Shown in pieces: positions 1 through 64,000 of a stretch of 64,000 bases of DNA. The notes below the pieces were generated by a model. The model worked only from the letters and a program-made list of their open reading frames with translations, had not been told where the DNA came from and made no database searches. The stretch is from Mytilus trossulus (taxonomy: Eukaryota), in assembly GCF_036588685.1 (NCBI RefSeq), contig NC_086381.1, forward strand, positions 3,596,001 to 3,660,000, written 5' to 3'. The number at the start of each line of letters is the position of its first letter. Positions within the stretch are counted from its first letter, which is position 1. Position numbers and translations under genes: made by a program.

Positions 1-19
1 TTTATATTTGCATACCTTT

Positions 20-243
20 TAGACAAAATTGACTTTTGTCATGACAAATATGAATTTTGTCTACAAAAATGAATTTTGTCATGACAAAAATGAATTTTGT
101 CTACACAAATGAATTTTGTCATCACAAAATTGAAGTTCTCACAAAACAAGTCTGTAGCACATAGTTTTGTAAGACAAAAATGATTTTGTTATGACAGAAT
201 TGAATTTTGTACAAAACCACAAGAGTCCCATTCGGCGCCCCGT
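20..243. repeat. Degenerate ~21-bp tandem repeat (GAATTTTGTCATGACAAAAAT), probably the subterminal array at the end of a DNA transposon
   Basis: Several copies of gaattttgtc(atg/ct)acaaaa with a palindromic core ttttgtcatgacaaaa, ending in a GC-rich terminus (cccattcggcgccccgtag). Confidence 0.6.
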
Positions 244-1299
244 AGAGGGATACAAAAATTATTTTACAAGAATCATGTACATCCAATATCATTTTGGTCT
301 TTTCAAATTTCTTAGATATGTACTTTTTCAATCATTATAAAAAAAGATGAAATAATATGCATTTTGTTCTTAGAACTGAGAAAAATCACAAAAATACAAA
401 ATTGACAGCATGGTAAATGTGACACAAAAAAGCGTCAAAATATGATATAATGTTTATATATTAACACCTACCTATTGTTTTTTGTGTCGGAATCCATTTG
501 TACTTTTAATTTGTAGGCTTATCGAAGAAAGTATCAAGATTGGCTATATCCGATTAAATTAAATTGCAAAATAATAAGGGGAAAAGCTAGAAGAGGTCTA
601 CAAACAACATATCAGTTCATATCTTTATAATACTTTATGATAAAGACAACAAAAAAGCTTTACAATTCTAATTTTGTAAGGTTAATTTATTGACACAGGT
701 AGGGAAGATTTCAATTAAAGGAGCTGTGCTTTAATAGCCGCCATCAATCCGAGATCGTCAAATTCGACTGAGAGGATCACGACTTCAACACCCACTTTAA
801 CATTCACAGAGATGGTAAAATAACTAACGTTAGCATACTAAATGTCCTACGCCTGTAACATGCACTATGTTAAGTTACTAGTCAAAAGAAGCATCAAGAT
901 ATCTCGTACAACACCATGACTAAAACGAGGAAAAAAAACCCACAAAGTTGTACACGAAATACTTTATTGCATCTCGGAAATATTACTCCACACGTATTCA
1001 ATTGCTAATGTGTACTGGGCTTTTAAATATTTGCCCAGTTTTGAGCGTACCTGACGAAGTATAATCCAGAAAAGGCCATATATCTGATGCAATAGTATTT
1101 TCATTTATTATCCCTCGATCGATATCGCTGCTGGCGAACAAAATTTTCCCGTGTAAATCCTCGCATGCTGATCAGTACTATAGTAGTCCGTGTTTCGGTA
1201 CTGACATAATTTAAAACTTACGTTGTTTTTTTTTAAATCGACGTACAACCAGAAACTATTAGGAAAACAAAGGTTACACTGAACGCTCCGACAGGTATT

Positions 1300-1420
1300 C
1301 CCAACTTTAAACACGAGCTGTACTATTTTACTGAAACAATGGTATACCCTACTTCCAAAACGAGGCTATACTATTTTACTGAAACAATGATAACCCTACT
1401 TCCAAACCGAGGCTATACTT
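1300..1420. repeat. ~48-bp tandem duplication overlapping the GPCR stop codon
   Basis: tactattttactgaaacaatg..ccctacttccaaa.cgaggcta occurs twice, plus a decayed third copy. Confidence 0.75.
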
Positions 1421-2553
1421 TTGAACGTTAACAATTGTCTTGTTTCTTTTCTGAAATCCAAATCCATAAAAGCATAGATAAACGGATTGACGATATTGTT
1501 TACAATATACATTCTATAAATAAATAGAATTCCGGGTCGTTCATTGTCGGAGAAGTTCTGCCAGAAATATGGATTAAGACCTTCAATTACTATCAGTATC
1601 ACTTTAGGAATATAACTTATAAGAAATAGTATTGTAATCATCATGAACATTATTGTAAATTTATGTACAAGCCTCTTATTTATATCAGCACTTCCTGTTG
1701 AATTTTTGACCTTTGACTTAGTTTTTGGTGTTATTCCTTCCGGTTCATATTTTTCTATTTCTGGATTTGATTCCTTATGTTCCGTCGCAGGTCCGTCACC
1801 ACAGGAAATAACAGACGTGATAGTGTGCATTTCTGTGTCAATATTTGAACTTGTTTGTTCTTTACCAGATGAGAATGAATTGTTCTTGTTTTTGAAATGA
1901 ACGTATACCTTATGCCCAATTCGTATATAGAAAAAAATCATAATTGTCATAGAAGTCAAAAGCATAATGATAATAACAATACCATACAGGAGCGTCAACG
2001 TTTTGTTAACTTCCTTTAACTTGCTACATCGTGTACCTATTATACTTCCATCTGAATTCGGAAAATCAACGGATCCATACAGCGCGGTTATCGGTGCCGC
2101 TGATACAAAGGCGACACCAAAAGACAATCCTACCGCCAAACGTTTATGGAATTGTTTCATTTGATGACGTTGAGGTTTACATACTTTAAGATATCTTTGT
2201 GTGGCGATAATAAGTAACAATAAAACAGACATATATTGCGTAAAAGCTGCAAAAAACCACCAGGCCTTGCATAAACGTGTGCTGGTAAATTCTGTCTGCA
2301 TCATATTCAGTGCAATTCCGAACGAACCACAAACTGTAGCTCCTGCCAAATCCGAAACAGCCAATATCGGAATAAAATATCTGTCCTCGGATTTTTTCCT
2401 CATTCGAAATCTATAAACTATTATAACAGTGGTGTTCCCAATAATTCCCAAAAATATGTATAGTGATAATACGATGATGTTTGGAATCAAGATTTTCGAT
2501 AACTTAGAGTTCCACACCGAAACTGCATTAGAATTTGTGAAATTGGTCTCCAT
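1396..2553 (-). CDS. Rhodopsin-family (class A) GPCR, peptide-receptor-like orphan, intronless coding region
   Basis: Seven hydrophobic segments; TM1 GN, TM2 LAVSD, TM3 Cys (LCK) with QRY in place of DRY, ECL2 Cys, TM7 NPFIY; N-terminal NFT sequon. Likely start is METNF at 2553, just after a ttttcag acceptor; the ORF track extends to 2601. Confidence 0.9.
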   Translation of the reverse strand: METNFTNSNAVSVWNSKLSKILIPNIIVLSLYIFLGIIGNTTVIIVYRFRMRKKSEDRYFIPILAVSDLAGATVCGSFGIALNMMQTEFTSTRLCKAWWFFAAFTQYMSVLLLLIIATQRYLKVCKPQRHQMKQFHKRLAVGLSFGVAFVSAAPITALYGSVDFPNSDGSIIGTRCSKLKEVNKTLTLLYGIVIIIMLLTSMTIMIFFYIRIGHKVYVHFKNKNNSFSSGKEQTSSNIDTEMHTITSVISCGDGPATEHKESNPEIEKYEPEGITPKTKSKVKNSTGSADINKRLVHKFTIMFMMITILFLISYIPKVILIVIEGLNPYFWQNFSDNERPGILFIYRMYIVNNIVNPFIYAFMDLDFRKETRQLLTFKSIASVWK

Positions 2554-4484
2554 AATTAGAGACTGAAAACGCAGGATCGGTATTACAGTCATAAATAACA
2601 ATGAAGGAAACCTGATAAATCAATCCATGAAGTTAAATACAACCAGTCTAGTATGACATAACAATCTTAAGTATATAGTAACATTTTCATTATTAGTTAA
2701 TATAACGTCGAATTGCCAACTGTTCAGTTATCAAGTAAAATTTAAAATTGAATCACAATAATGAATTTTTAAAAACAATACTATACCTGAATGAATTTGT
2801 GTTCATATTTAGTTATTTCTATAAATATATTGAATATACAATTTGTCAGAGTATAAATAAATAAAATGAAATATCAACATTTCACTTGAAAAAATTTAAT
2901 GGAAAGGAACCAGGAAGTGATATAAGAATAAACAATTAACAAAAAAAAGCCAACAACAAACAAACGCCTTCAATGTGATTGTTAATGAGATAACCCTATG
3001 TTTGAAACACCATCGAAATTCTGTAAATCGTATTGACATATATAACTATACAGCAACATCTCAATACAAATTGATGTGTTATTTTTGGTCTCTTGTGGAG
3101 AGTTGTCTCATTTACAATCATACCACATCTTGATTTTTTATATATATAAAATCGTATTCACATATAAGTCTACAGGAACATCAAAATAAGCATATAATCG
3201 TATCGACTTGTTCCTATACAGGAAAGTCAAAATAAACATAAAACCGTATACACGTATATCTATAGAGGAACATTAAAATAAACAAAAAATCGTATCGACT
3301 TATACGTATTCAAGAACGTCAAAATTTTCACCAGTCACTTAATTCATCTTTAAGGAGAAACCGCTCGAATTCAGATTTAAAATTCACAAGAAAAACAACT
3401 ATGCTGAATGAAACCAATCTTAAAAAAATACCAGGACCAGTCGACGAAATTCGATTCCGTAGTATAACAGCTTTTGGTTTTAGATGGATGTTTTTACGAC
3501 TGTCACAATAGAAATGTCCAGATACTCTTGCTCAAAAACACATTTCAGTGTAACATATCTTTTATCTTCAATTGAATAAAATTTTAATCTGACAATATCC
3601 TGTTATTAAAGGCTACACGGCTGGATAATATACAGGTCTATCAGGCCCAACACGAAGAGGGAAAAGACTACACCCAAGTCTTTCAATGTTTAATCAATAT
3701 GCACCATGCATAGCATTTTTAATTCTTGTTCATATTTTATAACACTTATTTCTTCATATGTATATTTGATGATACAAAAACAAGTTGTTGATTGAAAAAT
3801 ATAGGTGTGTAATCCTTGTAATTTTGAGTTCATTTCTCATTTTCATCAATAAACATGATATAAGGATACTTGTTGAAAATTAAAATTATTTTCATATACT
3901 TCTTGTCTCATCTGTAACGGTTGTATATTTAAAAAAAACAACCAGTTAATTACTTAATCAAACTCTACTGACATGCCTTTTTAAAACAAAGTTGAACCTA
4001 CTATGCAGTTTTGTTATTGCGATATCAAATAAACGGAATATGAGATAACATGTGTACCTAAATAAGCAGGAAATCGTAAGATTTATATGCAATAGTAAAA
4101 TATGAAACATGCAATTGGATGTAATGGGCAGTTCTCAGTAACATTACATGTAGCTGTGTGCTTCGTACAATTTTAAGATCATAATGAGGATGTTAGTTTG
4201 AAATGAACAACAAAACAGCTAAACGAATTGTAGATTTATAAATGGACACACATTTATAAAGTACAGGAAAATCACTTAGCTATGAATTAACATAAGGAAA
4301 ATGATACTATTGTATTTTTAACAACATTACTTATAAACACATTGTCAAGTACATTCAAACAATAATATTATATAAAGCAATGCTCACAGTTACTTATGTA
4401 TTTCATATCTCATAGATTAAAACCAGATCAGAAATAATTGATTGATTGGATTTAGTTTAAGTTATGCCTCTCTTTGTATATACA

Positions 4485-4890
4485 AAATTTAGTCCTTGTA
4501 TCTATAATGAGTTTATTTACAACCACTGGGTCGATGCCACTGCTGGTTGAGATATATTTCCCCGAGGGTATCACAAGCCCAGTTGTCAGCACTTTATGGT
4601 GCTGACATGAATAGTCATTGATATGGTTATATTTATAAATTTACTGTTTACAAATTTTGATTTTTTTGGAAAACTTAGGCTTTTCTACTTCAGGCATAGT
4701 TTACCGTATCTGAATTTGGCAACACTTTTAGGAATTTTGGTACTCAATGCTCTTCAACTTCGTACTTTATTTGGCTTTTCTTTTAAAACTTTTTTTGGAT
4801 TTGAGCGTCACTGACGAGTCTTATGTAGACGAAACGCGCGTCTGGCGTAAAAAAAATAAAATAGCCCTGGTATCTATGATAAGTTTATTT
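4485..4890 (+). mobile_element. Non-autonomous interspersed repeat (family with GATGAGTCTTATGTAGACGAAACGCGCGTCTGGCGTA)
   Basis: Related copies at about 8210-8580 (-), 25755-25965 (-), 26860-27090, 44690-44760, 46005-46325 and 56635-56735 (-). Confidence 0.75.
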
Positions 4891-5424
4891 GTAAAGACAT
4901 TATAATCAGTCAGGGGAAAACACGACCTTGACCAAAGCCAAGATACAGGTATCGATCGATTGAAGAGCCATGCATGTGCATATGTATAAAACAAATAACA
5001 TTTAGTTTGATTGTTGCGTTCCTTGCGTATTCTAGTAAAAATACTTCCAAGGGCTGTCAAATGATTAGGCTTGGGCGTGGCTGGCGGTTGGTAATTAAAA
5101 AAAGGATAAGAACGCACGGAATTTATAATGTGTTATTTTCATTATCAAATAAGACTAATAATTTTTATGAACACAAACTCCATTGTTTTAAACGTGATGA
5201 GATAGAATTGCAATTCTTTTATATAATTGGTAGTACTTTTTTAATGCTCGTGACGGGTACAAATTTACAAATAACTGGTAGATAGAGTATTCCTTTGAAG
5301 TATGATTAAAAAGATACAGTGCTTTACAACACTGAGGATGGAGCTGTTCTAGCTTCAATTACGTTATGTTAAATAATTCGGAAATTCGTAAAACTGACAG
5401 TCATACACTTTTGTTCTTTCAGTA

Positions 5425-6180
5425 AATAATTCAAAATTTGATGACTATGTTGAACGCATCTATCCGATCAAACTAGAGATAAAGGATACTACAGATGCAG
5501 TTAAGTCGGCCTCATATCTTGACCTACATCTATAAGAAATTGACAATGAGGGTCGGTTGAAAACAAAACTTTACTACAAAAGAGATGATTGCAGTTTTCC
5601 AATTGTGATTTTCCATTTCTAAGTAGCAACATTCCAGCAGTCCCTGCATACGGGATAGATGTCTCGCAATTGATACGATATTTCCGTGCTTGCATTTCCT
5701 ATGATTTTCTTGAAAGAGGGTTGCTGCTTACAAGGAAGAGTTTAAAACCAAGACTACCAGATAGTGAAGTTGAAATCATCCCTTCGAAAATTATACGGAC
5801 ACCATAACGAGTTGGTTGACCGTTATGGAATAACCGTTTCACAAATGATATCGGATATTTTCCTCATGTCGTAACTACAATCCCCTTCCCTTTCATGGAT
5901 GTATGTGACCTACCGAAGTAGACTATTTACCGGATTTGTTATCACATAAGCAACACGACGGGTGTCACATGTGTAGCAGGATCTGCTTAACCTTCCGGAG
6001 CACCTGCGAACACTCCTAGTTTTTGTTGGGGTTCGTGTTGTTTATTTTGTAGTTTTCTATGTTGTGTCATTTGTACTATTGTTTGTCTCTTTGTTTTTTC
6101 ATTTTCAGCCATGGCGTTGTAGGTTTATTTTCGATTTATGAGTTTTCTGTTCCTCTGGTATCTTAAGTTCCTCTTTTACA
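5425..6180 (+). mobile_element. Penelope-like retroelement reverse transcriptase C-terminal fragment (pseudogene) with 3' tail
   Basis: Frameshifted translation SKFDDYVERIYP.KLEIKDTTD..KSASYLDL..EIDNEGRLKTKLY.KRDD..FPFLSSNIPAVPAYG..SQLIRY.RAC, typical of the PLE RT thumb region. Confidence 0.75.
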
Positions 6181-6963
6181 CTTTTTTCATTTTATCGAGA
6201 AAAAAAATGTATATCCATGACAATTTGAATAACTTGTAACCAAAGTAGGATAACTCAATATATCTATTATTACTTCTATATAGATATAGGAAGATGTGGT
6301 GTGAGTGCCAATGAGACAACTCTCCATCCAAATAACAATTTAAAAAGTAAACCATTATAGGTTAAAGTACGGCCTTCAACACGGAGCCTTGGCTCAAATA
6401 GTTGATTACAGTAATCAAAACTTTAGTTAAAACAAAAACAGAAAATAGGGAGAGAGAATACAGGTTTGTCATAATATATAGCAGTTTCTGTTTCACTAGT
6501 AGTGTATAGGAACAACAAACTAGACGATACTTCGCTTTTTACGATCTTATAAATGAGTAAAATAAAATAAGGTTGTGGCATGTTAGATGTATGTTTCCTT
6601 TAACATCTGGTGTTCAGCTAGGCTGTCTGATGTTTATCCACTCCAGTTATTACACAGTGACAAAACTTTAATCAATTAAAAAATAATAGACTTTTTTCTC
6701 TGAAAGACGATAAATCTGATCTGCATGTAGTTTTTTTTAAACAACTTAAAAAAAATATACGATAAGTTAGGTTAAACAAAGGAAGATATGATGATATAAC
6801 ATGTATCATATCAAACATGAGCATCCTATTTTTGTATCTATCAGTGTTACTTTAGTTCTTGTCAAGAATTATTATCATGATTAGTAATAATATGACAAAC
6901 TATATAATGTGCATTGTAAACAAAGTTAGATAACTCAATTTATCTGATTTTTTGATTATTTCT

Positions 6964-7422
6964 GGTTACAAGAGCGCAATTATTCGTAATGCATTTTCCA
7001 TAGGGTACCACTAGTGTTCCGTATTTTTTTTCTCGAAGACTACACAAACTAGCGAAAAACGGGTGGCAGTTCCTGTTACTAGCAATGCCAGTGTTGCATT
7101 ATAACCAAAAACAAATATAGGGTCATGCGGCTCAAATTGCCTTAAAATGCAGTTGAAAAAAATCGTCTACTTTTTTCGCTTAATGAAAAAGGCATATTTT
7201 TAATGGCTCCGACGTGCAGAAATTGAAGATATTTTCTATACTTCGTAAAATGTGAATATGATTTTCGGCAATTTTTAAACCTAATTGGATAAGCTTTCGA
7301 TTAAATGTAATTCCAATCCTGTATCAACCAATCAGAAGCCGTATATGATTCTATTCTGAGTACCATCTTGGGGTAAAAAACTTGCCGGTTAAATGTAAAC
7401 AAATAATTGCGCTCTTGTAACC
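6964..7422. mobile_element. MITE, 459 bp, with perfect 21-bp TIRs and a 4-bp TSD (TTCT)
   Basis: GGTTACAAGAGCGCAATTATT at 6964-6984 and its reverse complement at 7402-7422; ttct on both flanks; a second, truncated copy at 57368-57757. Confidence 0.85.
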
Positions 7423-10100
7423 TTCTAGTTAACCTGTTTGATAAAAGTTAGATGCATATCGAATTATGAAGCTGTTTTATATAACATTTATTTGGTGCAT
7501 ATATCAAACAAGCTATTCAATATTATGATATTTTAAATGCCACTTTTCAAATGTGGTATATATATAGGGGCCTCTTTTAGTTTCCTTTCAATGTAAAATT
7601 TGCCAAAATTGAAAGCCGTACGTTGATTATTGGTGGCTTACTTAAGTTTTGTCGTTGTTCGAAGTTGCCATAATTTTATACCAGATTGACGGGGTTCAGT
7701 TTGGAAGTAATTATCTTTGGTTTTAATTTGTAGATGCTGTAGCAGATGTGGTCTGCATTTTGTCCTACGTCTTGTGTACAACTGATTGCAAGCCTCTACA
7801 CCATATACTAATTTCTTTTTTTTACATGAGAAACATGAAATTTAGAATGGAAGTCTGGAATGTTTTAAAAGAAAACAACCCGACCAAAAAGCAGAAGAAA
7901 GCCGAAGACTTTCAACTGAAATCCAACACGCGAGAACATATTATATGTGGAAGCGGATTTCAGCTGACGAATAAAGTAGTGTATACTATTTAAGTGTAAA
8001 TGAACGTCATACTAAACTCCAAAACATATAAAGGAACAAATAATAAAAACAATTCTACAAGACTAAAAATGGCCAGACCCCTGACCTCGGACAGGTGCAA
8101 AAGTGCGGCGGGGTTGAACATAAATAGAACATGTGGTCGGATGGCACAAAGAAATGACACAGATATTAACAACTATAATTCACCGTTCGGCCTTCAACAA
8201 TGTGCCAAAATAGTTATCAAAGGTACCAGGATTATAATTTAATACACCAGACACGCTTTTCGTCTACAGAATACCTTATCAGTGACGCTCAGATCAAAAT
8301 AGTTAAAGAGCCAAAAAAGTACAAAGTTGAAGAGCATTGAGGACTCAAATTTTAAAAAAAGTTGTCTCAAAAACTGCTACGGTAATATGTTCCTGGGATA
8401 ATGCAATCATTTAGTCTTCGAACAATTCAAAGTTTTGTAACATGAAATTCATAAAAATTACCATAGAATTGATATTCATTTCAACATCAAAGTGCTGCCT
8501 ACTGGGCTGGTAATAACATCGGGACGAAACGTCCACCAGCAGTGACATCGATCAAGTGGTGTAAATATTTATCAAAGGTACATAGTCAACTATAAAAGTC
8601 CACGAATTCAAAATGACAACTGTAAAACAATTCAGACGGGAATAATAACGGTTCAGTAATGTACAAAAAAATGAGCGCAAACAAATATGTAACGCATCAA
8701 CAAACTGGCACTGAATTATGTGGTCTTAACATAGGACATGCTCATACATACAGAATGTGTCGGAGTTGCGCATGTTAGCAGGATCCCTATCCTCCCGTAA
8801 TATAAGACACTGTGTACTAGTACAACATAAGAACGAACTATAAAAATCAGTTGAAAAAGGCTGAACTCATCACATAGATACAAATAGAAATTAACTAGCA
8901 AACATAACACAACAAACAGAGAGGACGTGGCCGGGTACATATACATCTTAACAACAACAAGTCCCTAAGTACAGATCTGAGTGTACTCACAGTTGATGAC
9001 TGCTGATTCAAAGCCACTGAAAAGTAATGAAAACAGATCATGCATCTAAGAATAAACATGTTAAGTGATATCTCCTCCCCCAACTACACATAACCAATGT
9101 AAAATAATGTAAAATAAACAAACACGAATCAATACGCTTAGTAAACCCAGTTTAAAACAAGTCCACTGGCAGAATATGTAAAAAAAAAACTAAGCAAAAT
9201 GACATGATCCATAAATTAAAGAAGGACTACTAACAGTTACTGACATGCCAGCTCCAGACCACAATTAGACTGTTTGAAAGATGATGTCTTCGGCATATGG
9301 GAATCACATAATAGATATAAGATAACATTACATCCATCATCATCATTTAAATGTTGTCCGCAAATTTAAAATTTACGGACGACAAGCTTCTTTAAGAACT
9401 TACTTGTTTCATGGTGGTTCCTAAATTGATTTTAAATGGATAGTATTTATGAGAAGCCAGTGAGTTGATTATTATTGTTCATGGATCTAAGGATGCAACA
9501 AATACTCAAGAGTTGAAATTGAATATAATTTTCAATGTATAGTTATATTTATAAGAATAAGAATACGAATAAGAATAAGAATTTTATTAGTTTAAAATCC
9601 AAACAATAGGATTGTTACTAAAATACACAACAAAAACACCAAACAAAAAGACAGTGGCATATTAATTAAAAAACGATACTACAAACATGTTACATTGAAA
9701 GGAAAACAAAAACATAGATTATATTTACATGTTTATATGACATTACATAGAGAGACATTCATATTGATATTTAAGAAGCAAATTGACATGTACAGTTATA
9801 ATAACCGTCGTAATGGTAAAATAATGAAAATAACACATGAACATATTATGCGTTTGAAGCCTGTTTCTAACTTCAATTAAAAACAACCAAAGCCGAATAT
9901 TTGAAACCAAGGATGTTTGAGAACCGAAACAATTCAGAATCTATATGACAAGACCAGACATACAAGTTAAATCCATCTTAGGTCAACTTTTTCTGAGAGT
10001 GTTGAGATCTTAGTTTCTTAAGAATTCCTATATATAAACGGACTTAAACAAAACGAAAAACAATCTTAACTCATGATATAATTTTATTTTTAACAAGTAT

Positions 10101-10319
10101 TGTTGTAAAGGTGCAATAATTTGATATACCTTTCTTACTACTAGTATAAGATGTCGTCTTGGTAGAATAGACTAATAGGGCAGGAATCCCAGGACTGGAG
10201 ATCACTACAAGTGGGTCGTCTGAGCTCCGGATATATTCTGCGAGGTTGGGCAGTAAATACTAATTAAAGTTCCGGTAACAAATCTGGTTATGGCAATAAC
10301 TTTTCGGACCTTTACTACA
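10101..10319 (-). repeat. 3' LTR (219 bp)
   Basis: Direct repeat of 14990-15202 with roughly ten substitutions and a 6-bp indel; termini TGTAGTAAAGG...CCTTTACAACA; preceded on the minus strand by polypurine tract GGGGAGGAA (10320-10328). Confidence 0.95.
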
Positions 10320-10471
10320 TTCCTCCCCGTTGTATTAAAACGTCAGCCATCAATGCGGACACTAATAAACGATATGCTAAAATCCTTCACCGAACCAAAA
10401 AACAAATTCATAACTGTCAACCAATCAATCATCAGGTTAAAAGCATATATACAAATTCCCTCCTCCTGCAT

Positions 10472-10756
10472 TTAATCTATATTATACAGTTGTCTGGCAT
10501 TCCGAGTTGTCACGCTAGCTATTTCCTCGGAGTGTACGTCAAACATGGATGCGAGCTTCCAGATGATTTCCTTAAGTAGTCCAGGGGATGCATCGTGGTG
10601 TCCTTGAGGTTTAAGATAGGGTGAGTCAGTCTCCGAAACTAGATCCTCCAACTTCATCTCACAAACGGTTGCTCTATAACCTGTATACTTGTTATCCATG
10701 AGTAGGAACGGAGAGATACCAAATTTACCGTTTGGAAACATGGCTTTACATGGCAT
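10472..10756 (-). pseudogene. TatD-family DNase C-terminal fragment inside the retrotransposon
   Basis: FPNGKFGIS...LEDLVSETDSPYLKP...P..L..I...LA.......EEIASVTTRNARQLY matches the TatD ETDxPYL motif and terminal helix; the N-terminal part is missing. Confidence 0.8.
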
Positions 10757-12649
10757 CTACATCCCAAAAATAGTAGAGTATACCATTTCTAAATTCAAGT
10801 TGAGATTTTGACTGCCACAAATGCCTTACCAATGGGCTACTCATCTGTAAGTCTTGTTTTGAAGGAGAGAAATCAGTAGATAACCAGGCAATAATAGTAC
10901 TCAGATCTATGTCATTCTTTTGTGCGTCTCTTAATTCAGTTTCAGTATAAGGCTGTAATATCTTCCCTTTTGTGGATGTGACATCTTTAATGCTTACAGC
11001 ACGTACTGTTAGTGGTTTAACTAAGTCTACTTCTTCTTCAAATGTGGACCACTGATTCCGGGCTCTTATACAGTATTTACAACCTCCACATGGAAGATTA
11101 TTAAGTGGAATACTTGACAAGTACGAATTGCATTCATTAAGTGTATCTGGGATTCGTGAAAGAGCATCTGCGTTTACATGTTTTTTACCTGGTCTATGTT
11201 GAACTAACATGTTGTATTGTGATAGTTCCTCAATCCACCGAGCTAGTTGACCTTCAATATTCTTGAAATTTAACAGCCAAGTAAGACTATTATGATCTGT
11301 ACGGACAACAAACTGGTTACCTAGTAAATAATGTCTATACCGCCTTGTAAAAGTGACAATAGCCAATAACTCCTTTCGAGTTGTACAATACTTTTTCTGA
11401 GCTGGCGTTAAAACCTTTACTTGAAAAGCTTATAGTTCTTTCTTTTCCATCTTGTAGTTGGCTAAGTTCAGCACCAATGGTTTTGTCTGAGGCATCAGTA
11501 TCAAGTATGAAGGTAGCTTCTGGATCAGGATAGGCTAACACAGAAGAATTTACTAGTGCTATTTTTAGTTGTTCAAAAGCATTTTCCTGTTCTTCAGTCC
11601 ATACAAACTCCGATTTTCCTCCTATTAATTTATGCAGAGACACAGCAATTTCAGTATAATTCTTTATGTGTTCCCTGTGGTAGTTTGTGAACCCGAGAAA
11701 AGATTCCAGCTCCTTTTTTTTCTTTGATCTTGGCCAACTTTTTACAGTCTGCATATTCTCCGGATTTACTGACATACCATCGTTGTTTACAATTTTTCCC
11801 AAAAACTTGACTTCTTTTTGAAATGAGAATCATTTGGACGGTTTAAGTTTTAAATTGTAGTACTGAAATCTTTTTAAGATGTGCAGAAGCTTAAATGATC
11901 ATCAAAACTGTGACCTAAAACGATGACATCATCCAAATATGCAAGGCATTCTCTCCATGTCAGACCTTTCAAAACCAACTGAATGACTCGGCTGAAAGTA
12001 GCTGGTGAGTTATATAACCCAAAAGGCAGTCGGACATGCTCGAAAAGTCCATATTTCGTGACGAAAGCCGTTTTATGTCGATCTTTCTCATCGATCTCTA
12101 TTTGCCAATATCCTGCAGCCATGTCCAACGTACTCATGTAGGCACTTCCTCTCAAAGTATCCATACAAGACTCAATCTTTGGCAAAAGAAAAACGTCCTT
12201 AGTTGTCACTTTATTAAGGGGACGAAAATCAATACAGTACCGCAGACTGCCGTCCTTCTTTCTTACTAAAACAGGACAGGAACACCAATCTGAAATAAAA
12301 GGTTTAATAACCCCCTTATCTAACATTTGACTAAGATGTTTTTCTTCTTCATTTTCAAATTTCAGTGGAGTTCTACGCATTTGTTGTTTAACTGCAGCTG
12401 CCTCCCCTGTGTGAATTCGATGTTTAATATCCCCATTAAACAATCCCAGATCCATGTCGCCTTTAGAAAAAATATTTTGAAATTCAATGAGTACTTCAGC
12501 AATCTTTATGCTATGATCTATGTCAAAATCTTTTACTGTTCGAGTATACAAATCTTTTAGGTGTTCTGGAATCTTAGAATTGAGTTCTTTTAATTTGTTG
12601 AGTTTATTTACAGAATTCTCATCTTTTAGTATAGTACAAATTGTTGTGG

Positions 12650-12950
12650 ACGGGTTGAGAGAAAATCTGTCACCTTGGGGCGGACTGACAGAAAATCTAT
12701 CACCTTGGGGCGGACTGACAGATAATATGTCACCTTGGGACGGACTGACAGAAAATCTTTCACCTTGAGGCGGACTGACAGAAAATCTGTCACCTTGGGA
12801 TGGACCAGCAGAAACCCTGTCACCTACACGTACCTTTTCCATTGTCTCGAAATTACCAGTTGGCGAACTGACAGAAAGTCTGTCACTTATGGTTTCTAAT
12901 GTTTTACACGAATTTGGATTATCGACATTGACAGAAACTCTGTCACTATG
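12650..12950 (-). repeat. 30-bp in-frame tandem repeat in pol (GDRFSVSPPQ, about 6 copies plus 2 dispersed)
   Basis: cggactgacagaaaatctgtcaccttgggg units between protease and RT. Confidence 0.9.
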
Positions 12951-13729
12951 TACTTCAGGGTCTTCAGCCAAATCACCCTGAGCAGTTACAACGTTGTATA
13001 TCTCCATACCAATACCAAATTTATGGCCACCTTTCAATGTGATAAAAGTGTCTGTGTCGTTTCGAAATACATCCTTCACGGTTTCATCCTTAGCAATTAA
13101 AGCATTTGGGGACAGAAGACCTTTTAAATTGGATTTCGGCTGAATGATTATATCATCAGCTGGGGGGTGATCAATTTCCATATCAACTATTTTTAAACTA
13201 TGAGGTGGCACAAATGTTTTCTTTTTTATACTAATCCTGTATAAGTTTATTTCTTCTCCCTCGTTCCCAACAAAACAGACCGCTGGTATAGCCTCATTGT
13301 TTGCGTGGACTGTGTAGTTTGCCATATCAATAACTGCTCCAAATTTCTCCAAAAAATCAATACCCAGAATGATATTATCATTTATGTTAGCAGTTACAAA
13401 CCTCCATTTTGATTTTAACTTCCCTATTTCAATAGGAATCTCCTCTGTATATCTAGCATCAATTTTAGAATTTTTTCCAGCTCCTCTCAAAACTAAATGT
13501 TCCTTTAGTTTAATTGTTGAATGCAAAAGTGGTAAAATTGAAGTACTCAAAACAAATATTTGTGCTGCACTATCTATTACAGCCTTAAATGTTCTGCCTA
13601 AAATTTTCATCTCAATGAACAAGGTTTTTGATTTTTTGCTTTTATCAAGTGAAAAAATTTCTTGAATCGAAAACTTCTGTTCTTGACCAGACATTTCTGT
13701 TGGCGGTTGGCCTGTATCATCTGAAAAGG

Positions 13730-13769
13730 TCAAGGATTGGCCTACATCCTTGGCCCTGAATCGTTTAAA
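13730..13769 (-). promoter_or_regulatory. gag-pol -1 programmed ribosomal frameshift signal
   Basis: Slippery heptamer T TTA AAC (13769-13763) in the gag frame, followed by stem CAAGGAT-gtaggcca-ATCCTTG. The -1 frame reads FKRFRAKDVGQSLTFSDD, continuous with the pol ORF. Confidence 0.8.
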
Positions 13770-14499
13770 GCTTTTGGTGATGGAGATCTATTACGATAGG
13801 GAGAACTGTTTCTGGGTTTCTTGCAATCCCTACTAAAATGACCTTCTTCCCCGCAATTGTAGCAATTACCTCTTGCAGGACTATTGTACCTTCTTTGTGG
13901 CGAAAAAGCTCGATCTGTTCCTTGTGGTGACCTTGACCTGTATTTTTTCCTTCCAATAATTGACCAGGACTACTTTTTTCCTCTTTTTCGGCTATTACTT
14001 TTTCTACCTTAAGCACAGTTTCTTTCTGCTGTAGTTGATTTTCTTTGAATATTCATGTATATCTTTAATTTCATCATTCTGTGATTTAATCATTTATTTC
14101 ATTTGTTCAATTTGTTCCTCTTTCTGTTTTGCATAAATGTCTCTTTGTTGTTCAAAAGTAAGCCTCTGTTCTTCTATCTGTGCTTTACTCTGTTCAGAAA
14201 TTTTCTCAATTTTTGTTTGAAAAGTCTCTGCCATATCATCTCTCGACTTTTCTACCGACAAAATCTTATGACGTAATGACTCAATAGTGTTTTTTAGAAC
14301 CTCTTGACCTTCATCAGACTCCTCTGGGTGCAGTCCACAATGATTGGGGTGCTTCTGAAATCTCTTTAAGTTTATCTAAATTAAGTAATCCCTCTTCTTC
14401 TCTCTTTGCAATTATTGCTAAGGCTCTAGTTTCACCTATCCTTTTAATCGCTTTTAACTGCGTAAAGTTAGCTTTGTTTATATTTATCGGTTTCGCCAT
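13742..14499 (-). pseudogene. gag: gag pseudogene: N-terminal helix-hairpin-helix, coiled coil, CCHC zinc knuckle
   Basis: MAKPININKANFTQLKAIKRIGETRALAII (HhH_3/ComEA-like); E/K/Q-rich coil in a shifted frame; CYNCGEEGHFSRDC at 13864-13823; only ~750 bp, so the capsid region appears deleted. Confidence 0.8.
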
Positions 14500-14975
14500 T
14501 TTATTTTACGCAATGTTTATAATTATGCGATTTATTATTTACTAAATAACCGTGTAGCGGTTTGTCGCAATCTGTCAGTCACACTGACACAATTATATAA
14601 ATATGCAGTTTATCATTTACTGAATAACAAAATAGCGGATTGTCAGTAACACTGACACTGATTTATAACGATAAGATAATTGTTCAATGATTAGCCATAT
14701 TGCGGAGTGTCAGTAAAACTGACACCAGGAATTTTTCAAAATTTTCAAATATTATCAAAGTAGGTATTTCTATGAAAACAAATGGATGTAAGGGCAAACG
14801 GTTGTCAGAAATTCTGACATTAAATTTCCATGATTTTTATACTCATGAAATATGTAATGTTCTTTTCTGTAGGTACAATAACTATTTGTTTTCTTTGTTG
14901 TGATTTTTCAGTTTTGCCGCCAAAATGTCAGGAAACAATGAATGTCTCGAGTCGATTTAAAGTAAATTCAAACCG

Positions 14976-14988
14976 ACTTCTGACACCA
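14976..14988 (-). promoter_or_regulatory. Primer binding site complementary to the tRNA-Leu 3' end
   Basis: TGGTGTCAGAAGT one base inside the 5' LTR boundary; complements ACTTCTGACACCA of tRNA-Leu(CAA). Confidence 0.85.
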
Positions 14989-14989
14989 A

Positions 14990-15202
14990 TGTTGTAAAGG
15001 TGCAATAATTTGATATACCTTTCCTAATATAAGATGTCGTCTTGGTAGAATACCCTTATAGGGCAGGAATCCCAGGACTGGAGATCACCACAAGTGGGTC
15101 GTCTGAGCTCCGGATATATTCTGCGAGGTTCCGCAGTAAATACTAATTAAAGTTCCGGTAACAAATCTGGTTATGGCAATAACTTTCCGGACCTTTACTA
15201 CA
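14990..15202 (-). repeat. 5' LTR (213 bp)
   Basis: Direct repeat of 10101-10319, adjacent to the PBS. Confidence 0.95.
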
Positions 15203-18200
15203 TTATTGCTAAAAGTGTGTGTATATGGTTAACAGACCTTTTACCTTTTACCCTCGAAGATGTGTTTCTATATGAAGGAAACTAATAACCACGAAATATT
15301 TTTTTTCCATTATTCACTTTTACTGTATAGCTCTAGAAAGCATAACCTGTTAGGTAAAAGTGTCACTGACCTGCTTGAAATATACTAAATACCAAAAATA
15401 TATTTAACCAAAACGCTGTCATGAAAATATGTGTCATAAGTTTATTATTGTTGCATATACATGTGATTGTTAGACGATCAGGAAAAATAAACTTTTTATA
15501 GGTCAATCATTTGGAATTATATACCAAGTCATATGTAGATTAATTTTAAGTTGTATTTATTCTTTGGAACAAATTATAGAAAATCTAAACAGAGACGAAC
15601 AAGACCATAGGAAAAATAGAAACTCGTATGCTGATGAGAGATTGACAAAATCATGGCAAACCAAAACATCCAGAAAAATAACAAATAGACTAACAAAAGT
15701 TTGAAACATAGTGCATAAATTATAAAGATTTTGCCAAAGTGCAAAGCTGATTTAAGATGAATTTGGCTTAACTAATCTTTAATGTCAATGCTGGTCATAT
15801 TAGTTCTTCACGTGTGTAGGTATACTACCTGGGCTTTAAAAGGTTGGGATCCAGCATTTTTGATGAAGTTAAATCCACAAATGCGCTTCGGACGAACAAA
15901 AACCTTTAAAGTGTTATTTTCATTGTAAATTTGAGATTATTACCTGTAAATTAATTCTTGTTTCGTCTATATACTATATATGACGTCCATTATCACTGAA
16001 CTAGTATTTTCTTTTTGTTTGATGCTCAGCTAAAGCACGCCTCTTAGTGCGTTTTTTCTCGCTGCATTGAATACCGATTGGTGGCCTACGGCTTTTTTCC
16101 GCTCTTTGGTCGGGTTGTTGTCTCTTTGTCACATTCCCCTTTCCCTTCTCAATTCTATTGTTATCACATGTTTAAGAAAATTTGAGAATGAAGTAGGTTA
16201 ATCGGCGAATGCACACATGAAACAAATACTTCTACTCAATTTTGATTAATAGCATATACATATGATAAACAAAACAAATCTCTATAGTAAGCCACGTGAT
16301 ATTAAATGCACACCTGTTGTTATTATGAGTGTTTTCCCACTGATATGTAGGCCAACCGAATGTGGGGAAACCCCTTAGGTGACCATAACATATCCATCTT
16401 GGGATATTGATAAATTGTTTGTGGTAGGCAGAAAAAAGAGTTATTACATGAAGTCATTTATAATATATTTATTTCAAAGTCACGACTGTGGTTAACATAA
16501 TAAAAACATCTTGTTCTTAAAATCAGACACACAAAAAATTGAACTTATTCAAATTGTAATGAAAATCTAAAATCTAATTTCCCAATTCGATACAACAACA
16601 TGTATTTTTTTTTGTAATTTCTGACATGTTTTTCTGTCACTTTAAAATGCATTAATTTGGTTTCATACGAATTTCTTTATAAGAATGTATCAATTAAATC
16701 ATATTTTTATGTAAGCGATTGCAGTGTTTTTACACAATAAAAAGTTTAGGGGAAGTAGTTCGACATATCGATGTTTTGTTATATATGCAAAAAAGTAAAA
16801 ACACAAAAATACTGAACTCCGAGGAAAATTCAAAAAGAAAAGTTCCAAATCTAATGGGAAAATCAAAAGTTCAAACACATCAAACGAATGGATAACAACT
16901 GTCATATTCCTGACTTGATACAGACATGAACAGTTATCACAGACAAAAATAATTTCTAGTATGACTATGATAATTGTTTATATAAAATAGTTTGTAATGT
17001 TTGTATATCAATGCGTAGATTCAGTAACATAATATTCTACAGTAAGAACAGTTCTATAGCTTCCTCGTTCTCAAATATACCATTCCTAGAAATGTCTTCA
17101 AATTACATGAAATCTTGAGAATGAAAAGATAACATTTTTATAAATGACGCACTGCAATAAGAGCTTCGGAAAATTAAATTGCTGCCATTTCATTTACCAG
17201 ATGAAAATAAACTTTTTAAAATGGTGCGTACTAAACGCTTTTCTTGATTTAAAAATGTACCCAAAGGAACGGTCAAATCAAATATTTGAAAGCCATCCAT
17301 AAGAACAAACGCACAAAGAGCTATATGACTTGCTATATAACGATTACTATATAATAGTCAATGAAACAATTAGAAGATGTTGTGCTATTACATTGGCACG
17401 ACTCTGTTAAATCATGAAAATACTATAAGAAATTTAAAACTATGAAAAGTAGATAGTTGTTCTTCATTATCAAATTTATATAATAAAAGGACATGTGGGA
17501 TAAATGAGGCAGCAGACCGATGCACCTATCCCCATAACATCTGAAGTCGCCTATAATATTTTATCAATGATATTATATCTATAATCCATCCGGACAGAAT
17601 AATCACAATGTACGAACATGACTGTCTAATTATCTATGGAATTAGAAAAGATAAAGCTGATCTTCAAAAAAAAATATACTTATATGTAGTTTGATTTGTC
17701 ATTTTCTATATAATTTTCTAAATATTTAAATAGTAGTAGTTGAACGTTGTTAGTAATAGTTCAAAAGGATTAAATGCAGATATTTAGAGGTTAATTGGGA
17801 GATTAGCAGTTTAAAACTTACAGACATGAAACGCAGTTGGGAAAAGTGTTGCCATTTTATTAACGAAATTTCATGCAAGATGTCTAATTTACAGACATGG
17901 TAATTATTATTATTAACCTAGATAATGTTCTAATTTCATAATTTGTTTTGCCAATTCATTCAACTGAGAGGTAGTAGGACACACTGTACAATATATTTAC
18001 ATGGTGTCTCTTCTTTTTCCTTCTGCTGCTGCTGGCGATAATGATAATGAGTTGATGTAAAGTTTGCGAACTTTTAAAAGTCAAGGAATTTAATTATACT
18101 TTATGGGACAGCTGTTTATCGATTTGATATACACTATAACCATGAGTGGTGATTCTGGCTTCTCTGATGTCAGATTGAGGTTATTAAAATGAAAAAAAAA

Positions 18201-18314
18201 ACAAAAAAAAACCGTGCTGGTTCACATCCTATTATCAGTGGTCAGTATTGCTGATACAATTGGAAACGAATTCTGATGTACATTCTACCGCAAAGCGCAT
18301 GGCCAGTGTGTATT

Positions 18315-18510
18315 TAGTAGACCGTTGGTTTTCCCGTTTGAATGGTTTTACACTAGTAGTTTTGGGCCTTTTATAGCTTGTTGTTCGGTGTGAGCCAAGG
18401 TTCCGTGTTGAAGGCCGTACTTTAACCTATAATGGTTTACTTTTTAAATTGTTATTTGGATGGAGAGTTGTCTCATTGGCACTCACACCACATCTTCCTA
18501 TATCTATATA
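18315..18510 (-). mobile_element. Short interspersed repeat (family with GATGTGGT..GA.TGCCAATGAGACAACTCTCC)
   Basis: Near-identical inverted copy at 6278-6395; related copies near 3080-3145, 34070, 45375 and 63625-63755. Confidence 0.7.
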
Positions 18511-19648
18511 GCCAGCCGTTATCAATTTCTTCCAGAACTGCTTTAGCTGAGTCGGTAAAGTCGGCTGCTTTGAAACAAAGAGGTCACAGGATCAAAACCT
18601 TGACAGACAAGTTGTTCTGAATTGAGAATTATGCTATTCGATTACGCTTTTTTCAAATATCTTGAGAAGAATATCATGAGAATCATTGCATGATTAATTT
18701 CCTATTTCCTCCAATATGTACCATGTACTCTTAGCGACTCTTTCAAATATTATTGCTTTTTTTTTTACAAATTTCTCATAATATATATTTTCGGATGCGC
18801 TAAATTATTATTTGTCTGTTTAATCTATAAGCCAATGGTGCAACGTATAATACATCATTGTATTTCCAATGTTTAGGTTTGTAAGCAACTGGTAAATCGA
18901 GAAACGTCCATTCAGCGCATGCCATTTCTCAAAACGTTTATTTTGATGATTCTTTATCAGGAGATCAGAAGAATGCATTTATCATATGTAATTTAACTCT
19001 CTAAAATATAATAACGCTTGTAGACATATGATTTAACACTTGAACATGTGATCTGGAGATTGCGTAATGGTTTGTTTTTCAAACCTATTTTTTTCTATCC
19101 AAGTAACAATTTATAAACAGTAAACTATCATTGGTCAAGATACGGCCTCCCAACAAGACAACTATGCATACCAGAGAAAAAATTGACAATGATGTTAGCT
19201 CACAATGTAGGGAATGTAGGAACATTAACGGTACCATTTTTTCTGCACCAGATGCGCATTTCGACAATGCATGTCTCTTCAGTGATGCTCGTGGCCAAAA
19301 TATGTAAAATCCAAAGCTTATATAAAAGATAAAGAGCTATAATCCAAAAGTTCCAAAAATTATAGCCAAATCCATGAAAGGAATCAGAGCTTTGCATGAG
19401 GGAGATACATTCCTTAATTTATAATAATTTCTATTATTCCATATTGATAAAATTTGAGTAGGTTTTATTTTTATATGAATGTGATTTTGAATAAATAAGC
19501 ATATTCACCTGCGTAAAAAGGATATTCACCGCGCAAAACGTCGCGTGCTTTTACATGTTTAATTTTGGTAAAAAACGTTTGATCTACAATTGATTTTGGT
19601 AAATATTTTCCATAACATTCATTTTTCTTGGAATATGGAATAAAACAT

Positions 19649-19786
19649 TTACTGTCTTTTGTTTCGGTAAATATGTGGTTTAATTGACTTTTGAAAACTG
19701 ATATTCACTTCGGCCGTTGGCCTCAGTGAATATCAGTTTTTCAAAAGTCAATAAAACCACATATTTACCTCATCAAAAGACAGTAA
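19649..19786. repeat. ~138-bp near-perfect palindrome (foldback)
   Basis: ttactgtctttt..ggtaaatatgtggttt..ttgacttttgaaaactgatattcact..ggcc-gtt-ggcc..agtgaatatcagttttt caaaagtcaa..aaaccacatatttacc..aaaagacagtaa. Confidence 0.9.
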
Positions 19787-21653
19787 TTGTATAATATTTT
19801 GTAATTATTTTAGTAATTGAATTTTAGTATTTTCATGCTATTGGTTTCATTTCCTATACAATCTACTGAATTTTCATCAGATACATAAATGTATATAATA
19901 TTTTAGTGATAAATTTTAACATTGTCATAAAGCGGTATGTATTGCATGTCATTAAACCAGATTCTACCCACCATTCTTTCTAAATATTTCTTGTACTAAG
20001 TCAGGAATATGCAGTTATTATATAAAATTTCGCTTTTATGTTTGTTTTTTTTGGCGATTGTTTTTGTTTCACCTAGGTGTTCCTGTTGGTATTTTTAAAT
20101 GATGTGTTTCCATCGGTTTTGGTCCAAAGCCCGATTTGTTTTCTCTCAATCGATTTATGACTTTTGAACACCGGTATACTTCTGTTGCCTTAATTTCAAT
20201 TACAATTTAGGTAACGCATTGTCCATACTTCTTCATACTCCTATTCAATCCGATGAGCTTGCATTTAAGCAATGTCGTATTTAAATTGGTTTATCTCTCG
20301 CTGGCTATCATATGCCCGCATTACGGGTAGTTTCTGTAGCTGCGATTTCTCATGAAATAGCACTCAAAGCAATGCATACTTTTATTTCGTCTGGTGAGCT
20401 AACAATTTATAACATGCATGGATCATCTTTTTGTTTTGTGACAAGCTTTATGCTGTTTAACTCTACTAGTAAATATTTCACGATAAACAAAAGTATGAAC
20501 TCCATTATACCATAAAAATAATAAATGGGAAAAGCTTATGAATTATCCAATCAATAACATTACATTTTTGTATTCACACAGGATGATTAAAAAATTATGA
20601 TATTTCACAGACACACACCTATCTATTGCTGAAGACAGAAGTATTAAGTTTGATTGTGTATGGGATATTGTTTCTTTCATACTGTAAATTTAGAAATTAT
20701 TTCGATGTTTTTATTATTGCGAAAACTGCAACAGAATTATAATCGCAATAATTTAAATTTGCATTTTAGTACCTTTCATATTAATTAAATTTGGATTTTT
20801 GTTCAAATCACAAAAACAAAAATCAAACCTAAGTCCAAAATGACAACATCGCAATACTGAATACACGCATTCTAAATTTACAACATATACCGCACAATTT
20901 TTTTTATTCACATGTTGTTCTTATTCAACATCACGTTTCCTATTAAAAACTGAAAACACCACGTTTAATAATGCTATGCGTCTGACGCGCTTTTCTGGAT
21001 TTACCTTCACCAGGAACGCTCAAAGCCAAACATTTGAAATCCGAAGATGTATTAGTACCGAAACCGTTGACCGAAATATGATATATATACTTCAAATAAA
21101 CCGAATGACAAATAGTCTCACTCCTTCTATAATTAGCTTCGTGGAACAGTTCTAGAGAAAACAGGAGTGGCATTAAAGATTACTATACCATTCAATTTAC
21201 TTTGTTATACAAGACATGAGAAGACATAATTTATATATAAATGTAAGCTAAGACGACTATTTTAAAAAATTGTGGTAATTTCCCAGTTTTCTTTAAGGTT
21301 AATGAAAGGTCTTACAGAAAAACAATATATCATTATCCATTAAATACCTTGTGGGAGATGATCAGGTAAAAAACGTATTGGATCTTAACAAAATATACGT
21401 ACATTTATCATAAATATGTCATTATTTACATGCTAATTATAGATGAATTTGTACGGTAGTTATCCTCTGTCAAAACGATGATTGTCAATGATGATATCAC
21501 CTGACGTTTAAGATGCATTAACCAATGAAAAACGTCTATTGATTGAATTGAAATATTTCATTGTCATACTATACGATGGCGCGAAGATGACGATATAAAA
21601 CGAAAAAAAGTTGAAATAATTAACATTATCGTAAAGTTGTTTGGGAGATAACA

Positions 21654-24600
21654 ATGAAGACATCGGCTATTGTGACTCTTTTGTTGATTCATATATATCT
21701 AGCAAACGGTGAGTTGAATATTTTTAAAAGCAATCAATTATCAGGTATTCGTTTTTTTTTTTAATAAAATAAATCATTTATTGCACATTTCTCTGCTAAT
21801 TACAACTTACTCGACTCACAGCATTCAGTCGGGTATCCCTGTAAATTAGTTAAACAACCAGAGAGACTATACAATGAAATTAATATATATCAAATTTGAT
21901 TAGTTATACAGTTATAATATAGTAATAATATATAAATACATTGACAATTTTTTTTTTTACAGTTTCCTCATATTACGTAATTACGGAATTTTTACTATCT
22001 ATTGTCTGATATTGTTTATATATTTTATCAGGTATTCGTAACTATTTTCCCACTTTACGTGTAAGGCAATTTCTTATTATATATTTTAATAGTTATGTAG
22101 AAAAAGAGTTAAACAATAAACTGCATTAAGTCTGATAACGTTATTATATTTGAATTTCAAACAAAATAAGATTAAAAAAATATAAAAGATAGGTTTGGGA
22201 AACAAGCTTTTGTTTGGTTGATTTTAGTTGGATTATCTTTCCGCAATCCCCGAGTCTTTTCAGATCAGTACTTTGTGTCGTTTATTTTTTTATTAGTTGT
22301 GTTCATTTGTCAATCACTTCTATTCCGTTTTTTTTATATTATAAACGGGTAACACCGATGCATTTCTTAAATTTTGTTTTGTTTTACTAAATGTTAAAAT
22401 GAAACTGACATCATTCTTACAAGAATCTAAGCCTGGTATAATGAATTTATGTAAACTATGGAACTTTTCAAAGTCAATAACCCTTACCATAGTACAGCGC
22501 CAAATGATATACAAATATTTATACAACTACATACAAAGTATCATTAACTTAATATAGGTTTTCCTCTTAAACTGACTTATCCGCACTTTTTGTTTATCTC
22601 TCGAATAAATTTTCTCATATAATCAAAAACCTAAATATGGTAATATGTAAACGTCAATGAACCATGATGGAGGGGACTGATATATTAAGTCCATAATAAT
22701 GATAAAATTGAGAATAATAATGGTATATGTTTATGCTAGTCCAATAACACACCAACTAGCATTAGCTTATTGTAAGTGTTTCTTAACATTTTTATTTCCC
22801 CGTAAAATGATATAATTACAAACTTTAATATGTTAATAGCTTAAACATCAAACGTTTTAATGCCAAAGGAACATTATTGAGATTGCGTGGTCCAATATTT
22901 TTCTTTGAAATTACATGTGCCAAATATAAATGATTTTATCAACTCAATCACATGGTGGTTCAAAACCAGATAGATAAATCTAAACAAACACATATTTACA
23001 TACAGACACTTTCATTCATACTTTCACACAACTATCATACCGATTGAAATTGATTGATCACAACAACACTTTAATGTTGTATAAATAGTGTAACACAACT
23101 GCACATCTCCGCGACTTCAACGTGGCGAGAAAAACACCAAACACGACAGGTAGAACATTATTATAAGCTTACTAAACTTTATAAGTTAAAGCAGCATACA
23201 ATTCAGTCAGAAACTTATATCTTTATTAATCTTAATCTTTATTTTATTCATAAATTATTCAACTTTTAATGTATAATGATTTGAATGATTTAATACAAGT
23301 TTTAATATTTCTAACCTCAATATTTATTTAATTTCAGGACATTCGTATCGGTATGATAGAAACAAGAAAGTGTTCAGATCGAAAGTGAAGAAACGTCTCC
23401 TAGAAGATTTCTCACGTAAGAACCGTCTCCTGGAAGATTTCAAGAAGTCATCAGGTCCATGTCCACCTGTGGCATGTGAACAGGAATTTATTCCAGACGA
23501 ATGTCGGATGAAAACCTATTTTTATAAAAACGGTTACAAATGTCAAGGATGTGATAATAACAAATGTTCAAAGAGGGTTACAGATTTAAAACGTTTGGTC
23601 AAAAAAATACATTCAATAAAACAGAAAAATATTAGACCGATTCAACAAAAAACAGTCAAAGTTATTGAAGTCCATGCTGAAAAAGAGGAAAGAAGACCAT
23701 CTATCCGAGATAATTTTCCAGACATTTTAGTTCGAACGCCTTTTGATAATGTTCACCATACAGATAACTTTCCAGAATCGTCCGATCGATTGCATCCAGA
23801 CATCCGCAGCAATCTAGGTTCTTTATCTGATTCAGCTGTTCGGCTTCCCCAAGACAACATTCGAAGGCGAGGTTCTTTACCCGATTTGTCCGTTCGACTG
23901 CCCCCAAACAACATTGGAAGTCTAGGTTCCTTTTCTGATTCATCCATTCTAGTTTCCCCAGATATCTTACGAAATGAAGAATCTTTATTTGATAATTCAG
24001 TGCGGCTGCGCCCAGACAACGTTGTGAGTCGTGATCCTTCACCCGATTCATCAGTTCGATTGTTTCAAGATAACGTTGAACCCTTAAGTCCGTTTCCAGG
24101 CTCGTCAGTTCGGTTACCAGCAGACAGTGTCGGACCAAACGATACCCCAGTTGCTCCACCACCACGACCAGTTTCTCCGATTCCTGCTGCACAACCAGAT
24201 TCCCCGCTACCTGCAATTCTCCAAGACTTGCCGCCACCTGCTGCACGACCAGATTCTCCTCTACGTACAATATTACCAGACTTGCCTCCACCTGCTGCAC
24301 TACCAGTTTCACCGCCAGTTCAACCAATAATAACACCCGACGTTGGACAACAAACAAGAGATCCTCTATCTGTTCTCAATGCGCCTCCATCCGACAATGA
24401 ATTCGCCAACAGAGTAAGATTTGACAGCAGCAATGCAAACTTGTTACTACCACCAGTTGATACTGAAAATGTTCAGAATCCATTGATGAATCAAAATACA
24501 ATGCAGAATCCGTTTTTACAAAATATCCCAGCACCATTTCAAGGTCAACAAAATAATAATCCTTGGCCTCAAATTCCGGGGTTTATGCCTCAAAATTTAC

Positions 24601-25328
24601 AAGGTGGAGGTCAATCCCCTGAAATGCAATTAGTTCAAAATCAGCAGATATTGGACCAACTCAGAGGACAACAAGCTGCATTAGAATTTCAAATACAACA
24701 ATTAAGAGGTCAGCAGCAGGTTCCAGCATTTGGACAATTCCCTATGCCTCAGTTTCCTACTGGTGGAATACCACAGACTCAACAAGGTTTTCCTAATAAT
24801 GGAATTCCTCCAAATTTTCAAGGTTTTCCAGCCAATGGAGTAAATACAAATCTACAGGGACAAGGATTCCCGGGTTTTGTACCACAAGGATTCCAAGGTT
24901 TTGGACAAAACACAAACCCGTTTATGACTGGAATGCAACAACCAGTTTCAAACCAAAATTTAGGACCTAACCCAAATGGTCAAGTTTCTCAGTTCCTGAA
25001 CCAGTTGCCTCCTGTTCCAGGCATTAATTCTAACTTTCAAGGTCAAGTACCTTTGAATGGAAACTTTCAAGGGCAAGTGCCTTTAAATGGAAATTTTCCA
25101 GGTCAACCGCCTTTAAATGGAAATTTTCCAGGTCAAGCGCCTTTAAATGGAAACTTTCCAGGACCTGCGTTAACCGCCTCAAACCCATGGGCATCTGTTC
25201 AAGGATTTGCGAATCAAGGCCAAAGTAATGTTCAAACATCAAATACAGGTGGTTTTGTTGATCCCGTAACAAACCAAGCTTTACCGGCAAGCTCTAACAG
25301 TTTTCATGGTCCCATTGCTCAACAGTAA
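21654..25328 (+). CDS. Gene A: secreted 6-Cys-module protein with long Ser/Asp/Pro and Gln/Asn/Gly/Phe/Pro repeat tail, 681 aa; exons 21654-21708 and 23338-25328
   Basis: TATAAAA at 21594; exon 1 MKTSAIVTLLLIHIYLAN-G then GTGAGT donor; tttcag acceptor at 23337 gives phase-1 in-frame splicing into the 652-aa ORF; AATAAA at 25431. Confidence 0.88.
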
Positions 25329-28300
25329 TTATATTTATTGTTTGTTATTTTATTAACTCTGAATTGACTACTTATTTATTTGGCAAGCAGATTACAAGCA
25401 TACATAGAAATCCATACTTTTATTTTATAAAATAAAAATTATTATTTACAGTTGTTAATCTTATTGATTGACCATCAATGCAATCAAACATAATTTGGCC
25501 TGTACCTTTTCATTAGAGCGGTACTGCTGAATTTTATTTATGACAAACCGTACATATGACGCACAAATTTACAAACCTGTAAACCTTTTTTTTTACCTAT
25601 ATGAAATTAACGAATTACCGGCTTTTGACAGGTATTTCTGTATTGTACTGGGAAGTTTCGAGTTATCTATTAATTCTTTGTTTAAATTCAAAAGACAATA
25701 GAAAACACCTGGGAAAATATAACAGTCAAATATACAGAACGCAAACAAATAATAGTTATCAAAAGTACCAGGATTATAATTTTATACGCCAGACGCGCGT
25801 TTCGTCTACATAAGACTCACCAGTGACGCTCAGATCAAAACAGTTAAAAAGCCAAATAAATACGAAGATGAAGAGCATTATGGATCCAAAATTCCAATAA
25901 GTTGTGCCAAATACGGATAAGGTAATCTACTCCTGTGGTAAGAAAATCCTTAGTTTTTCGAAAAGTTTTTATATAAATAAATAACCAATTAAAAACGGAG
26001 ACAAAACAGATTACCACTATTTTGTTAAATGTCGTAGTAGTATCCGACGTCAAATTATTCGTTTGAATTAACCATATTTCATTGAGAAAAAATTCTGACT
26101 AACAATTTGTATGTTAAGGATTATTAAAAATAACTATTGCAAACCTCTGCCAGATTTGGTGTTATAAATGTCTTTTTGATTTGCAGTTTCGCATAAATCT
26201 TTAATAGAGATGGAATATTTTGGTTTTTAAATTTGTCACCAAAATGATGACATTTTATTATCACTATGTGTATATATCAAAACTGATCGTTACAGAATTA
26301 AAAGCAGAGCTAAGTCTCCCTTATACCTTAACAAGGTTCCTGGAAATTTACAGAAAAAATCGGACAGCAGTGTGTTAACTAAAGACTTTAAAACAGTAAA
26401 CAATTACACGTATCTTATCTAACGATAAAATAAACACAATCAGTAGTTAGCTTTGGTTAACTATCTTGTTAATAGTTTACGGGGTTTATATAAACAAAAG
26501 CAACACGATATGTTTCTAGGTATAACTGGTACTACGAACCACCCTATACGAATAGATACCATAGATATAATGACGTATAGTTTATCTCCTCGCTCATTTC
26601 ATGATACAATCAGCAATTTTAACTGCAGACTTTGATCTTGAGCAAACTCAATTAAATGAGGTTTCGTTTTGTAAATTTCACATTCCCGAGTAATAGTAAA
26701 AATAACACCTGCCAATTTTTTGTCATTTTTTACAATTTCTAATATGACGTCACTTGCAATTGGCTTTAAGGTTTCAACTTATTCGGATGTGTCTAATCAG
26801 GTTATGTAATGTATTTTGGTTGTTTCCTGTAATTAGTTAATACTTCAGTTTTATCATATATCTTTTGTATAGTCATTTTATAAAATGTACTGTTTTTAAA
26901 AGTAAAGACTATTCTAAATAATAGGATGTTCTTGTACCTAATAGAAAACCCTGGCCGTTTTTGGCACAACCTTTTTGAACTTTTGGTACTCGATGCTGTT
27001 AAAATTTGTACTTGTTTCGGCTTTCAAACTTTTGAATCTGGGCGTCACTATCAAGTCTTGTGTGGACAACATGCACTTCTGGCGTATTAAAATTTTAAAC
27101 TTGTTGCCTTTTGTTAGCTATTATTCGTGTGTTTCTTTGTCAATTGTGTTCTTCTATTTATTTATATTGTAGTTCTGTAATGTTGTGTTGTCATTTGAAT
27201 GTTATATTTTACATGGCCATAAAAGAGGGAGGTTTGGCATGCCAGGTCCAATCCACCATTTTGACCTTTAAAAATGTCCTTAACCAAATTAGGAAAAGAG
27301 CCATTGTTATATTATATAGTTCGATTCTGTGTGTGATACATTTTAACAATCTGTTTCCGTTGTGTCGTTTGTTTTCTCTTATTTTTGAGTGTGTATTTAC
27401 ATTACTATAAAACGTGTCACGGTACTTATCTATCTAAAAATTCATATATTTGGTTTTGATGTTATATTTGTTTTTCTCATAGGAAAGTGTCTTATGCTTA
27501 GTCCGTTTCTGTGTGTGTTACATTGTTATATTGTGTCGGTGTCCTCCTCTTATATTAAATGCGTTTCCCTCAGTTTAGTTCGTTATCTTGATTTAGTTTT
27601 TTGTCCATGGTTTTATGAGTTCTGAACTACATAGGGCAACGTTTTGCATTTTAAAATGTTTTTCAATACACAAAATCCATCTCTCTAAACATTGTACAAA
27701 CAAATTATATATATACAAAACAAAACAACGCAATGTGGACAAGTAAATATTGTAGCTTTAAAAAATATGATAAAGAAAATGTGTTAATTAAAAATGAACC
27801 TTTACAAAGAGCATTCGCCAGCTGGAAACCATGGCTCGATTTTCCTAATGTACTATGGAATTAATTACTATGAGTGTGTGTATATGTAGTTTGTTGGTAA
27901 TAAAAACATTGCCAAAAAAAAAAATAATGAATGAGAGACAACATGTTGAATTAAGTAATAGATGCCTTTTTAAAAAAAATAATATTTGGTTGTTAAAGTG
28001 TTGACTGGAGGCAGTGAAGCACATTTGCATGAGGCGCTTCCGCGCTTCAGTCTATACAAGTGTACACTGTCAACACTTTCATATGCCAATAAAATTAAGT
28101 AGCATTAATTTTCTTATGATGACCAGACCACGGAAAAAGTTTTGTTACGCTTTTCTGTTATTCTGGTGAGGATTATTTTTGTAGAAGTACGTGTCATCAC
28201 GAATATAACATTTTATTTTCATATGCAGGATTTTGAAAAGACGCGCTATTAATTTATCCAATCAAACTAACATATAATAAATGTACTAATAGGTAATCAT

Positions 28301-29673
28301 TTAGATGTTTTAAGCTGTCAGATGTTATATCAGGTGTGGTAACAATAGTTTATCGATGTTTTATTCTTGTAAATAAATTAAAATTTGGAAAATCAAAAGC
28401 TCACACATATTAGACGAATGGATAACAACTGTCGTATTCCTTACTTAGTACAGGAATTATGTTATGTAGACCTTGGCGAATTTAACTTGGTTTTATAGCT
28501 AGCTAAACCTCTCAGTAGTAGGACACTCGCATCAAAATCAGTTATACTGACAACGATACGTAAACAAAATAAACAGACACAATAGGCAAACAAGTCAAAA
28601 ACAGGGACACAACAGCCAACTCTACGTTATAATCTCAATCACTATGGATACTAGCAGAGCCAGTCTGTTTATAGTCCTCACGAGCTGAACATGATATTTG
28701 GCTTCTTTATAAATTATATTATTCTTAATTGCATTTAAATGTTTTTTGTAAATTTTGCTTGAATCATAAGCATAAAAATATTTAGTTTTTTGTAATGTCT
28801 ATAAATAGAACACGTCAATAAAAACATTCTTAAATAATAGAAAAGCTTCCGGCAAAGTATATTTCCCTATTTGTTACATTCAATTTTATTACAATTTATA
28901 TGTAAATTAAGTACATTTTAATTTATTTAGACATTATTTATTCGTTGCTATCTTTTTTTTCTGTTTTCTGTTTGTTCTTTTTTTGTAAATCATTGCGGTA
29001 AATATTTAGCGTGCTAAATCTTCAGCATGTTTTAAAAGATTGAAAAGCGAAATAATATAAGTTCGTCAAATCTATTAGATACCAGGCTTCTTATAAATTA
29101 GCACACTTGACACACGTGTTGTAGATAGCAGAGTTATGAGTGAAATTAAATAAAAATCAATTTGAAAGAAAAATTAATCATTGTTATTGAATTGACTTTT
29201 AAAATATTATTTTAACAGGGTTGTAGTATCGGACCACGGCGATCTATGTATAGGGTAGAAGATAAAGTATAAAATAGGAATTATATTTTTTTTTCTCACA
29301 TTAGAGCAAACAGCCTATTGTTTATGCGCATCACCTAACGCAACTTGGTAGTGACATAAAAGCTCTATAACGTTGTTTCTAGAAATGAAAAAAACGTCAA
29401 ATAATAACGTCCTATTTTGCGTGTTTCATGGATTTCAACATTCCAACCGTCTTAGTCGAGTAAAATAATGATATAAAGAACTGCGTCCATGCTTTTGTAT
29501 GTCCGTCTTTCGACAGTTATGAATGAGTTCGTTACGGCAAACTTCTGAAATTGACGCGAAAAAGAAACAAGCACAACTAGTCTGGTATAGTCAAATACTC
29601 TGTAAGTTAACCAGTGCCATCTTTCATTTATTTTTTTTTATTTTCAATAATGTTGCTTATTCGGGACAGACGA

Positions 29674-29923
29674 CATAATTCTTGTTTCACGTTAAACAGT
29701 AGATTGATTTGAAATCTTGAGAAACACCATCAGTCGGAATTGAAAATTGTTTGACATTACCTGTCACTCCGCTTTTGTATTGAAAGTCTGTTTATGTTTA
29801 AATACCCGTCAAGAACATGCTATATCTATTTAATTACACAGATCAAATCAATAATAGCCTTAAACTCTTGAACCTGTATTTGAAAGATACAAATCTACTG
29901 TTTAACGTGAAACAAGAATTATG
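29674..29923. repeat. 250-bp segment bounded by perfect 32-bp inverted repeats
   Basis: cataattcttgtttcacgttaaacagtagatt (29674-29705) and its reverse complement (29892-29923); no TSD visible. Confidence 0.8.
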
Positions 29924-31514
29924 CTTGTAGGTTTGATATTAACCTTTTTTTTTTTTTAGAGTTTAGATAACAAGCAAATGTTATGTTTATATTCGGGAAA
30001 ACACGAAACAGACGTTGCTATAGTGACAAAACTAAGTCGGTGACCTCTGTGTTTTTCATCATATTTTGTTCCTGAAATCATGCAACACCTTCTCTCAAAA
30101 TGTTAAGGAAAAATCACTGATAGAAACGAACAGGCTGTTAGGTCTTTAAAGACAGAAACGAACAACTCTCTCTTACAAGATACATAAATAGAGGGGAAAA
30201 CAATCAAATAGAGCTTATCTACCGCGAATTATCCCAAAATGTAAGATAACTAAGTTTAATTGAACTAAACCATCACATCTTATCATTGAACCTATATCGT
30301 ACAAATGACTTCAAATACTCTACAATAACTGGTATTTTTTTCGTAAATACCCATCAAGAACATGCTATATCCGTTTAATAACACCGATTGTTAATGTTAA
30401 ACAACGCATTGATGATCGTGACGTTACAATCATCCAGTCGGATCAAGCATTTTTTGGCAAATACCATGACAGAGAGGATGAACAATGCACATACATTGTA
30501 CCACGGCTAAAAATGATTGATATTCATTTGATAACAAAAAATTAATGAAAAAATACACTGGCTATAAACCAATCAAAACCGGGGATTCTTACATAAGGTG
30601 TAATTATAACAAAAAAGCAATAGCGTAATATACAATTGAGAATGGAAAGGGTAAATGTCTAATAGAGATAACTTTCCGACCAAAGAGCAGAAAACAATGA
30701 CACCAATGAGTCTTCAATTTAATGTTTATGTTTGTATTGTGTTTATGTGCTTTAATATTTAATGTAGCTGTGTATACATATATATTCTCTTTAACTATGT
30801 ACCTTGTAGTTAATGAGAAATAAACTTCATTCATTCATGACAATACAGTGAAAAAATACAGAACCTGGAGGCCGGCTTCTGCTAGACCATATATAGTATG
30901 CAATATTTTAGCAAAAACAGATGTCACACTAACCTCCGAAACATAGAAGAGAACCAAGATTTATATACAAAACAGACAAGACTAACAAGGACAAGATGTT
31001 CCTTCTTTAGACATGTGCAAAAATGCGGCGGGGCTATACATATTTTGAGAGATCTGATCCTTCCCTTATAACAAATGTAGAATAAACTAACATTGCTCGT
31101 TGTTAGAATAAATTTCTGCTGCTTGCATAAGCTGTTCAAGGTACGTAATAATAAAATGATAAAACAAATAATAAAAAAAGCAACATTATTTGTCATATGC
31201 ATAGAGCCTCGGTAGCAATGAATGAAGACATAGTCCAGTTTGTAGGCATACAAGTATTGAAAAAGCTTTAGACATTTATCGAATTGACATATTTGATTTG
31301 AGAAAAAACATTATTGTGTTTGATTGGTCTAACATCACATGTTAGTTTGTAAATTGAAGGTTATTTTCATAACCTGTTTTTTTTTAACGTTTTGCATTTT
31401 AAATGTACGAAAAACACTTGGGGAAAAAACCCGACTGATTATACAATAGATGAACAATACGTTACTTTTGAACACCCAATGTTGTAGGTTACTATATATA
31501 TATATATATATATG

Positions 31515-31680
31515 ACACCGTATTCGCTCAATGGGTCCATAAAAAGTAATAAAGATGACATATGGGCAATTAAGGTGTCATTATCAGTCAAATGTCGTGA
31601 CGTCACATCTTATTTTCATCTAATATAATCCAATCAACGTAGTATAAGTTTTAATACGGACATTCAATAAGGTATAAAAG
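31515..31680 (+). promoter_or_regulatory. Gene B proximal promoter (CCATAAA, TGACA/TGTCA, CRE, CCAAT, TATA)
   Basis: ccataaa 31537, TGACGTCA 31598, CCAAT 31630, TATAAAA 31673; same order upstream of genes C and D. Confidence 0.75.
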
Positions 31681-31723
31681 AAGAAAAATTTAGCAGATTG
31701 GGCATAATTTTCAAACAGTGAAC

Positions 31724-33495
31724 ATGCAGTCTCTTCTTTGTATTGTGCTTGTTTTGGTTTCTCTCTATTTAGTGCAAGGTATGATTTTCATTTTAGTTAA
31801 TATAAATCCAGGCTTTAAAGTTCATTCAGATAATTTGTAGAAAAAAACATAATAGAATTTGAAAAGATAAATATGTATTTTTGTAAAAATTTTAATATAC
31901 TGGGACCACTATGAATAGTAATTCCAGATATATGTGTCGAGTAACTAAAAAATAAACAATGGAACAAAAGAACAATTGGACAATTTGCCTTGACTAGACA
32001 AAACTATAACATTAAAATAATAAAATGTATGCACTGATTATGCATTATACGTTTTTAACTGGAATATTAAATTGAAATGTTTTGTTCCATGAGCGCCCGG
32101 CAATTGTATTTAAATTGTATTCGATTAAAAAAAACGTGGGTACAACCATAGATATTTTTCTGCACCCAATTTAATTAAAAGTGTGATCTATTAAATGATT
32201 TAATCAATGAATGTGCAAACTCAATTTTATGAATTCAAAATTGATAAATATTTTTCATTTACTATTATTTCTGATATTTGTGTTGAAATTAATGAATCAA
32301 TAAATATGAATACGTTCGAAAAACGAATAATAATTATAATAAAACAATAAAGTCAATGTATGTATGTCTTATAAAGTACGATCAATAACAAGATGTTTTA
32401 TTGCGAGGAAAAGAAAAGACAAAACACAAATGGTTTATTGTGTTTAAACAGCATGCCAATTGTTTCAAAATATAACACTATATAAAATACTTTGAAATCT
32501 TAAAGACATGTATGCCAAAAAAGACAATTATGTTACATTTATTGAGTTTTTCAAAAATATTCATCTTTTTAACGACTTTGTTGGTTATTGCTCTTCTCTT
32601 CGATACGGTGAGACTATCGTTAACGAAGTTTCAAATGTACATTCTTACGTAAAAAGCTTCCCGACGTCGTCGTTGTTCCTAACTTGATGATTAAATCTTT
32701 CTTTTAAAATTACAGAAATTAAAGATACATGTAAGACGTGTATTATTTCATGCAAATGTTAATATTTTTTGATTTACATTCTTTTCTAAATTTATCTTTT
32801 CAGGTCGAACATATGGCTATCAAAAAAAGATAAAAAAGGCTCACGTGGTTAAGGTAAAGGATCCCATTGGATTCCCGACAGATCAAGTACATATACCTAA
32901 AGAACCTGTTCTGTTACCAAGTAAGAGACTACCTGACTGTGATGTAGGATGTACTCTACAGATAATACCACCAGAGTGTATACAAGAAACATTTGGATTT
33001 GAACATGGCGTCAGGTGTAGAGGCTGTGATGTTGATATATGCAACAGAGGAAGGGGAGATAATTTAGATAGATTGCAGGGCGGTTCCCAGTGGCAAAACG
33101 GAGGCAGAACCCAAAATTTAAATAGCAGAATAGGCGGAGGATTCGTTGATAGTTTAGGTGGAGGCAGAAACCAAAATCTAAACAGCCGAATAGGCGGAGG
33201 TTTCCTTGATAGTTTAGGTGGAGGTAGAAACCAGAATTCAAACAGCAGAATAGGCGGACAATTCGTTGATAGTTTAGGTGGAGGAAGAAACCAAAATTTA
33301 AACAGCAGAATAGGCGGAGAATTCGTTGATAGCTTAGGTAGTGATTTCTTTAACGAAGTACAAAACTCGAATTTAGGTGGTAGATTTAGAAACAGACAGA
33401 ATACTAATTTTGAAAGTAGAAACAGATTGGATATAAACTCAAATGACAGAAGAAACCGCTTTGAAACAAACAGACAAGTTGGGAGTGGGTGGTGA
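31724..33495 (+). CDS. Gene B: secreted 6-Cys-module protein with Gly/Asn/Arg-rich 20-aa repeats, 248 aa; exons 31724-31778 and 32804-33495
   Basis: Exon 1 MQSLLCIVLVLVSLYLVQ-G with GTATGA donor; ttttcag acceptor; in-frame exon 2 GRTYGYQKK...; AATAAA at 33597; paralog of C and D. Confidence 0.9.
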
Positions 33496-34846
33496 TGATC
33501 ACGTGGTTACGATTTGAGTATTTTGTAACAAACATTTAGAAATCCAGAGTATTTTGTTGTACAATTTGTAATGAAATGACATATTTGTAAATAATCAATA
33601 AACGGGTAACGATCTATTTCTTACTTATTGGTTTTTGTTATGAAAATAATCAGATTGGTAATATTGCCAAGACATTTTTTTCACTATAGACTGAATGACG
33701 TTAATATAGCAATTATAGGTCATTATACAACATTCAACAATGAGCAATAACAAGTTTCAAAGTACGAAGATAGTCTAGATGTTTAAAGTCTTTAATTTGA
33801 GTACATGAGTACATTCATTTTGTTATGACAATTAGATTAAGTTTAAGCTCAATAGACTTTAACCTAACGTCACACATATACATCCAAATACAGTTTTCTT
33901 AAAAGATTTGTAAGTAGTGTTTGGTAGGCAAACTTGACATAAGATTCATTTGTAGGATTTCAAAATGTCCTTTATGAAATAGTGTAAGCTGGACATTTTC
34001 TTTTTTTATCATGGTTAATACTGTTCATGGATAATATTTTCTTTAATGTAAAAATAATATGTTGTTTAATTGATAATGAGACAACTCTCCCCAAGAGACC
34101 AAAAGACACAAAAATTAACAACTTTAGGTCACCCTTCAAAAACAAGAAAAACCTAAACCGTAAAATTAGCTATAAAATGACAAATGTAAAACAATTCAAA
34201 AGATAAAACTAACGGTCTAATGAATGTCCAAAAAATTTACGTTTTTTTTTTAAATAACACATGAACATAGGACAACCACTGAATTTATACAGAATGTGGC
34301 GGGATAAAACATGTTAGAGCCTAACCCTCCCGTAACCTGAGACAGTGGTGTAACTTTAAAAACCAGTTGAAAAAGGCTAAACACATCAGATGAATACAAA
34401 TAGAAATTCTACACAAAGTGGACGTGGTCGGGTACTTGTATATTCCAACAACAAATAGATATGAAGTACAGATCTGAGAGTACTCGCAGTTACTTACAGC
34501 TATTGCAAAGCCACTAACAACTAATAAAAAATTAATGCATCTAAGACTAAAGATGTCCTGCATACAATTTACACCATGAAACGATGTTTGCAATGTTTGG
34601 TTGCAAACACCTGTTTAGTTATCACACAATTATGTACACAATTTTTACCAATGCATTTTGTCATTGAACAGTAAATGTGTTAACTTTTCGCAATTAACTC
34701 AAACGCAAGCATGATTAATCTTTTGAGGAGTTTGGAAAACTTCCTTTGGAGTATATTATTTAGTTACAAATCCTTTGACATATTGTTTTGTTGACAGATG
34801 AATAATCAATAAAACAGACAAACTATGAAATCTGTACGGGCATAGA

Positions 34847-37800
34847 CACGGTGGGTATGGTTGTCCTGCGAGAGAACGTACTGTGCTGGTGATTCGGTCC
34901 TGACGGGTGCTGGTGATCAATGAAAAAATGTAAACAAAGACGAAAATGATGATTTTTGACGTTTTCACTAATAAAAAATGGAAGAAAACAGTTGAGATTT
35001 TTTAATTTTGTTTCTTATGGGTTCATATATAAACCATTGAAAAGTTTACCCTCTAAACTGTTCCAGTAAGCGTAACACTAAAATGCTCATTTTCAGAAAA
35101 TCTCGAACTGAAAAAATAAAACAAAAATGCTCATAGAGTCCGCTTTCTATATCGCAATCCACACGACAAAACTATTTTGTAAAAAAACATTGCAATTTAT
35201 AAAAATTTAGCATTTTCTGAATTTACTCATGTCCTGATACTGTGCTGGTGGGTCCTGTCATTGTGTTGGTGGGTCCTGATACGGTGCTGGTGATTTTGGA
35301 TTAGAAGTTGGTCATATTTGAAACAAGTGTTACAAAATCAATAAAATTTGGCAGCTAATTGTTGTCAATAGGATCTATTACTCCTATTTAGCTCTTGTGC
35401 ATCCATTTGGCTGTTTAATATGTGTTTTCAAATGATCGTAACTTGTATAACATAATTACATAAAAGGGCAACATCTTTCGTCCAATATCAGAGAACAATA
35501 TATAGTATCTAAAATAAGAATAGTTTTATTAAGATATTAAATGCCCCTTACATTGATGCCTCAACAATGATCAAAGCCCATGCCGCATAGACATGTTTGT
35601 CAGCGCTCCGCATACCCCTCCCCACTTCCACCCAACCAACCCTCCTCATTTCTTCCTTCATTGTTACAGTGGTGTACCAACACAACAATTTATCACATTA
35701 AATAATTACACAAAGACACACATTATTGAACAACGAATGCTCGCAGGTACTGAAAGCTAGTTCAATGCCGCATTTTCAACTAATAGATAAACCATGTTCT
35801 CATATACAAAAATCTCAATCGTGTCGATTAAAAGTCTCAAAACTTAAGTTCACATTTTAATGTTTGATGAAGCAGAACTTTAAAAGTGTGCAGTGAATCT
35901 TGGGCTCACAACAGTTATTGTCATAATTATGTTTACATGAGACTTATAAAGGAATTAAGAAGGTACCAAGAAATGTTTTACAGTTCAATTTAATTATCAT
36001 GAATGGAAGGTGAATGGAAACTGTGAGGGTCAAAATCTTAAATTGCTTATAAATGTTGCTGGACCCAGTTTCGTTATCTGATCTGAATGTTCTGAAATGT
36101 GCAAGGTGGAAAGACATTTTGATTTTTTTTACTCGGAAAGTTTTGCCCTAATTGCTTGAACTTTTGCAATATTAAAGCCGATTTCAATGAGTGTGAAGAC
36201 AAAGGGAATAGCTTTGGTTATATTGCTTGATGAACAGAAAAGTCATAGTTAGGTTATGTAAACTACCCTACTTTAAGAGTATACTAGTCCGACAAATGAC
36301 ACATCTTTCTGTCTGTAGGACCAGGCTACTTCGAAAGGAGCAAGCTAACCAAAGATATTATGTTTGCCTATATACTCGATGGAATCGGCTGTAACTAAAA
36401 CCTCGAATACATTTTAACAGACAGTGGTCATGTTTGTTGATGAATATTGTTTTTCCTAGATTCACTCTTGAAAAATCATTTGGTAACATTTGGTCAGGGA
36501 CGTATATAATTTAAGTCCTTAAATTTGATCAAGTAATTTCAAAAAAGATCTTATTTGTAATTGCGGACGCCAAGACAATATATGAACCTCACACGACCCC
36601 TCGACACAGGTGAGCTTATATATGATCTTATAGCGATTCAGGTTGATAACCATTTGAAATTAAGCCAGTTTGTGTGTGTGTGTAGATTTGTATTGTTTTA
36701 AACTGTTATGACCTTTTAAAGTTAAATGTAGGTGTTTAATCTAAGAATTTCTTTTTTAAACTCAATTGGTAGTATGAAGCTATTGATTGATTGATTGTTG
36801 GTTGCTTAACGTCCAGTGGCAAATATTTCATGCATATTCAGGAGGAGAACAAGTTCACAATAAATACAATAGGTAGGTCTTGTCATAAAAGAGGCCAATA
36901 GTCGTGGAATTTTGGACTGCCACTGGAAAATGAGAATGTATTGGATAGGAACAGAAATTTTGCCTTGCAGCAGGCCAACTACGGACCCCTCAAAGAGTTG
37001 CTGCAAGGGTTATTAACGTGCAAAGACGTCCCCATTCTGACCGGACGCGACTGCGAACTTGATACATCCCGCACAGCCAAACGGACGCCCCTCTTCAACA
37101 AGCGTTTTACTGCCGGTCAGGAGAAGACCAAGTGACCATATTTCTATTTCCCAGTAACCCTTGGGGAATTTTGAAATGCACAATTAACAAAGCAAACGTT
37201 AGTTTCAAATACTTTTAAATAGATTTTAAACATAAAAATGTGATTTAAGCTGCTAAAGACATATGATTCAAACGCTCAGAAAGTTCTTTGTTCTATATTT
37301 TTTCTCACCATTTTTATGCAAAACGGTAACCTTTTACATTTTTATTTAATGGGTTATTGTTGAAGGTATTACGATGACGTATGGTAATTAACACATACTT
37401 CCTTTGTTTTCTTAAGGAAACTTGTCCATTGACAACAAACATACCACATCATCTACTTTATATATATTTTGGTGATCTTGCAAAATGATCGTAATCCCGA
37501 AAATCGTAAACATATTTTCCTATCTTAAAAGGGGACAAGAAGGGTTCCATTAACAGGCCAATAAATAAGATTACAGTTAATTTAAAAAAAAAAATAAAAA
37601 AAAATTGGGGGGTATTTTTTCTTGCATAATAACAGTAAACGGATTCAAAACAATGTCAATTTCAAGAAAGCAGGCAACAGTTAATTAGTTAATAACAGTA
37701 CAGGATCAATATCTTGAATATATGCCACTTTTAACTAAAATATAAAGGCACAGAACCAGGACATCGGAGCACAGAACCAGGACCGTTTTTCTAATCACCA

Positions 37801-38046
37801 GCACCGCGTCAGGACAATTCCGTTAAAAGAACTTGCACGACTTTTGCAATATAATATTGTTGTAATATACTTTGCATGGTACTTGTGACGCATCAGAGAA
37901 AAATTAAGCAACAAAACAGTCGTTTTATTGCCGTTCTGATACAATGTAAACAAACCCACCAGCACAGAATCAGGACCCACCAGCACCTGTCAGGACCGAA
38001 TCACCAGCACAGTACGTTCTCTCGCAGGACAACCATACCCACCGTG
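34847..38046. mobile_element. Non-autonomous Transib-like DNA transposon, 3.2 kb
   Basis: 69-bp TIRs with one mismatch starting CACGGTGG; 5-bp TSD ATAGA on both sides; subterminal GTCCTGA-n-GTGCTGGTG repeats; no transposase ORF seen. Confidence 0.85.
36783..37166 (-). mobile_element. SINE-like element with (ATCA)n tail nested in the Transib-like element
   Basis: GC-richer body ending in ttgattgattgattg on the plus strand; its tail motif gtccagtggcaaatatttcat recurs at 55690-55930. Confidence 0.6.
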
Positions 38047-39084
38047 ATAGAAAACCTAAAATTGACACATATGTTAAAAATAAGATGAAATTATCATCAA
38101 AACAAATTAAGTTCTGTATGTTCTTACCTCTTTTTATATGAATTATCTTTGCATGCTACATATTTTACCTGTAATATTCAACCCGACAGGGTATTTTCTA
38201 GTTTTCGACAAAAAATCAAAAAGCTTTTAGCACTTTATGTGAAAATTTGGTGAAGTGTTGAAATAAGCTCCCTTTTGATGTTCCTAACTTTATGGGAGTT
38301 ATACGATGTTATTCGCAAAAAAGGTATTAGTTTCCATTTTTCTTACTCTTAGATCTGTACTTCGTTACTTTTTGCTGTTGGGATATACAAGTACCCGACC
38401 ACGTCCACTTTGTGTAGAATTTCTATTTGTATTCATCTGATGTGTTTAGCCTTTTTCAACTGGTTTTTGTTCGTTCTTATATGTTGTAATGTTACACCAC
38501 TGTCTCAGGTTACGGGAGGGTAAGGCTCTAAAACAAATCAAACGTGCTTTCAGCAGTTCCATCAAACTTTGATGACTGATTTACATCATTTCAGTGTTTA
38601 GATAGATTATAGATATGTCTGATATGATATTGAAGGGAACTAGTGTTTTACTCTTTGAAAGGGAGAAAAGCATATCATACACTTGTGACGCTTATCTTTA
38701 TTGTTTTGGGAAATCTTTATTCTTCACGTTATCAAGAGAGATGGACGAGGGAGACATACATTGGTTCATGTGTTCTTTCATTTATTGGTTATCCATACTT
38801 TTGAAATATACCACTCACATTTTGTTAAGTCCCCATCCCCGTTTTGGGAATCCTGGATCCGCATTAGTTTCATTTTTGTTGTGTTGATTGTATTAGGCCA
38901 TACATGTATACACTTTATACTTAATATAATGTCATAGAATACTTTACATAGAACCCTGTAGGCTTACATTGCCTATGTAAACTTTTAGAACTATAGTATG
39001 CACATTGAACGACAAAGTTATGTGACGTATAAAAATTTCTGACGTCAGACACTCAAAGTATTCGTAGATAGTAGATGTGTTTGT

Positions 39085-39415
39085 GTTCTGTTAAACTGTT
39101 CCTTTTAAAATTGTTATACGATGATGACTGATTTACCCATGTTTTGACTATTTTGTTTATTGTGTCTGTCTGTTTAACGCATCAATGTAAATAAACGGAA
39201 TTTAATGAGACTGTCATTATAAAGTGAGAGGGTTAGCGCTATAGAACCAGGTTTAATCTACCATTTTCTACATTTGAAAATGCCTGTACGAAGTCAGGAG
39301 TATGACAGTTCTCGTCCATTCGTTTTTTATGCGTTTTGTTATTTGATTTTGCCATGTGATTATGGACTTTCCGAAATTGATTTTCCTCTAAGTTCAGTAT
39401 TTCTGTGATTTTACT
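39085..39415 (-). mobile_element. Interspersed repeat (family with AAGTAAAATCACAAAAATACTGAACTCCGAGG)
   Basis: Related copies at 16790-16925 (+), 46610-47160 (-), 28385-28645 and 62315-62990 (+). Confidence 0.7.
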
Positions 39416-40735
39416 ATATACAATGAATTATTTCTTGAAAATATGTTGATAATTCTGTACGATGAGAATATGTAGAATCGATGTTTTTATTAAAAATTCT
39501 AAACAATGACATGTGCAAAATTCCTTTAAAGGGAGATCGACAATTATATATTAATGTATGAATGAATGAACAAATGGTTTATCATAGTGCATCATACTCA
39601 ATCATATTTGAAGTGGGTTGCTACTGAAACTAATTTTCGGACACTTGAGAACACGGTAACTATTCAACAACCAATACACATAAGCCAGGGTAACATTATA
39701 ATTCTGCATTAAAGAATATCAAAGAAATATACGACAATAATATTTTGAAGACGTCTGGAACGTGACATTCTATATTGATGCTAAAATTAATTACTTTTGT
39801 TTTTTTCTCATTTTCACACAATGTTCACATACAGGCGGCTGGCCTGGTGTGTTTAAACCTCTGTAAATGTACTTTTAAAACTGGATGTAACGAACCTTGT
39901 TTTTTCGTTAAAATATATTGAAATTAAAGAAATCATAGTTATTCTTATGGACTAAATATATAGGGGATACTTAATGTTTCTTTATTGAGGAATCCTACAT
40001 GATATAATTATTATAAATTCAATCAAATGATTGTTTATTATGATTTGTTTTTAAAATAAGAAAATAAATATTGGAATCACCGTTAAATCGCGAAATTTTA
40101 CACCCGTAAAAATAACACGCTTTGCGGTATCTGCTATAACATTATCCAAATTAATCATGATAATCTTGAATATACTAAATGACACTTTATTTCGTATATT
40201 TCAAGTTAAACATTCGTTTGCTGTATACTGAATGCATATGTATTAAAGAAATTGTTTTGCAATATTCAACTGTTGAACTATTTCGTTCTTATGTTGTACT
40301 GTTATACCACTGCCCCAGGTTAAGGTAGGTTTGGGATCCCGATAACACGACCTTGCCCATTGTTGAAGGTCGTCCGGTGTCATTTTTTTTCTCATTGCCA
40401 AGTATACCAGATCTTCATTTTCATATTTATTTCCCCCTGAGTTATCTACAACCAAGAAGCCAGTACTTCGGCACTAACATATATTAGTAAATAAGGAAAC
40501 GTTGGGATTTAAATTTGCAGTAAATAATTTATAAAATTATTCAAAGTATTGAGGAATATCGATTTTTGATATAATCAGCTCTTCATCGTGCGCCTCAGAT
40601 TTAAATTTACAATCATTACACCGCGAGCATCACTGAAGACACATAAATATGACGCAGTGAACTTGATATCGTTTACATTATCACTTTTACTGGGTCGATA
40701 CAACTGTTGGTGTACTATTTGTTCCCCAAGAGTAT

Positions 40736-41184
40736 AACTTTGTACTTTCTGTTCAGAAATGAAAGAAAATATTTTTCACATTTTTGGGAATGTAATGTAT
40801 CACAAAACGTCTGGCTATCCGTCATAGATTGGATTAAAAATTATGGCATTCTTCTGCCTTTCAGTGCAAAAGAAGTCATTTTAGGTGTGTCTGAAGATTT
40901 TGTCAACAGTAAAACAGTTAACAATATTCTGTTGTTATTCAAATATTATATATGCAAATGTAGATGTAAGAACATATAGAAATGTCATTTGTTAGAAGCA
41001 GCTTCAATTTAATTTATTTGATTAATTAACAAAATCTTTTTGTAATATTTATATCTATATCTTATTGTATCCATATGACTTAATTGATTTATCAAGTATT
41101 ACTTTATTTTTAAAATGTGTATCGAATACTGTAGTATGTAATTTCACATGTTTCAACATCAAAAATAAAATAATTACAAAAAAA
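40736..41184 (+). mobile_element. 5'-truncated LINE (L1/Tx1-like ORF2 C-terminus plus A-rich tail) with 8-bp TSD
   Basis: HFWECNVSQNVW...EVILG...NNILLLFKYYI.KC resembles the zinc-binding C-terminus after RT; aataaa and poly(A) at 41161-41186; AAGAGTAT at 40728 and 41185. Confidence 0.75.
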
Positions 41185-42654
41185 AAGAGTATCACCAACG
41201 GGTTAGCCAGGTCTTCGACATTGATATGAACATAAGGATATTGTTTTAATTAAAATTCATCATTGAAAATATGGATATTCTTTCAAATTAAGCAACATAA
41301 CAACCGCATGTAAGCGTTGATTCCTTGTATTTGAACGTTTGTATTTAGTTTTAGGAGTACCAATATTTTGCATCTGGAGACGAGCTTCAGCTTGACCCGA
41401 AATAATATGTATTCACTCAGCAAAAATAGATGTCTTTATAAACCTGGAACACAAACAAAAAGTTTAAGGTTCATCATAAGGAATTGAAGAATAAGGCCGG
41501 GTTTACACCTCAAAAATTACTATGAGTACAGACAAACTGGTACATCCAGGAAAGTTTTAAGGCATGGCAGGAACTAGATATATAAAAGTAATATGAAGTC
41601 TACGTTTCAGAAAATTAAAAACTTACCTGCATTTAGATGTGCATTTTTTTCCAGTCTGCAGAAGATAGCAAAATAAACAAACACCCGAGTTTCATTTGAT
41701 AGTGTCCACCTAGTTACACAGTTTAAACCTGTTAAATCACCTATTGTTTACAGGTGTCTATTATCCATCTATTGTCCATTTAAATCAATACTACTCACAA
41801 CATTGATTATACGAGGGGAGCTTCTCAATCGTTTTCACTACTTAGTTATTTTTTGCACCTTCTGCAGGAACGAAAAAAAAATGGATAGCAAAATCTAGAA
41901 AAGTTTATAATTTTCTGAAACATAAAATGCATTTAAAATTTATATATCCAGTTCCTGCCATCCCTTAAAACTGTTGCAGGTGTATAGGTTAGTCTGTACT
42001 CAGAGTAAAATTTGGGGTGTAAATACGGCCATTTTAGCCAAAAGGTTATGATGAACCTTAATTGAAAAACATGCAAAAATAACAAAGACCAGAGGTTCCT
42101 GCTTGGATAAGCGTAAAAATGAGGCAAGGTAATACATATTTTGTGAGATCTGAACCCTTCCCTATTCCTCTAGCCAATGTGGGATAAACTAACATGTATT
42201 TAAATAATGGATATTAATAATTTGTTTTTTCTTGCTTTTTAACATTCAATAATTCATGAAGCGGATTGTGTAAAATGTGAATAGTCAAAAACTAATTTTA
42301 TGGTTCCATAAATTCATTTTTTTTATTGCCACTCATTATAAATAAATTTTTAATAAAAAGTAAGGCTCATAGAACTTTTTATATTATCCATATTAATAAT
42401 TACAACATACACACATGTTGGCGTAAAGAATACACAACTACAGAGTGGGCATTTAGTCATACAAATTGACAACATTAAAAATAAAAGTAATACTTTTAAC
42501 CAATCAACAGACAGTAAATACACCTGTATTTATTAGACAATAAACCAATTTTAAACGAGTAATGTTACACAAGCAATTTTTTGGGAAATTTGTGTATGTT
42601 ACTATATTTATTGCACGTCATTCTACACACATCGTTGATACCTAACTATAACAC

Positions 42655-42810
42655 CAATGTCCATAAAATAGTAATAAAGATGTCACAAAGACTATATAAG
42701 TGTCATTATCATTCAAATTTGGTGACGTCGCACCTTATAATTTCCATCTAAAATAATCCAATCAACATAGAATAAATTTGAATAAGGACATTTTATAAGG
42801 TATAAAAGAA
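42655..42810 (+). promoter_or_regulatory. Gene C proximal promoter
   Basis: ccataaa 42661, TGACGTCG 42723, CCAAT 42758, TATAAAA 42801; colinear with the gene B promoter. Confidence 0.75.
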
Positions 42811-42851
42811 AGAAAATGTAGCAGACTGCACATCAATTTAAAACAGTGAAC

Positions 42852-44495
42852 ATGCAGTCTCTCCTTTGTTTCGTGCTTATTTTGGTTTCTCTCTATTTAA
42901 TTCAAGGTATGATTTTCTTCATTATGAAAATAAATAAAGGTTGTAATGTTCAAACATATAATGTGAAAAAAATTAATATAATATATTTGGAAATACTAGA
43001 ATTTGATTATAAAATGCAAATTTGTTTTATTGTGATTTGTTATATATACTAGGACTTCTATAGTAGTCTCAACTATATCTGATGAATACATAAATTAAAA
43101 ATAAGACGAACTATACAGTTCAATAATAAGTACTACTTATGCTTTATACGTGTCAATCTGCAATATCAAAATAAAATGTTTCGTTCAATGAGCACGTCAC
43201 AATTGTACTTTAATTGTATAAGATAAAAAAGAATTGTGCTACAACCATTGATGTTTTTCGTCGCCCAGTTCATTTGAAAGTATGATCTATTAGATTTTAT
43301 TGTTGAATGTACAAACTTAATTTTAATGAAATAAATATTAATATAATTAAATAAATTTCTTTTACTTTCTCTCTGATGTTTGTTTTGAAATAAGTAAATG
43401 AAACGAATCATTAGATAATGAACTTATATAATTAGAAAAACGAATAATTATAATGAAGAAAATAAGTCAATATCTTCTCGATAACAAGATGTAGAATAGC
43501 AAGGATGGGACAAAAACAAAACACAAATATCATTAATTGTTTTTAAACAACATTCCAATTGTTTCATAATATAACACCAAATAAAATGCTTTGAAAATAT
43601 TAAAGAAATGTATGCTGAAAACGACAATTATGTTACACAATTTGAGTTTTCTCGATACGGTGAGACTATCGTCGACGAATTTTCATATTTACATGTTTAT
43701 GTAAGAAAGCTTCGCGACGTCGACAATGTTCCTAACTTGATCATTTAATCTATCAGTCCTTTTAAAATTAAAGAAATTAGAGATAAGACGTGTTATACTA
43801 CATATCATGCAGATGTAAATTTATTTTGACTTACATTCTTTTCTCTATTTATGGTTTCAGGTCGTACATATGGCTATCAAAAAAAGATAAAAAGGGCTCA
43901 CATGATTAAGGTAAAGGATCCCATCGGATTCCCGACTGATCAATTACATATAACTAGAGAACCAGTTGTGTTACCAAGTAAGAGACTACCTGACTGTGAT
44001 GTGGGATGTACTCTCCAGATTATATCACCAGAGTGTATACAAGAAACATTTGGATTTGAACATGGCGTCAGGTGTAGAGGCTGTGATGTTGATATTTGCA
44101 ATAGAGGAAGGGGAGATAATTTAGAAAGGTTGCACGGTAATTCCCAGTGGCAAAACGGAGGCAGAAACCAAAATTTAAACATCAGAATAGGCAAAGGATT
44201 CGTTGATAGTTTAAGTGGAAGTAGAAACCAAAATTTAAACAGCAGAATAGGCGGAGGATTCGTTGATAGTTTAGTTGGAGGTAGAAACCAAAATGTAAAC
44301 AGCAGAATAGGCGGAGAATTCGTTGATGGTTTAGGTAGTGATTTCTTTAACGAAGGACAAAACTCGAATTTAGGTGGTAGATTTAGAAACAGACAGGATA
44401 CAAATTTTGAAAGAAGAAACAGATTGGATATAAACTCAAATGACAGAAGAAACCGGTTTGAAACAAACAGACAAGTTGGGAGTGGGTGGTTATGA
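42852..44495 (+). CDS. Gene C: close paralog of gene B, 229 aa; exons 42852-42906 and 43861-44495
   Basis: Exon 1 MQSLLCFVLILVSLYLIQ-G; tttcag acceptor at 43860; near-identical Cys module; three rather than four 20-aa repeats; AATAAA at 44594. Confidence 0.9.
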
Positions 44496-47400
44496 TCACG
44501 TGGTTACGATTTGAGTATTTTGTAACAAACATTTAGAAATCCAGAGTATTTTGTTGTACAATTTGTGATGAAATGACATATTTTTATATAATCAATAAAC
44601 GGGTAAAGATCTATTTCTTATTTAGTGGTTACTTTTATAAATACAATCAGATTGGTAAGATTGCCAAGAAAGAATTTTTCACTATAGACTGAATAAGTCT
44701 TTTGTAAACGAAACGCGCGTCTGGCGTATATACTAAGTCCTGGTATATATGATGAGTTTATTGGTAAGATTACCAAGAAATGATTTTTCACTATAGACTG
44801 AATGACGTAAATATAGCAATTACAGGTCATCATACAGCCTTCAACAATGAGCAAAACCCCTACGCATAACTAGTTTCAAAGTACCAAGATTGCCTTGATG
44901 TTTAAAATCTTCAATTTGAGTACATGGGTACATTTATTTTGTTATGACAATTAGATGTTTAAAAGCAATAGACATTAATCCAACGACACACATATATACA
45001 TCCACATGCTTTCTTTAAAGATTATTTATGTAGTGATTTGTAGGCAAATAAAGGCAACAGTACTGTAGTATACCGCTAGTCGAAACTCTTAAATCGATAG
45101 AAAATAACAATTCCGGGTTAAAAACTAAAACTGAGGGGAAAACAATATTAAAGCGTAACACACAAAAAAACGAACTTAGCATTAGGCAAAATCAGATGAA
45201 AATAACAAATATAACATCAAAGCTAAATACATGAAAAGCAAATACTCAAACTTGGCATAAGGTTCATTTGTAGGACTTCTAAATGTTCCCCATGAAATAG
45301 TGTTCACCGAACATTTTTTCATGATTAATACTGTTGACGGACAATATTTACTTTGATGTAATAAAAAACACGATGTGATATAATTGCCAATGAGACAACT
45401 CTCCACAAGAAACAAAAAGACACAGACATTAACAACTATAGGTCACTGTATGACCTTCAAGAATGAGCAAAGCCCATTACGCATAATTAGCTATGAAATG
45501 ACAAATGAAAAAAAATTCAAATAAGAAATCTAACGTCCTTTTTTGTCCAAAAACTTTACGAAAAAAATATCTAATACATCAACAAACGACGACTTACTTG
45601 ATCATGACTTGGGACAGGCAAATACATACAGAATATGGCGGAGTTAACCATTTTAGCGGGACCCCCCCTAAACATGTGACAGTTGTGTAACATAACAAAT
45701 CAAGAATTGACCATACAAATCAATTGAAAAATGCTTTATTCGTCAGATGGATACAAACAGAAGTACTACACGCAGAGTGGACGTTGCCGGGTACATGTAT
45801 ATTTCAACAGCAAAAAGACACTAAGTACAGATCTGAGAGTACTCACAATTACCGACAGCTAGTTCAAAGCCCGGGCGGCGGCATTAACAACTAAATAAAT
45901 GAAAAATCATGCATCTAAGACTAAATGTGTACTGCACACAATTTTACATACGAAACAATATGTTTAGCTGTAAAATCACTGGATACATTGTTTACCAGTG
46001 AATTTCACGAGGGTATCACCAGCCCAGTAGTCAACACTTCGAATTCGGTGTTGACATGAATATCAATAATGTGGTCATTTTTATAAAATTCCTGTATTCA
46101 AAACTTTGAACTTTTTGAAAAAAAATAAGGATTTCCTTATCCCATGCATAGATTACCTAAGCCGTATTTGTCACAACTTTTTAGAATTTGGATCCTCAAT
46201 GCTCTTCAATTTGTACTTGTTTGGATTTATGAATATTTTTGATTTGAGCGTCACTGATGAGTCTTATGTAGACGAAACGCGCGTCTGGCGTACTAAATTA
46301 TAATCCTGGTACCTTTGATAACTATTATCATTAAATAGTGAATATGTTCAGGGTTCGTTATTATATTATAGTTCGTTTCTGAACTGAACTTATGTATCCC
46401 GTCATACTTTGAACCACACAATTTTTTTATTCATTATTATTACTTCTACTGTTAAGTCTGTTTTTTGTTATATCTACTTTACGTGACTCTGCATTTATGT
46501 ATGACGTCAATCGAACGACAAAATTATTTTAATGTCTACCTGTGCGAATTTCAAACGCGCAATTTTACACCAGTACTGAAAACTTCTATCCTTAACGGGT
46601 AGACTTTACATAGATAAATCAAGTCGTATAAGAATAGCAATATGAGTATGTTAAATCTGATGTATGCCTTTTTGTGCTTCTTAGTTACATTTGTTGTTTT
46701 TATAGTGATATTAAGATGATAACACAATAGTGACTGCTGCACCCCTATTTTTGACATTTTTACTCTTTGAGTATGTTTGTCTTGTTCATGCATCGTTGAC
46801 AATGTAATGGAATTTGATGCGACTGTCATACAAGTGAGAGGTTCAGCTAGCTATAATACCAGGTTCAATCCACCATTTTCTACATTAGAAAATGCCTGTA
46901 CCAAGTCAGGAATATGACAGTTGTTATCCATTAGTTTGATGTGTTTGGACTCTTGATTTTGCCTTTTGATTTTTGATTTTCCTATTTGAATTTTCCTCGG
47001 AGTTCAGTATTTTTGTGTTTTTACTTTTTTCTGCGTGTGTTACATTTTAATGTTGTGTTTCTGTTGTGTCGTAGTCCTTCTCTTATATTTGATGCGTTTC
47101 CCTCAGTTTTAGTATGTAACCCGGATTTGTTTTCTTCTCAATCGATTGATGAATTTCGAACAGTTTAAGTGACGTGTATCATTGACTCATTCTCCTTACT
47201 TTTCTTTTTATACGCTTATTACCGGTATTATGATATACCCTTGTTCGTCCGTTCCTCGTAAATATGTTGGACGATCTCTAAAAACCGTTTTAACCAATAT
47301 GCACGTAATATTTGTAAGTTTCCAAGTTATGGGACTTTATTCATTCTACAAGGGATACTTTTCAGTTTTCAGACGATTCTTTAAAAATGCTTTGAGTACT

Positions 47401-50400
47401 TTTTCTGAAAGTTTGATGAAGCGTTGGTGTCTATTCACATAAGCTACCCTTTGAAGCTAAATTTATGGGAGTTATGGGATGTTATTTGTAAAAAGGGTGG
47501 GATTGTTCGGTGTTCTGACAATATCTCAAAAGCGCATTGAGCAGTTTATGACTGGTTTATATCTATTAAATTAAACTCTTTTCTGTTTTTTTTTGTATAT
47601 ATATTATATATATTTCTGATATGACATTAAGAAGTTATGGTTTGTTATTCTTTGAAAGAGCAACAGGCGTATCGTGCGCTCTTGACGCTAATCTTTATTC
47701 TTCTGGCCACAAGTTCGTTTAGTTTTCTTCAATAGAAGCGGATTAGGGAGGAGTGGCATCCTATGGAAAGTGGTCTCATTGGCAATCATACCACATTTTC
47801 TTTTTATATTTTATCTATACCACTCAAATTTTGTTTAACTTCCGCTCCCCTATTTCGGAATCTTAGATCTGCATTAATTCAATATATTTTGGAGGATATT
47901 TTATAAGAACAAACTTGTATACACTTTATATAATGCTATAACATATTTAAAAACTTGACAATGCATTATTTCTTGAAATATGTTGATAATTCTATACGAT
48001 GTGAATATTTAGAATCAAATTCCTTCAAAGGCAGATCGACAGTTGTATTAATGAATATATAAATAAACGAATGGTTTATCGGAAGGTGCATTATATTTGA
48101 ATTATATTATAATTGAAGTGATTTACCACTAAAACTAATTTCTCGACACTTGACAAAACGTAACAACTTCAACAACCAATACACATAAGCTAGGGTAACA
48201 TTATAAATCTACATTATGATATCAAAGCAATATACGACAATAATATCTTAAAGTCGTCTGGAACGTGACATTCCATCGTGTTGCTAAAATTAATGCCTTT
48301 CTTTTTTCTTCTCGTTCACAGAATTTTCGCATTAAGGCAGCTGGGATGTCTAAGTGTTCGACAGTAGAATTTTCTTCAACATCTGTAAACTACTTTTGGC
48401 CGGTCAATGTTCTTTTAAATTGTCTTATAAAATTTAGGTGTCACAAACCTTGTTTTAATTCAAAATACATTGAAATTAAAGAAATCACAGGTATTACTAT
48501 TGCCCATATGGCAGAAAATTAATATATTTTCTTTATATTGAGAATATTTATGAGAACTGCTTTTTATAAATACTTAGAAAATACAAAACAAATAATTCGG
48601 GAACACGGGCATTATTTTATTGAAAAAAATCGAAACAACAAGTTGCCCTTTCAAAATCTAAACAATTATCTGCCAAAATTTCATCCAGATACTTTGTGAT
48701 CATTTTGAATACACTTAATATATATACTATATATTTTGCATTACAAGTTTTACTCGTAGATGCTTTTGTTGTTTATTGAACGCATTTGATACTCACAATA
48801 TTTAAAAAAAAAAAAAAAAAAAAGTAGTTTTGCAAAATGACAATAGTTGCCCAAAGAAAGACACCCGATCTTCCTTAACTATTTTTATTTTTATTTTATA
48901 ATATCTAGCATTACAATTCGATGACAACTTATAGCAGGTTGTTTCTTTTTATCAGATACAAAACATATGTATGATGACAGTAAACATACAAACAATAAAG
49001 CTTTAATTAAAGAAAACAAAGAAGAATTACAACTAGATTCTTATAGCAGAAGAAGAAGTAAAAAAAAATCAATAAAAAAAATCAACCCAAACTAACAAGA
49101 GAGAAAAATAAAAACACAATACAAAAAGACAAAACTGCTTACATGAATTATTAAATCTTTATAATAAGGTGATATTATATTGTCGTTTTATCATTTGAGA
49201 ATATCTTGAATTCTTTCAGACATTGATTAGGATATGGAACAAGTATTAAACTTAAACGCTGTTGTTTTCGGTTGAACATGCTAACGGAAACACATTTGAT
49301 TGCTGAAGTGATTTCGATGTCTGGATAATTATAACATGAGTTTGCCATATACATAAACCGTAGCTGATGTAGCTAAATTTAAAGAACGTATTAATACAAA
49401 GACAGACTGCTCCGTGTTTATAGCTGTGCAAAAAAAAATAAGAATAAAGAAAGAAAAAATGTTTATACTAGGTATATTCCACAAAGAAAACCCCACATGA
49501 AAAGTTGTGTACACACAAAAACTGAAGATGTGTTTACAATTCACGCAGAGCCAATCGTACAGAGATGAGTACCAAATGGATATTTCCAAACACACTATTT
49601 TACCAAAATGATAACTATAACTTTTAGCTTTCTCAGGTTTGTAAAAAAACTTGATAGTTTTATTAAGGTTGCAACGTTTATATTTCCATATATAAATCAC
49701 AGAGCCAAAAAAATGTATATATCAGCACGTTGACAACATCAATTGCCACATAGGATGACCAATCACACTAAGATTTGAAACTTTAAGTTTCGTTTAGAGG
49801 CAAGATCAAAATATTCGAATTCGACAAATCAATGCTAAATAACGTTAAACTTTTTAATTGAACTCCTTGCCCTTACCAAATCAGGAATATGACATTTATT
49901 TCAATTCGTGTGATGTGTTTGAGCCTGTAAAATCCAAACTTGATTTTGCTATGAGATGATCACCGATAATCCATAAGTATTAATGTTGAACAGGCGGTCT
50001 AGGGACATGCCATTTTGGTTGTTTTGGACCATTCAGGAATCAATATCTTATCAATCCCTCTAAAACTAGACTGTTTCTTTGCTTAAAAATGTTAAATCTA
50101 ATCACATGGACTGACTGCATAATAATTACTTAAAACATCAAACATATTTATTTTAAAAGTGGCTGGGACAGGAAATCACGTTTTTTTTTATTATTAAAAA
50201 ACGCACAGATAATTGCATTAGATTAAGAAGGAGACTAAGAACATCGGATGTATTAATGACGGAAAATCTTACAAAAAATAACTGAAGGTAAAAATTGAAT
50301 AATTTGTATTGATTTAAACTGCAGTACCATAGTTTGAGGTGTTTCACTAGGCCTTCGTGTGTGTGGATGTGTGTGTAAAAACGAAGAGGGACAAGGGGTA

Positions 50401-50687
50401 TAACGTTATAAACAGTTCATTATTTAGATGATAAGATCTAGAGCCATTAACAACGCCCAAGCGACAGCTTATCATGCTATTTTCCAATTTAACGATTTTG
50501 ATGAACAAAATTTCGTATTGAGTTTTTCTTTGAGTTTGATATTTTTGTATCAAATGTACAATAAATCATAATAGAAGACGATTACACTTTATAACGGTGA
50601 ATTTGGTATCTTGTATCTGTGATGGAGCGTATGTTCTGTTTTTCTAACGTCACTGTATCTTATACGTCACTCTTTACATATTACTGA

Positions 50688-50866
50688 TACCGTATTCGTT
50701 CATCGTTGTCCGTAATCCATAAAAAATGTCATAAAAGTGTTACAATGACAATATAGGTGTCATTGTCTGTCAAATTCAATGACGTAGACTCTAGATTTAG
50801 CCATTACAATACAATCACTGCGTATACGTTACGATTAAGAACATTTATTTTGCATGGTATAAAAGA
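50688..50866 (+). promoter_or_regulatory. Gene D proximal promoter
   Basis: ccgtattcg shared with B; ccataaa 50717, gtcataaa 50728, ggtgtcatt, TGACGT 50780, TATAAAA 50858. Confidence 0.7.
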
Positions 50867-50911
50867 TACATGGTTTTGTAAATTGGGTATCAGTTACAAT
50901 TTACAGTTAAC

Positions 50912-52079
50912 ATGAAGTCACTTATTTGTTGCACGTTTCTATTTGTCTCTTTATGCTCAGTTCAAGGTATGATTTTCAACGTCTGTAATGTTAATATTTT
51001 ATTTTGTGAATATGTAAATTTAAGTCACGTGAAGTGTAGTGTAAAAAAATAGAAAGTTATTTTGAAAAAAATCAAAAATAATCTTTACTTTGGTCTTTTT
51101 GATATTAATGTAGAAATAGGATTGAAAAAATGAAAAGAAAAACATTGATAACCTCAAAAAATATAATAATATTTTCCTAATAGACAACATGAATTTCTAT
51201 GTGTTTTTCTAGTCGTGTACACTATAGTTTTTTTTATTAGAGATTTGGTAAATTGTGTCAAACTTATAAACGGACGCACTGTTGATGCTGCATTTTGGTT
51301 TCTTCTTTATCACGTTTTACATTCCATGTCACAGATGAAATATAAATTGTAACTCCAATACTGTAAGCTAAATTTAATCAAATAAAATAACAAAATATTT
51401 TTTTTATTTTATAGGTCGCAGCTATGGTTATCACAAAAATACCAAACATACTACCGTGGTTAAACCCAAGGATCATGGGTTTCTGAAAGATCCGATCCAT
51501 ATACCAAACGACCATGGGTTTGTAAAAGAACCAGTTCATATACCAAACGACCATGGGTTTGTAAAAGATCCAGTTCATATACCAAACGACCATGCCGTGT
51601 TACCTAGCAACAAACTGCTTCAATGCAATAAACCGTGTACTCTACAGATAATACCGCCACAGTGCGTACAAGAAACAATCGAATTTGAACATGGCGTCAG
51701 GTGTAGAGGCTGTGACATAGACATTTGCAGCGGCAGGGGAGATAGTCTAGATAGATGGCAGGGCGGTTCCCAATGGCAAGATGGCAGCTTTCAAAATAGA
51801 AACCAGAGAATAGGCGGAGGATTCGTTGATAGTTTGGGTAATGATTTTCTAAACGTACTAGGACAAAATTCTAATTTAGATGGAAGAATTGGAAATAGAT
51901 TCGATACAAATCTTGATAGAAGAAACAGATTTGATACAAATAATGACAGAAATAACAGGTTTGATACAAATATTGGCAGGAGAACAAATATTGACAGAAA
52001 TAACAGATTCGACCAAATTTTCAATGAAAGAAGAAGCCGATTAGATACAAACAGACAAGTTGGCAATGGTTGGTTGTGA
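50912..52079 (+). CDS. Gene D: secreted 6-Cys-module protein with His-rich 13-aa repeats and Asn/Arg/Asp tail, 239 aa; exons 50912-50966 and 51415-52079
   Basis: Exon 1 MKSLICCTFLFVSLCSVQ-G with GTATGA donor; ttttatag acceptor; exon 2 GRSYGYHK...; AATAAA at 52190. Confidence 0.9.
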
Positions 52080-54227
52080 TCATGTGGTAACAAACTCAGT
52101 ATGATCTAGAGGCAGTATGAACAATTAAAACAAAGAAATCCATTGCATATAACAATGTTTTGTGGAATTATACATTTTTTTATATACGTAATAAAAATTT
52201 GAAAGTCTATACTAAAGTTTTTTTTTAGTTCTAGCTGATTTGACTGAATACTTTTTCTTTAAAGGTAAATTAACATGCATGTTTGGTAGTGACATATCGG
52301 GAAAAGGTGCATTTTACGACTGATTTTTAGTTATTATTTAAACGTTTTTAACATGAAAACCTTTTTTCCTTGAACCTTTTTTTTTTTTAATGAAATTTGG
52401 TTGGATTACGTATGAAGAATATTTGTACCAATTTTCATGAAAATGTAATTGCATAAATTTATAGGCCATTTATATGAATTACAAATTATGTAGCAAATTA
52501 TGTAGCAAAAACAGCTTGTGTTTATTAATTTTTAAAATAAAGAAAAGTTATGTATTTCTGTCGAAAGGAAAAATACGTCCACAAATCCTAATTTTTGGTA
52601 AATATCTGAAATTTCGACCTCGTTTTACTCAAAAAGTAGCACGTGAATGTATATTTTTTATTAAATATTTGATTTAAGCAGGTAAAAAATAGCCTATATA
52701 GAAATGTTATTTAAAATTTAAATACGGGATCAAACTGTATTGATGCCCTTAAATCTGAAAGTACGGCACAGATACAGTTCTTAACCATTATAATGTATTC
52801 ATTCCTATCTTTAGACGTTTTGAATCAATAAGATGTGCCTACTTTTATCTATGCTGATATTCAGACAACATCTGTAAAGTGCAGGGCGCTTACAATGTCG
52901 ACACAGCCGCTATTTCCTTATAAGAAATATGCGATATTTCACATTTTGTTCATTTATATATGAAAAAAGAGATGCGGTATGATTGCACGTGATATAGATA
53001 TTAATTCATCAGAGTTAAAACTATGTGATTATACTATGTGATTATACTATGCAACTGTACGACTTTCAATGATGAGAAATCACAATAACGTTTAGTCGGC
53101 TATAAAAGGCTTCAACATGAAAAAAAATCATACCAGAATACTTTCGACACAACTTAAAGCAGAACGATTAACGAAAAAAACATATGCTAGACATAAACCC
53201 ACGACAACCCCTGAACTACAGGTAGACTTGGGACAGGAAAACAAAGAATATGACGGGCTTAGCCACGTTTGTGAGCGCACAACATTTATATAATTTCAGT
53301 CGGTTGATTTTATGAATTAGAATGAAATTATTTTCTTCTGAATTGTCTGCCCATATAGGTGGCGTTTAGGTTAAGTGGTTTGTATGATTTGGCGGTTAAA
53401 TCATTCGGCACGACAGGGTCTACTCGATAGGTCACGTTAATTTTTACATCCATGCTATTTGATATTTTGTATCATGCATTAAGATATCGATTGTTTACAA
53501 ATGTTTGTGTGTATTGAAATACTAATACATATATAGATATCTAGCGGGAAGGCTATAGTGCAGGCGATTTGGTTGTTATTAAACCAGCCCTCGGCTCTGT
53601 CGTGTGGTATTGCACTTTACTATTTTTTGTTATTTATTAGTATGATTATTATCAGTGGTTGTGGTATATGGGTGTTAACGGAAGAAGAAAGTTGATATAT
53701 TCCAATTTCATGATGCATGATGATTGAAGAACTATGTTGCCGATTGTTTATTTACATTTTTATTCGACACTTCACCGATTTCTTAATAGAGTTACTAGGT
53801 CAAAACATACGTCACCAATTATAATTATAATTTAATGTCTTTAGCATTTCTCTTCTAGTAAAAGTGACCCGCTGTTTTCTCGTTGAGAATTTATATACAT
53901 TTACCATCAAAATATACATTAAATGCTGTAATAGACATAATATATGTAAGATATGAACTCGTTTGCATTTATTTTTATAGGTTTGACCGGGTGTCACCGT
54001 TCTTTGATCTTTTAATTTGTTTTAATAAGTTGTTTATGAAAAGTACAAACTACTCAGATTTTTATATACCTCTGTAATAATCTTTTTGGTGTTATTACGT
54101 TGGAATCTTTTAGCACGATTTTACAATAAAGAAAAACATATATAAGAATTATTCTTTTGATCTCCCAAAGACTTGTTTATAAGCTCAAGAAGCTAAGTTG
54201 GCCGATATTTTTCACTTTTAACTGTAA

Positions 54228-55090
54228 AAAGTCTGAAACCTTGTCGATCCAAGGTCAGGAACCCTGTAGTTCAAAGTCAGGAACCTTGCCGTTCCCAAGT
54301 CAGAAACCCTGTCGTTCAAAGTCAGAAACCTTACCGTTCCCAAGTCAGAAACCCTGTCGTTCAAAGTCAGGAACCCTGTCGTTCAAAGTCAGGAACCTTG
54401 CCGTTCCAAAGTCAGATACCCTGTAGTTCCAAGTCAGAAACATTGCCGTTCCAAGTCAGAAACATTGCCGTTCCAAGTCCGAAACCTTTTCGATCCCAAG
54501 TCAGGAACCCTGTCGTTCAAAGTGAGGAACCTTGTCTGTCCTAAGTCAGGAACCCTGTCGTTCCAAGTCAGGAACCTTGCCGGTCCCAAGTCAGGAACCT
54601 TACCGTTCCATGTCAGAAATATTGCCTATCCCAAATCAGGAACTTTGTCTGTCTCAAGTCAGGAACATTGCCTGTCCAAAATCCGGATTATTGCATGTAC
54701 CAAGTCAGGAGCCTTGCCGTTCCAAGTCAGGAAAATTGCCGTTCCCAAGTCAGGAACCTTACCGTTCCAAGTCAGTAATCTTGCCTATCTCAAGTCAGGA
54801 ACTTTGCCTATCCCAAAGCAAGAACCTTGCCTGTTCCAAGTCAGGAACATTGCCTGTCCCAAATCCGGATAATTGCATGTACCAAGTCAGGACCATTGCC
54901 TTTCCGAAGTCAGGAACCTTGTCGTTCCTAGTTAGGAACCTTGCCATTCCAAGTCGGGAACCTTGCCAGTTCAAAGTCAGGAGCCTTACCGTTCCAAGTT
55001 CAGTAGAAACATTGCCGTTTCAAGTTAGTAATCTTGACTGTCCAAATCCGAAATCTTGCGTGTCCCAAGTCAGGAACTTTGCCGTTCCAT
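54228..55090. repeat. Minisatellite, ~21-22-bp unit GTTCCAAGTCAGGAACCTTGCC, about 40 copies
   Basis: Direct inspection of the tandem units; the unit has the internal dyad gttcc...ggaac. Confidence 0.95.
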
Positions 55091-57367
55091 ATGTTGAAAG
55101 GGGTATTGTTTGTTTTACTTCTTTATTTTTAGCTTTCTGTATGCGACTTAAATATTATATTGTTACATTAATAGATTGGGTCTGGAAGAATATTTAGTAT
55201 TTTGTAAAAACAATGTTTTCATGGGAAAATGTATCGAAATAGTTATGAATTAGATGAGAGATTCATTCAAAATAAATATGTCAAATGACTTAAAATGTTT
55301 GAATGAAACAATCTTAGAGTATAACTATCTGCACTTTCTCCCAGAGGGTAATAGCACATTATATTTAGATCACAATTTAAGTTATCTACTACTGCACATA
55401 ATTTCCCAGCACTTATTTTAATGTTGACACTTCAATAACCAATGAGAGTTAAGTAGGTAGTGGATAACCTTATAGTTCTACTTCATTTTATCAAAGAAAT
55501 ATACGACAATAATATTTTGAAGTCGTCTGGAACGTGACATTCCATCGTGTTGCTGAAATTAATGCCGCCTAAAAAGTCCATTCTTACTATTCTATAGAGT
55601 TTGTGCAAACATTTGTTTTGATTATTTTATATACTTCCAATATGATAATGGTCCATATGATAGGTAAGTTATCTATTTATTATTTATATCTTAATGTCCA
55701 GTGGCAAATACTTCATTCATATATTAGGATAAGTAAGTTATTAGTTTATTATTTATATCTTAATTTCCAGTATCAATTTTGTTTGCTTGATATTAAATAA
55801 ATAGTTATTATTTATATCTTAATGTTCAGTGGCCAATATTTCATTCATTTATAAAGATTAAATTAATTTTTTTTACTGTTTAATAAATATTATAGTAATA
55901 ATTTATATTTTCATGTCCGGTGGCAAATAGTTCGATTATGTATTTAAAAAATCGGATTAGATTAATTTTGTTTGATTAAATCATAAATAGTTGTTAATTG
56001 ATCCCTTCACACTGTCTTTCAATTTTATTTTTTGATATATTTTCCTTAAAATCTATATTTTCATTATTAATTATTGATCGTTATTATCATTTTAATGAAA
56101 AAATAAAGAAACATGTAAACTGCTTTACTATTTTATTCTATTTTGGAAAAAAAATGCCCCCAAAAAATAAAAAAAATGCGACAACTTGTTTTCTAACCCA
56201 TACTCTATTCTTTGATTTTGGTAGCAAGTTCGAGTTTTTTTCTTGGTAGGCCTAAATATTTACATTATTTCAAATGAAGGAAGAATCCAAAATATATTAA
56301 AGATACATAATTGTATGTTCTTTAACGAGACGTTCAGTGTCTCGTCACACAGTTGTTCAAAATAAGCTGGAGGAACATGTTTAACCACTTCAAATCTGAT
56401 GTGTATTTCCTTAGTCCTGAAATTTAGTGGTAATAGCAGGTTTCTGTCTGACCTATTTCTTTAATTGTTTTTTCGTTTTCCGTTTTTTGATCGTTTTAAT
56501 ATTATGTTTGTGATAATTTTATGATATTTTTTCTCATTGTTGATAGCCTTACAGTTGCCTATATTTGCGCACTGTTACATCATTTGGTCTCTAGTAAATA
56601 AACTCATTATAGATATCCGGACAAAATTTAGTATATATGCCAGACGCGCAATTCGTCTACAAAAGACTCATCAGTGACGCTCGAATTAAAAAAAAGTTAA
56701 AAAGGCCAAATAAAGTACGCAGTTGAAGAGCATAATAATAGTAATCATTCACTTAGTTTATTTCACATGCCTAAGTAAGTAACATTCATGAACAAAGTGT
56801 TCTGCATATTGAACGCTATCTGGCCAATGGTCTTTTTAATCTACAAAGTTGTTATATTACATTTTGTATTCCGATCTGGAATCTAAACTGACAGATTGAC
56901 TAGTGAAAACTTAACGCTAACCACGAACAGTGTCCTACGAAAGATAACTCTGTCTTTATTTAGCTTTTTAAAAACCAAATTGTAAGGGACGTACAGGTTA
57001 CAATACACCATTAGATTAACATGGTATTTAGAATAAAGAGTATGGCTAATCCTGATTGGTCGATATGTGCGCCCGTTATTTTCTATCATTAGAGACTTTA
57101 TGCACTCTGCTTTATACTAAAGGCAAAATAAAAATTATTCCGTAGCCCTAAAGGCACTTAGATGACTTTTCAACGATATAGGAACAAAATTATACGCTAA
57201 GAAAAGCAATGCGAACCTACATGTTTGGACCAACAAATACGGTCCCAATTACTTTTCTTTGATTCTAGCAAGATTTCTTTAAATTAATCAATTTTCTAAA
57301 GTCTGTATCTCCAAAAAGGCTACCATTGTCGCCCATGTGGAAATTAATTGTTTATTTCAATCTACAT

Positions 57368-57757
57368 GGTAACAAGAGTGCAATTATTCGTAATGCATTT
57401 ACCATATGGTACCACTGTTGTTTTCTCGACGACTACGCAAACTAGGGAAAACGGGTAGCAGTTCCGTTTACTAGAAATGCCAGTGTTGGATTCAACCAAA
57501 AAAAATATATATAGGGTGATGCGGCTCAAATTAACTTCAAATGCTGTTGGAAGATCTTCTATTTTTTCGCTTACTGAAAAGGGCATATCTTTAATTGCTC
57601 CGACGTGCAGAAATGGAAGATATTTTCTATTCTTCGTTAAATGTAAATATGATTTTCGGCAATTTTTACACCTAATTGGACAAGCTTTCGATGAAATGTA
57701 ATTCCAATCCTGTATCATCCAATCCGAAGCCGTATAGGAGCTATTCTGAGTACCATC
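57368..57757 (+). mobile_element. Truncated second copy of the 6964-7422 MITE
   Basis: Colinear with 6964-7367; right TIR missing, replaced by the satellite array. Confidence 0.85.
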
Positions 57758-57777
57758 GTAAAAAGTTTTGTAGAGAT

Positions 57778-60016
57778 CTGAACACATGATACGGGACGGA
57801 TGGACACGCGCGAGCACATACCTGTACACATGATACTGGACGAATGTACACACGATCGCACAGTTCTGAACACATGATACAAAATACAAAACAGATGGAC
57901 ACACGATCGCACAGACCTGAACACATTATAGTTGACGGATTGACACACGATCGAACAGACCTGTACACATGATACGGCACAGATTGACACACGCTCACAC
58001 AGACCTGAACACATTATACGAGACGGATGGACACACGGACGGACAGACCTGTACACATGATCCTGGACGGTTTGACACACGCTCGCACATACCTGAACAC
58101 ATTATACGGGACGGATTGACACACGATCGTACAGATAGGAACACATGATACGGGACAGATTGACACACGATCGTACAGACCTGTACACATGAAACTAGAC
58201 GGATGCACACACGCTCGCATAGACCTGTACACATGAAACTGGACGGATGGACACACGTTCGCTCAGACCTGAACACATGATTCTGGACGAATTGACACAC
58301 GCTCGCACAGACCTGTACACATGATAGGGGACGGATTGACACAAGCTCGCACAGACCTGTACACATTATACGAGAAGGATGGACACACGCTCGCACAGAC
58401 CTGAACACATTATACGGAACGAATGGACACATGATCATACAGACCTGTACACATGATTTAAGACGGATTGACACACGCTCGCACAAACCTGAACATATTA
58501 TACGGGACGGATGGACACACACTTGCACAAACCTAAACGCGTTATACGGGACGGATGGACACATCGACGATAGTACAAACCCGAACACAGGATACGGGAC
58601 GGATCGACGAACGCTCGCACAGACCTGTACACATGATACTGGACGGATGGACACACGCTCGTACAGACCTGAACACATGATACGGACGGATGGACACGCG
58701 CGAGCACATACCTGTACACATGATACTGGACGAATGTACACACGATCGCACAGTTCTGAACACATGATACAAAATACAAAACAGATGGACACACGATCGC
58801 ACAGACCTGAACACATTATAGTTGACGGATTGACACACGATCGAACAGACCTGTACACATGATACGGCACAGATTGACACACGCTCACACAGACCTGAAC
58901 ACATTATACGAGACGGATGGACACACGGACGGACAGACCTGTACAAATGATCCTGGACGGATTGACACACGATCGTACAGATAGGAACACATGATACGGG
59001 ACAGATTGACACACGATCGTACAGACCTGTACACATGAAACTAGACGGATGCACACACGCTCGCATAGACCTGTACACATGAAACTGGACGGATGGACAC
59101 ACGTTCGCTCAGACCTGAACACATGATTCTGGACGAATTGACACACGCTCGCACAGACCTGTACACATGATAGGGGACGGATTGACACCAGCTCGCACAG
59201 ACCTGTACACATTATACGAGAAGGATGGACACACGCTCGCACAGACCTGAACACATTATACGGAACGAATGGACACATGATCATACAGACCTGTACACAT
59301 GATTTAAGACGGATTGACACACGCTCGCACAAACCTGAACATATTATACGGGACGGATGGACACACACTTGCACAAACCTAAACGCGTTATACGGGACGG
59401 ATGGACACATAGACGATCGTACAAACCCGAACACAGGATACGGGACGGATCGACGAACGCTCGCACAGACCTGTACACATGATACTGGACGGATGGACAC
59501 ACGCTCGTACAGACCTGAACACATGATACGGACGGATGGACAAACGCACGCACAGACCTGTACTCATGATGTGGGACGAATTGACACTCGATCGTACAGA
59601 CCTGTATACATGATACTGGACAAATGGACACACGATCGCACAGACCTGTACACATGTTACGGTACGGATGGATACACGCACGCACAAACCTGAACACATT
59701 ATACTGGACGAATGCACACATGGACGCACAGACCTGTACACATGATACGAGACGGATGAACACACGCATGCACAGACTTGTACATATGATACTGGGCGAA
59801 TGGAAAAACACACGCACATACCTGAACACATTATACGGAACGGATGGACACACGCTCGCACAGACCCGATGACATGGTTTGGGACGGATAGACACACGAA
59901 CGCACAGACCGGAAGACATGATTCGGGACGGATGGACACACGAACGCACAGACCTGAACACATTATCTTAATACGAGACGGATGGGCACACGCACGCATA
60001 GACTCGAACACATGAC
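57778..60016. repeat. Minisatellite, ~44-bp unit ACACATGATACGGGACGGATGGACACACGCTCGCACAGACCTG(T/A), about 50 copies with higher-order duplication
   Basis: Tandem units; variant blocks recur at offsets of 890 and 846 bp. Confidence 0.95.
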
Positions 60017-60279
60017 AACCCTCTTCTATTGTGCCCAGTGGGCGGGACAAACACCATGAATGCATAATTTTTATTTTAATTTGAGCTAAAGGATACAGGA
60101 ATTTTACTCTCTATCAGTAATCGTTCCTTTGTTTTATAGACAGACTATATCTGCTATTTATCTGCTTCAATAAAGATTGTCTCTTTGCTTCTTATTATAT
60201 TTTGCTCTCAAAATTTAATTTCTATTATAATAATTTATTGACTCTATTTTTACAACTAGGTAACCGTAACCTTGAAATA

Positions 60280-61464
60280 ATGAAATACTTCCTCTGGTCA
60301 ACAACAGTGTGCAGTTTATTATGCTTCCATGCGCTCTCAACTTACAACAACTTCAACACATGTTGCAAAAACAAACTGGTTAGTCCCAGGTTCATGGATA
60401 TAAAGTCGATGTATTTTGGCGGACCAAATGAAAAGAACGGTGAAGGGGCGTTCCTGAATCGACGCATGCTTTCCATAAATGAAACGTATAAAATTCTTTG
60501 GTACAATTCACCGTCATATTTTCTGAAAAAGGCACATATAAGTTTACGAGCCTGTAGATTCAACAATTGCCAATTAACAACTGATTTAGGACAGATGTCG
60601 GTAGCAGATGCTGTTATATTCAGACATAATTATCTACCGAATATACTCCCTGTTAAACACACCGACCAGATATGGATATTACATGGACAGGAAACGCCAT
60701 TCTATATGAGAAAGAACTACTTAAAGAAGGCATGGTTAGGACAATTTAATTGGTCAATAACATACGGTCATACGTCGGATATCTCAATGCCATATGCTAG
60801 CATTGCCAAGGAAGTCATTAGAGCGAAGAAAAATTATTCAGATATTTATAGAAAGAAAACAAAGCAGGTAGCATGGATAGTTAGTCATTGTTTTGCCGTA
60901 TCCGGTAGAGATGAATATGTCCGAGAATTACGAAAGTATATTTCTGTCGACATTTATGGAAAATGTGGTAATTTGACTTGTTCTAGAGATGGCAATGAAT
61001 GCATGGATAACATTAGTAAAGAATATAAATTCTACCTTTCATTTGAAAACTCTTTATGCAAGGATTATGTTTCAGAAAAAGTGTTTGCACTTTACAATAA
61101 CAAGTACAGTATCATCCCAATAATCCGAGGTGCTCCGAATATTGACGAATACGTCCCACGGAAAACGTATATTAATGCATTTGACTTTGAGAATCCCGAG
61201 ATACTTGCAAACTATTTGTTACGCCTTGGTTCCGATGAACAAACATATTCGTCATATTTGCAGGAGAAAGATAAATTCAGACCTTATTATGCTAGTTACT
61301 ACAGAGCCATGTGCTCTCTATGTGAAAAATTGAATAAGTACAACAAATCAAAGGTACTTGAAAATTCATCATGGTTTACAATACGAAACAATTGTCTGGT
61401 ACCTCAGAATAGATCACAAATTGTTATAAAGGACAGGGCTCCAGATTACTGGTACTGGGATTAA
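60280..61464 (+). CDS. Alpha-1,3-fucosyltransferase (glycosyltransferase family 10), single coding exon
   Basis: N-terminal membrane anchor MKYFLWSTTVCSLLCFHAL; ADAVIF, FNWSITY..SDI..PY, AWIVSHC, VDIYGKCG and the alpha-1,3-FucT motif YKFYLSFENSLCKDYVSEK; likely acceptor ctag at 60259; the ORF track starts at 60202. Confidence 0.93.
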   Translation: MKYFLWSTTVCSLLCFHALSTYNNFNTCCKNKLVSPRFMDIKSMYFGGPNEKNGEGAFLNRRMLSINETYKILWYNSPSYFLKKAHISLRACRFNNCQLTTDLGQMSVADAVIFRHNYLPNILPVKHTDQIWILHGQETPFYMRKNYLKKAWLGQFNWSITYGHTSDISMPYASIAKEVIRAKKNYSDIYRKKTKQVAWIVSHCFAVSGRDEYVRELRKYISVDIYGKCGNLTCSRDGNECMDNISKEYKFYLSFENSLCKDYVSEKVFALYNNKYSIIPIIRGAPNIDEYVPRKTYINAFDFENPEILANYLLRLGSDEQTYSSYLQEKDKFRPYYASYYRAMCSLCEKLNKYNKSKVLENSSWFTIRNNCLVPQNRSQIVIKDRAPDYWYWD

Positions 61465-61694
61465 TCCAGATACACAAGTCAAATGAAGTAACTTAACGTT
61501 AATGGTGGTAGTACCATATATATAGATGGGTATTACATCCATGGTAGTTCTCTCTACTGTTGAGACATATATTAAACATGGCACCACTTATGATTTAAAT
61601 GAACGCATATACACTCAAGTTTAAGGAACTAATATAGAAATAATTACAATATACGAATCATTTTAAATTTAGAATACAATAGCTCGTTGAGACA

Positions 61695-61885
61695 AACCTC
61701 ATTGTGTTCTACGGAAATAGATAGTTTAGACCTCTCATGTACTAGTCGGTATTGTAGTACTATTATTTTCTACATAACTGATTGTGGGCTACGGAAATAG
61801 ACAGATTAGATCTCTCATATACCCGACAGTATTGTGGTATTGTGTTCCACAAGGCTGATTGAATGCTACGGAAATAGACAGTTGA
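61695..61885. repeat. Three degenerate ~80-bp tandem repeats
   Basis: ctacggaaataga.ag at about 61709, 61789 and 61866. Confidence 0.7.
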
Positions 61886-63049
61886 GGACGATCGTTTCGT
61901 ATACTTGTAATATCATTACAGTTTGTGTCGATTTTGAACGATAGGTGTTGTTTAGAGATCAATTAAGACACTAGTAATACTTATGCATGTGAAAAGAAAT
62001 AAGTGATTTCAGTGCAAATACCTTGTTTTAAGTGAGTTTGTAAGTTTAAAATAAACACTTTTAGAGGTTTACAGAATAAGGAATAAGAAATGTTAATCGC
62101 TTCAACCAATGCAAGGGCCGCAAATGGACAACATGAAACTAAAACGATCTAAATAATTTAAACACAGTCCATCGTTTCAAATTTCAAGTTTACATGCACT
62201 AACATTATTGTGTAATTGTAATATTCATGTAGAATATAATTGGATAAATAAATTATTACATTAGTAATGTTATATACATGTAATTGTAATACATACAAAG
62301 ACATATAGAGCTAAAAAGTAAAATCACACAAATACTGAACTCCGAAAAACATTCAAAACGACAAGTCCCAAACCAAATGCCAAAATCAAAAGCCCAAATC
62401 CATGAAACGAATGGATATTAACGGTTATATTCCTGACTTGGTATAGGCATTTTGTGATGTAGAAAATTGTTGGTCAAACCAGGTTTAATAGATAGATAAA
62501 CCTCTCTTATATGACAGTCGCATACAAATCCATTATATATACAACGGTGTGTGAATAAAACAAAAGACATAATAATGTAAAAATGTCAAAATAGGGGTAC
62601 AGCAGTCAACATGGTGTTATATTCTTAATCACTATAAAACAAACTCATATGTAACAAATACGCACAAAACGGCATATAGACAAAGCACATTGGCAAAAAT
62701 GAAAGACAATATTAAAAAAAAGAAATACGATGATAGTTGAATACCACAATAACTGGATGTAAAAGTACAGAGCCACATCATTTATAACAAAGAAACACAA
62801 AAAGGCAAGTCATTGCTAATCCTACCACATCTTTGTTATACATAGACAAAGCACATAAGAAAAAATTGAAGACAACAATACCACAAGAACGGGATGTATA
62901 AGTATAGAGCCACGTCAAATGAAGTAATATTCATGGAGACAAATATATGGATACAATAATACGTTAATAAGATAATAAACAACGTCAGTACCCAGAATCT
63001 ATACTTCAAGACCATTGTATATTAATTGAAACAAAATATTTATCAACAA

Positions 63050-63450
63050 GTTTTGGTACATGTATCTTCTGATGACGTTAATCAAACGACGTCCTTCGAC
63101 ATACCCCTGTTTAATTTACTTTATGCCCAGACACTGGTGATGTTTTACAAAGTCTGAGTTGGAGGTACAAGCTCTTCAATACCGAATAAGTTGGGAAATT
63201 TTTATCTTAAATGCAAATGTATATCTCAGGTGAAGTTGAAATCGTTTCGTTTGTCAAAGATTCTGATACTGAGATGACTGTGTATGTCAAATTTGAGATA
63301 TCATAAGTCAACAAATGAGGCGTAAGAAACATGTCTGTTGTTTTCCTAATTTCTAGTTCTAATGGAACCTGATCAGAAAAGTTTGAATTGTTAATGGAAA
63401 GAACATCATCCATATATCTGAATGTGAAATTAAAAGATCAGGCTTTTTCA
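63050..63450 (-). mobile_element. Decayed Penelope-like RT fragment
   Basis: Minus strand reads FTFRYMDDVLSINNSNFSD..PLELEIRKTTD; same family as 5425-5830. Confidence 0.7.
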
Positions 63451-64000
63451 TTTTCTTGTTTAAGACAAGTGTCTGAAGAAACGTCGATTCATATGAAAAC
63501 AAGAAGCGGTCGGTTATTGAATTCGAACAATCAAAACAACAAAATCAAAGTAAAAAGTGTCTTTTTTTTGTTGATAAGCAACACTTTGAACTACTGTATT
63601 TGTTGACGAACTTCATATTTTATAGCTGACTATTCGGTATGGGCTTTGCTCATTGTTGAAAGCCGTACGGTGACCTACAGTTTTTAGTTACTTTATCATT
63701 TTGGGCTCTTGTGGAGAGTTGTCTCATTGGCAATCATACCACATCTTTTTTATATTCATATATATATTACTCAAAATTTTCAAGTGTACTAAATTCAAAT
63801 TAACTTTGAATTCTAAGAACCTTTTATTTTCACTTCCCCAATAATAAGGACGTAACATTATAAGTATATTGACAAAACATGAAAAATCAGTGCAAGGACA
63901 ATTAAGGTGAATGTCACTGAAACAGAAACTTAACAAAAGAAAAAAAACCACTAAAACATATTATGTCTATACAAGATTTCGGACTCTATATACTAGTACA

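What the first reader, a model, noticed from the sequence alone, without database searches (positions are those of the whole stretch)
10101..15202. Gypsy LTR retrotransposon carrying a TatD nuclease between pol and the 3' LTR
Seen: inside the LTR boundaries and in the same orientation as pol, 10472-10756 encodes ETDSPYL...TTRNARQLY, ending ~150 bp before the PPT. Established: this is the C-terminal signature of TatD metal-dependent DNases (3'-5' exonuclease/AP endonuclease), which are not standard LTR-element cargo. The pol frame breaks at GILYYFWD, just before integrase should start, and abuts the TatD frame, so one deletion probably removed integrase and the TatD N-terminus. Inference: intact relatives encode a captured TatD as an extra ORF that might process cDNA, proofread or clear nucleic acids sensed by the host. 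Such elements would also inflate TatD gene counts in genome annotations.
Basis: partly seen in the sequence, partly recalled or inferred. Interest (0 to 1): 0.85.

Follow-up and report, generated by a model that had tools for sequence, protein, structure and literature searches.

The report
Mussel Gypsy retrotransposons carrying TatD nuclease
The window holds a dead, internally deleted copy of a mussel Gypsy retrotransposon whose complete relatives carry, after pol, a conserved extra gene for a zinc-finger TatD nuclease, an accessory gene that the searchable literature does not report for LTR elements.

Summary

**The window copy.** Window 10101-15202 (minus strand) is a 5.1-kb Ty3/Gypsy copy. 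Its LTRs are 96% identical, and it has a 4-bp target-site duplication (TSD) with one mismatch and a polypurine tract. ORF 10472-10756(-) matches the last third of Pfam TatD_DNase (E 1.2e-12).

**Full-length relatives.** Two 8.7-kb copies on contig C1 show that the window copy lost 2,783 bp (integrase plus the first 389 codons of the TatD gene) and about 755 bp of gag. In these copies, pol with integrase is followed by a separate 483-aa ORF3. ORF3 has two C2H2-like fingers, a helical linker and a complete Class II (HxH) TatD domain.

**Spread in this genome (a Mytilus).**
- At least 60 intronless TatD ORFs are dispersed through the genome.
- In 16 of 20 sampled subfamilies, a Gypsy pol lies directly upstream on the same strand.
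- All metal ligands are invariant, and omega is about 0.12 between subfamilies.
- The pol and TatD trees agree.
- Some elements have identical LTRs.

**Beyond Mytilus.** The N-terminal domain is also present in a multi-copy Crassostrea protein. Annotations of four Mytilus species name these ORFs tatD, TATDN2, HI_0454-like or YabD-like.

**What remains open.** Function is inferred, not shown. Other first readers of this scan noted the same architecture elsewhere in this genome. I found no paper that describes it.

The parts
10097..10100 (-). 3' copy of the 4-bp target-site duplication (ATAC in element sense, against ATAA at the 5' side; one mismatch)
   Evidence: The two C1 copies have perfect 4-bp TSDs (GATA, GTAT).
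10101..10319 (-). 3' LTR (element sense), TG..CA
   Evidence: 96.2% identical to the 5' LTR
10320..10330 (-). polypurine tract (GGGGAGGAA) abutting the 3' LTR
   Evidence: read directly from the sequence
10472..10756 (-). remnant of ORF3: the C-terminal 94 aa of the ZnF-TatD nuclease (residues about 390-483 of the full ORF). It lacks the HxH, Glu and two His ligands, so it cannot be active.
   Evidence: PF01026, E 1.2e-12, profile 170-253/253; 91% identical to residues 390-481 of the C1 ORF3
10751..10760 (-). junction of the 2,783-bp internal deletion (integrase plus the 5' 1.2 kb of ORF3). It has an 8-nt filler and ATG microhomology.
10746..11802 (-). pol: RNase H domain and the pre-integrase linker, in two frames (ORFs 11335-11802 and 10746-11366), ending at GILYYFWD
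   Evidence: RT_RNaseH_2 E 1e-20; RT_RNaseH E 2e-13
11874..13733 (-). pol: aspartic protease, a linker of 30-bp tandem repeats, and reverse transcriptase (619-aa ORF)
   Evidence: RVT_1 E 1e-19; gag-asp_proteas/RVP; repeats at 12618-12825
13734..14499 (-). gag remnant: an N-terminal helix-hairpin-helix ORF (14314-14499), a coiled region, and a CCHC knuckle near 13823-13870. It is broken by frameshifts and by a deletion of about 755 bp at about 13940.
   Evidence: HHH_3 E 9e-8
14970..14988 (-). primer-binding-site-like TGG... stretch 2 nt after the 5' LTR
   Evidence: No matching tRNA gene was found.
14990..15202 (-). 5' LTR (element sense)
15203..15206 (-). 5' copy of the target-site duplication (ATAA in element sense)

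Best explanation
Window 10101-15202 is an old, non-autonomous copy of a low-copy Ty3/Gypsy family of a Mytilus genome, and it carries two internal deletions. Full-length members of this family have the order LTR, gag (with an HhH N-terminus), PR-RT-RNaseH-IN, ORF3, PPT, LTR. So do members of a whole clade of Gypsy families in the same genome. ORF3 is a separate gene of about 480-590 aa. It has two C2H2-like zinc fingers, a helical linker and a complete Class II (HxH) TatD metal-dependent nuclease domain. ORF3 has been inherited together with pol since the common ancestor of these families and is kept under purifying selection, so it serves the element and is not a passenger. Inferred mechanism (not shown): the fingers tether a two-metal TatD nuclease to the element's replication intermediates. 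There it trims 3' ends or cuts abasic sites in cDNA, as TATDN3 and YcfH do, or removes the RNA strand of RNA:DNA hybrids, as TATDN2 does. The window copy keeps only the last 94 residues and encodes no active nuclease.
For: Shown:
- TatD Pfam hit in the window.
- A 2,783-bp gap relative to two full-length copies, each with its own 4-bp TSD.
- In the C1:1275972-1284667 copy, a 998-aa pol ORF with integrase followed 67 nt later by an open 483-aa ORF3. It matches PF01026 over positions 1-253 of 253 at E 1e-41.
- 89 TatD matches in the genome, many as open frames of 490-600 aa in near-identical multi-copy sets.
- Pol directly upstream on the same strand in 16 of 20 sampled loci, with pol identity 45-62% and TatD identity 25-48%.
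- Invariant H217/H219, E314, H352, H378/H380 and D433, plus CxxC...H...H twice in the N-terminus.
- dN/dS of 0.12 between subfamilies and 0.4-0.5 between young copies.
- Pol and TatD trees share all supported clades.
- 100% identical LTR pairs around elements with open gag, pol and ORF3.
- The AF2 model has a TIM barrel with TM 0.82 to S. aureus YcfH and 0.81 to human TATDN3, and two beta-beta-alpha fingers.
- The N-domain is conserved in a Crassostrea angulata protein that has 153 members on 77 contigs.

From the literature:
- HxH defines Class II TatD enzymes, which have 3'-exonuclease and AP-endonuclease activity (PMC10085689).
- TATDN2 degrades the RNA strand of R-loops (PMC10711561).
Against: - There is no biochemical or expression evidence.
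- The substrate is a guess.
- Four of 20 sampled TatD loci had no full Gypsy pol upstream. Two are gag-TatD deletion derivatives, one sits behind an RT fragment and an OTU ORF, and one has nothing recognisable.
- All three copies of the window's own family have at least one defect.
Confidence: 0.8

Rival explanations
1. Counter-defence reading. ORF3 does not help cDNA synthesis. It destroys by-products such as abortive cDNA, RNA:DNA hybrids or damaged or modified ends, which would otherwise trigger the host's nucleic-acid sensing or restriction. This would be analogous to what the host exonuclease TREX1 does to retroelement DNA in mammals.
For: - A nuclease with intact ligands, under selection.
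- Sister families in the same clade add other end-modifying enzymes: Tpt1/KptA RNA 2'-phosphotransferase fused to pol, and NADAR fused to ZnF-TatD proteins in ENA assemblies.
- TatD nucleases are used in conflicts elsewhere: QatD in anti-phage defence (PMC13434339) and parasite TatD against extracellular traps (PMC10085689, introduction).
Against: There is no direct evidence. The TREX1 analogy rests on general knowledge and was not tested here. This reading and the replication-helper role are not mutually exclusive.
Confidence: 0.25
2. One-off capture. The TatD piece in the window is a fragment of a host gene that recombined into this single element copy and has no meaning for the family.
For: The window copy holds only a C-terminal fragment, next to a deletion junction.
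Against: Two other copies of the same family hold the complete ORF at the same place. Fifteen other subfamilies do too, and the trees are congruent.
Confidence: 0.01
3. The ZnF-TatD ORFs are a host multigene family into or next to which Gypsy elements insert preferentially, not part of the elements.
For: Genome annotations treat them as genes.
Against: - ORF3 lies inside the LTR pair, between pol and the PPT, with TSDs outside the LTRs.
- The ORFs are intronless and occur in near-identical dispersed copies.
- They co-diverge with pol.
Confidence: 0.03
4. ORF3 is an env-like gene for cell-to-cell transfer, because it occupies the env position.
For: It lies between pol and the 3' LTR, as env does in errantiviruses.
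Against: The whole ORF is explained by zinc fingers plus a soluble TIM-barrel nuclease. The N-terminus is acidic, with no signal-peptide-like start, and there are no coiled-coil or fusion-protein hits. No transmembrane predictor was run.
Confidence: 0.02

Closest known systems
Juno/Vesta LTR retrotransposons of bdelloid rotifers with a DEDDy 3'-5' exonuclease or GDSL esterase ORF3 (Rodriguez, Kenefick, Arkhipova 2017, PMC5408684)
   Same: LTR retrotransposons carrying an enzymatic third ORF downstream of pol. The catalytic residues are intact and there are no env features. The proposed auxiliary role is in processing nucleic-acid 3' ends.
   Different: - The fold and chemistry are unrelated: DnaQ-like DEDD against a TIM-barrel two-metal TatD.
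- The host phylum differs.
- Here the ORF is fused to C2H2 fingers, shows clear purifying selection (omega 0.12) and co-diverges with pol. The rotifer ORFs showed no departure from neutrality and were gained several times.
Cellular Class II TatD nucleases: human TATDN2 and TATDN3, E. coli YcfH and YjjV (PMC10085689, PMC10711561)
   Same: - HxH motif, Glu, His, His and Asp ligands, and a TIM-barrel fold.
- TM 0.81-0.82 to YcfH and TATDN3.
- TATDN2 likewise has a long N-terminal extension before a C-terminal TatD domain.
   Different: - The ORFs are intronless, multi-copy and sit inside LTRs.
- The N-terminus is a specific two-finger plus helical domain.
- Scores fall below NCBIfam TIGR00010's cut-off: 95-123 against 206 bits.
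- Profile scores to solved structures are highest for bacterial TatD/YcfH (114-130 bits), then TATDN3 (96) and TATDN1 (80).
- The relation to true TATDN2 orthologs was not tested.
Other accessory enzymes of retroelements: dUTPase in some retroviruses and rotifer LTR elements, and the esterase ORF1 of CR1/RTEX LINEs (as summarised in PMC5408684)
   Same: A host-type nucleic-acid or metabolic enzyme is recruited as a stable accessory module of a retroelement.
   Different: The enzyme family differs. None is a TatD.
QatD, the TatD-family nuclease of the bacterial Qat anti-phage system (NCBIfam NF041926; PMC13434339)
   Same: A Class II HxH TatD nuclease recruited into a genetic-conflict system. 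There are weak hits at E 1e-12 to 5e-17.
   Different: It is bacterial, acts on the defence side, and scores far below the family cut-off (47-62 against 230 bits).

Membership tests
Ty3/Gypsy (Metaviridae) LTR retrotransposon | Direct LTRs ending TG..CA, flanked by a short target-site duplication | tested here: met
   LTR pairs in the window and in both C1 copies. The 4-bp TSDs are GATA and GTAT, with ATAA/ATAC in the window.
Ty3/Gypsy (Metaviridae) LTR retrotransposon | pol domain order PR-RT-RNaseH-IN | tested here: met
   Met in full-length relatives: RVT_1, RT_RNaseH, Integrase_H2C2 and rve, in that order. In the window copy IN is deleted.
Ty3/Gypsy (Metaviridae) LTR retrotransposon | PBS complementary to a tRNA 3' end, and a PPT before the 3' LTR | tested here: inconclusive
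   The PPT is present. A TGG... stretch lies 2 nt after the 5' LTR, but no matching tRNA gene was found with a 19-nt pattern.
TatD_DNase (PF01026), Class II | Pfam score above the gathering threshold | tested here: met
   Window fragment: 48 bits against 27. Full ORF3s: 128-146 bits over the whole profile.
TatD_DNase (PF01026), Class II | HxH motif plus Glu, His, His and Asp metal ligands | tested here: met
   Invariant in 10 ORF3s of 22-48% identity. The class definition comes from PMC10085689. The window fragment keeps only the Asp (ETDSPY).
TatD_DNase (PF01026), Class II | TIM-barrel amidohydrolase-type fold | tested here: met
   AF2 pLDDT is 85-97 in the domain. Foldseek gives E 1.6e-14 and TM 0.82 to 6l25, and 0.81 to 2y1h.
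TatD_DNase (PF01026), Class II | Metal-dependent nuclease activity | not testable with these tools
   This needs a purified-protein assay.
Bacterial YchF/TatD exonuclease subfamily (NCBIfam TIGR00010) | Score above the curated cut-off (206 bits) | tested here: not met
   94-123 bits for the ORF3s.
Cellular TATDN2 ortholog (the name given by RefSeq to some copies) | Single host locus with an ordinary gene structure, not inside a mobile element | tested here: not met
   The ORFs are intronless and lie in dispersed near-identical copies inside LTR pairs downstream of pol.
Cellular TATDN2 ortholog (the name given by RefSeq to some copies) | Phylogenetic placement inside the TATDN2 clade | not tested
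   No referenced TATDN2 sequence was available. No TATDN2 chain was among the matches to solved structures.
Retroviral or errantiviral env | Signal peptide, transmembrane anchor and fusion-protein homology | tested here: not met
   Only TatD was found by Pfam. The model is fingers plus a soluble barrel. No dedicated TM predictor was run.

The most novel reading that the evidence does not exclude
A clade of bivalve Gypsy elements has assembled a toolkit of nucleic-acid end-processing enzymes. The parts are the ZnF-TatD ORF3 throughout, Tpt1/KptA 2'-phosphotransferase fused to pol in one sub-clade, and NADAR fused to ZnF-TatD in related proteins. The toolkit would repair or erase host-inflicted damage or modification of the element's RNA and cDNA, or clear immunostimulatory by-products. 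That would make it a retrotransposon-encoded counter-defence system. The N-terminally extended cellular TATDN2 architecture might share ancestry with it.
Probability: 0.15. Interest if true: 0.85.

Novelty: new variant of a known kind. Interest (0 to 1): 0.6.

Why it matters
LTR retrotransposons rarely keep extra enzymes. Each stable acquisition (dUTPase, DEDDy exonuclease, esterase, env) has pointed to a step of the replication cycle or to a conflict with the host.

Here a TatD nuclease with its own zinc-finger domain has been kept under selection across deeply diverged Gypsy lineages. It sits in elements that look recently active in mussels, and at least the protein occurs in oysters. This gives a natural system for asking what TatD nucleases do to reverse-transcription intermediates, since their cellular roles are still debated.

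There is also a practical consequence. Dozens of these ORFs are annotated as tatD, TATDN2, HI_0454-like or YabD-like genes in four Mytilus genomes, and possibly in other molluscs. This inflates gene-family counts and can mimic gene-family expansion or bacterial-like genes.

Tried and rejected
The genomic context of the Crassostrea, scallop, nematode and unnamed ENA/Logan homologs could not be checked.
No RNA evidence was obtained, and read laying was not used.
Two pol-tail matches without a nearby TatD hit (C4:54087704 and C8:27850354) were not followed up, so whether some close relatives lack ORF3 is open.
- **The search for related loci on metagenome contigs** used generic TatD motifs and returned only bacterial-type TatD loci. 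These were not used.
- **The protein-atlas search** gave no usable hit.
- **The listing of cluster members** gave almost no names.
- **The N-terminal domain folded alone** gave a poor model (pLDDT 55), so no fold search was run on it.
- **PBS to tRNA assignment** failed.
- **One-off capture and host-gene-family readings** were rejected.
- **Origin of the TatD** (host TATDN2/3 or bacterial) was not resolved. Only similarity ranks are available.
Full report
**1. The observation**

The region 10101-15202 carries two direct repeats, at 10101-10319 and 14990-15202. They begin TG and end CA, and they are 96.2% identical (205 matches, 8 mismatches, 6 gap columns). All coding pieces between them lie on the minus strand:
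- A 61-aa ORF with a helix-hairpin-helix domain (HHH_3, E 9e-8) at 14314-14499.
- A 619-aa ORF with aspartic protease and reverse transcriptase at 11874-13733.
- Two RNase H pieces at 11335-11802 and 10746-11366.
- A 94-aa ORF at 10472-10756.

The 94-aa ORF matches Pfam TatD_DNase at E 1.2e-12, 48 bits against a cut-off of 27, over profile positions 170-253 of 253. No integrase domain is present. Its stop is about 140-150 bp from a polypurine tract (GGGGAGGAA) that abuts the 3' LTR. The flanks carry a 4-bp duplication with one mismatch, ATAA and ATAC in element sense.

**2. What the window copy is**

A DNA search of the window's own genome (1.30 Gb, 541 contigs) used the pol-tail-to-LTR segment as query. 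It found two close copies on contig C1. In these, the pol tail and the TatD C-terminus are about 2.8 kb apart instead of adjacent.

After fetching them, BLASTN of the window element placed their LTRs at C1:21594910-21603618 (8,709 bp, plus strand) and C1:1275972-1284667 (8,696 bp, minus strand). Identity to the window copy is about 95%, and the two copies have perfect 4-bp TSDs, GATA and GTAT. Relative to them the window copy has two gaps:
- It lacks 2,783 bp at window 10751-10760. The junction has an 8-nt filler and ATG microhomology.
- It lacks about 755 bp in gag near window 13940.

The LTR pairs of the C1 copies are 99.1% and 100% identical, so they are younger than the window copy at 96.2%. 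All three copies of this family have at least one defect:
- The window copy has the two deletions and frameshifts.
- The plus-strand C1 copy has frame breaks in RT/RNase H and in ORF3.
- The minus-strand C1 copy has a break between protease and RT.

I describe these defects only.

**3. What the full-length relatives encode**

In the minus-strand C1 copy, a 998-aa ORF (RT, RNase H and integrase with its C-terminal tail) ends 67 nt before a separate, open 483-aa ORF. Pfam matches this ORF to the whole TatD_DNase profile, positions 1-253 of 253, at E 1e-41, in residues 213-480.

The first 210 residues contain two CxxC...H...H motifs and a conserved helical region. In the AlphaFold model (mean pLDDT 78.8; 85-97 in the TatD domain; 77-86 for residues 30-135) each motif forms a beta-hairpin plus helix, the C2H2 topology. 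Foldseek places the C-terminal domain on S. aureus YcfH (E 1.6e-14, TM 0.82) and human TATDN3 (TM 0.81), followed by other TatD structures.

**4. ORF3 is a family and clade feature**

A protein search of the genome with ORF3 gave 89 matches. Many are open frames of 490-600 aa that recur as near-identical dispersed copies, at 25-48% identity to the query.

I fetched one locus for each of 20 subfamilies and searched them with the C1 pol and ORF3. In 16 of them a Gypsy pol (45-62% identical) lies directly upstream of the TatD ORF on the same strand. The other four are as follows:
- Two are single ORFs that join the HhH N-terminus of gag to the C-terminal part of TatD. These are deletion derivatives of the same kind as the window copy.
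- One has an RT fragment, then an OTU protease ORF, then a CCCH-TatD ORF.
- One shows nothing recognisable upstream.

Two elements from different subfamilies (loci L021, L022) have 100% identical LTR pairs (221 and 226 nt) about 8.6-8.7 kb apart, enclosing pol and ORF3. Another locus (L030) has open gag (756 aa), pol (1,389 aa) and ORF3 (587 aa).

**5. Selection and co-inheritance**

In an alignment of ten ORF3s at 22-48% identity, several residues are invariant: the HxH motif (H217, H219), the Glu of GExGLD (E314), H352, H378/H380 and the Asp of E(T/S)D(A/S)P (D433). In the N-domain, C10, C13, H23, H28, C39, C42 and H60 are invariant.

Nei-Gojobori estimates give dN 0.033 and dS 0.26 (omega 0.12) between two moderately diverged subfamilies. 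A more distant pair also gives omega 0.12, but there dS is saturated. Very young copy pairs give 0.4-0.5, as expected when post-insertion decay is mixed in.

Both trees share all well-supported clades. They differ only in the order of three lineages, where pol support is 16-91. ORF3 was therefore inherited with pol from the ancestor of these families and evolves roughly twice as fast.

**6. Distribution and annotation**

Contig lengths identify the genome as a Mytilus. They equal those recorded for M. trossulus proteins.

Database homologs with the same full-length architecture are named tatD in M. edulis and M. coruscus. Other names are hypothetical or C2H2-domain protein in M. galloprovincialis, and putative deoxyribonuclease TATDN2, HI_0454-like or YabD-like in M. 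trossulus. Two M. coruscus gene models merge the TatD domain with Integrase_H2C2 or with a gag CCHC knuckle.

A Crassostrea angulata protein (153 member sequences on 77 contigs) shares the N-terminal domain as well; hhalign gives probability 99% and E 2e-18. Scallop proteins (Mizuhopecten, Argopecten) and nematode proteins (Plectus, Aphelenchoides) match the TatD domain. The N-domain comparison was run only for Plectus, which shows no similarity there.

A profile search of 1.84 billion cluster representatives returned at least 150 clusters at E below 1e-63. Most of these cover both domains, while the shorter entries cover only part of the profile. Most come from unnamed ENA or Logan assemblies.

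The giant-squid genome paper lists a "TATDN2" among transposon-like genes inside the Hox cluster (PMC6962438). This is a lead and was not tested.

**7. What kind of TatD it is**

The HxH motif defines Class II TatD enzymes: TATDN2, TATDN3, YcfH and YjjV. These bind two metals. [quoted passage not shown] Human TATDN2 degrades the RNA strand of R-loops and has a long N-terminal extension (PMC10711561; PMC10085689).

The similarity ranks are:
- **Solved structures:** the ORF3 profile scores highest with bacterial TatD/YcfH proteins (114-130 bits), then YjjV (107), TATDN3 (96) and TATDN1 (80).
- **NCBIfam:** the best model is TIGR00010, at 94-123 bits against a cut-off of 206.

ORF3 is thus a divergent Class II TatD and not a member of any curated bacterial equivalog. 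Whether it descends from a host TATDN2/3 gene or from a bacterial gene is unresolved.

**8. Mechanism**

Shown: a complete, conserved, selected Class II TatD domain with a zinc-finger N-domain, encoded by a separate gene between pol and the PPT of Gypsy elements.

Inferred: it is an active two-metal nuclease brought by its fingers to the element's nucleic acids. The most likely substrates are reverse-transcription intermediates. Candidates are 3' ends or abasic sites of cDNA, or the RNA of RNA:DNA hybrids. My odds are:
- About 0.4 for a helper role in replication.
- About 0.25 for clearance of by-products or damaged or modified ends as a counter-defence.
- The rest for other or unknown roles.

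How ORF3 is expressed is unknown. The pol-ORF3 spacer varies from 67 to about 320 nt.

**9. Novelty**

Eight full-text searches were run. Six combined TatD or TATDN2 with LTR retrotransposon, retrotransposon, Gypsy, Mytilus or transposable. One sought extra ORFs in retroelements and one sought TatD enzymology. None found a paper linking TatD to a retroelement. Repbase reports and subscription journals are not covered.

The nearest precedent is the DEDDy exonuclease or GDSL esterase ORF3 of bdelloid Juno/Vesta elements (PMC5408684).

Other first-stage readers of this scan noted the same Gypsy-plus-TatD architecture at eight or more other places of this genome. Those notes are unchecked and were not used as evidence.

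I classify the finding as a new variant of a known kind: an LTR retrotransposon with an accessory enzymatic ORF3. The window copy itself is a dead derivative. The interest lies in the clade it led to.

**10. Limits**

There are no RNA data, no context outside this genome, and no further genome letters. The sample was one locus per subfamily and not a census. The tree has 11 elements. Function is wholly inferred.

Noticed in passing
L032 (G000:C5:3301421-3310757) 85-5190 (+); the same family at 12 or more places: One TatD-bearing Gypsy sub-clade has a polyprotein with an open frame of up to 1,819 aa. It begins with a Tpt1/KptA RNA 2'-phosphotransferase domain (PF01885, E 7e-35) and ends with a PHD finger after integrase. 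At least 12 copies are 95-99% identical (11 of them 97-99%), and further subfamilies are 40-45% identical. Its ORF3 is 832 aa, with a long repeat-rich N-terminus before TatD.
   Followed up: partly
P0209, P0210, P0049 (ENA assemblies): Some relatives of the ZnF-TatD protein from unnamed assemblies are fused to a NADAR domain (PF08719). NADAR matches in the window's own genome were not checked for proximity to TatD.
   Followed up: partly
L037 (G000:C14:38786520-38795691) 5414-7675 (+): An RT fragment (RVT_1, E 1.5e-13), then a 301-aa OTU cysteine-protease ORF (E 2e-12), then a 292-aa TatD ORF with a CCCH-like start, all on one strand. TatD may also travel with a different retroelement type.
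   Followed up: partly
window 14314-14499 (-); also L039, L040: Gag begins with a ComEA-like helix-hairpin-helix domain (HHH_3, E 9e-8 in the window and 3e-8 in L040). In L040 and L039 this gag N-terminus is joined in one open frame to the C-terminal part of TatD. These are recurrent gag-TatD deletion derivatives.
   Followed up: partly
window 12618-12825: Five in-frame copies of a 30-bp unit lie in the linker between protease and RT. They encode GDRFSVSPPQ-like decapeptides. The C1 copies have more units.
   Followed up: no
P0277: A 407-aa TatD-family protein scores E 5e-57 against the ORF3 profile, well above typical bacterial TatD scores. It is deposited as part of a 'Candidatus Thiodiazotropha endolucinida' MAG on a 3.9-kb contig. 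It may be clam-host retrotransposon DNA binned with the symbiont.
   Followed up: no
G000:C4:54087704-54087840 and C8:27850354-27850450: Pol-tail matches at 76-80% identity have no TatD hit nearby. They may be truncated copies or relatives without ORF3.
   Followed up: no

Follow-up and report, generated by a model that had tools for sequence, protein, structure and literature searches.

A helix-hairpin-helix (HhH) domain of ComEA type at the N-terminus of Gag and a TatD-domain protein encoded by a third open reading frame (ORF3) together mark one strongly supported lineage of Ty3/Gypsy LTR retrotransposons, as judged by comparison of sequences and trees from one mussel genome. The lineage was recognised from a decayed copy in a stretch of 64,000 nucleotides of Mytilus trossulus DNA, the whole of which is called the window here. 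The copies of this family have moved recently and their HhH domain is under purifying selection, and the domain could serve to hold the Gag particle on DNA.

The window copy and its relatives in the same genome

The window element is 5.1 kb long, with LTRs that are 94% identical (Table 1), and is a dead, decayed Ty3/Gypsy copy. It contains an ORF at 14314..14505 (-) which reads, from stop to stop, NK-MAKPININKANFTQLKAIKRIGETRALAIIAKREEEGLLNLDKLKEISEAPQSLWTA-PRGV and counts 61 aa from the ATG at 14499; this ORF lies approximately 480 nt downstream of a tRNA-Leu-type primer-binding site (PBS), inside the LTR pair. An earlier sequence-only reading had proposed that gag begins here with an HhH domain, which was borne out, as the domain is the N-terminus of Gag in uninterrupted copies. 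It had also followed Gag through a frameshift into a coiled coil and a CCHC knuckle; both are present, but the frameshift is a lesion of the window copy, and between it and the knuckle there are also a premature stop, another frameshift and the deletion of the capsid. These lesions were mapped against a copy elsewhere in the genome that is 96-97% identical. The HhH domain, which where uninterrupted extends to approximately residue 67, is cut in the window by a frameshifting deletion near 14329; a premature stop codon interrupts the coiled-coil stalk near 14094, its frame shifts near 14040, and the capsid domain was lost by a deletion of about 0.75 kb at about 13940. Within pol, frameshifts are found near 11890 and 11420, and a deletion of about 2.8 kb took the integrase (at about 10755) and most of ORF3, of which the TatD remnant is the C-terminal third only. 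Because of the frameshift and the other lesions, the 61-aa ORF is to be regarded as a truncation product. A programmed frameshift after the HhH domain was considered and rejected, as other copies read through in a single frame; a host comEA-like gene or bacterial contamination was also rejected, as the domain sits between LTRs and has 31 matches in the genome.

Table 1. Features of the decayed Ty3/Gypsy element, in window coordinates.
Feature	Position	Strand	Evidence
5' LTR (TG...CA, 213 bp)	14990..15202	-	direct repeat with 10101-10319, 94%
Primer-binding site, complementary to tRNA-Leu(CAG) 3' end	14976..14988	-	sequence; host tRNA-Leu(CAG) genes with matching 3' end
Gag residues 1-57, ComEA-type HhH domain	14329..14499	-	Pfam HHH_3; fold match 8dss; comparison with other copies
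Gag coiled-coil stalk	13941..14328	-	ORFs; helix 74-187 in model; comparison with other copies
Gag CCHC zinc knuckle	13817..13867	-	Pfam zf-CCHC, E=6.4e-9
TTTAAAC heptamer in gag/pol overlap	13763..13769	-	sequence
pol: protease, 10-aa repeat insert (12618-12825), RT, RNase H	10749..13787	-	Pfam
ORF3 (TatD) C-terminal remnant	10472..10756	-	Pfam TatD_DNase, E=1.2e-12; 91% to full ORF3 elsewhere
Polypurine tract	10320..10330	-	sequence
3' LTR	10101..10319	-	repeat of 5' LTR; 4-bp target-site duplication matches at 3/4 bases

A search of the genome with the HhH domain gave the 31 matches mentioned above, 30 of which were read; downstream of these 30 loci, a capsid was found in 25, a reverse transcriptase (RT) in 24 and TatD in 26. 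Comparison of gag copies from six families showed that the HHH_3 domain, coiled coil, capsid and CCHC knuckle are joined, where uninterrupted, in a single Gag ORF of 516-647 aa, which carries an Arg/Ser-rich tail besides the knuckle. The order of pol in such copies is PR-RT-RH-IN, and the TTTAAAC heptamer is likely to be the -1 frameshift site between gag and pol, because six of the eight copies with both frames readable have pol shifted by -1 relative to gag. The family shows the TG...CA LTRs, PBS, polypurine tract and short target-site duplications that are hallmarks of Ty3/Gypsy elements, the duplications being of 4 bp in other copies, and it has moved recently, since several copies combine 100% identical LTRs with 4-bp target duplications. 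The Gag model has a helix of about 114 residues (74-187) between the HhH and the capsid, and the top Foldseek matches of the capsid are Arc, Copia and PNMA2. Among 85 Gag homologues in databases, 56 have an HhH domain, in each case beginning within the first 25 residues, and those with a name are from mussels (Mytilus), pearl oyster (Pinctada) and oysters (Crassostrea and Ostrea). A genome-wide HHH_3 scan returned 86 matches, 64 of which were read: 59 are of the Gag type of the TatD/HhH clade and five are host-like. Three raw RNA runs, picked by species label and read in part, yielded no more than scattered reads within the element; most of the element is covered by one contig set, whose status as RNA is uncertain.

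At L037:6261-7964 (-), a deletion copy fuses the HhH and coiled coil in frame with integrase in a 568-aa ORF, and the copies L042 and L062 are present as large inverted duplications. At about 15.40-15.45 Mb of G000:C9 (L225), tRNA-Leu(CAG) genes are repeated in a long tandem array, one unit every 401 bp or so. Elsewhere in the window, three paralogous exons at 32773-33495, 43830-44495 and 51378-52079 (+) encode a Cys-rich module with Gly/Asn/Arg repeats, and a similar Cys module is found in a longer Pro/Gln-rich ORF at 23289-25328 (+). Tandem arrays of 44 bp and 22-23 bp units occupy 57750-59950 and 54190-55100, respectively, and the 447-aa ORF at 60121-61464 (+) encodes a putative alpha-1,3-fucosyltransferase.

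The HhH domain of Gag

The window ORF matches Pfam HHH_3 (PF12836) with E=9e-8 and 32.6 bits, above the curated cut-off of 27 bits, and ten other Gag-type ORFs score 27.4-39 bits, in agreement with the domain assignment made in the sequence-only reading. A natural Gag was modelled with AlphaFold at a mean pLDDT of 65 (68-80 over the HhH) and a pTM of 0.26, a value at which the model carries no information on particle topology. The top VIA match of the modelled HhH (residues 2-67) is ComEA chain 8dss_B, with Z 9.9 and an rmsd of 1.7 Å over 64 residues (ComEA 143-207); the Foldseek comparison with ComEA gave a probability of 1.00 but an E-value of 0.33. When the HhH profile is run against PDB sequences, EEPD1, ComEA and KIF22 come first. 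Together, the modelling supports a ComEA fold for the Gag N-terminal domain.

The fit to the ComEA consensus claimed earlier holds for the Pfam profile and the predicted fold, but the window domain has KRIG for PGIG and the second G-h-G hairpin is absent. The domain keeps the I-N-x-A start and a basic residue at the position of ComEA K164, and has a first hairpin in which the G-h-G motif varies. Residues were counted in 52 scored homologues, four of the 56 not fitting the pattern. The second hairpin G-h-G, followed by Lys in ComEA, is found in none of the 52 and is missing from all 12 rows of a further alignment as well. In the first hairpin, the first Gly is kept in 17 and lost in 35 (the window has Arg, giving R-I-G), and the second is Gly in 46 and Ser in six. 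Four families, in the branch other than that of the window, retain a full PG-h-G first hairpin and have Ile or Thr at the K164 position. This position, aligned to B. subtilis K164 and G. stearothermophilus K166, is Arg or Lys in 48 of the 52 and corresponds to Arg25 in the window on a numbering offset inferred from construct lengths; the Lys is reported to be required for DNA binding by ComEA (PMC9747964). With a net charge of -6 to +3 the domain is close to neutral, and its C-terminal helix is hydrophobic and conserved. Because the second hairpin motif is missing from all scored homologues, DNA binding by the Gag HhH is regarded as no more than plausible.

Across six families, mean identity is 48% in the HhH domain, 18% in the coiled coil and 60% in the capsid. 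For the HhH, most pairs of subfamilies within the canonical branch have a dN/dS ratio (Nei-Gojobori; pairs with dS 0.15-1.5 only) of 0.06-0.21, compared with 0.11-0.15 for the capsid, and two pairs that include a decayed copy reach 0.36-0.43. In the window's branch, close pairs give 0.31-0.54, from few changes and partly decayed copies; pairs across the branches give 0.56-1.29, values which are near saturation and uninformative. These ratios indicate that the HhH domain is under purifying selection, which looks weaker in the window's branch.

TatD, ORF3 and the lineage

A TatD-anchored search gave 119 matches; 40 of these outside the first set were fetched, with upstream extensions, and 35 of the 40 have a Gypsy pol domain upstream. 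Thirteen TatD families were found, 12 of which have an HhH-Gag. The remaining one, the L074 type (L074, L075, L083 and L084), has an intact TatD ORF3 and a Gag with neither HhH nor CCHC knuckle; since it transposed recently, the HhH is dispensable. Neither HhH nor TatD was found in 20 other Gypsy elements used as controls, a small set drawn from 150 scored RNase H matches (1765 candidates) in one genome. In an RT-RH tree of 34 rows, none of which was dropped, the 13 TatD rows and one further row, included for its HhH, form a single clade with 100/99 support, as would be expected of the distinct Gypsy lineage that the sequence-only reading had suggested. One change on this tree suffices for TatD and two for HhH, and a tree forcing all HhH rows into one clade is not rejected (p-AU 0.24); the HhH may have been lost in the L074 family or gained after TatD, both being compatible with the tree. 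The co-occurrence of HhH-Gag and TatD, examined in this one mussel genome, is thus close but not strict, failing in the L074 type and in short elements that have HhH-Gag without TatD, and the dedicated pair of DNA-binding domain and nuclease that had been proposed is partly contradicted by the same two groups.

These short elements (L134, L135 and L138) are non-autonomous, about 5 kb long, and carry HhH-Gag and a truncated Tpt1 remnant but lack RT, integrase and TatD; in L134 and L138 the visible parts of the LTRs are 100% identical. In two families of the clade, a Tpt1/KptA RNA 2'-phosphotransferase lies ahead of the protease (L078:1194-6650 and L076:1418-3694; E about 1e-35), and L078 also has a PHD finger after the integrase. 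In members of neighbouring Gypsy lineages (L118, L119, L127, L129 and L130), ORF3 is short, encodes C2H2-like zinc fingers and lacks TatD. Another Gypsy element, at L125:2-2215 (-), has a long ORF3 with a signal-peptide-like start, possibly an env, and no Pfam match over the cut-off. A metagenome scan gave four loci, one of them long enough to be read (L185): this contig encodes pol, TatD and a weak HhH match (E=0.007, below the cut-off). Viral and prokaryote collections returned only matches at the level of the TatD domain, one locus of which was looked at further.

ORF3 of uninterrupted copies is a separate frame of about 490 aa between pol and the 3' LTR. It was modelled at a pLDDT of 92 and its C-terminal part is a TatD barrel (Foldseek E=2e-15), in which the full class II TatD set of eight residues (HxH followed by His, Glu, His, His, Glu and Asp) is present in all 13 families. 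In close pairs its dN/dS is 0.13-0.25, and in comparisons with one decayed copy 0.39-0.73. Ahead of the barrel lies an N-terminal module of nearly invariant Cys and His residues followed by a helical domain, with no Pfam match; the Cys/His module is readily recognised in L074 and in the branch of the window, and only faintly in the other branch. It gave no profile match to the C2H2 ORF3s of the sister lineages, which were considered as its possible origin, and its Atlas matches are loosely zinc fingers from mixed families. With a Cys/His module and TatD as its content, ORF3 does not have the make-up of an env glycoprotein. A complex prediction of ORF3 with Gag residues 1-72, in which alignments were not used, scored 0.00, 0.37 and 0.00 and weighs neither for nor against an association.

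The TatD tree broadly parallels the RT tree, which suggests that TatD was captured once, long ago. Database TatDs group with the TatD of the L074 family (99 SH-aLRT), and this quick tree, which includes no named host TATDN2, does not resolve the donor. The named ORF3 homologues come from mussels, a scallop and an oyster, and many further full-length homologues, without names, are among the 50% cluster representatives. Human TATDN2 is reported to degrade the RNA of R-loops (PMC10711561), and TATDN1/3 are described as 3' exonucleases and AP endonucleases (PMC10085689); in view of these activities, a putative role of the mussel TatD in processing reverse-transcription intermediates is reasonable. 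Intronless TatD genes outside the clade lie at L073:7359-9300 and L072:8344-9303, and that of L073 adjoins an OTU-like protease (E=2.5e-12), perhaps as part of another mobile element.

Possible roles, known relatives and annotation

It is predicted, with about an even chance of being right, that the Gag HhH acts as a multivalent tether of the particle to host DNA or chromatin, displayed outside the capsid. This is the best guess because HhH domains of this kind bind poorly alone and well in multiples, and a capsid would supply the valency: single (HhH)2 domains of EEPD1 are reported to bind DNA unstably and several together stably, and DNA binding by ComEA to need oligomerisation (PMC12988330, PMC9747964, respectively). 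The N-terminal pre-capsid domains of PNMA2 are described as lying outside and forming outer spikes (PMC10945824), and by analogy the HhH would be placed outside the capsid on the helix that follows it. The first hairpin, together with the basic residue aligned to K164, would make the contact with DNA, and the dozens of weak HhH copies shown by a capsid would offset the lost second hairpin by avidity. TatD would most likely have a separate task, as a nuclease that degrades by-products of reverse transcription, either RNA:DNA or DNA. Against the tether stand the absence of the second hairpin (0/52), the low retention of the first Gly (17/52), the near-neutral charge and the Ile or Thr at the K164 position of the PG-h-G families, as well as the apparently weaker selection in the window's branch and the recent transposition of the HhH-free L074 type.

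Part of this evidence would suit an HhH fold that no longer binds DNA and is kept at the N-terminus of Gag for assembly or for interaction with proteins: the second hairpin is lost in 52/52 and the first Gly in 35/52, the charge is near neutral, the hydrophobic C-terminal helix is conserved, and (HhH)2 domains are reported to dimerise XPF-ERCC1 and Mus81-Eme1 (PMC12988330). Such a role is nevertheless unlikely, given the basic residue at the K164 position in 48/52, the PG-h-G motif kept in four families and the second Gly of the first hairpin retained in 46/52. A second module of nucleocapsid type, in which the HhH would bind the element's own genomic RNA during assembly or its cDNA, would be in line with the retention of the domain in non-autonomous elements, and the only HhH-free TatD family is also without the CCHC knuckle, hinting at linked nucleic-acid handling. 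The N-terminus of the PNMA2 capsid, however, faces outward (PMC10945824), HhH domains are known as binders of dsDNA (PMC9747964, PMC12988330), and a knuckle and an Arg/Ser-rich tail are present in Gag already, which makes this reading quite improbable. Least likely of those considered is a dedicated pair in which the nuclease of ORF3 works on DNA bound by Gag, comparable to the layout of HhH and EEP domains in EEPD1. Co-occurrence in 12/13 families and at 26/30 HhH-anchored loci, the broad parallel between the TatD and RT trees and the metagenome contig with its sub-threshold HhH, pol and TatD all favour such a pair, but shared descent alone suffices for co-occurrence. In the L074 family, with which the database TatDs group, an intact TatD occurs without HhH; the short elements have HhH-Gag without TatD, although complementation in trans is possible; and the two domains are on separate ORFs, with ORF3 having its own conserved Cys/His N-terminal module.

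Taking the tether further, it may tentatively be proposed, though the proposal is rather doubtful as a whole, that this is an old and widespread clade of marine-invertebrate Gypsy elements which assembled a DNA-handling kit from cellular parts. The kit would comprise a stalked, ComEA-like receptor on the capsid surface, with avidity for chromatin or free DNA, and a TatD nuclease (with Tpt1 and PHD in one branch) that processes intermediates of replication or erases signals which the host would detect. If so, many bivalve annotations of 'TATDN2', 'tatD' and 'comEA' would refer to parts of such elements.

The closest structural relative is the DNA-binding domain of ComEA (PF12836; PDB 8dss and 8dfk), with which the Gag HhH has in common the fold over the whole domain, the I-N-x-A start, a first hairpin of variable motif and the basic residue at K164, as well as the linkage of the HhH to an oligomerising domain. 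The Gag domain differs from ComEA in lacking the second G-h-G hairpin and often the first Gly, in having no signal or membrane anchor, in its fusion to a retrotransposon capsid and in having no role in competence. The best PDB sequence match overall is EEPD1 (two HhH and EEP; PDB 9yi2), with E=7.7e-19 over two domains, yet its score per domain is below that of ComEA (36 vs 49 bits). A host gene with the EEPD1 layout presumably exists in the same genome, where one such locus (L149) appears to be present. EEPD1 is reported to need several HhH copies for binding (PMC12988330), whereas each Gag chain has one HhH, and a separate ORF supplies the putative nuclease, a TatD. In Juno and Vesta, Ty3/Gypsy elements of bdelloid rotifers, ORF3 is described as a DEDDy exonuclease or a GDSL esterase (PMC5408684), likewise a non-env third gene after pol and, where a nuclease, with catalytic residues intact; the mussel ORF3 is a TatD TIM-barrel instead, is kept clade-wide and is accompanied by HhH-Gag. 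The HxH motif, the eight active-site residues and the fold are those of class II TatD proteins (TATDN2, TATDN3, YcfH and YjjV) as described in PMC10085689 and PMC10711561, from which the mussel protein, a predicted nuclease, differs in being retrotransposon-borne and preceded by a Cys/His module and a helical domain. PNMA2 and Arc have a similar capsid that is also preceded by a folded domain or coiled coil, but these host genes are domesticated, and their N-terminus is RRM-like or a coiled coil and not an HhH.

No description of HhH-Gag or of TatD in LTR elements was found in the literature listings searched, and neither came up on term look-up in PMC6962438, PMC10309623, PMC5718144, PMC8556966, PMC5408684 and PMC12440569. 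The helix-hairpin-helix described for Cer1 CERV sits on a different protein, and accessory genes in LTR elements are known, including the nuclease ORF3 of rotifers (PMC5408684). The clade may already bear a MolGy number or an RT-based name among the mollusc Gypsy clades named in PMC6238403 (C-clade, CsRN1, Cigr and MolGy1-16). As Gag N-termini help to set the destination of retroelement particles, a captured HhH would be a new targeting module in the form of a 70-residue domain, and TatD is an additional nuclease fold among the accessory enzymes of LTR elements. The combination of HhH-Gag and TatD provides a simple diagnostic for a clade that counts at least 13 families, several with identical LTRs, in a single mussel genome, and explains misannotations of Gags as comEA, CFAP45-like or interaptin-like and of ORF3s as TATDN2 or tatD. 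One TatD labelled as belonging to a bacterial symbiont MAG (P0283) falls among the retrotransposon TatDs, and host contamination is its likely source.

Follow-up and report, generated by a model that had tools for sequence, protein, structure and literature searches.

Four tandem Mytilus trossulus genes for secreted proteins share a six-cysteine module with proteins from other bivalves

Introduction

Bivalves make several protein-based materials, such as shell matrix, periostracum, ligament, byssus and mucus, and many components of these materials are still "uncharacterized". In molluscs, it is common for lineage-restricted Cys modules to be joined to low-complexity repeats. Adult oysters, clams and unionids do not make a byssus. 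Among the mussel foot (byssal) proteins are a His-rich plaque protein, mefp-12, and the cuticle proteins mfp-16 to mfp-19, which are enriched in Cys (PMC7018715, PMC13022425). The recently described mefp-12 is reported to have Zn-finger-like globular domains, in which His and Cys residues are conserved (PMC13022425). Here, we describe four genes (A to D) that lie on the + strand of a 64,000-nt stretch of Mytilus trossulus DNA, which we refer to as the window. Each gene encodes a secreted protein with a single small Cys-rich module and a long repetitive tail. The kind of system is unsurprising and the four genes are already in RefSeq. What is new is a compact six-Cys domain missing from Pfam, which could be mapped over all major bivalve lineages sampled, a second, inverted cluster and an RGD motif conserved in B, C and D.

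Gene structure

The cluster consists of four two-exon genes, all of which are intact:

21594-21600, + strand: TATAAAA box of gene A, 60 nt 5' of the ATG
21654-21708, + strand: exon 1 of gene A, MKTSAIVTLLLIHIYLAN plus the first base of a Gly codon; donor GTGAGT
23338-25328, + strand: exon 2 of gene A, 662 aa plus stop
25431-25436, + strand: AATAAA of gene A, 103 nt 3' of the stop codon
31673-31679, + strand: TATAAAA box of gene B, 51 nt 5' of the ATG
31724-31778, + strand: exon 1 of gene B, MQSLLCIVLVLVSLYLVQ plus G; donor GTATGA
32804-33495, + strand: exon 2 of gene B, 229 aa plus stop; XP_063400380
33597-33602, + strand: AATAAA of gene B, about 100 nt 3' of the stop
42801-42807, + strand: TATAAAA box of gene C, 51 nt 5' of the ATG
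42852-42906, + strand: exon 1 of gene C, MQSLLCFVLILVSLYLIQ plus G; 55 nt
43861-44495, + strand: exon 2 of gene C, 210 aa plus stop; XP_063400381
44594-44599, + strand: AATAAA of gene C, about 100 nt 3' of the stop
50858-50864, + strand: TATAAAA box of gene D, 54 nt 5' of the ATG
50912-50966, + strand: exon 1 of gene D, MKSLICCTFLFVSLCSVQ plus G; 55 nt
51415-52079, + strand: exon 2 of gene D, 220 aa plus stop; LOC134684986 isoform X1
52190-52195, + strand: AATAAA of gene D, about 100 nt 3' of the stop

An earlier, sequence-only reading of this DNA had proposed that all four genes start with a 55-nt coding exon, which encodes an 18-aa hydrophobic leader and ends in a phase-1 split Gly codon. 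This structure was confirmed for 4/4 genes by GT/AG splice sites and by identical RefSeq proteins. Indeed, the RefSeq proteins P0031, P0001, P0005 and P0028 correspond letter for letter to exon 1, Gly and exon 2 of A, B, C and D, respectively. The donors after exon 1 are either GTGAGT or GTATGA and the acceptors of exon 2 are of the polypyrimidine-AG type. The searches were run with the individual exons of the spliced models, and all full-length proteins used came from databases. Among these, the Logan-derived proteins tell nothing about splicing because they are ORFs called in bacterial style, with starts inside exon 2. The mature N-termini also follow the pattern proposed before, [RH][ST]Y[GR]Y and then basic residues, with HSYRY in A, RTYGY in B and C and RSYGY in D. 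The proteins were judged to be secreted, as the earlier reading had it, because the signal-peptide exons have A/V at position -3 and G at position -1. Moreover, the TATAAAA block is invariant across the aligned upstream regions of 4/4 genes. Each of the four genes is independently promoted and encodes a secreted protein.

RefSeq labels the spliced models as "uncharacterized", with the exception of gene A, which is called "R3H domain-containing protein 2-like". The latter name was rejected because the 662-aa exon 2 product contains neither an R3H domain nor any other Pfam domain. The name probably derives from a low-complexity Gln/Pro match. In exon 2 of gene A, the basic N-terminus is followed by the module, 18-aa Ser/Asp/Pro/Leu repeats, Pro-rich repeats and a Q/N/G/F/P-rich region holding NGNFxGQxPL repeats.

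The six-Cys module

Each of the four proteins contains one module of about 42 residues, whose coordinates and Cys spacings agree exactly with those reported earlier:

23460-23567, + strand: module of gene A, C-x4-C-x8-C-x12-C-x2-C-x4-C
32938-33042, + strand: module of gene B, C-x3-C-x8-C-x12-C-x2-C-x4-C
43995-44099, + strand: module of gene C, spacing 3, 8, 12, 2, 4
51624-51728, + strand: module of gene D, spacing 3, 8, 12, 2, 4

The six-frame translation of the window contains the strict Cys pattern four times, as compared to 0.0 times in 200 shuffles. An alignment of 19 diverse module copies revealed that only the six Cys are invariant and that their spacing is nearly fixed. By combining a local HMM with a regex scan, the family spacing could be described as C-x3-5-C-x7-10-C-x12-13-C-x2-C-x4-C, of which the last gap is x6 in poly-module proteins. 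All four window genes (4/4) match this spacing as well as the family consensus CPxxxC...IPxxC...G..C[RK]GCDxDIC.

The AF2 model of the gene B module alone has a pLDDT of 81 and forms a beta-hairpin. In the model of the whole mature B protein, residues 40-81 alone score above 50, whereas residues 1-39 and 82-229 stay below 50. The module is the sole part that is predicted to fold, flanked by a disordered basic N-terminal stretch and a long, likewise disordered low-complexity tail. Omega ranges from 0.00 to 0.26 for the module versus 0.25 to 0.94 for the tails of the cluster copies, and it reaches 1.22 for the tails of the C10 pair E1-E2. Each of the ten close copies is intact. Judged from these substitution rates, purifying selection is much stronger on the module than on the tails.

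The module had previously been considered unassignable to a named domain, and this was borne out by the absence of any Pfam or PDB-sequence match. In the hmmscan search against Pfam-A, no family matched A-D at E <= 10 except a PADR1 zinc ribbon, and none matched ten relatives at E <= 1. Neither WAP, Kunitz, Kazal, antistasin and EGF nor other Pfam Cys-rich domains were thus found by this search. The PADR1 trace is confined to gene A (8.9 bits, E = 1.8, versus a cut-off of 25.1 bits). A sub-threshold match to Lustrin_cystein in the oyster protein P0050 lies in a region other than the module. A sequence profile search of the PDB gave a chance match only (E = 0.56), and the ESM Atlas contained no usable match. 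The structural comparisons, with a best Foldseek match against the PDB of E = 3.5 and no Z >= 2 in a wide VIA-align search, carry no information for a model of 47 residues and do not indicate a new fold.

Copies in the genome and distribution across bivalves

The cluster had been described as a four-gene family. However, the assembly contains eight copies in two clusters, two further copies on a different chromosome and no fewer than 12 more distant module loci; in all, 22 loci in the M. trossulus genome bear a module. The second cluster is an inverted and collinear copy of the whole A-D cluster about 0.75 Mb away (C9:2.81-2.85 Mb), which may be a genuine inverted duplication or a haplotype left uncollapsed in the assembly. 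It shares the 55-nt signal-peptide-only exon 1 that ends in a split Gly codon. Of the loci L011 to L022, a signal-peptide-only exon 1 of 52-61 nt was identified at L011, L016, L018 and L020-L022. Short module-only exons are present at C9:67.98-68.01 Mb.

A profile search of 1.84 billion representative proteins returned 30 matches, one of which (P0057) seems to match the basic N-terminal stretch by chance. All matches bearing an organism name are from bivalves, namely from mussels, oysters, a scallop, unionids and clams. Significant matches in other bivalve orders, with E values from 1e-18 to 1e-4, come from Potamilus, Mactra, Mya, Mercenaria, Crassostrea, Pecten and Sinanodonta. Word-indexed protein searches returned only Mytilus or unnamed proteins. 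The proposed lineage specificity thus holds for the A-D subfamily, which belongs to the genus Mytilus, but not for the module, which is bivalve-wide by profile search. As far as these sequence matches go, the module is a domain family that has no model in Pfam and of which the members with an organism name come from bivalves only.

The module occurs in three architectures: on its own, joined to low-complexity tails or repeated 10-12 times in tandem. For instance, the proteins P0036, P0041, P0043 and P0046 contain 10-12 modules apiece. The oyster protein P0055 shares the layout of a module with Asn/Arg/Gly/Asp/Trp repeats. In Sinanodonta, a tandem cluster encodes the stand-alone cationic module peptides P0052, P0054 and P0058 (63-72 aa), which have a signal peptide. 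No paper mentioning any member was found in literature searches by accession, peptide, gene name and topic.

Repeats, tails and the RGD motif

The repeat blocks noticed around the core are true tandem repeats at the DNA level:

Exon 2 of gene A, + strand: repeat arrays with 54-nt, 27/54-nt and 30-nt units
33100-33339, + strand: gene B, 60 nt x 4.0; 20-aa unit GGGRNQNLNSRIGGxFVDSL
44157-44336, + strand: gene C, 60 nt x 3.0
51474-51594, + strand: gene D, His-rich repeat, 39 nt x 3.1
51892-51984, + strand: gene D, DRxNRFDTN repeat, 30 nt x 3.1

These blocks had been thought to be swappable among the paralogues. For B-D, block swapping is ruled out because the genes are collinear from end to end and homologous repeat units have been unequally expanded in tandem; the idea survives only in so far as the tail of A is unrelated. 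New family members arise by tandem gene duplication, and unequal expansion of repeat units alters the tails. The tails of B-D are rich in Asn/Arg/Gly/Asp and have a pI of about 11.5, whereas the tail of A is composed of a Ser/Asp/Pro, a Pro-rich and a Gln/Asn/Gly/Phe-rich part. The whole B-D proteins are basic as well (pI 8.8-9.7) and contain about 2.6% Cys. The Tyr and Lys contents of the window proteins are 0.8-1.0% and 3.2-4.1%, respectively.

Three of the four genes encode an RGD motif next to the module:

33052-33060, + strand: RGD of gene B, beginning 4 residues past Cys6
44109-44117, + strand: RGD of gene C, just past Cys6
51735-51743, + strand: RGD of gene D, just past Cys6

The motif is found 2-3 residues past Cys6 throughout the Mytilus B/C/D/E subfamily, with a change to RVD in D-type proteins of M. 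coruscus. Gene A and all non-mytilid members lack it. It has to be considered that RGD readily arises in Arg/Gly/Asp-rich sequence.

Proposed function and alternatives

A role in the extracellular matrix is plausible. In our judgement, the chances are about even that the A-D proteins form an extracellular material, in which a disulfide knot serves as handle, the tails self-associate and, in B-D, the RGD acts as a tether. According to this model, the signal peptide would be removed at the conserved Gly and the six Cys would pair into three disulfides, an assumption made because the proteins are secreted and the Cys are invariant. The resulting stable knot could be a conserved handle for binding or cross-linking, and the tails may self-associate by condensation or gelation, which would yield an extracellular coating or material. 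For B, C and D, this material might be tethered to integrins of the secreting or adjoining cells by the RGD, which would lie exposed directly outside the knot. The material could be mucus, byssus, the matrix of shell or periostracum, or something else. The presence of the module in bivalves without an adult byssus argues against a purely byssal role of the domain. Counterpoints to the model are that a CPxxxC...CxxC arrangement would in principle allow zinc binding, that the stand-alone cationic module peptides of Sinanodonta and M. trossulus resemble soluble bioactive peptides more than building blocks and that Tyr makes up about 1% of the proteins, unlike in DOPA-based mussel adhesives. A wider proposal, which we regard as tentative, is that the module is a hitherto undescribed, bivalve-restricted extracellular domain and serves as a modular toolkit, in which it would act as a peptide by itself, as a partner of tails that form condensates or, with 10-12 domains per protein, as a scaffold. 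The RGD-bearing Mytilus B/C/D/E proteins would then physically couple a secreted biomaterial to the cells by which it is made or held.

The stand-alone peptides could also mean that the proteins are soluble defence or regulatory factors, in which the module would act like the disulfide-rich WAP, Kunitz, antistasin or defensin folds, as an antimicrobial or inhibitor-like peptide domain with accessory cationic tails, and the tandem expansion would reflect diversification in host defence. The Sinanodonta gene cluster, the module-only exons of M. trossulus and the basic pI of B-D are in line with this interpretation. The alone, fused and poly-domain architectures also parallel those of protease-inhibitor domains, which occur in all three forms. 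However, fast-evolving inhibitors and antimicrobial peptides often have a hypervariable loop, whereas the whole module is strongly conserved and lacks such a loop. Moreover, neither Pfam families of inhibitors or antimicrobial peptides nor PDB sequences or folds were matched, and the long low-complexity tail accounts for most of each protein. A defence or regulatory function appears unlikely.

It is more doubtful still that the module is an extracellular, zinc-ribbon-like domain, which would bind zinc and mediate metal-dependent assembly instead of forming a disulfide knot. The knuckle-like CPxxxC and CxxC pairs on either side of the beta-hairpin would suit such a domain, and the sole Pfam trace is a zinc ribbon. 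Zn-finger-like globular domains have also been reported for the plaque protein mefp-12 (PMC13022425). However, the PADR1 score is far below the cut-off, the invariant Cys are six rather than four, the proteins traverse the oxidising secretory pathway and no conserved His lies beside the Cys in A-D. Finally, it is very improbable that B-D are prohormone or neuropeptide precursors from which 20-aa units are excised at Arg sites, as a signal peptide and 3-4 near-identical units bordered by Gly-Arg or Ser-Arg might suggest, because dibasic sites do not flank the units, unit number and sequence vary freely among paralogues and species, the oyster and scallop relatives keep the composition of the tail and not its peptides, gene A does not fit and conservation resides in the module instead of the repeats.

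The module forms the constrained and, by prediction, folded core of otherwise disordered and fast-changing proteins. Annotators gain a new domain model to build, and experimenters gain a small, easily expressed target together with natural tail variants for studying repeat-tuned self-assembly.

Comparison with known systems

Compared by description, A-D resemble the mussel foot proteins: both are secreted in Mytilus and have sequence of low complexity that is prone to form condensates, and gene D has His-rich repeats. Some foot proteins also carry small Cys- or His-containing domains. However, with Tyr at about 1%, A-D do not resemble foot proteins of the DOPA type, and the high Tyr/Lys content of such proteins is lacking. 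Further differences are the low Cys content of B-D (only about 2.6%) and the occurrence of the module in bivalves without an adult byssus.

With the repeat-rich, lineage-restricted secreted proteins that are recognised by mantle expression and presence in the shell proteome, A-D share a signal peptide, long repetitive regions of low complexity that evolve fast by repeat expansion, organisation in tandem families and confinement to a lineage; the combination of signal peptide and repetitive low-complexity domain is present in all four. In contrast, no sequence relationship to these proteins was found, the tails of A-D are rich in Asn/Arg/Gly/Asp or Gln/Asn/Pro, unlike those of the proteins compared, and the conserved six-Cys module constitutes a separate, bivalve-wide family.

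The module itself differs from WAP, Kunitz, Kazal, antistasin and EGF domains and from the Lustrin Cys-rich repeat by its own Cys spacing and by having no Pfam match. However, it is like these small disulfide-rich domains in its length of about 40 residues, its six Cys and the preceding phase-1 intron, and, as they do, it appears in single-domain peptides, as a fusion partner and in poly-domain proteins.

The gene models of the cluster

Four long plus-strand ORFs were found in the window (G000:C9:3596001-3660000), whose base composition is AT-rich (GC about 31-33%), and the four neighbouring genes A to D are organised as follows:

Gene A, + strand: exon 1 at 21654-21708, donor GTGAGT; intron of 1629 nt; exon 2 from 23338; module at 23460-23567
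Gene B, + strand: exon 1 at 31724-31778, donor GTATGA; intron of 1025 nt; exon 2 from 32804; module at 32938-33042
Gene C, + strand: exon 1 at 42852-42906, donor GTATGA; intron of 954 nt; exon 2 from 43861; module at 43995-44099
Gene D, + strand: exon 1 at 50912-50966, donor GTATGA; intron of 448 nt; exon 2 from 51415; module at 51624-51728

In each gene, exon 1 starts with ATG, comprises 55 nt and encodes 18 mostly hydrophobic residues followed by a final G, while exon 2 is preceded by a polypyrimidine-AG acceptor and the splice completes a Gly codon. This leader exon with its split Gly had been described in the sequence-only reading, and it is present in all four genes. Exon 1, Gly and exon 2 together are identical to a RefSeq protein in each case (P0031 for A, P0001 for B, P0005 for C and P0028, isoform X1, for D), and the models are therefore those already annotated by NCBI. 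For instance, the exon 2 product of gene B shows 100% identity to XP_063400380, annotated as "uncharacterized protein LOC134684984" of Mytilus trossulus, which is encoded on a chromosome of 82.3 Mb. The predicted introns rest on sequence signals and on the identical RefSeq models. By inspection, the predicted cleavage site has A/G at positions -3/-1 in gene A and V/G in genes B-D, which fits the signal-peptidase rule. Moreover, an invariant TATAAAA lies 51-60 nt upstream of the ATG and AATAAA about 100 nt downstream of the stop codon in all four genes. A-D are complete, compact transcription units.

A palindromic CRE-like site, TGACGTCA, is located about 150-160 nt upstream of the start codons of gene B (31560-31570) and, with one change, of gene C (42690-42700); it is degenerate in gene D. 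B, C and D also have other conserved blocks in common in this upstream region, for example GTGTCATTATC. For gene D, RefSeq lists the isoforms X2 (-13 aa) and X3 (-16 aa), each of which lacks one repeat unit in frame (51474-51594 and 51959-52006). X3 could stem from the excision of a 48-nt GT...AG segment. Since X2 has no GT-AG explanation and agrees with the two-unit state of D', the copy of D in a second cluster, the isoforms may be repeat-number alleles or paralogue transcripts instead of splice products. Downstream of the cluster, there are two satellite arrays, a 23-nt unit in 38 copies (54228-55089) and a 44-nt unit in 50 copies (57774-60015), of which the latter explains why the sequence at 58-60 kb is GC-rich and AT-skewed.

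A bivalve-wide six-cysteine domain

In a six-frame translation of the window, there are four instances of the strict six-Cys pattern, compared to 0.0 in 200 shuffles; their spacings are 4 or 3, then 8, 12, 2 and 4 residues, and they lie exactly where they had been placed before. An alignment of 19 diverse copies yields the consensus CPxxxC-x4-IPxxC-x3-T[FY]-x4-G-x2-C[RK]GCDxDIC, in which only the six Cys are invariant. A profile built from four Mytilus sequences found 30 matches (E <= 1e-3) among 1.84 billion representative proteins. One of them, the protein P0057, appears to match the basic N-terminal stretch by chance. The organism-named matches are all bivalve (Mytilus, Crassostrea/Magallana, Pecten, Potamilus, Sinanodonta, Mactra, Mercenaria and Mya), and the others are metagenome or Logan sequences. 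The module is a bivalve-wide domain and, going by this four-sequence Mytilus query, may be confined to bivalves. It occurs in three architectures: as stand-alone peptides of 63-72 aa, which are arranged in tandem in Sinanodonta; fused to a low-complexity tail, as in the C. virginica protein P0055, whose Asn/Arg/Gly/Asp/Trp repeats closely resemble those of B-D; and as 10-12 tandem modules per protein, each ending in C-x2-C-x6-C. The sequence-only reading had been unable to assign the module to a named domain, and it matches none in these searches: Pfam contains no model for it and a sequence profile search of the PDB was empty.

An AF2 model of the module based on the 19-sequence alignment has a mean pLDDT of 81 and a central beta-hairpin. 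For the whole mature B protein, confidence is confined to residues 40-81, and residues 1-39 and 82-229 remain below 50. Foldseek and VIA-align searches with the module model gave no match, which carries little weight for a 47-residue query. Nei-Gojobori omega values, which are rough for such short segments, are 0.00-0.26 for the module, 0.15-0.79 for the pre-module segment, and 0.25-0.94 for the tails of the cluster copies, with 1.22 for the tails of the C10 pair E1-E2. The frames are open in 10 of 10 close copies.

Repeats and the RGD motif

All repeat blocks reported previously were recovered by Tandem Repeats Finder. However, the idea that these blocks are swappable does not hold for B-D, which can be aligned over their full length. 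A 20-aa unit is present in four copies in B, three in C and one in D; a 13-aa His-containing unit is single in B and C and expanded in D, as is the 10-aa DRxNRFDTN unit, of which B and C have one or two copies. The repeat differences among B-D are due to differential expansion of homologous units and not to block swapping. What gene A has in common with B-D is limited to the N-terminal motif, the module and, close to the C-terminus, a short GGFVD motif; the rest of its tail differs. This tail contains a Gln/Leu-rich heptad-like stretch, QLVQNQQILDQLRGQQAALEFQIQQLRGQQQ (24620-24720 in exon 2, residues about 429-460), which is nearly identical in four Mytilus species and faintly matches the trimerisation coiled-coil family TolA_bind_tri (E = 5.6). 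It may be an oligomerisation helix within an otherwise disordered tail.

In B, C and D, an RGD begins 3-4 residues past the last Cys, just beyond the predicted fold. It is also present in the second-cluster copies of B-D, in E1 and E2 and in the orthologues from M. edulis, M. galloprovincialis and M. coruscus, although RVD replaces it in the D-type proteins of M. coruscus. In the subfamily of the A-like locus L011, RGD lies 18 residues past the last Cys, and it is missing from gene A and every non-mytilid member.

The family in the M. trossulus genome

The family is larger than the four genes originally proposed, with 22 matches in the whole genome to a profile derived from the N-terminal regions of A-D. 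The entire cluster is repeated in inverted orientation about 0.75 Mb away at C9:2.812-2.846 Mb (L023-L026), and RefSeq annotation covers both clusters (LOC134683490, LOC134684651). By BLAST, G000:C9:2812000-2846000 is collinear with window positions 18832-56000 in exons, introns and intergenic DNA, with identities of mostly 90-97%, a few blocks of 83-89% and several indels. The second cluster may have arisen by a recent inverted segmental duplication, or else it may be a haplotype that was left uncollapsed when the assembly was built. An element at 34847-38046 is precisely missing from it: the flanking alignments stop at 34846 and restart at 38047, with a 5-base overlap in the second copy (18605-18609), which fits an insertion of young age that duplicated a 5-bp target site.

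The paralogues E1 and E2 are located at C10 69.94-69.95 Mb. Weaker but clear module matches cluster at C9:22.42, 23.41, 30.33-30.36, 44.30 and 67.98-68.01 Mb, and their architectures differ from those of A-D. Where found, their exon 1 comprises 52-61 nt and encodes only a signal peptide with a split G codon at the end. These loci include:

L011: A-like protein with Asn/Gln/Trp repeats
L017: Asn/Met/Gly-rich protein with a C-terminal module
L014: one ORF with two modules
L013, L015: His-rich modules and tails
L012, L016, L018-L022: short exons holding only the module

L018, L020, L021 and L022 (G000:C9:67.98-68.01 Mb) are tandem short module-only genes with a seventh Cys at the conserved Ile of IPxxC. 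Given the odd Cys count, their products could form intermolecular disulfides.

Possible function and relation to known proteins

The earlier observation as a whole is real and was accurately described, and we consider the descriptive part of our reading very probably correct. More tentatively, the architecture, the composition, the existence of poly-module relatives and an analogy to the low-complexity matrix proteins of molluscs suggest that A-D might be extracellular material or coating proteins, an assignment that we regard as possible but somewhat doubtful. In such proteins, the disulfide knot would serve as a conserved handle, the tails would drive self-association and the RGD of B-D would provide cell attachment. 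Alternatively, module proteins could be soluble inhibitor- or antimicrobial-like factors, as suggested by the stand-alone cationic peptides. Two other alternatives are that the module binds zinc instead of forming disulfides and that B-D are prohormones. In a search of the literature, the family was mentioned nowhere, whether by accession, gene name or conserved peptide. A-D are already annotated as uncharacterised, one of them under a wrong name; what is new is the domain, together with its spread across bivalves and the three architectures in which it occurs.

Adult oysters, clams and unionids are not known to make a byssus, and the presence of the domain in these animals disfavours a purely byssal role. 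DOPA-type adhesion is disfavoured by the Tyr content of A-D of about 1%. A-D can be regarded as a variant on a familiar theme of molluscan secreted proteins.
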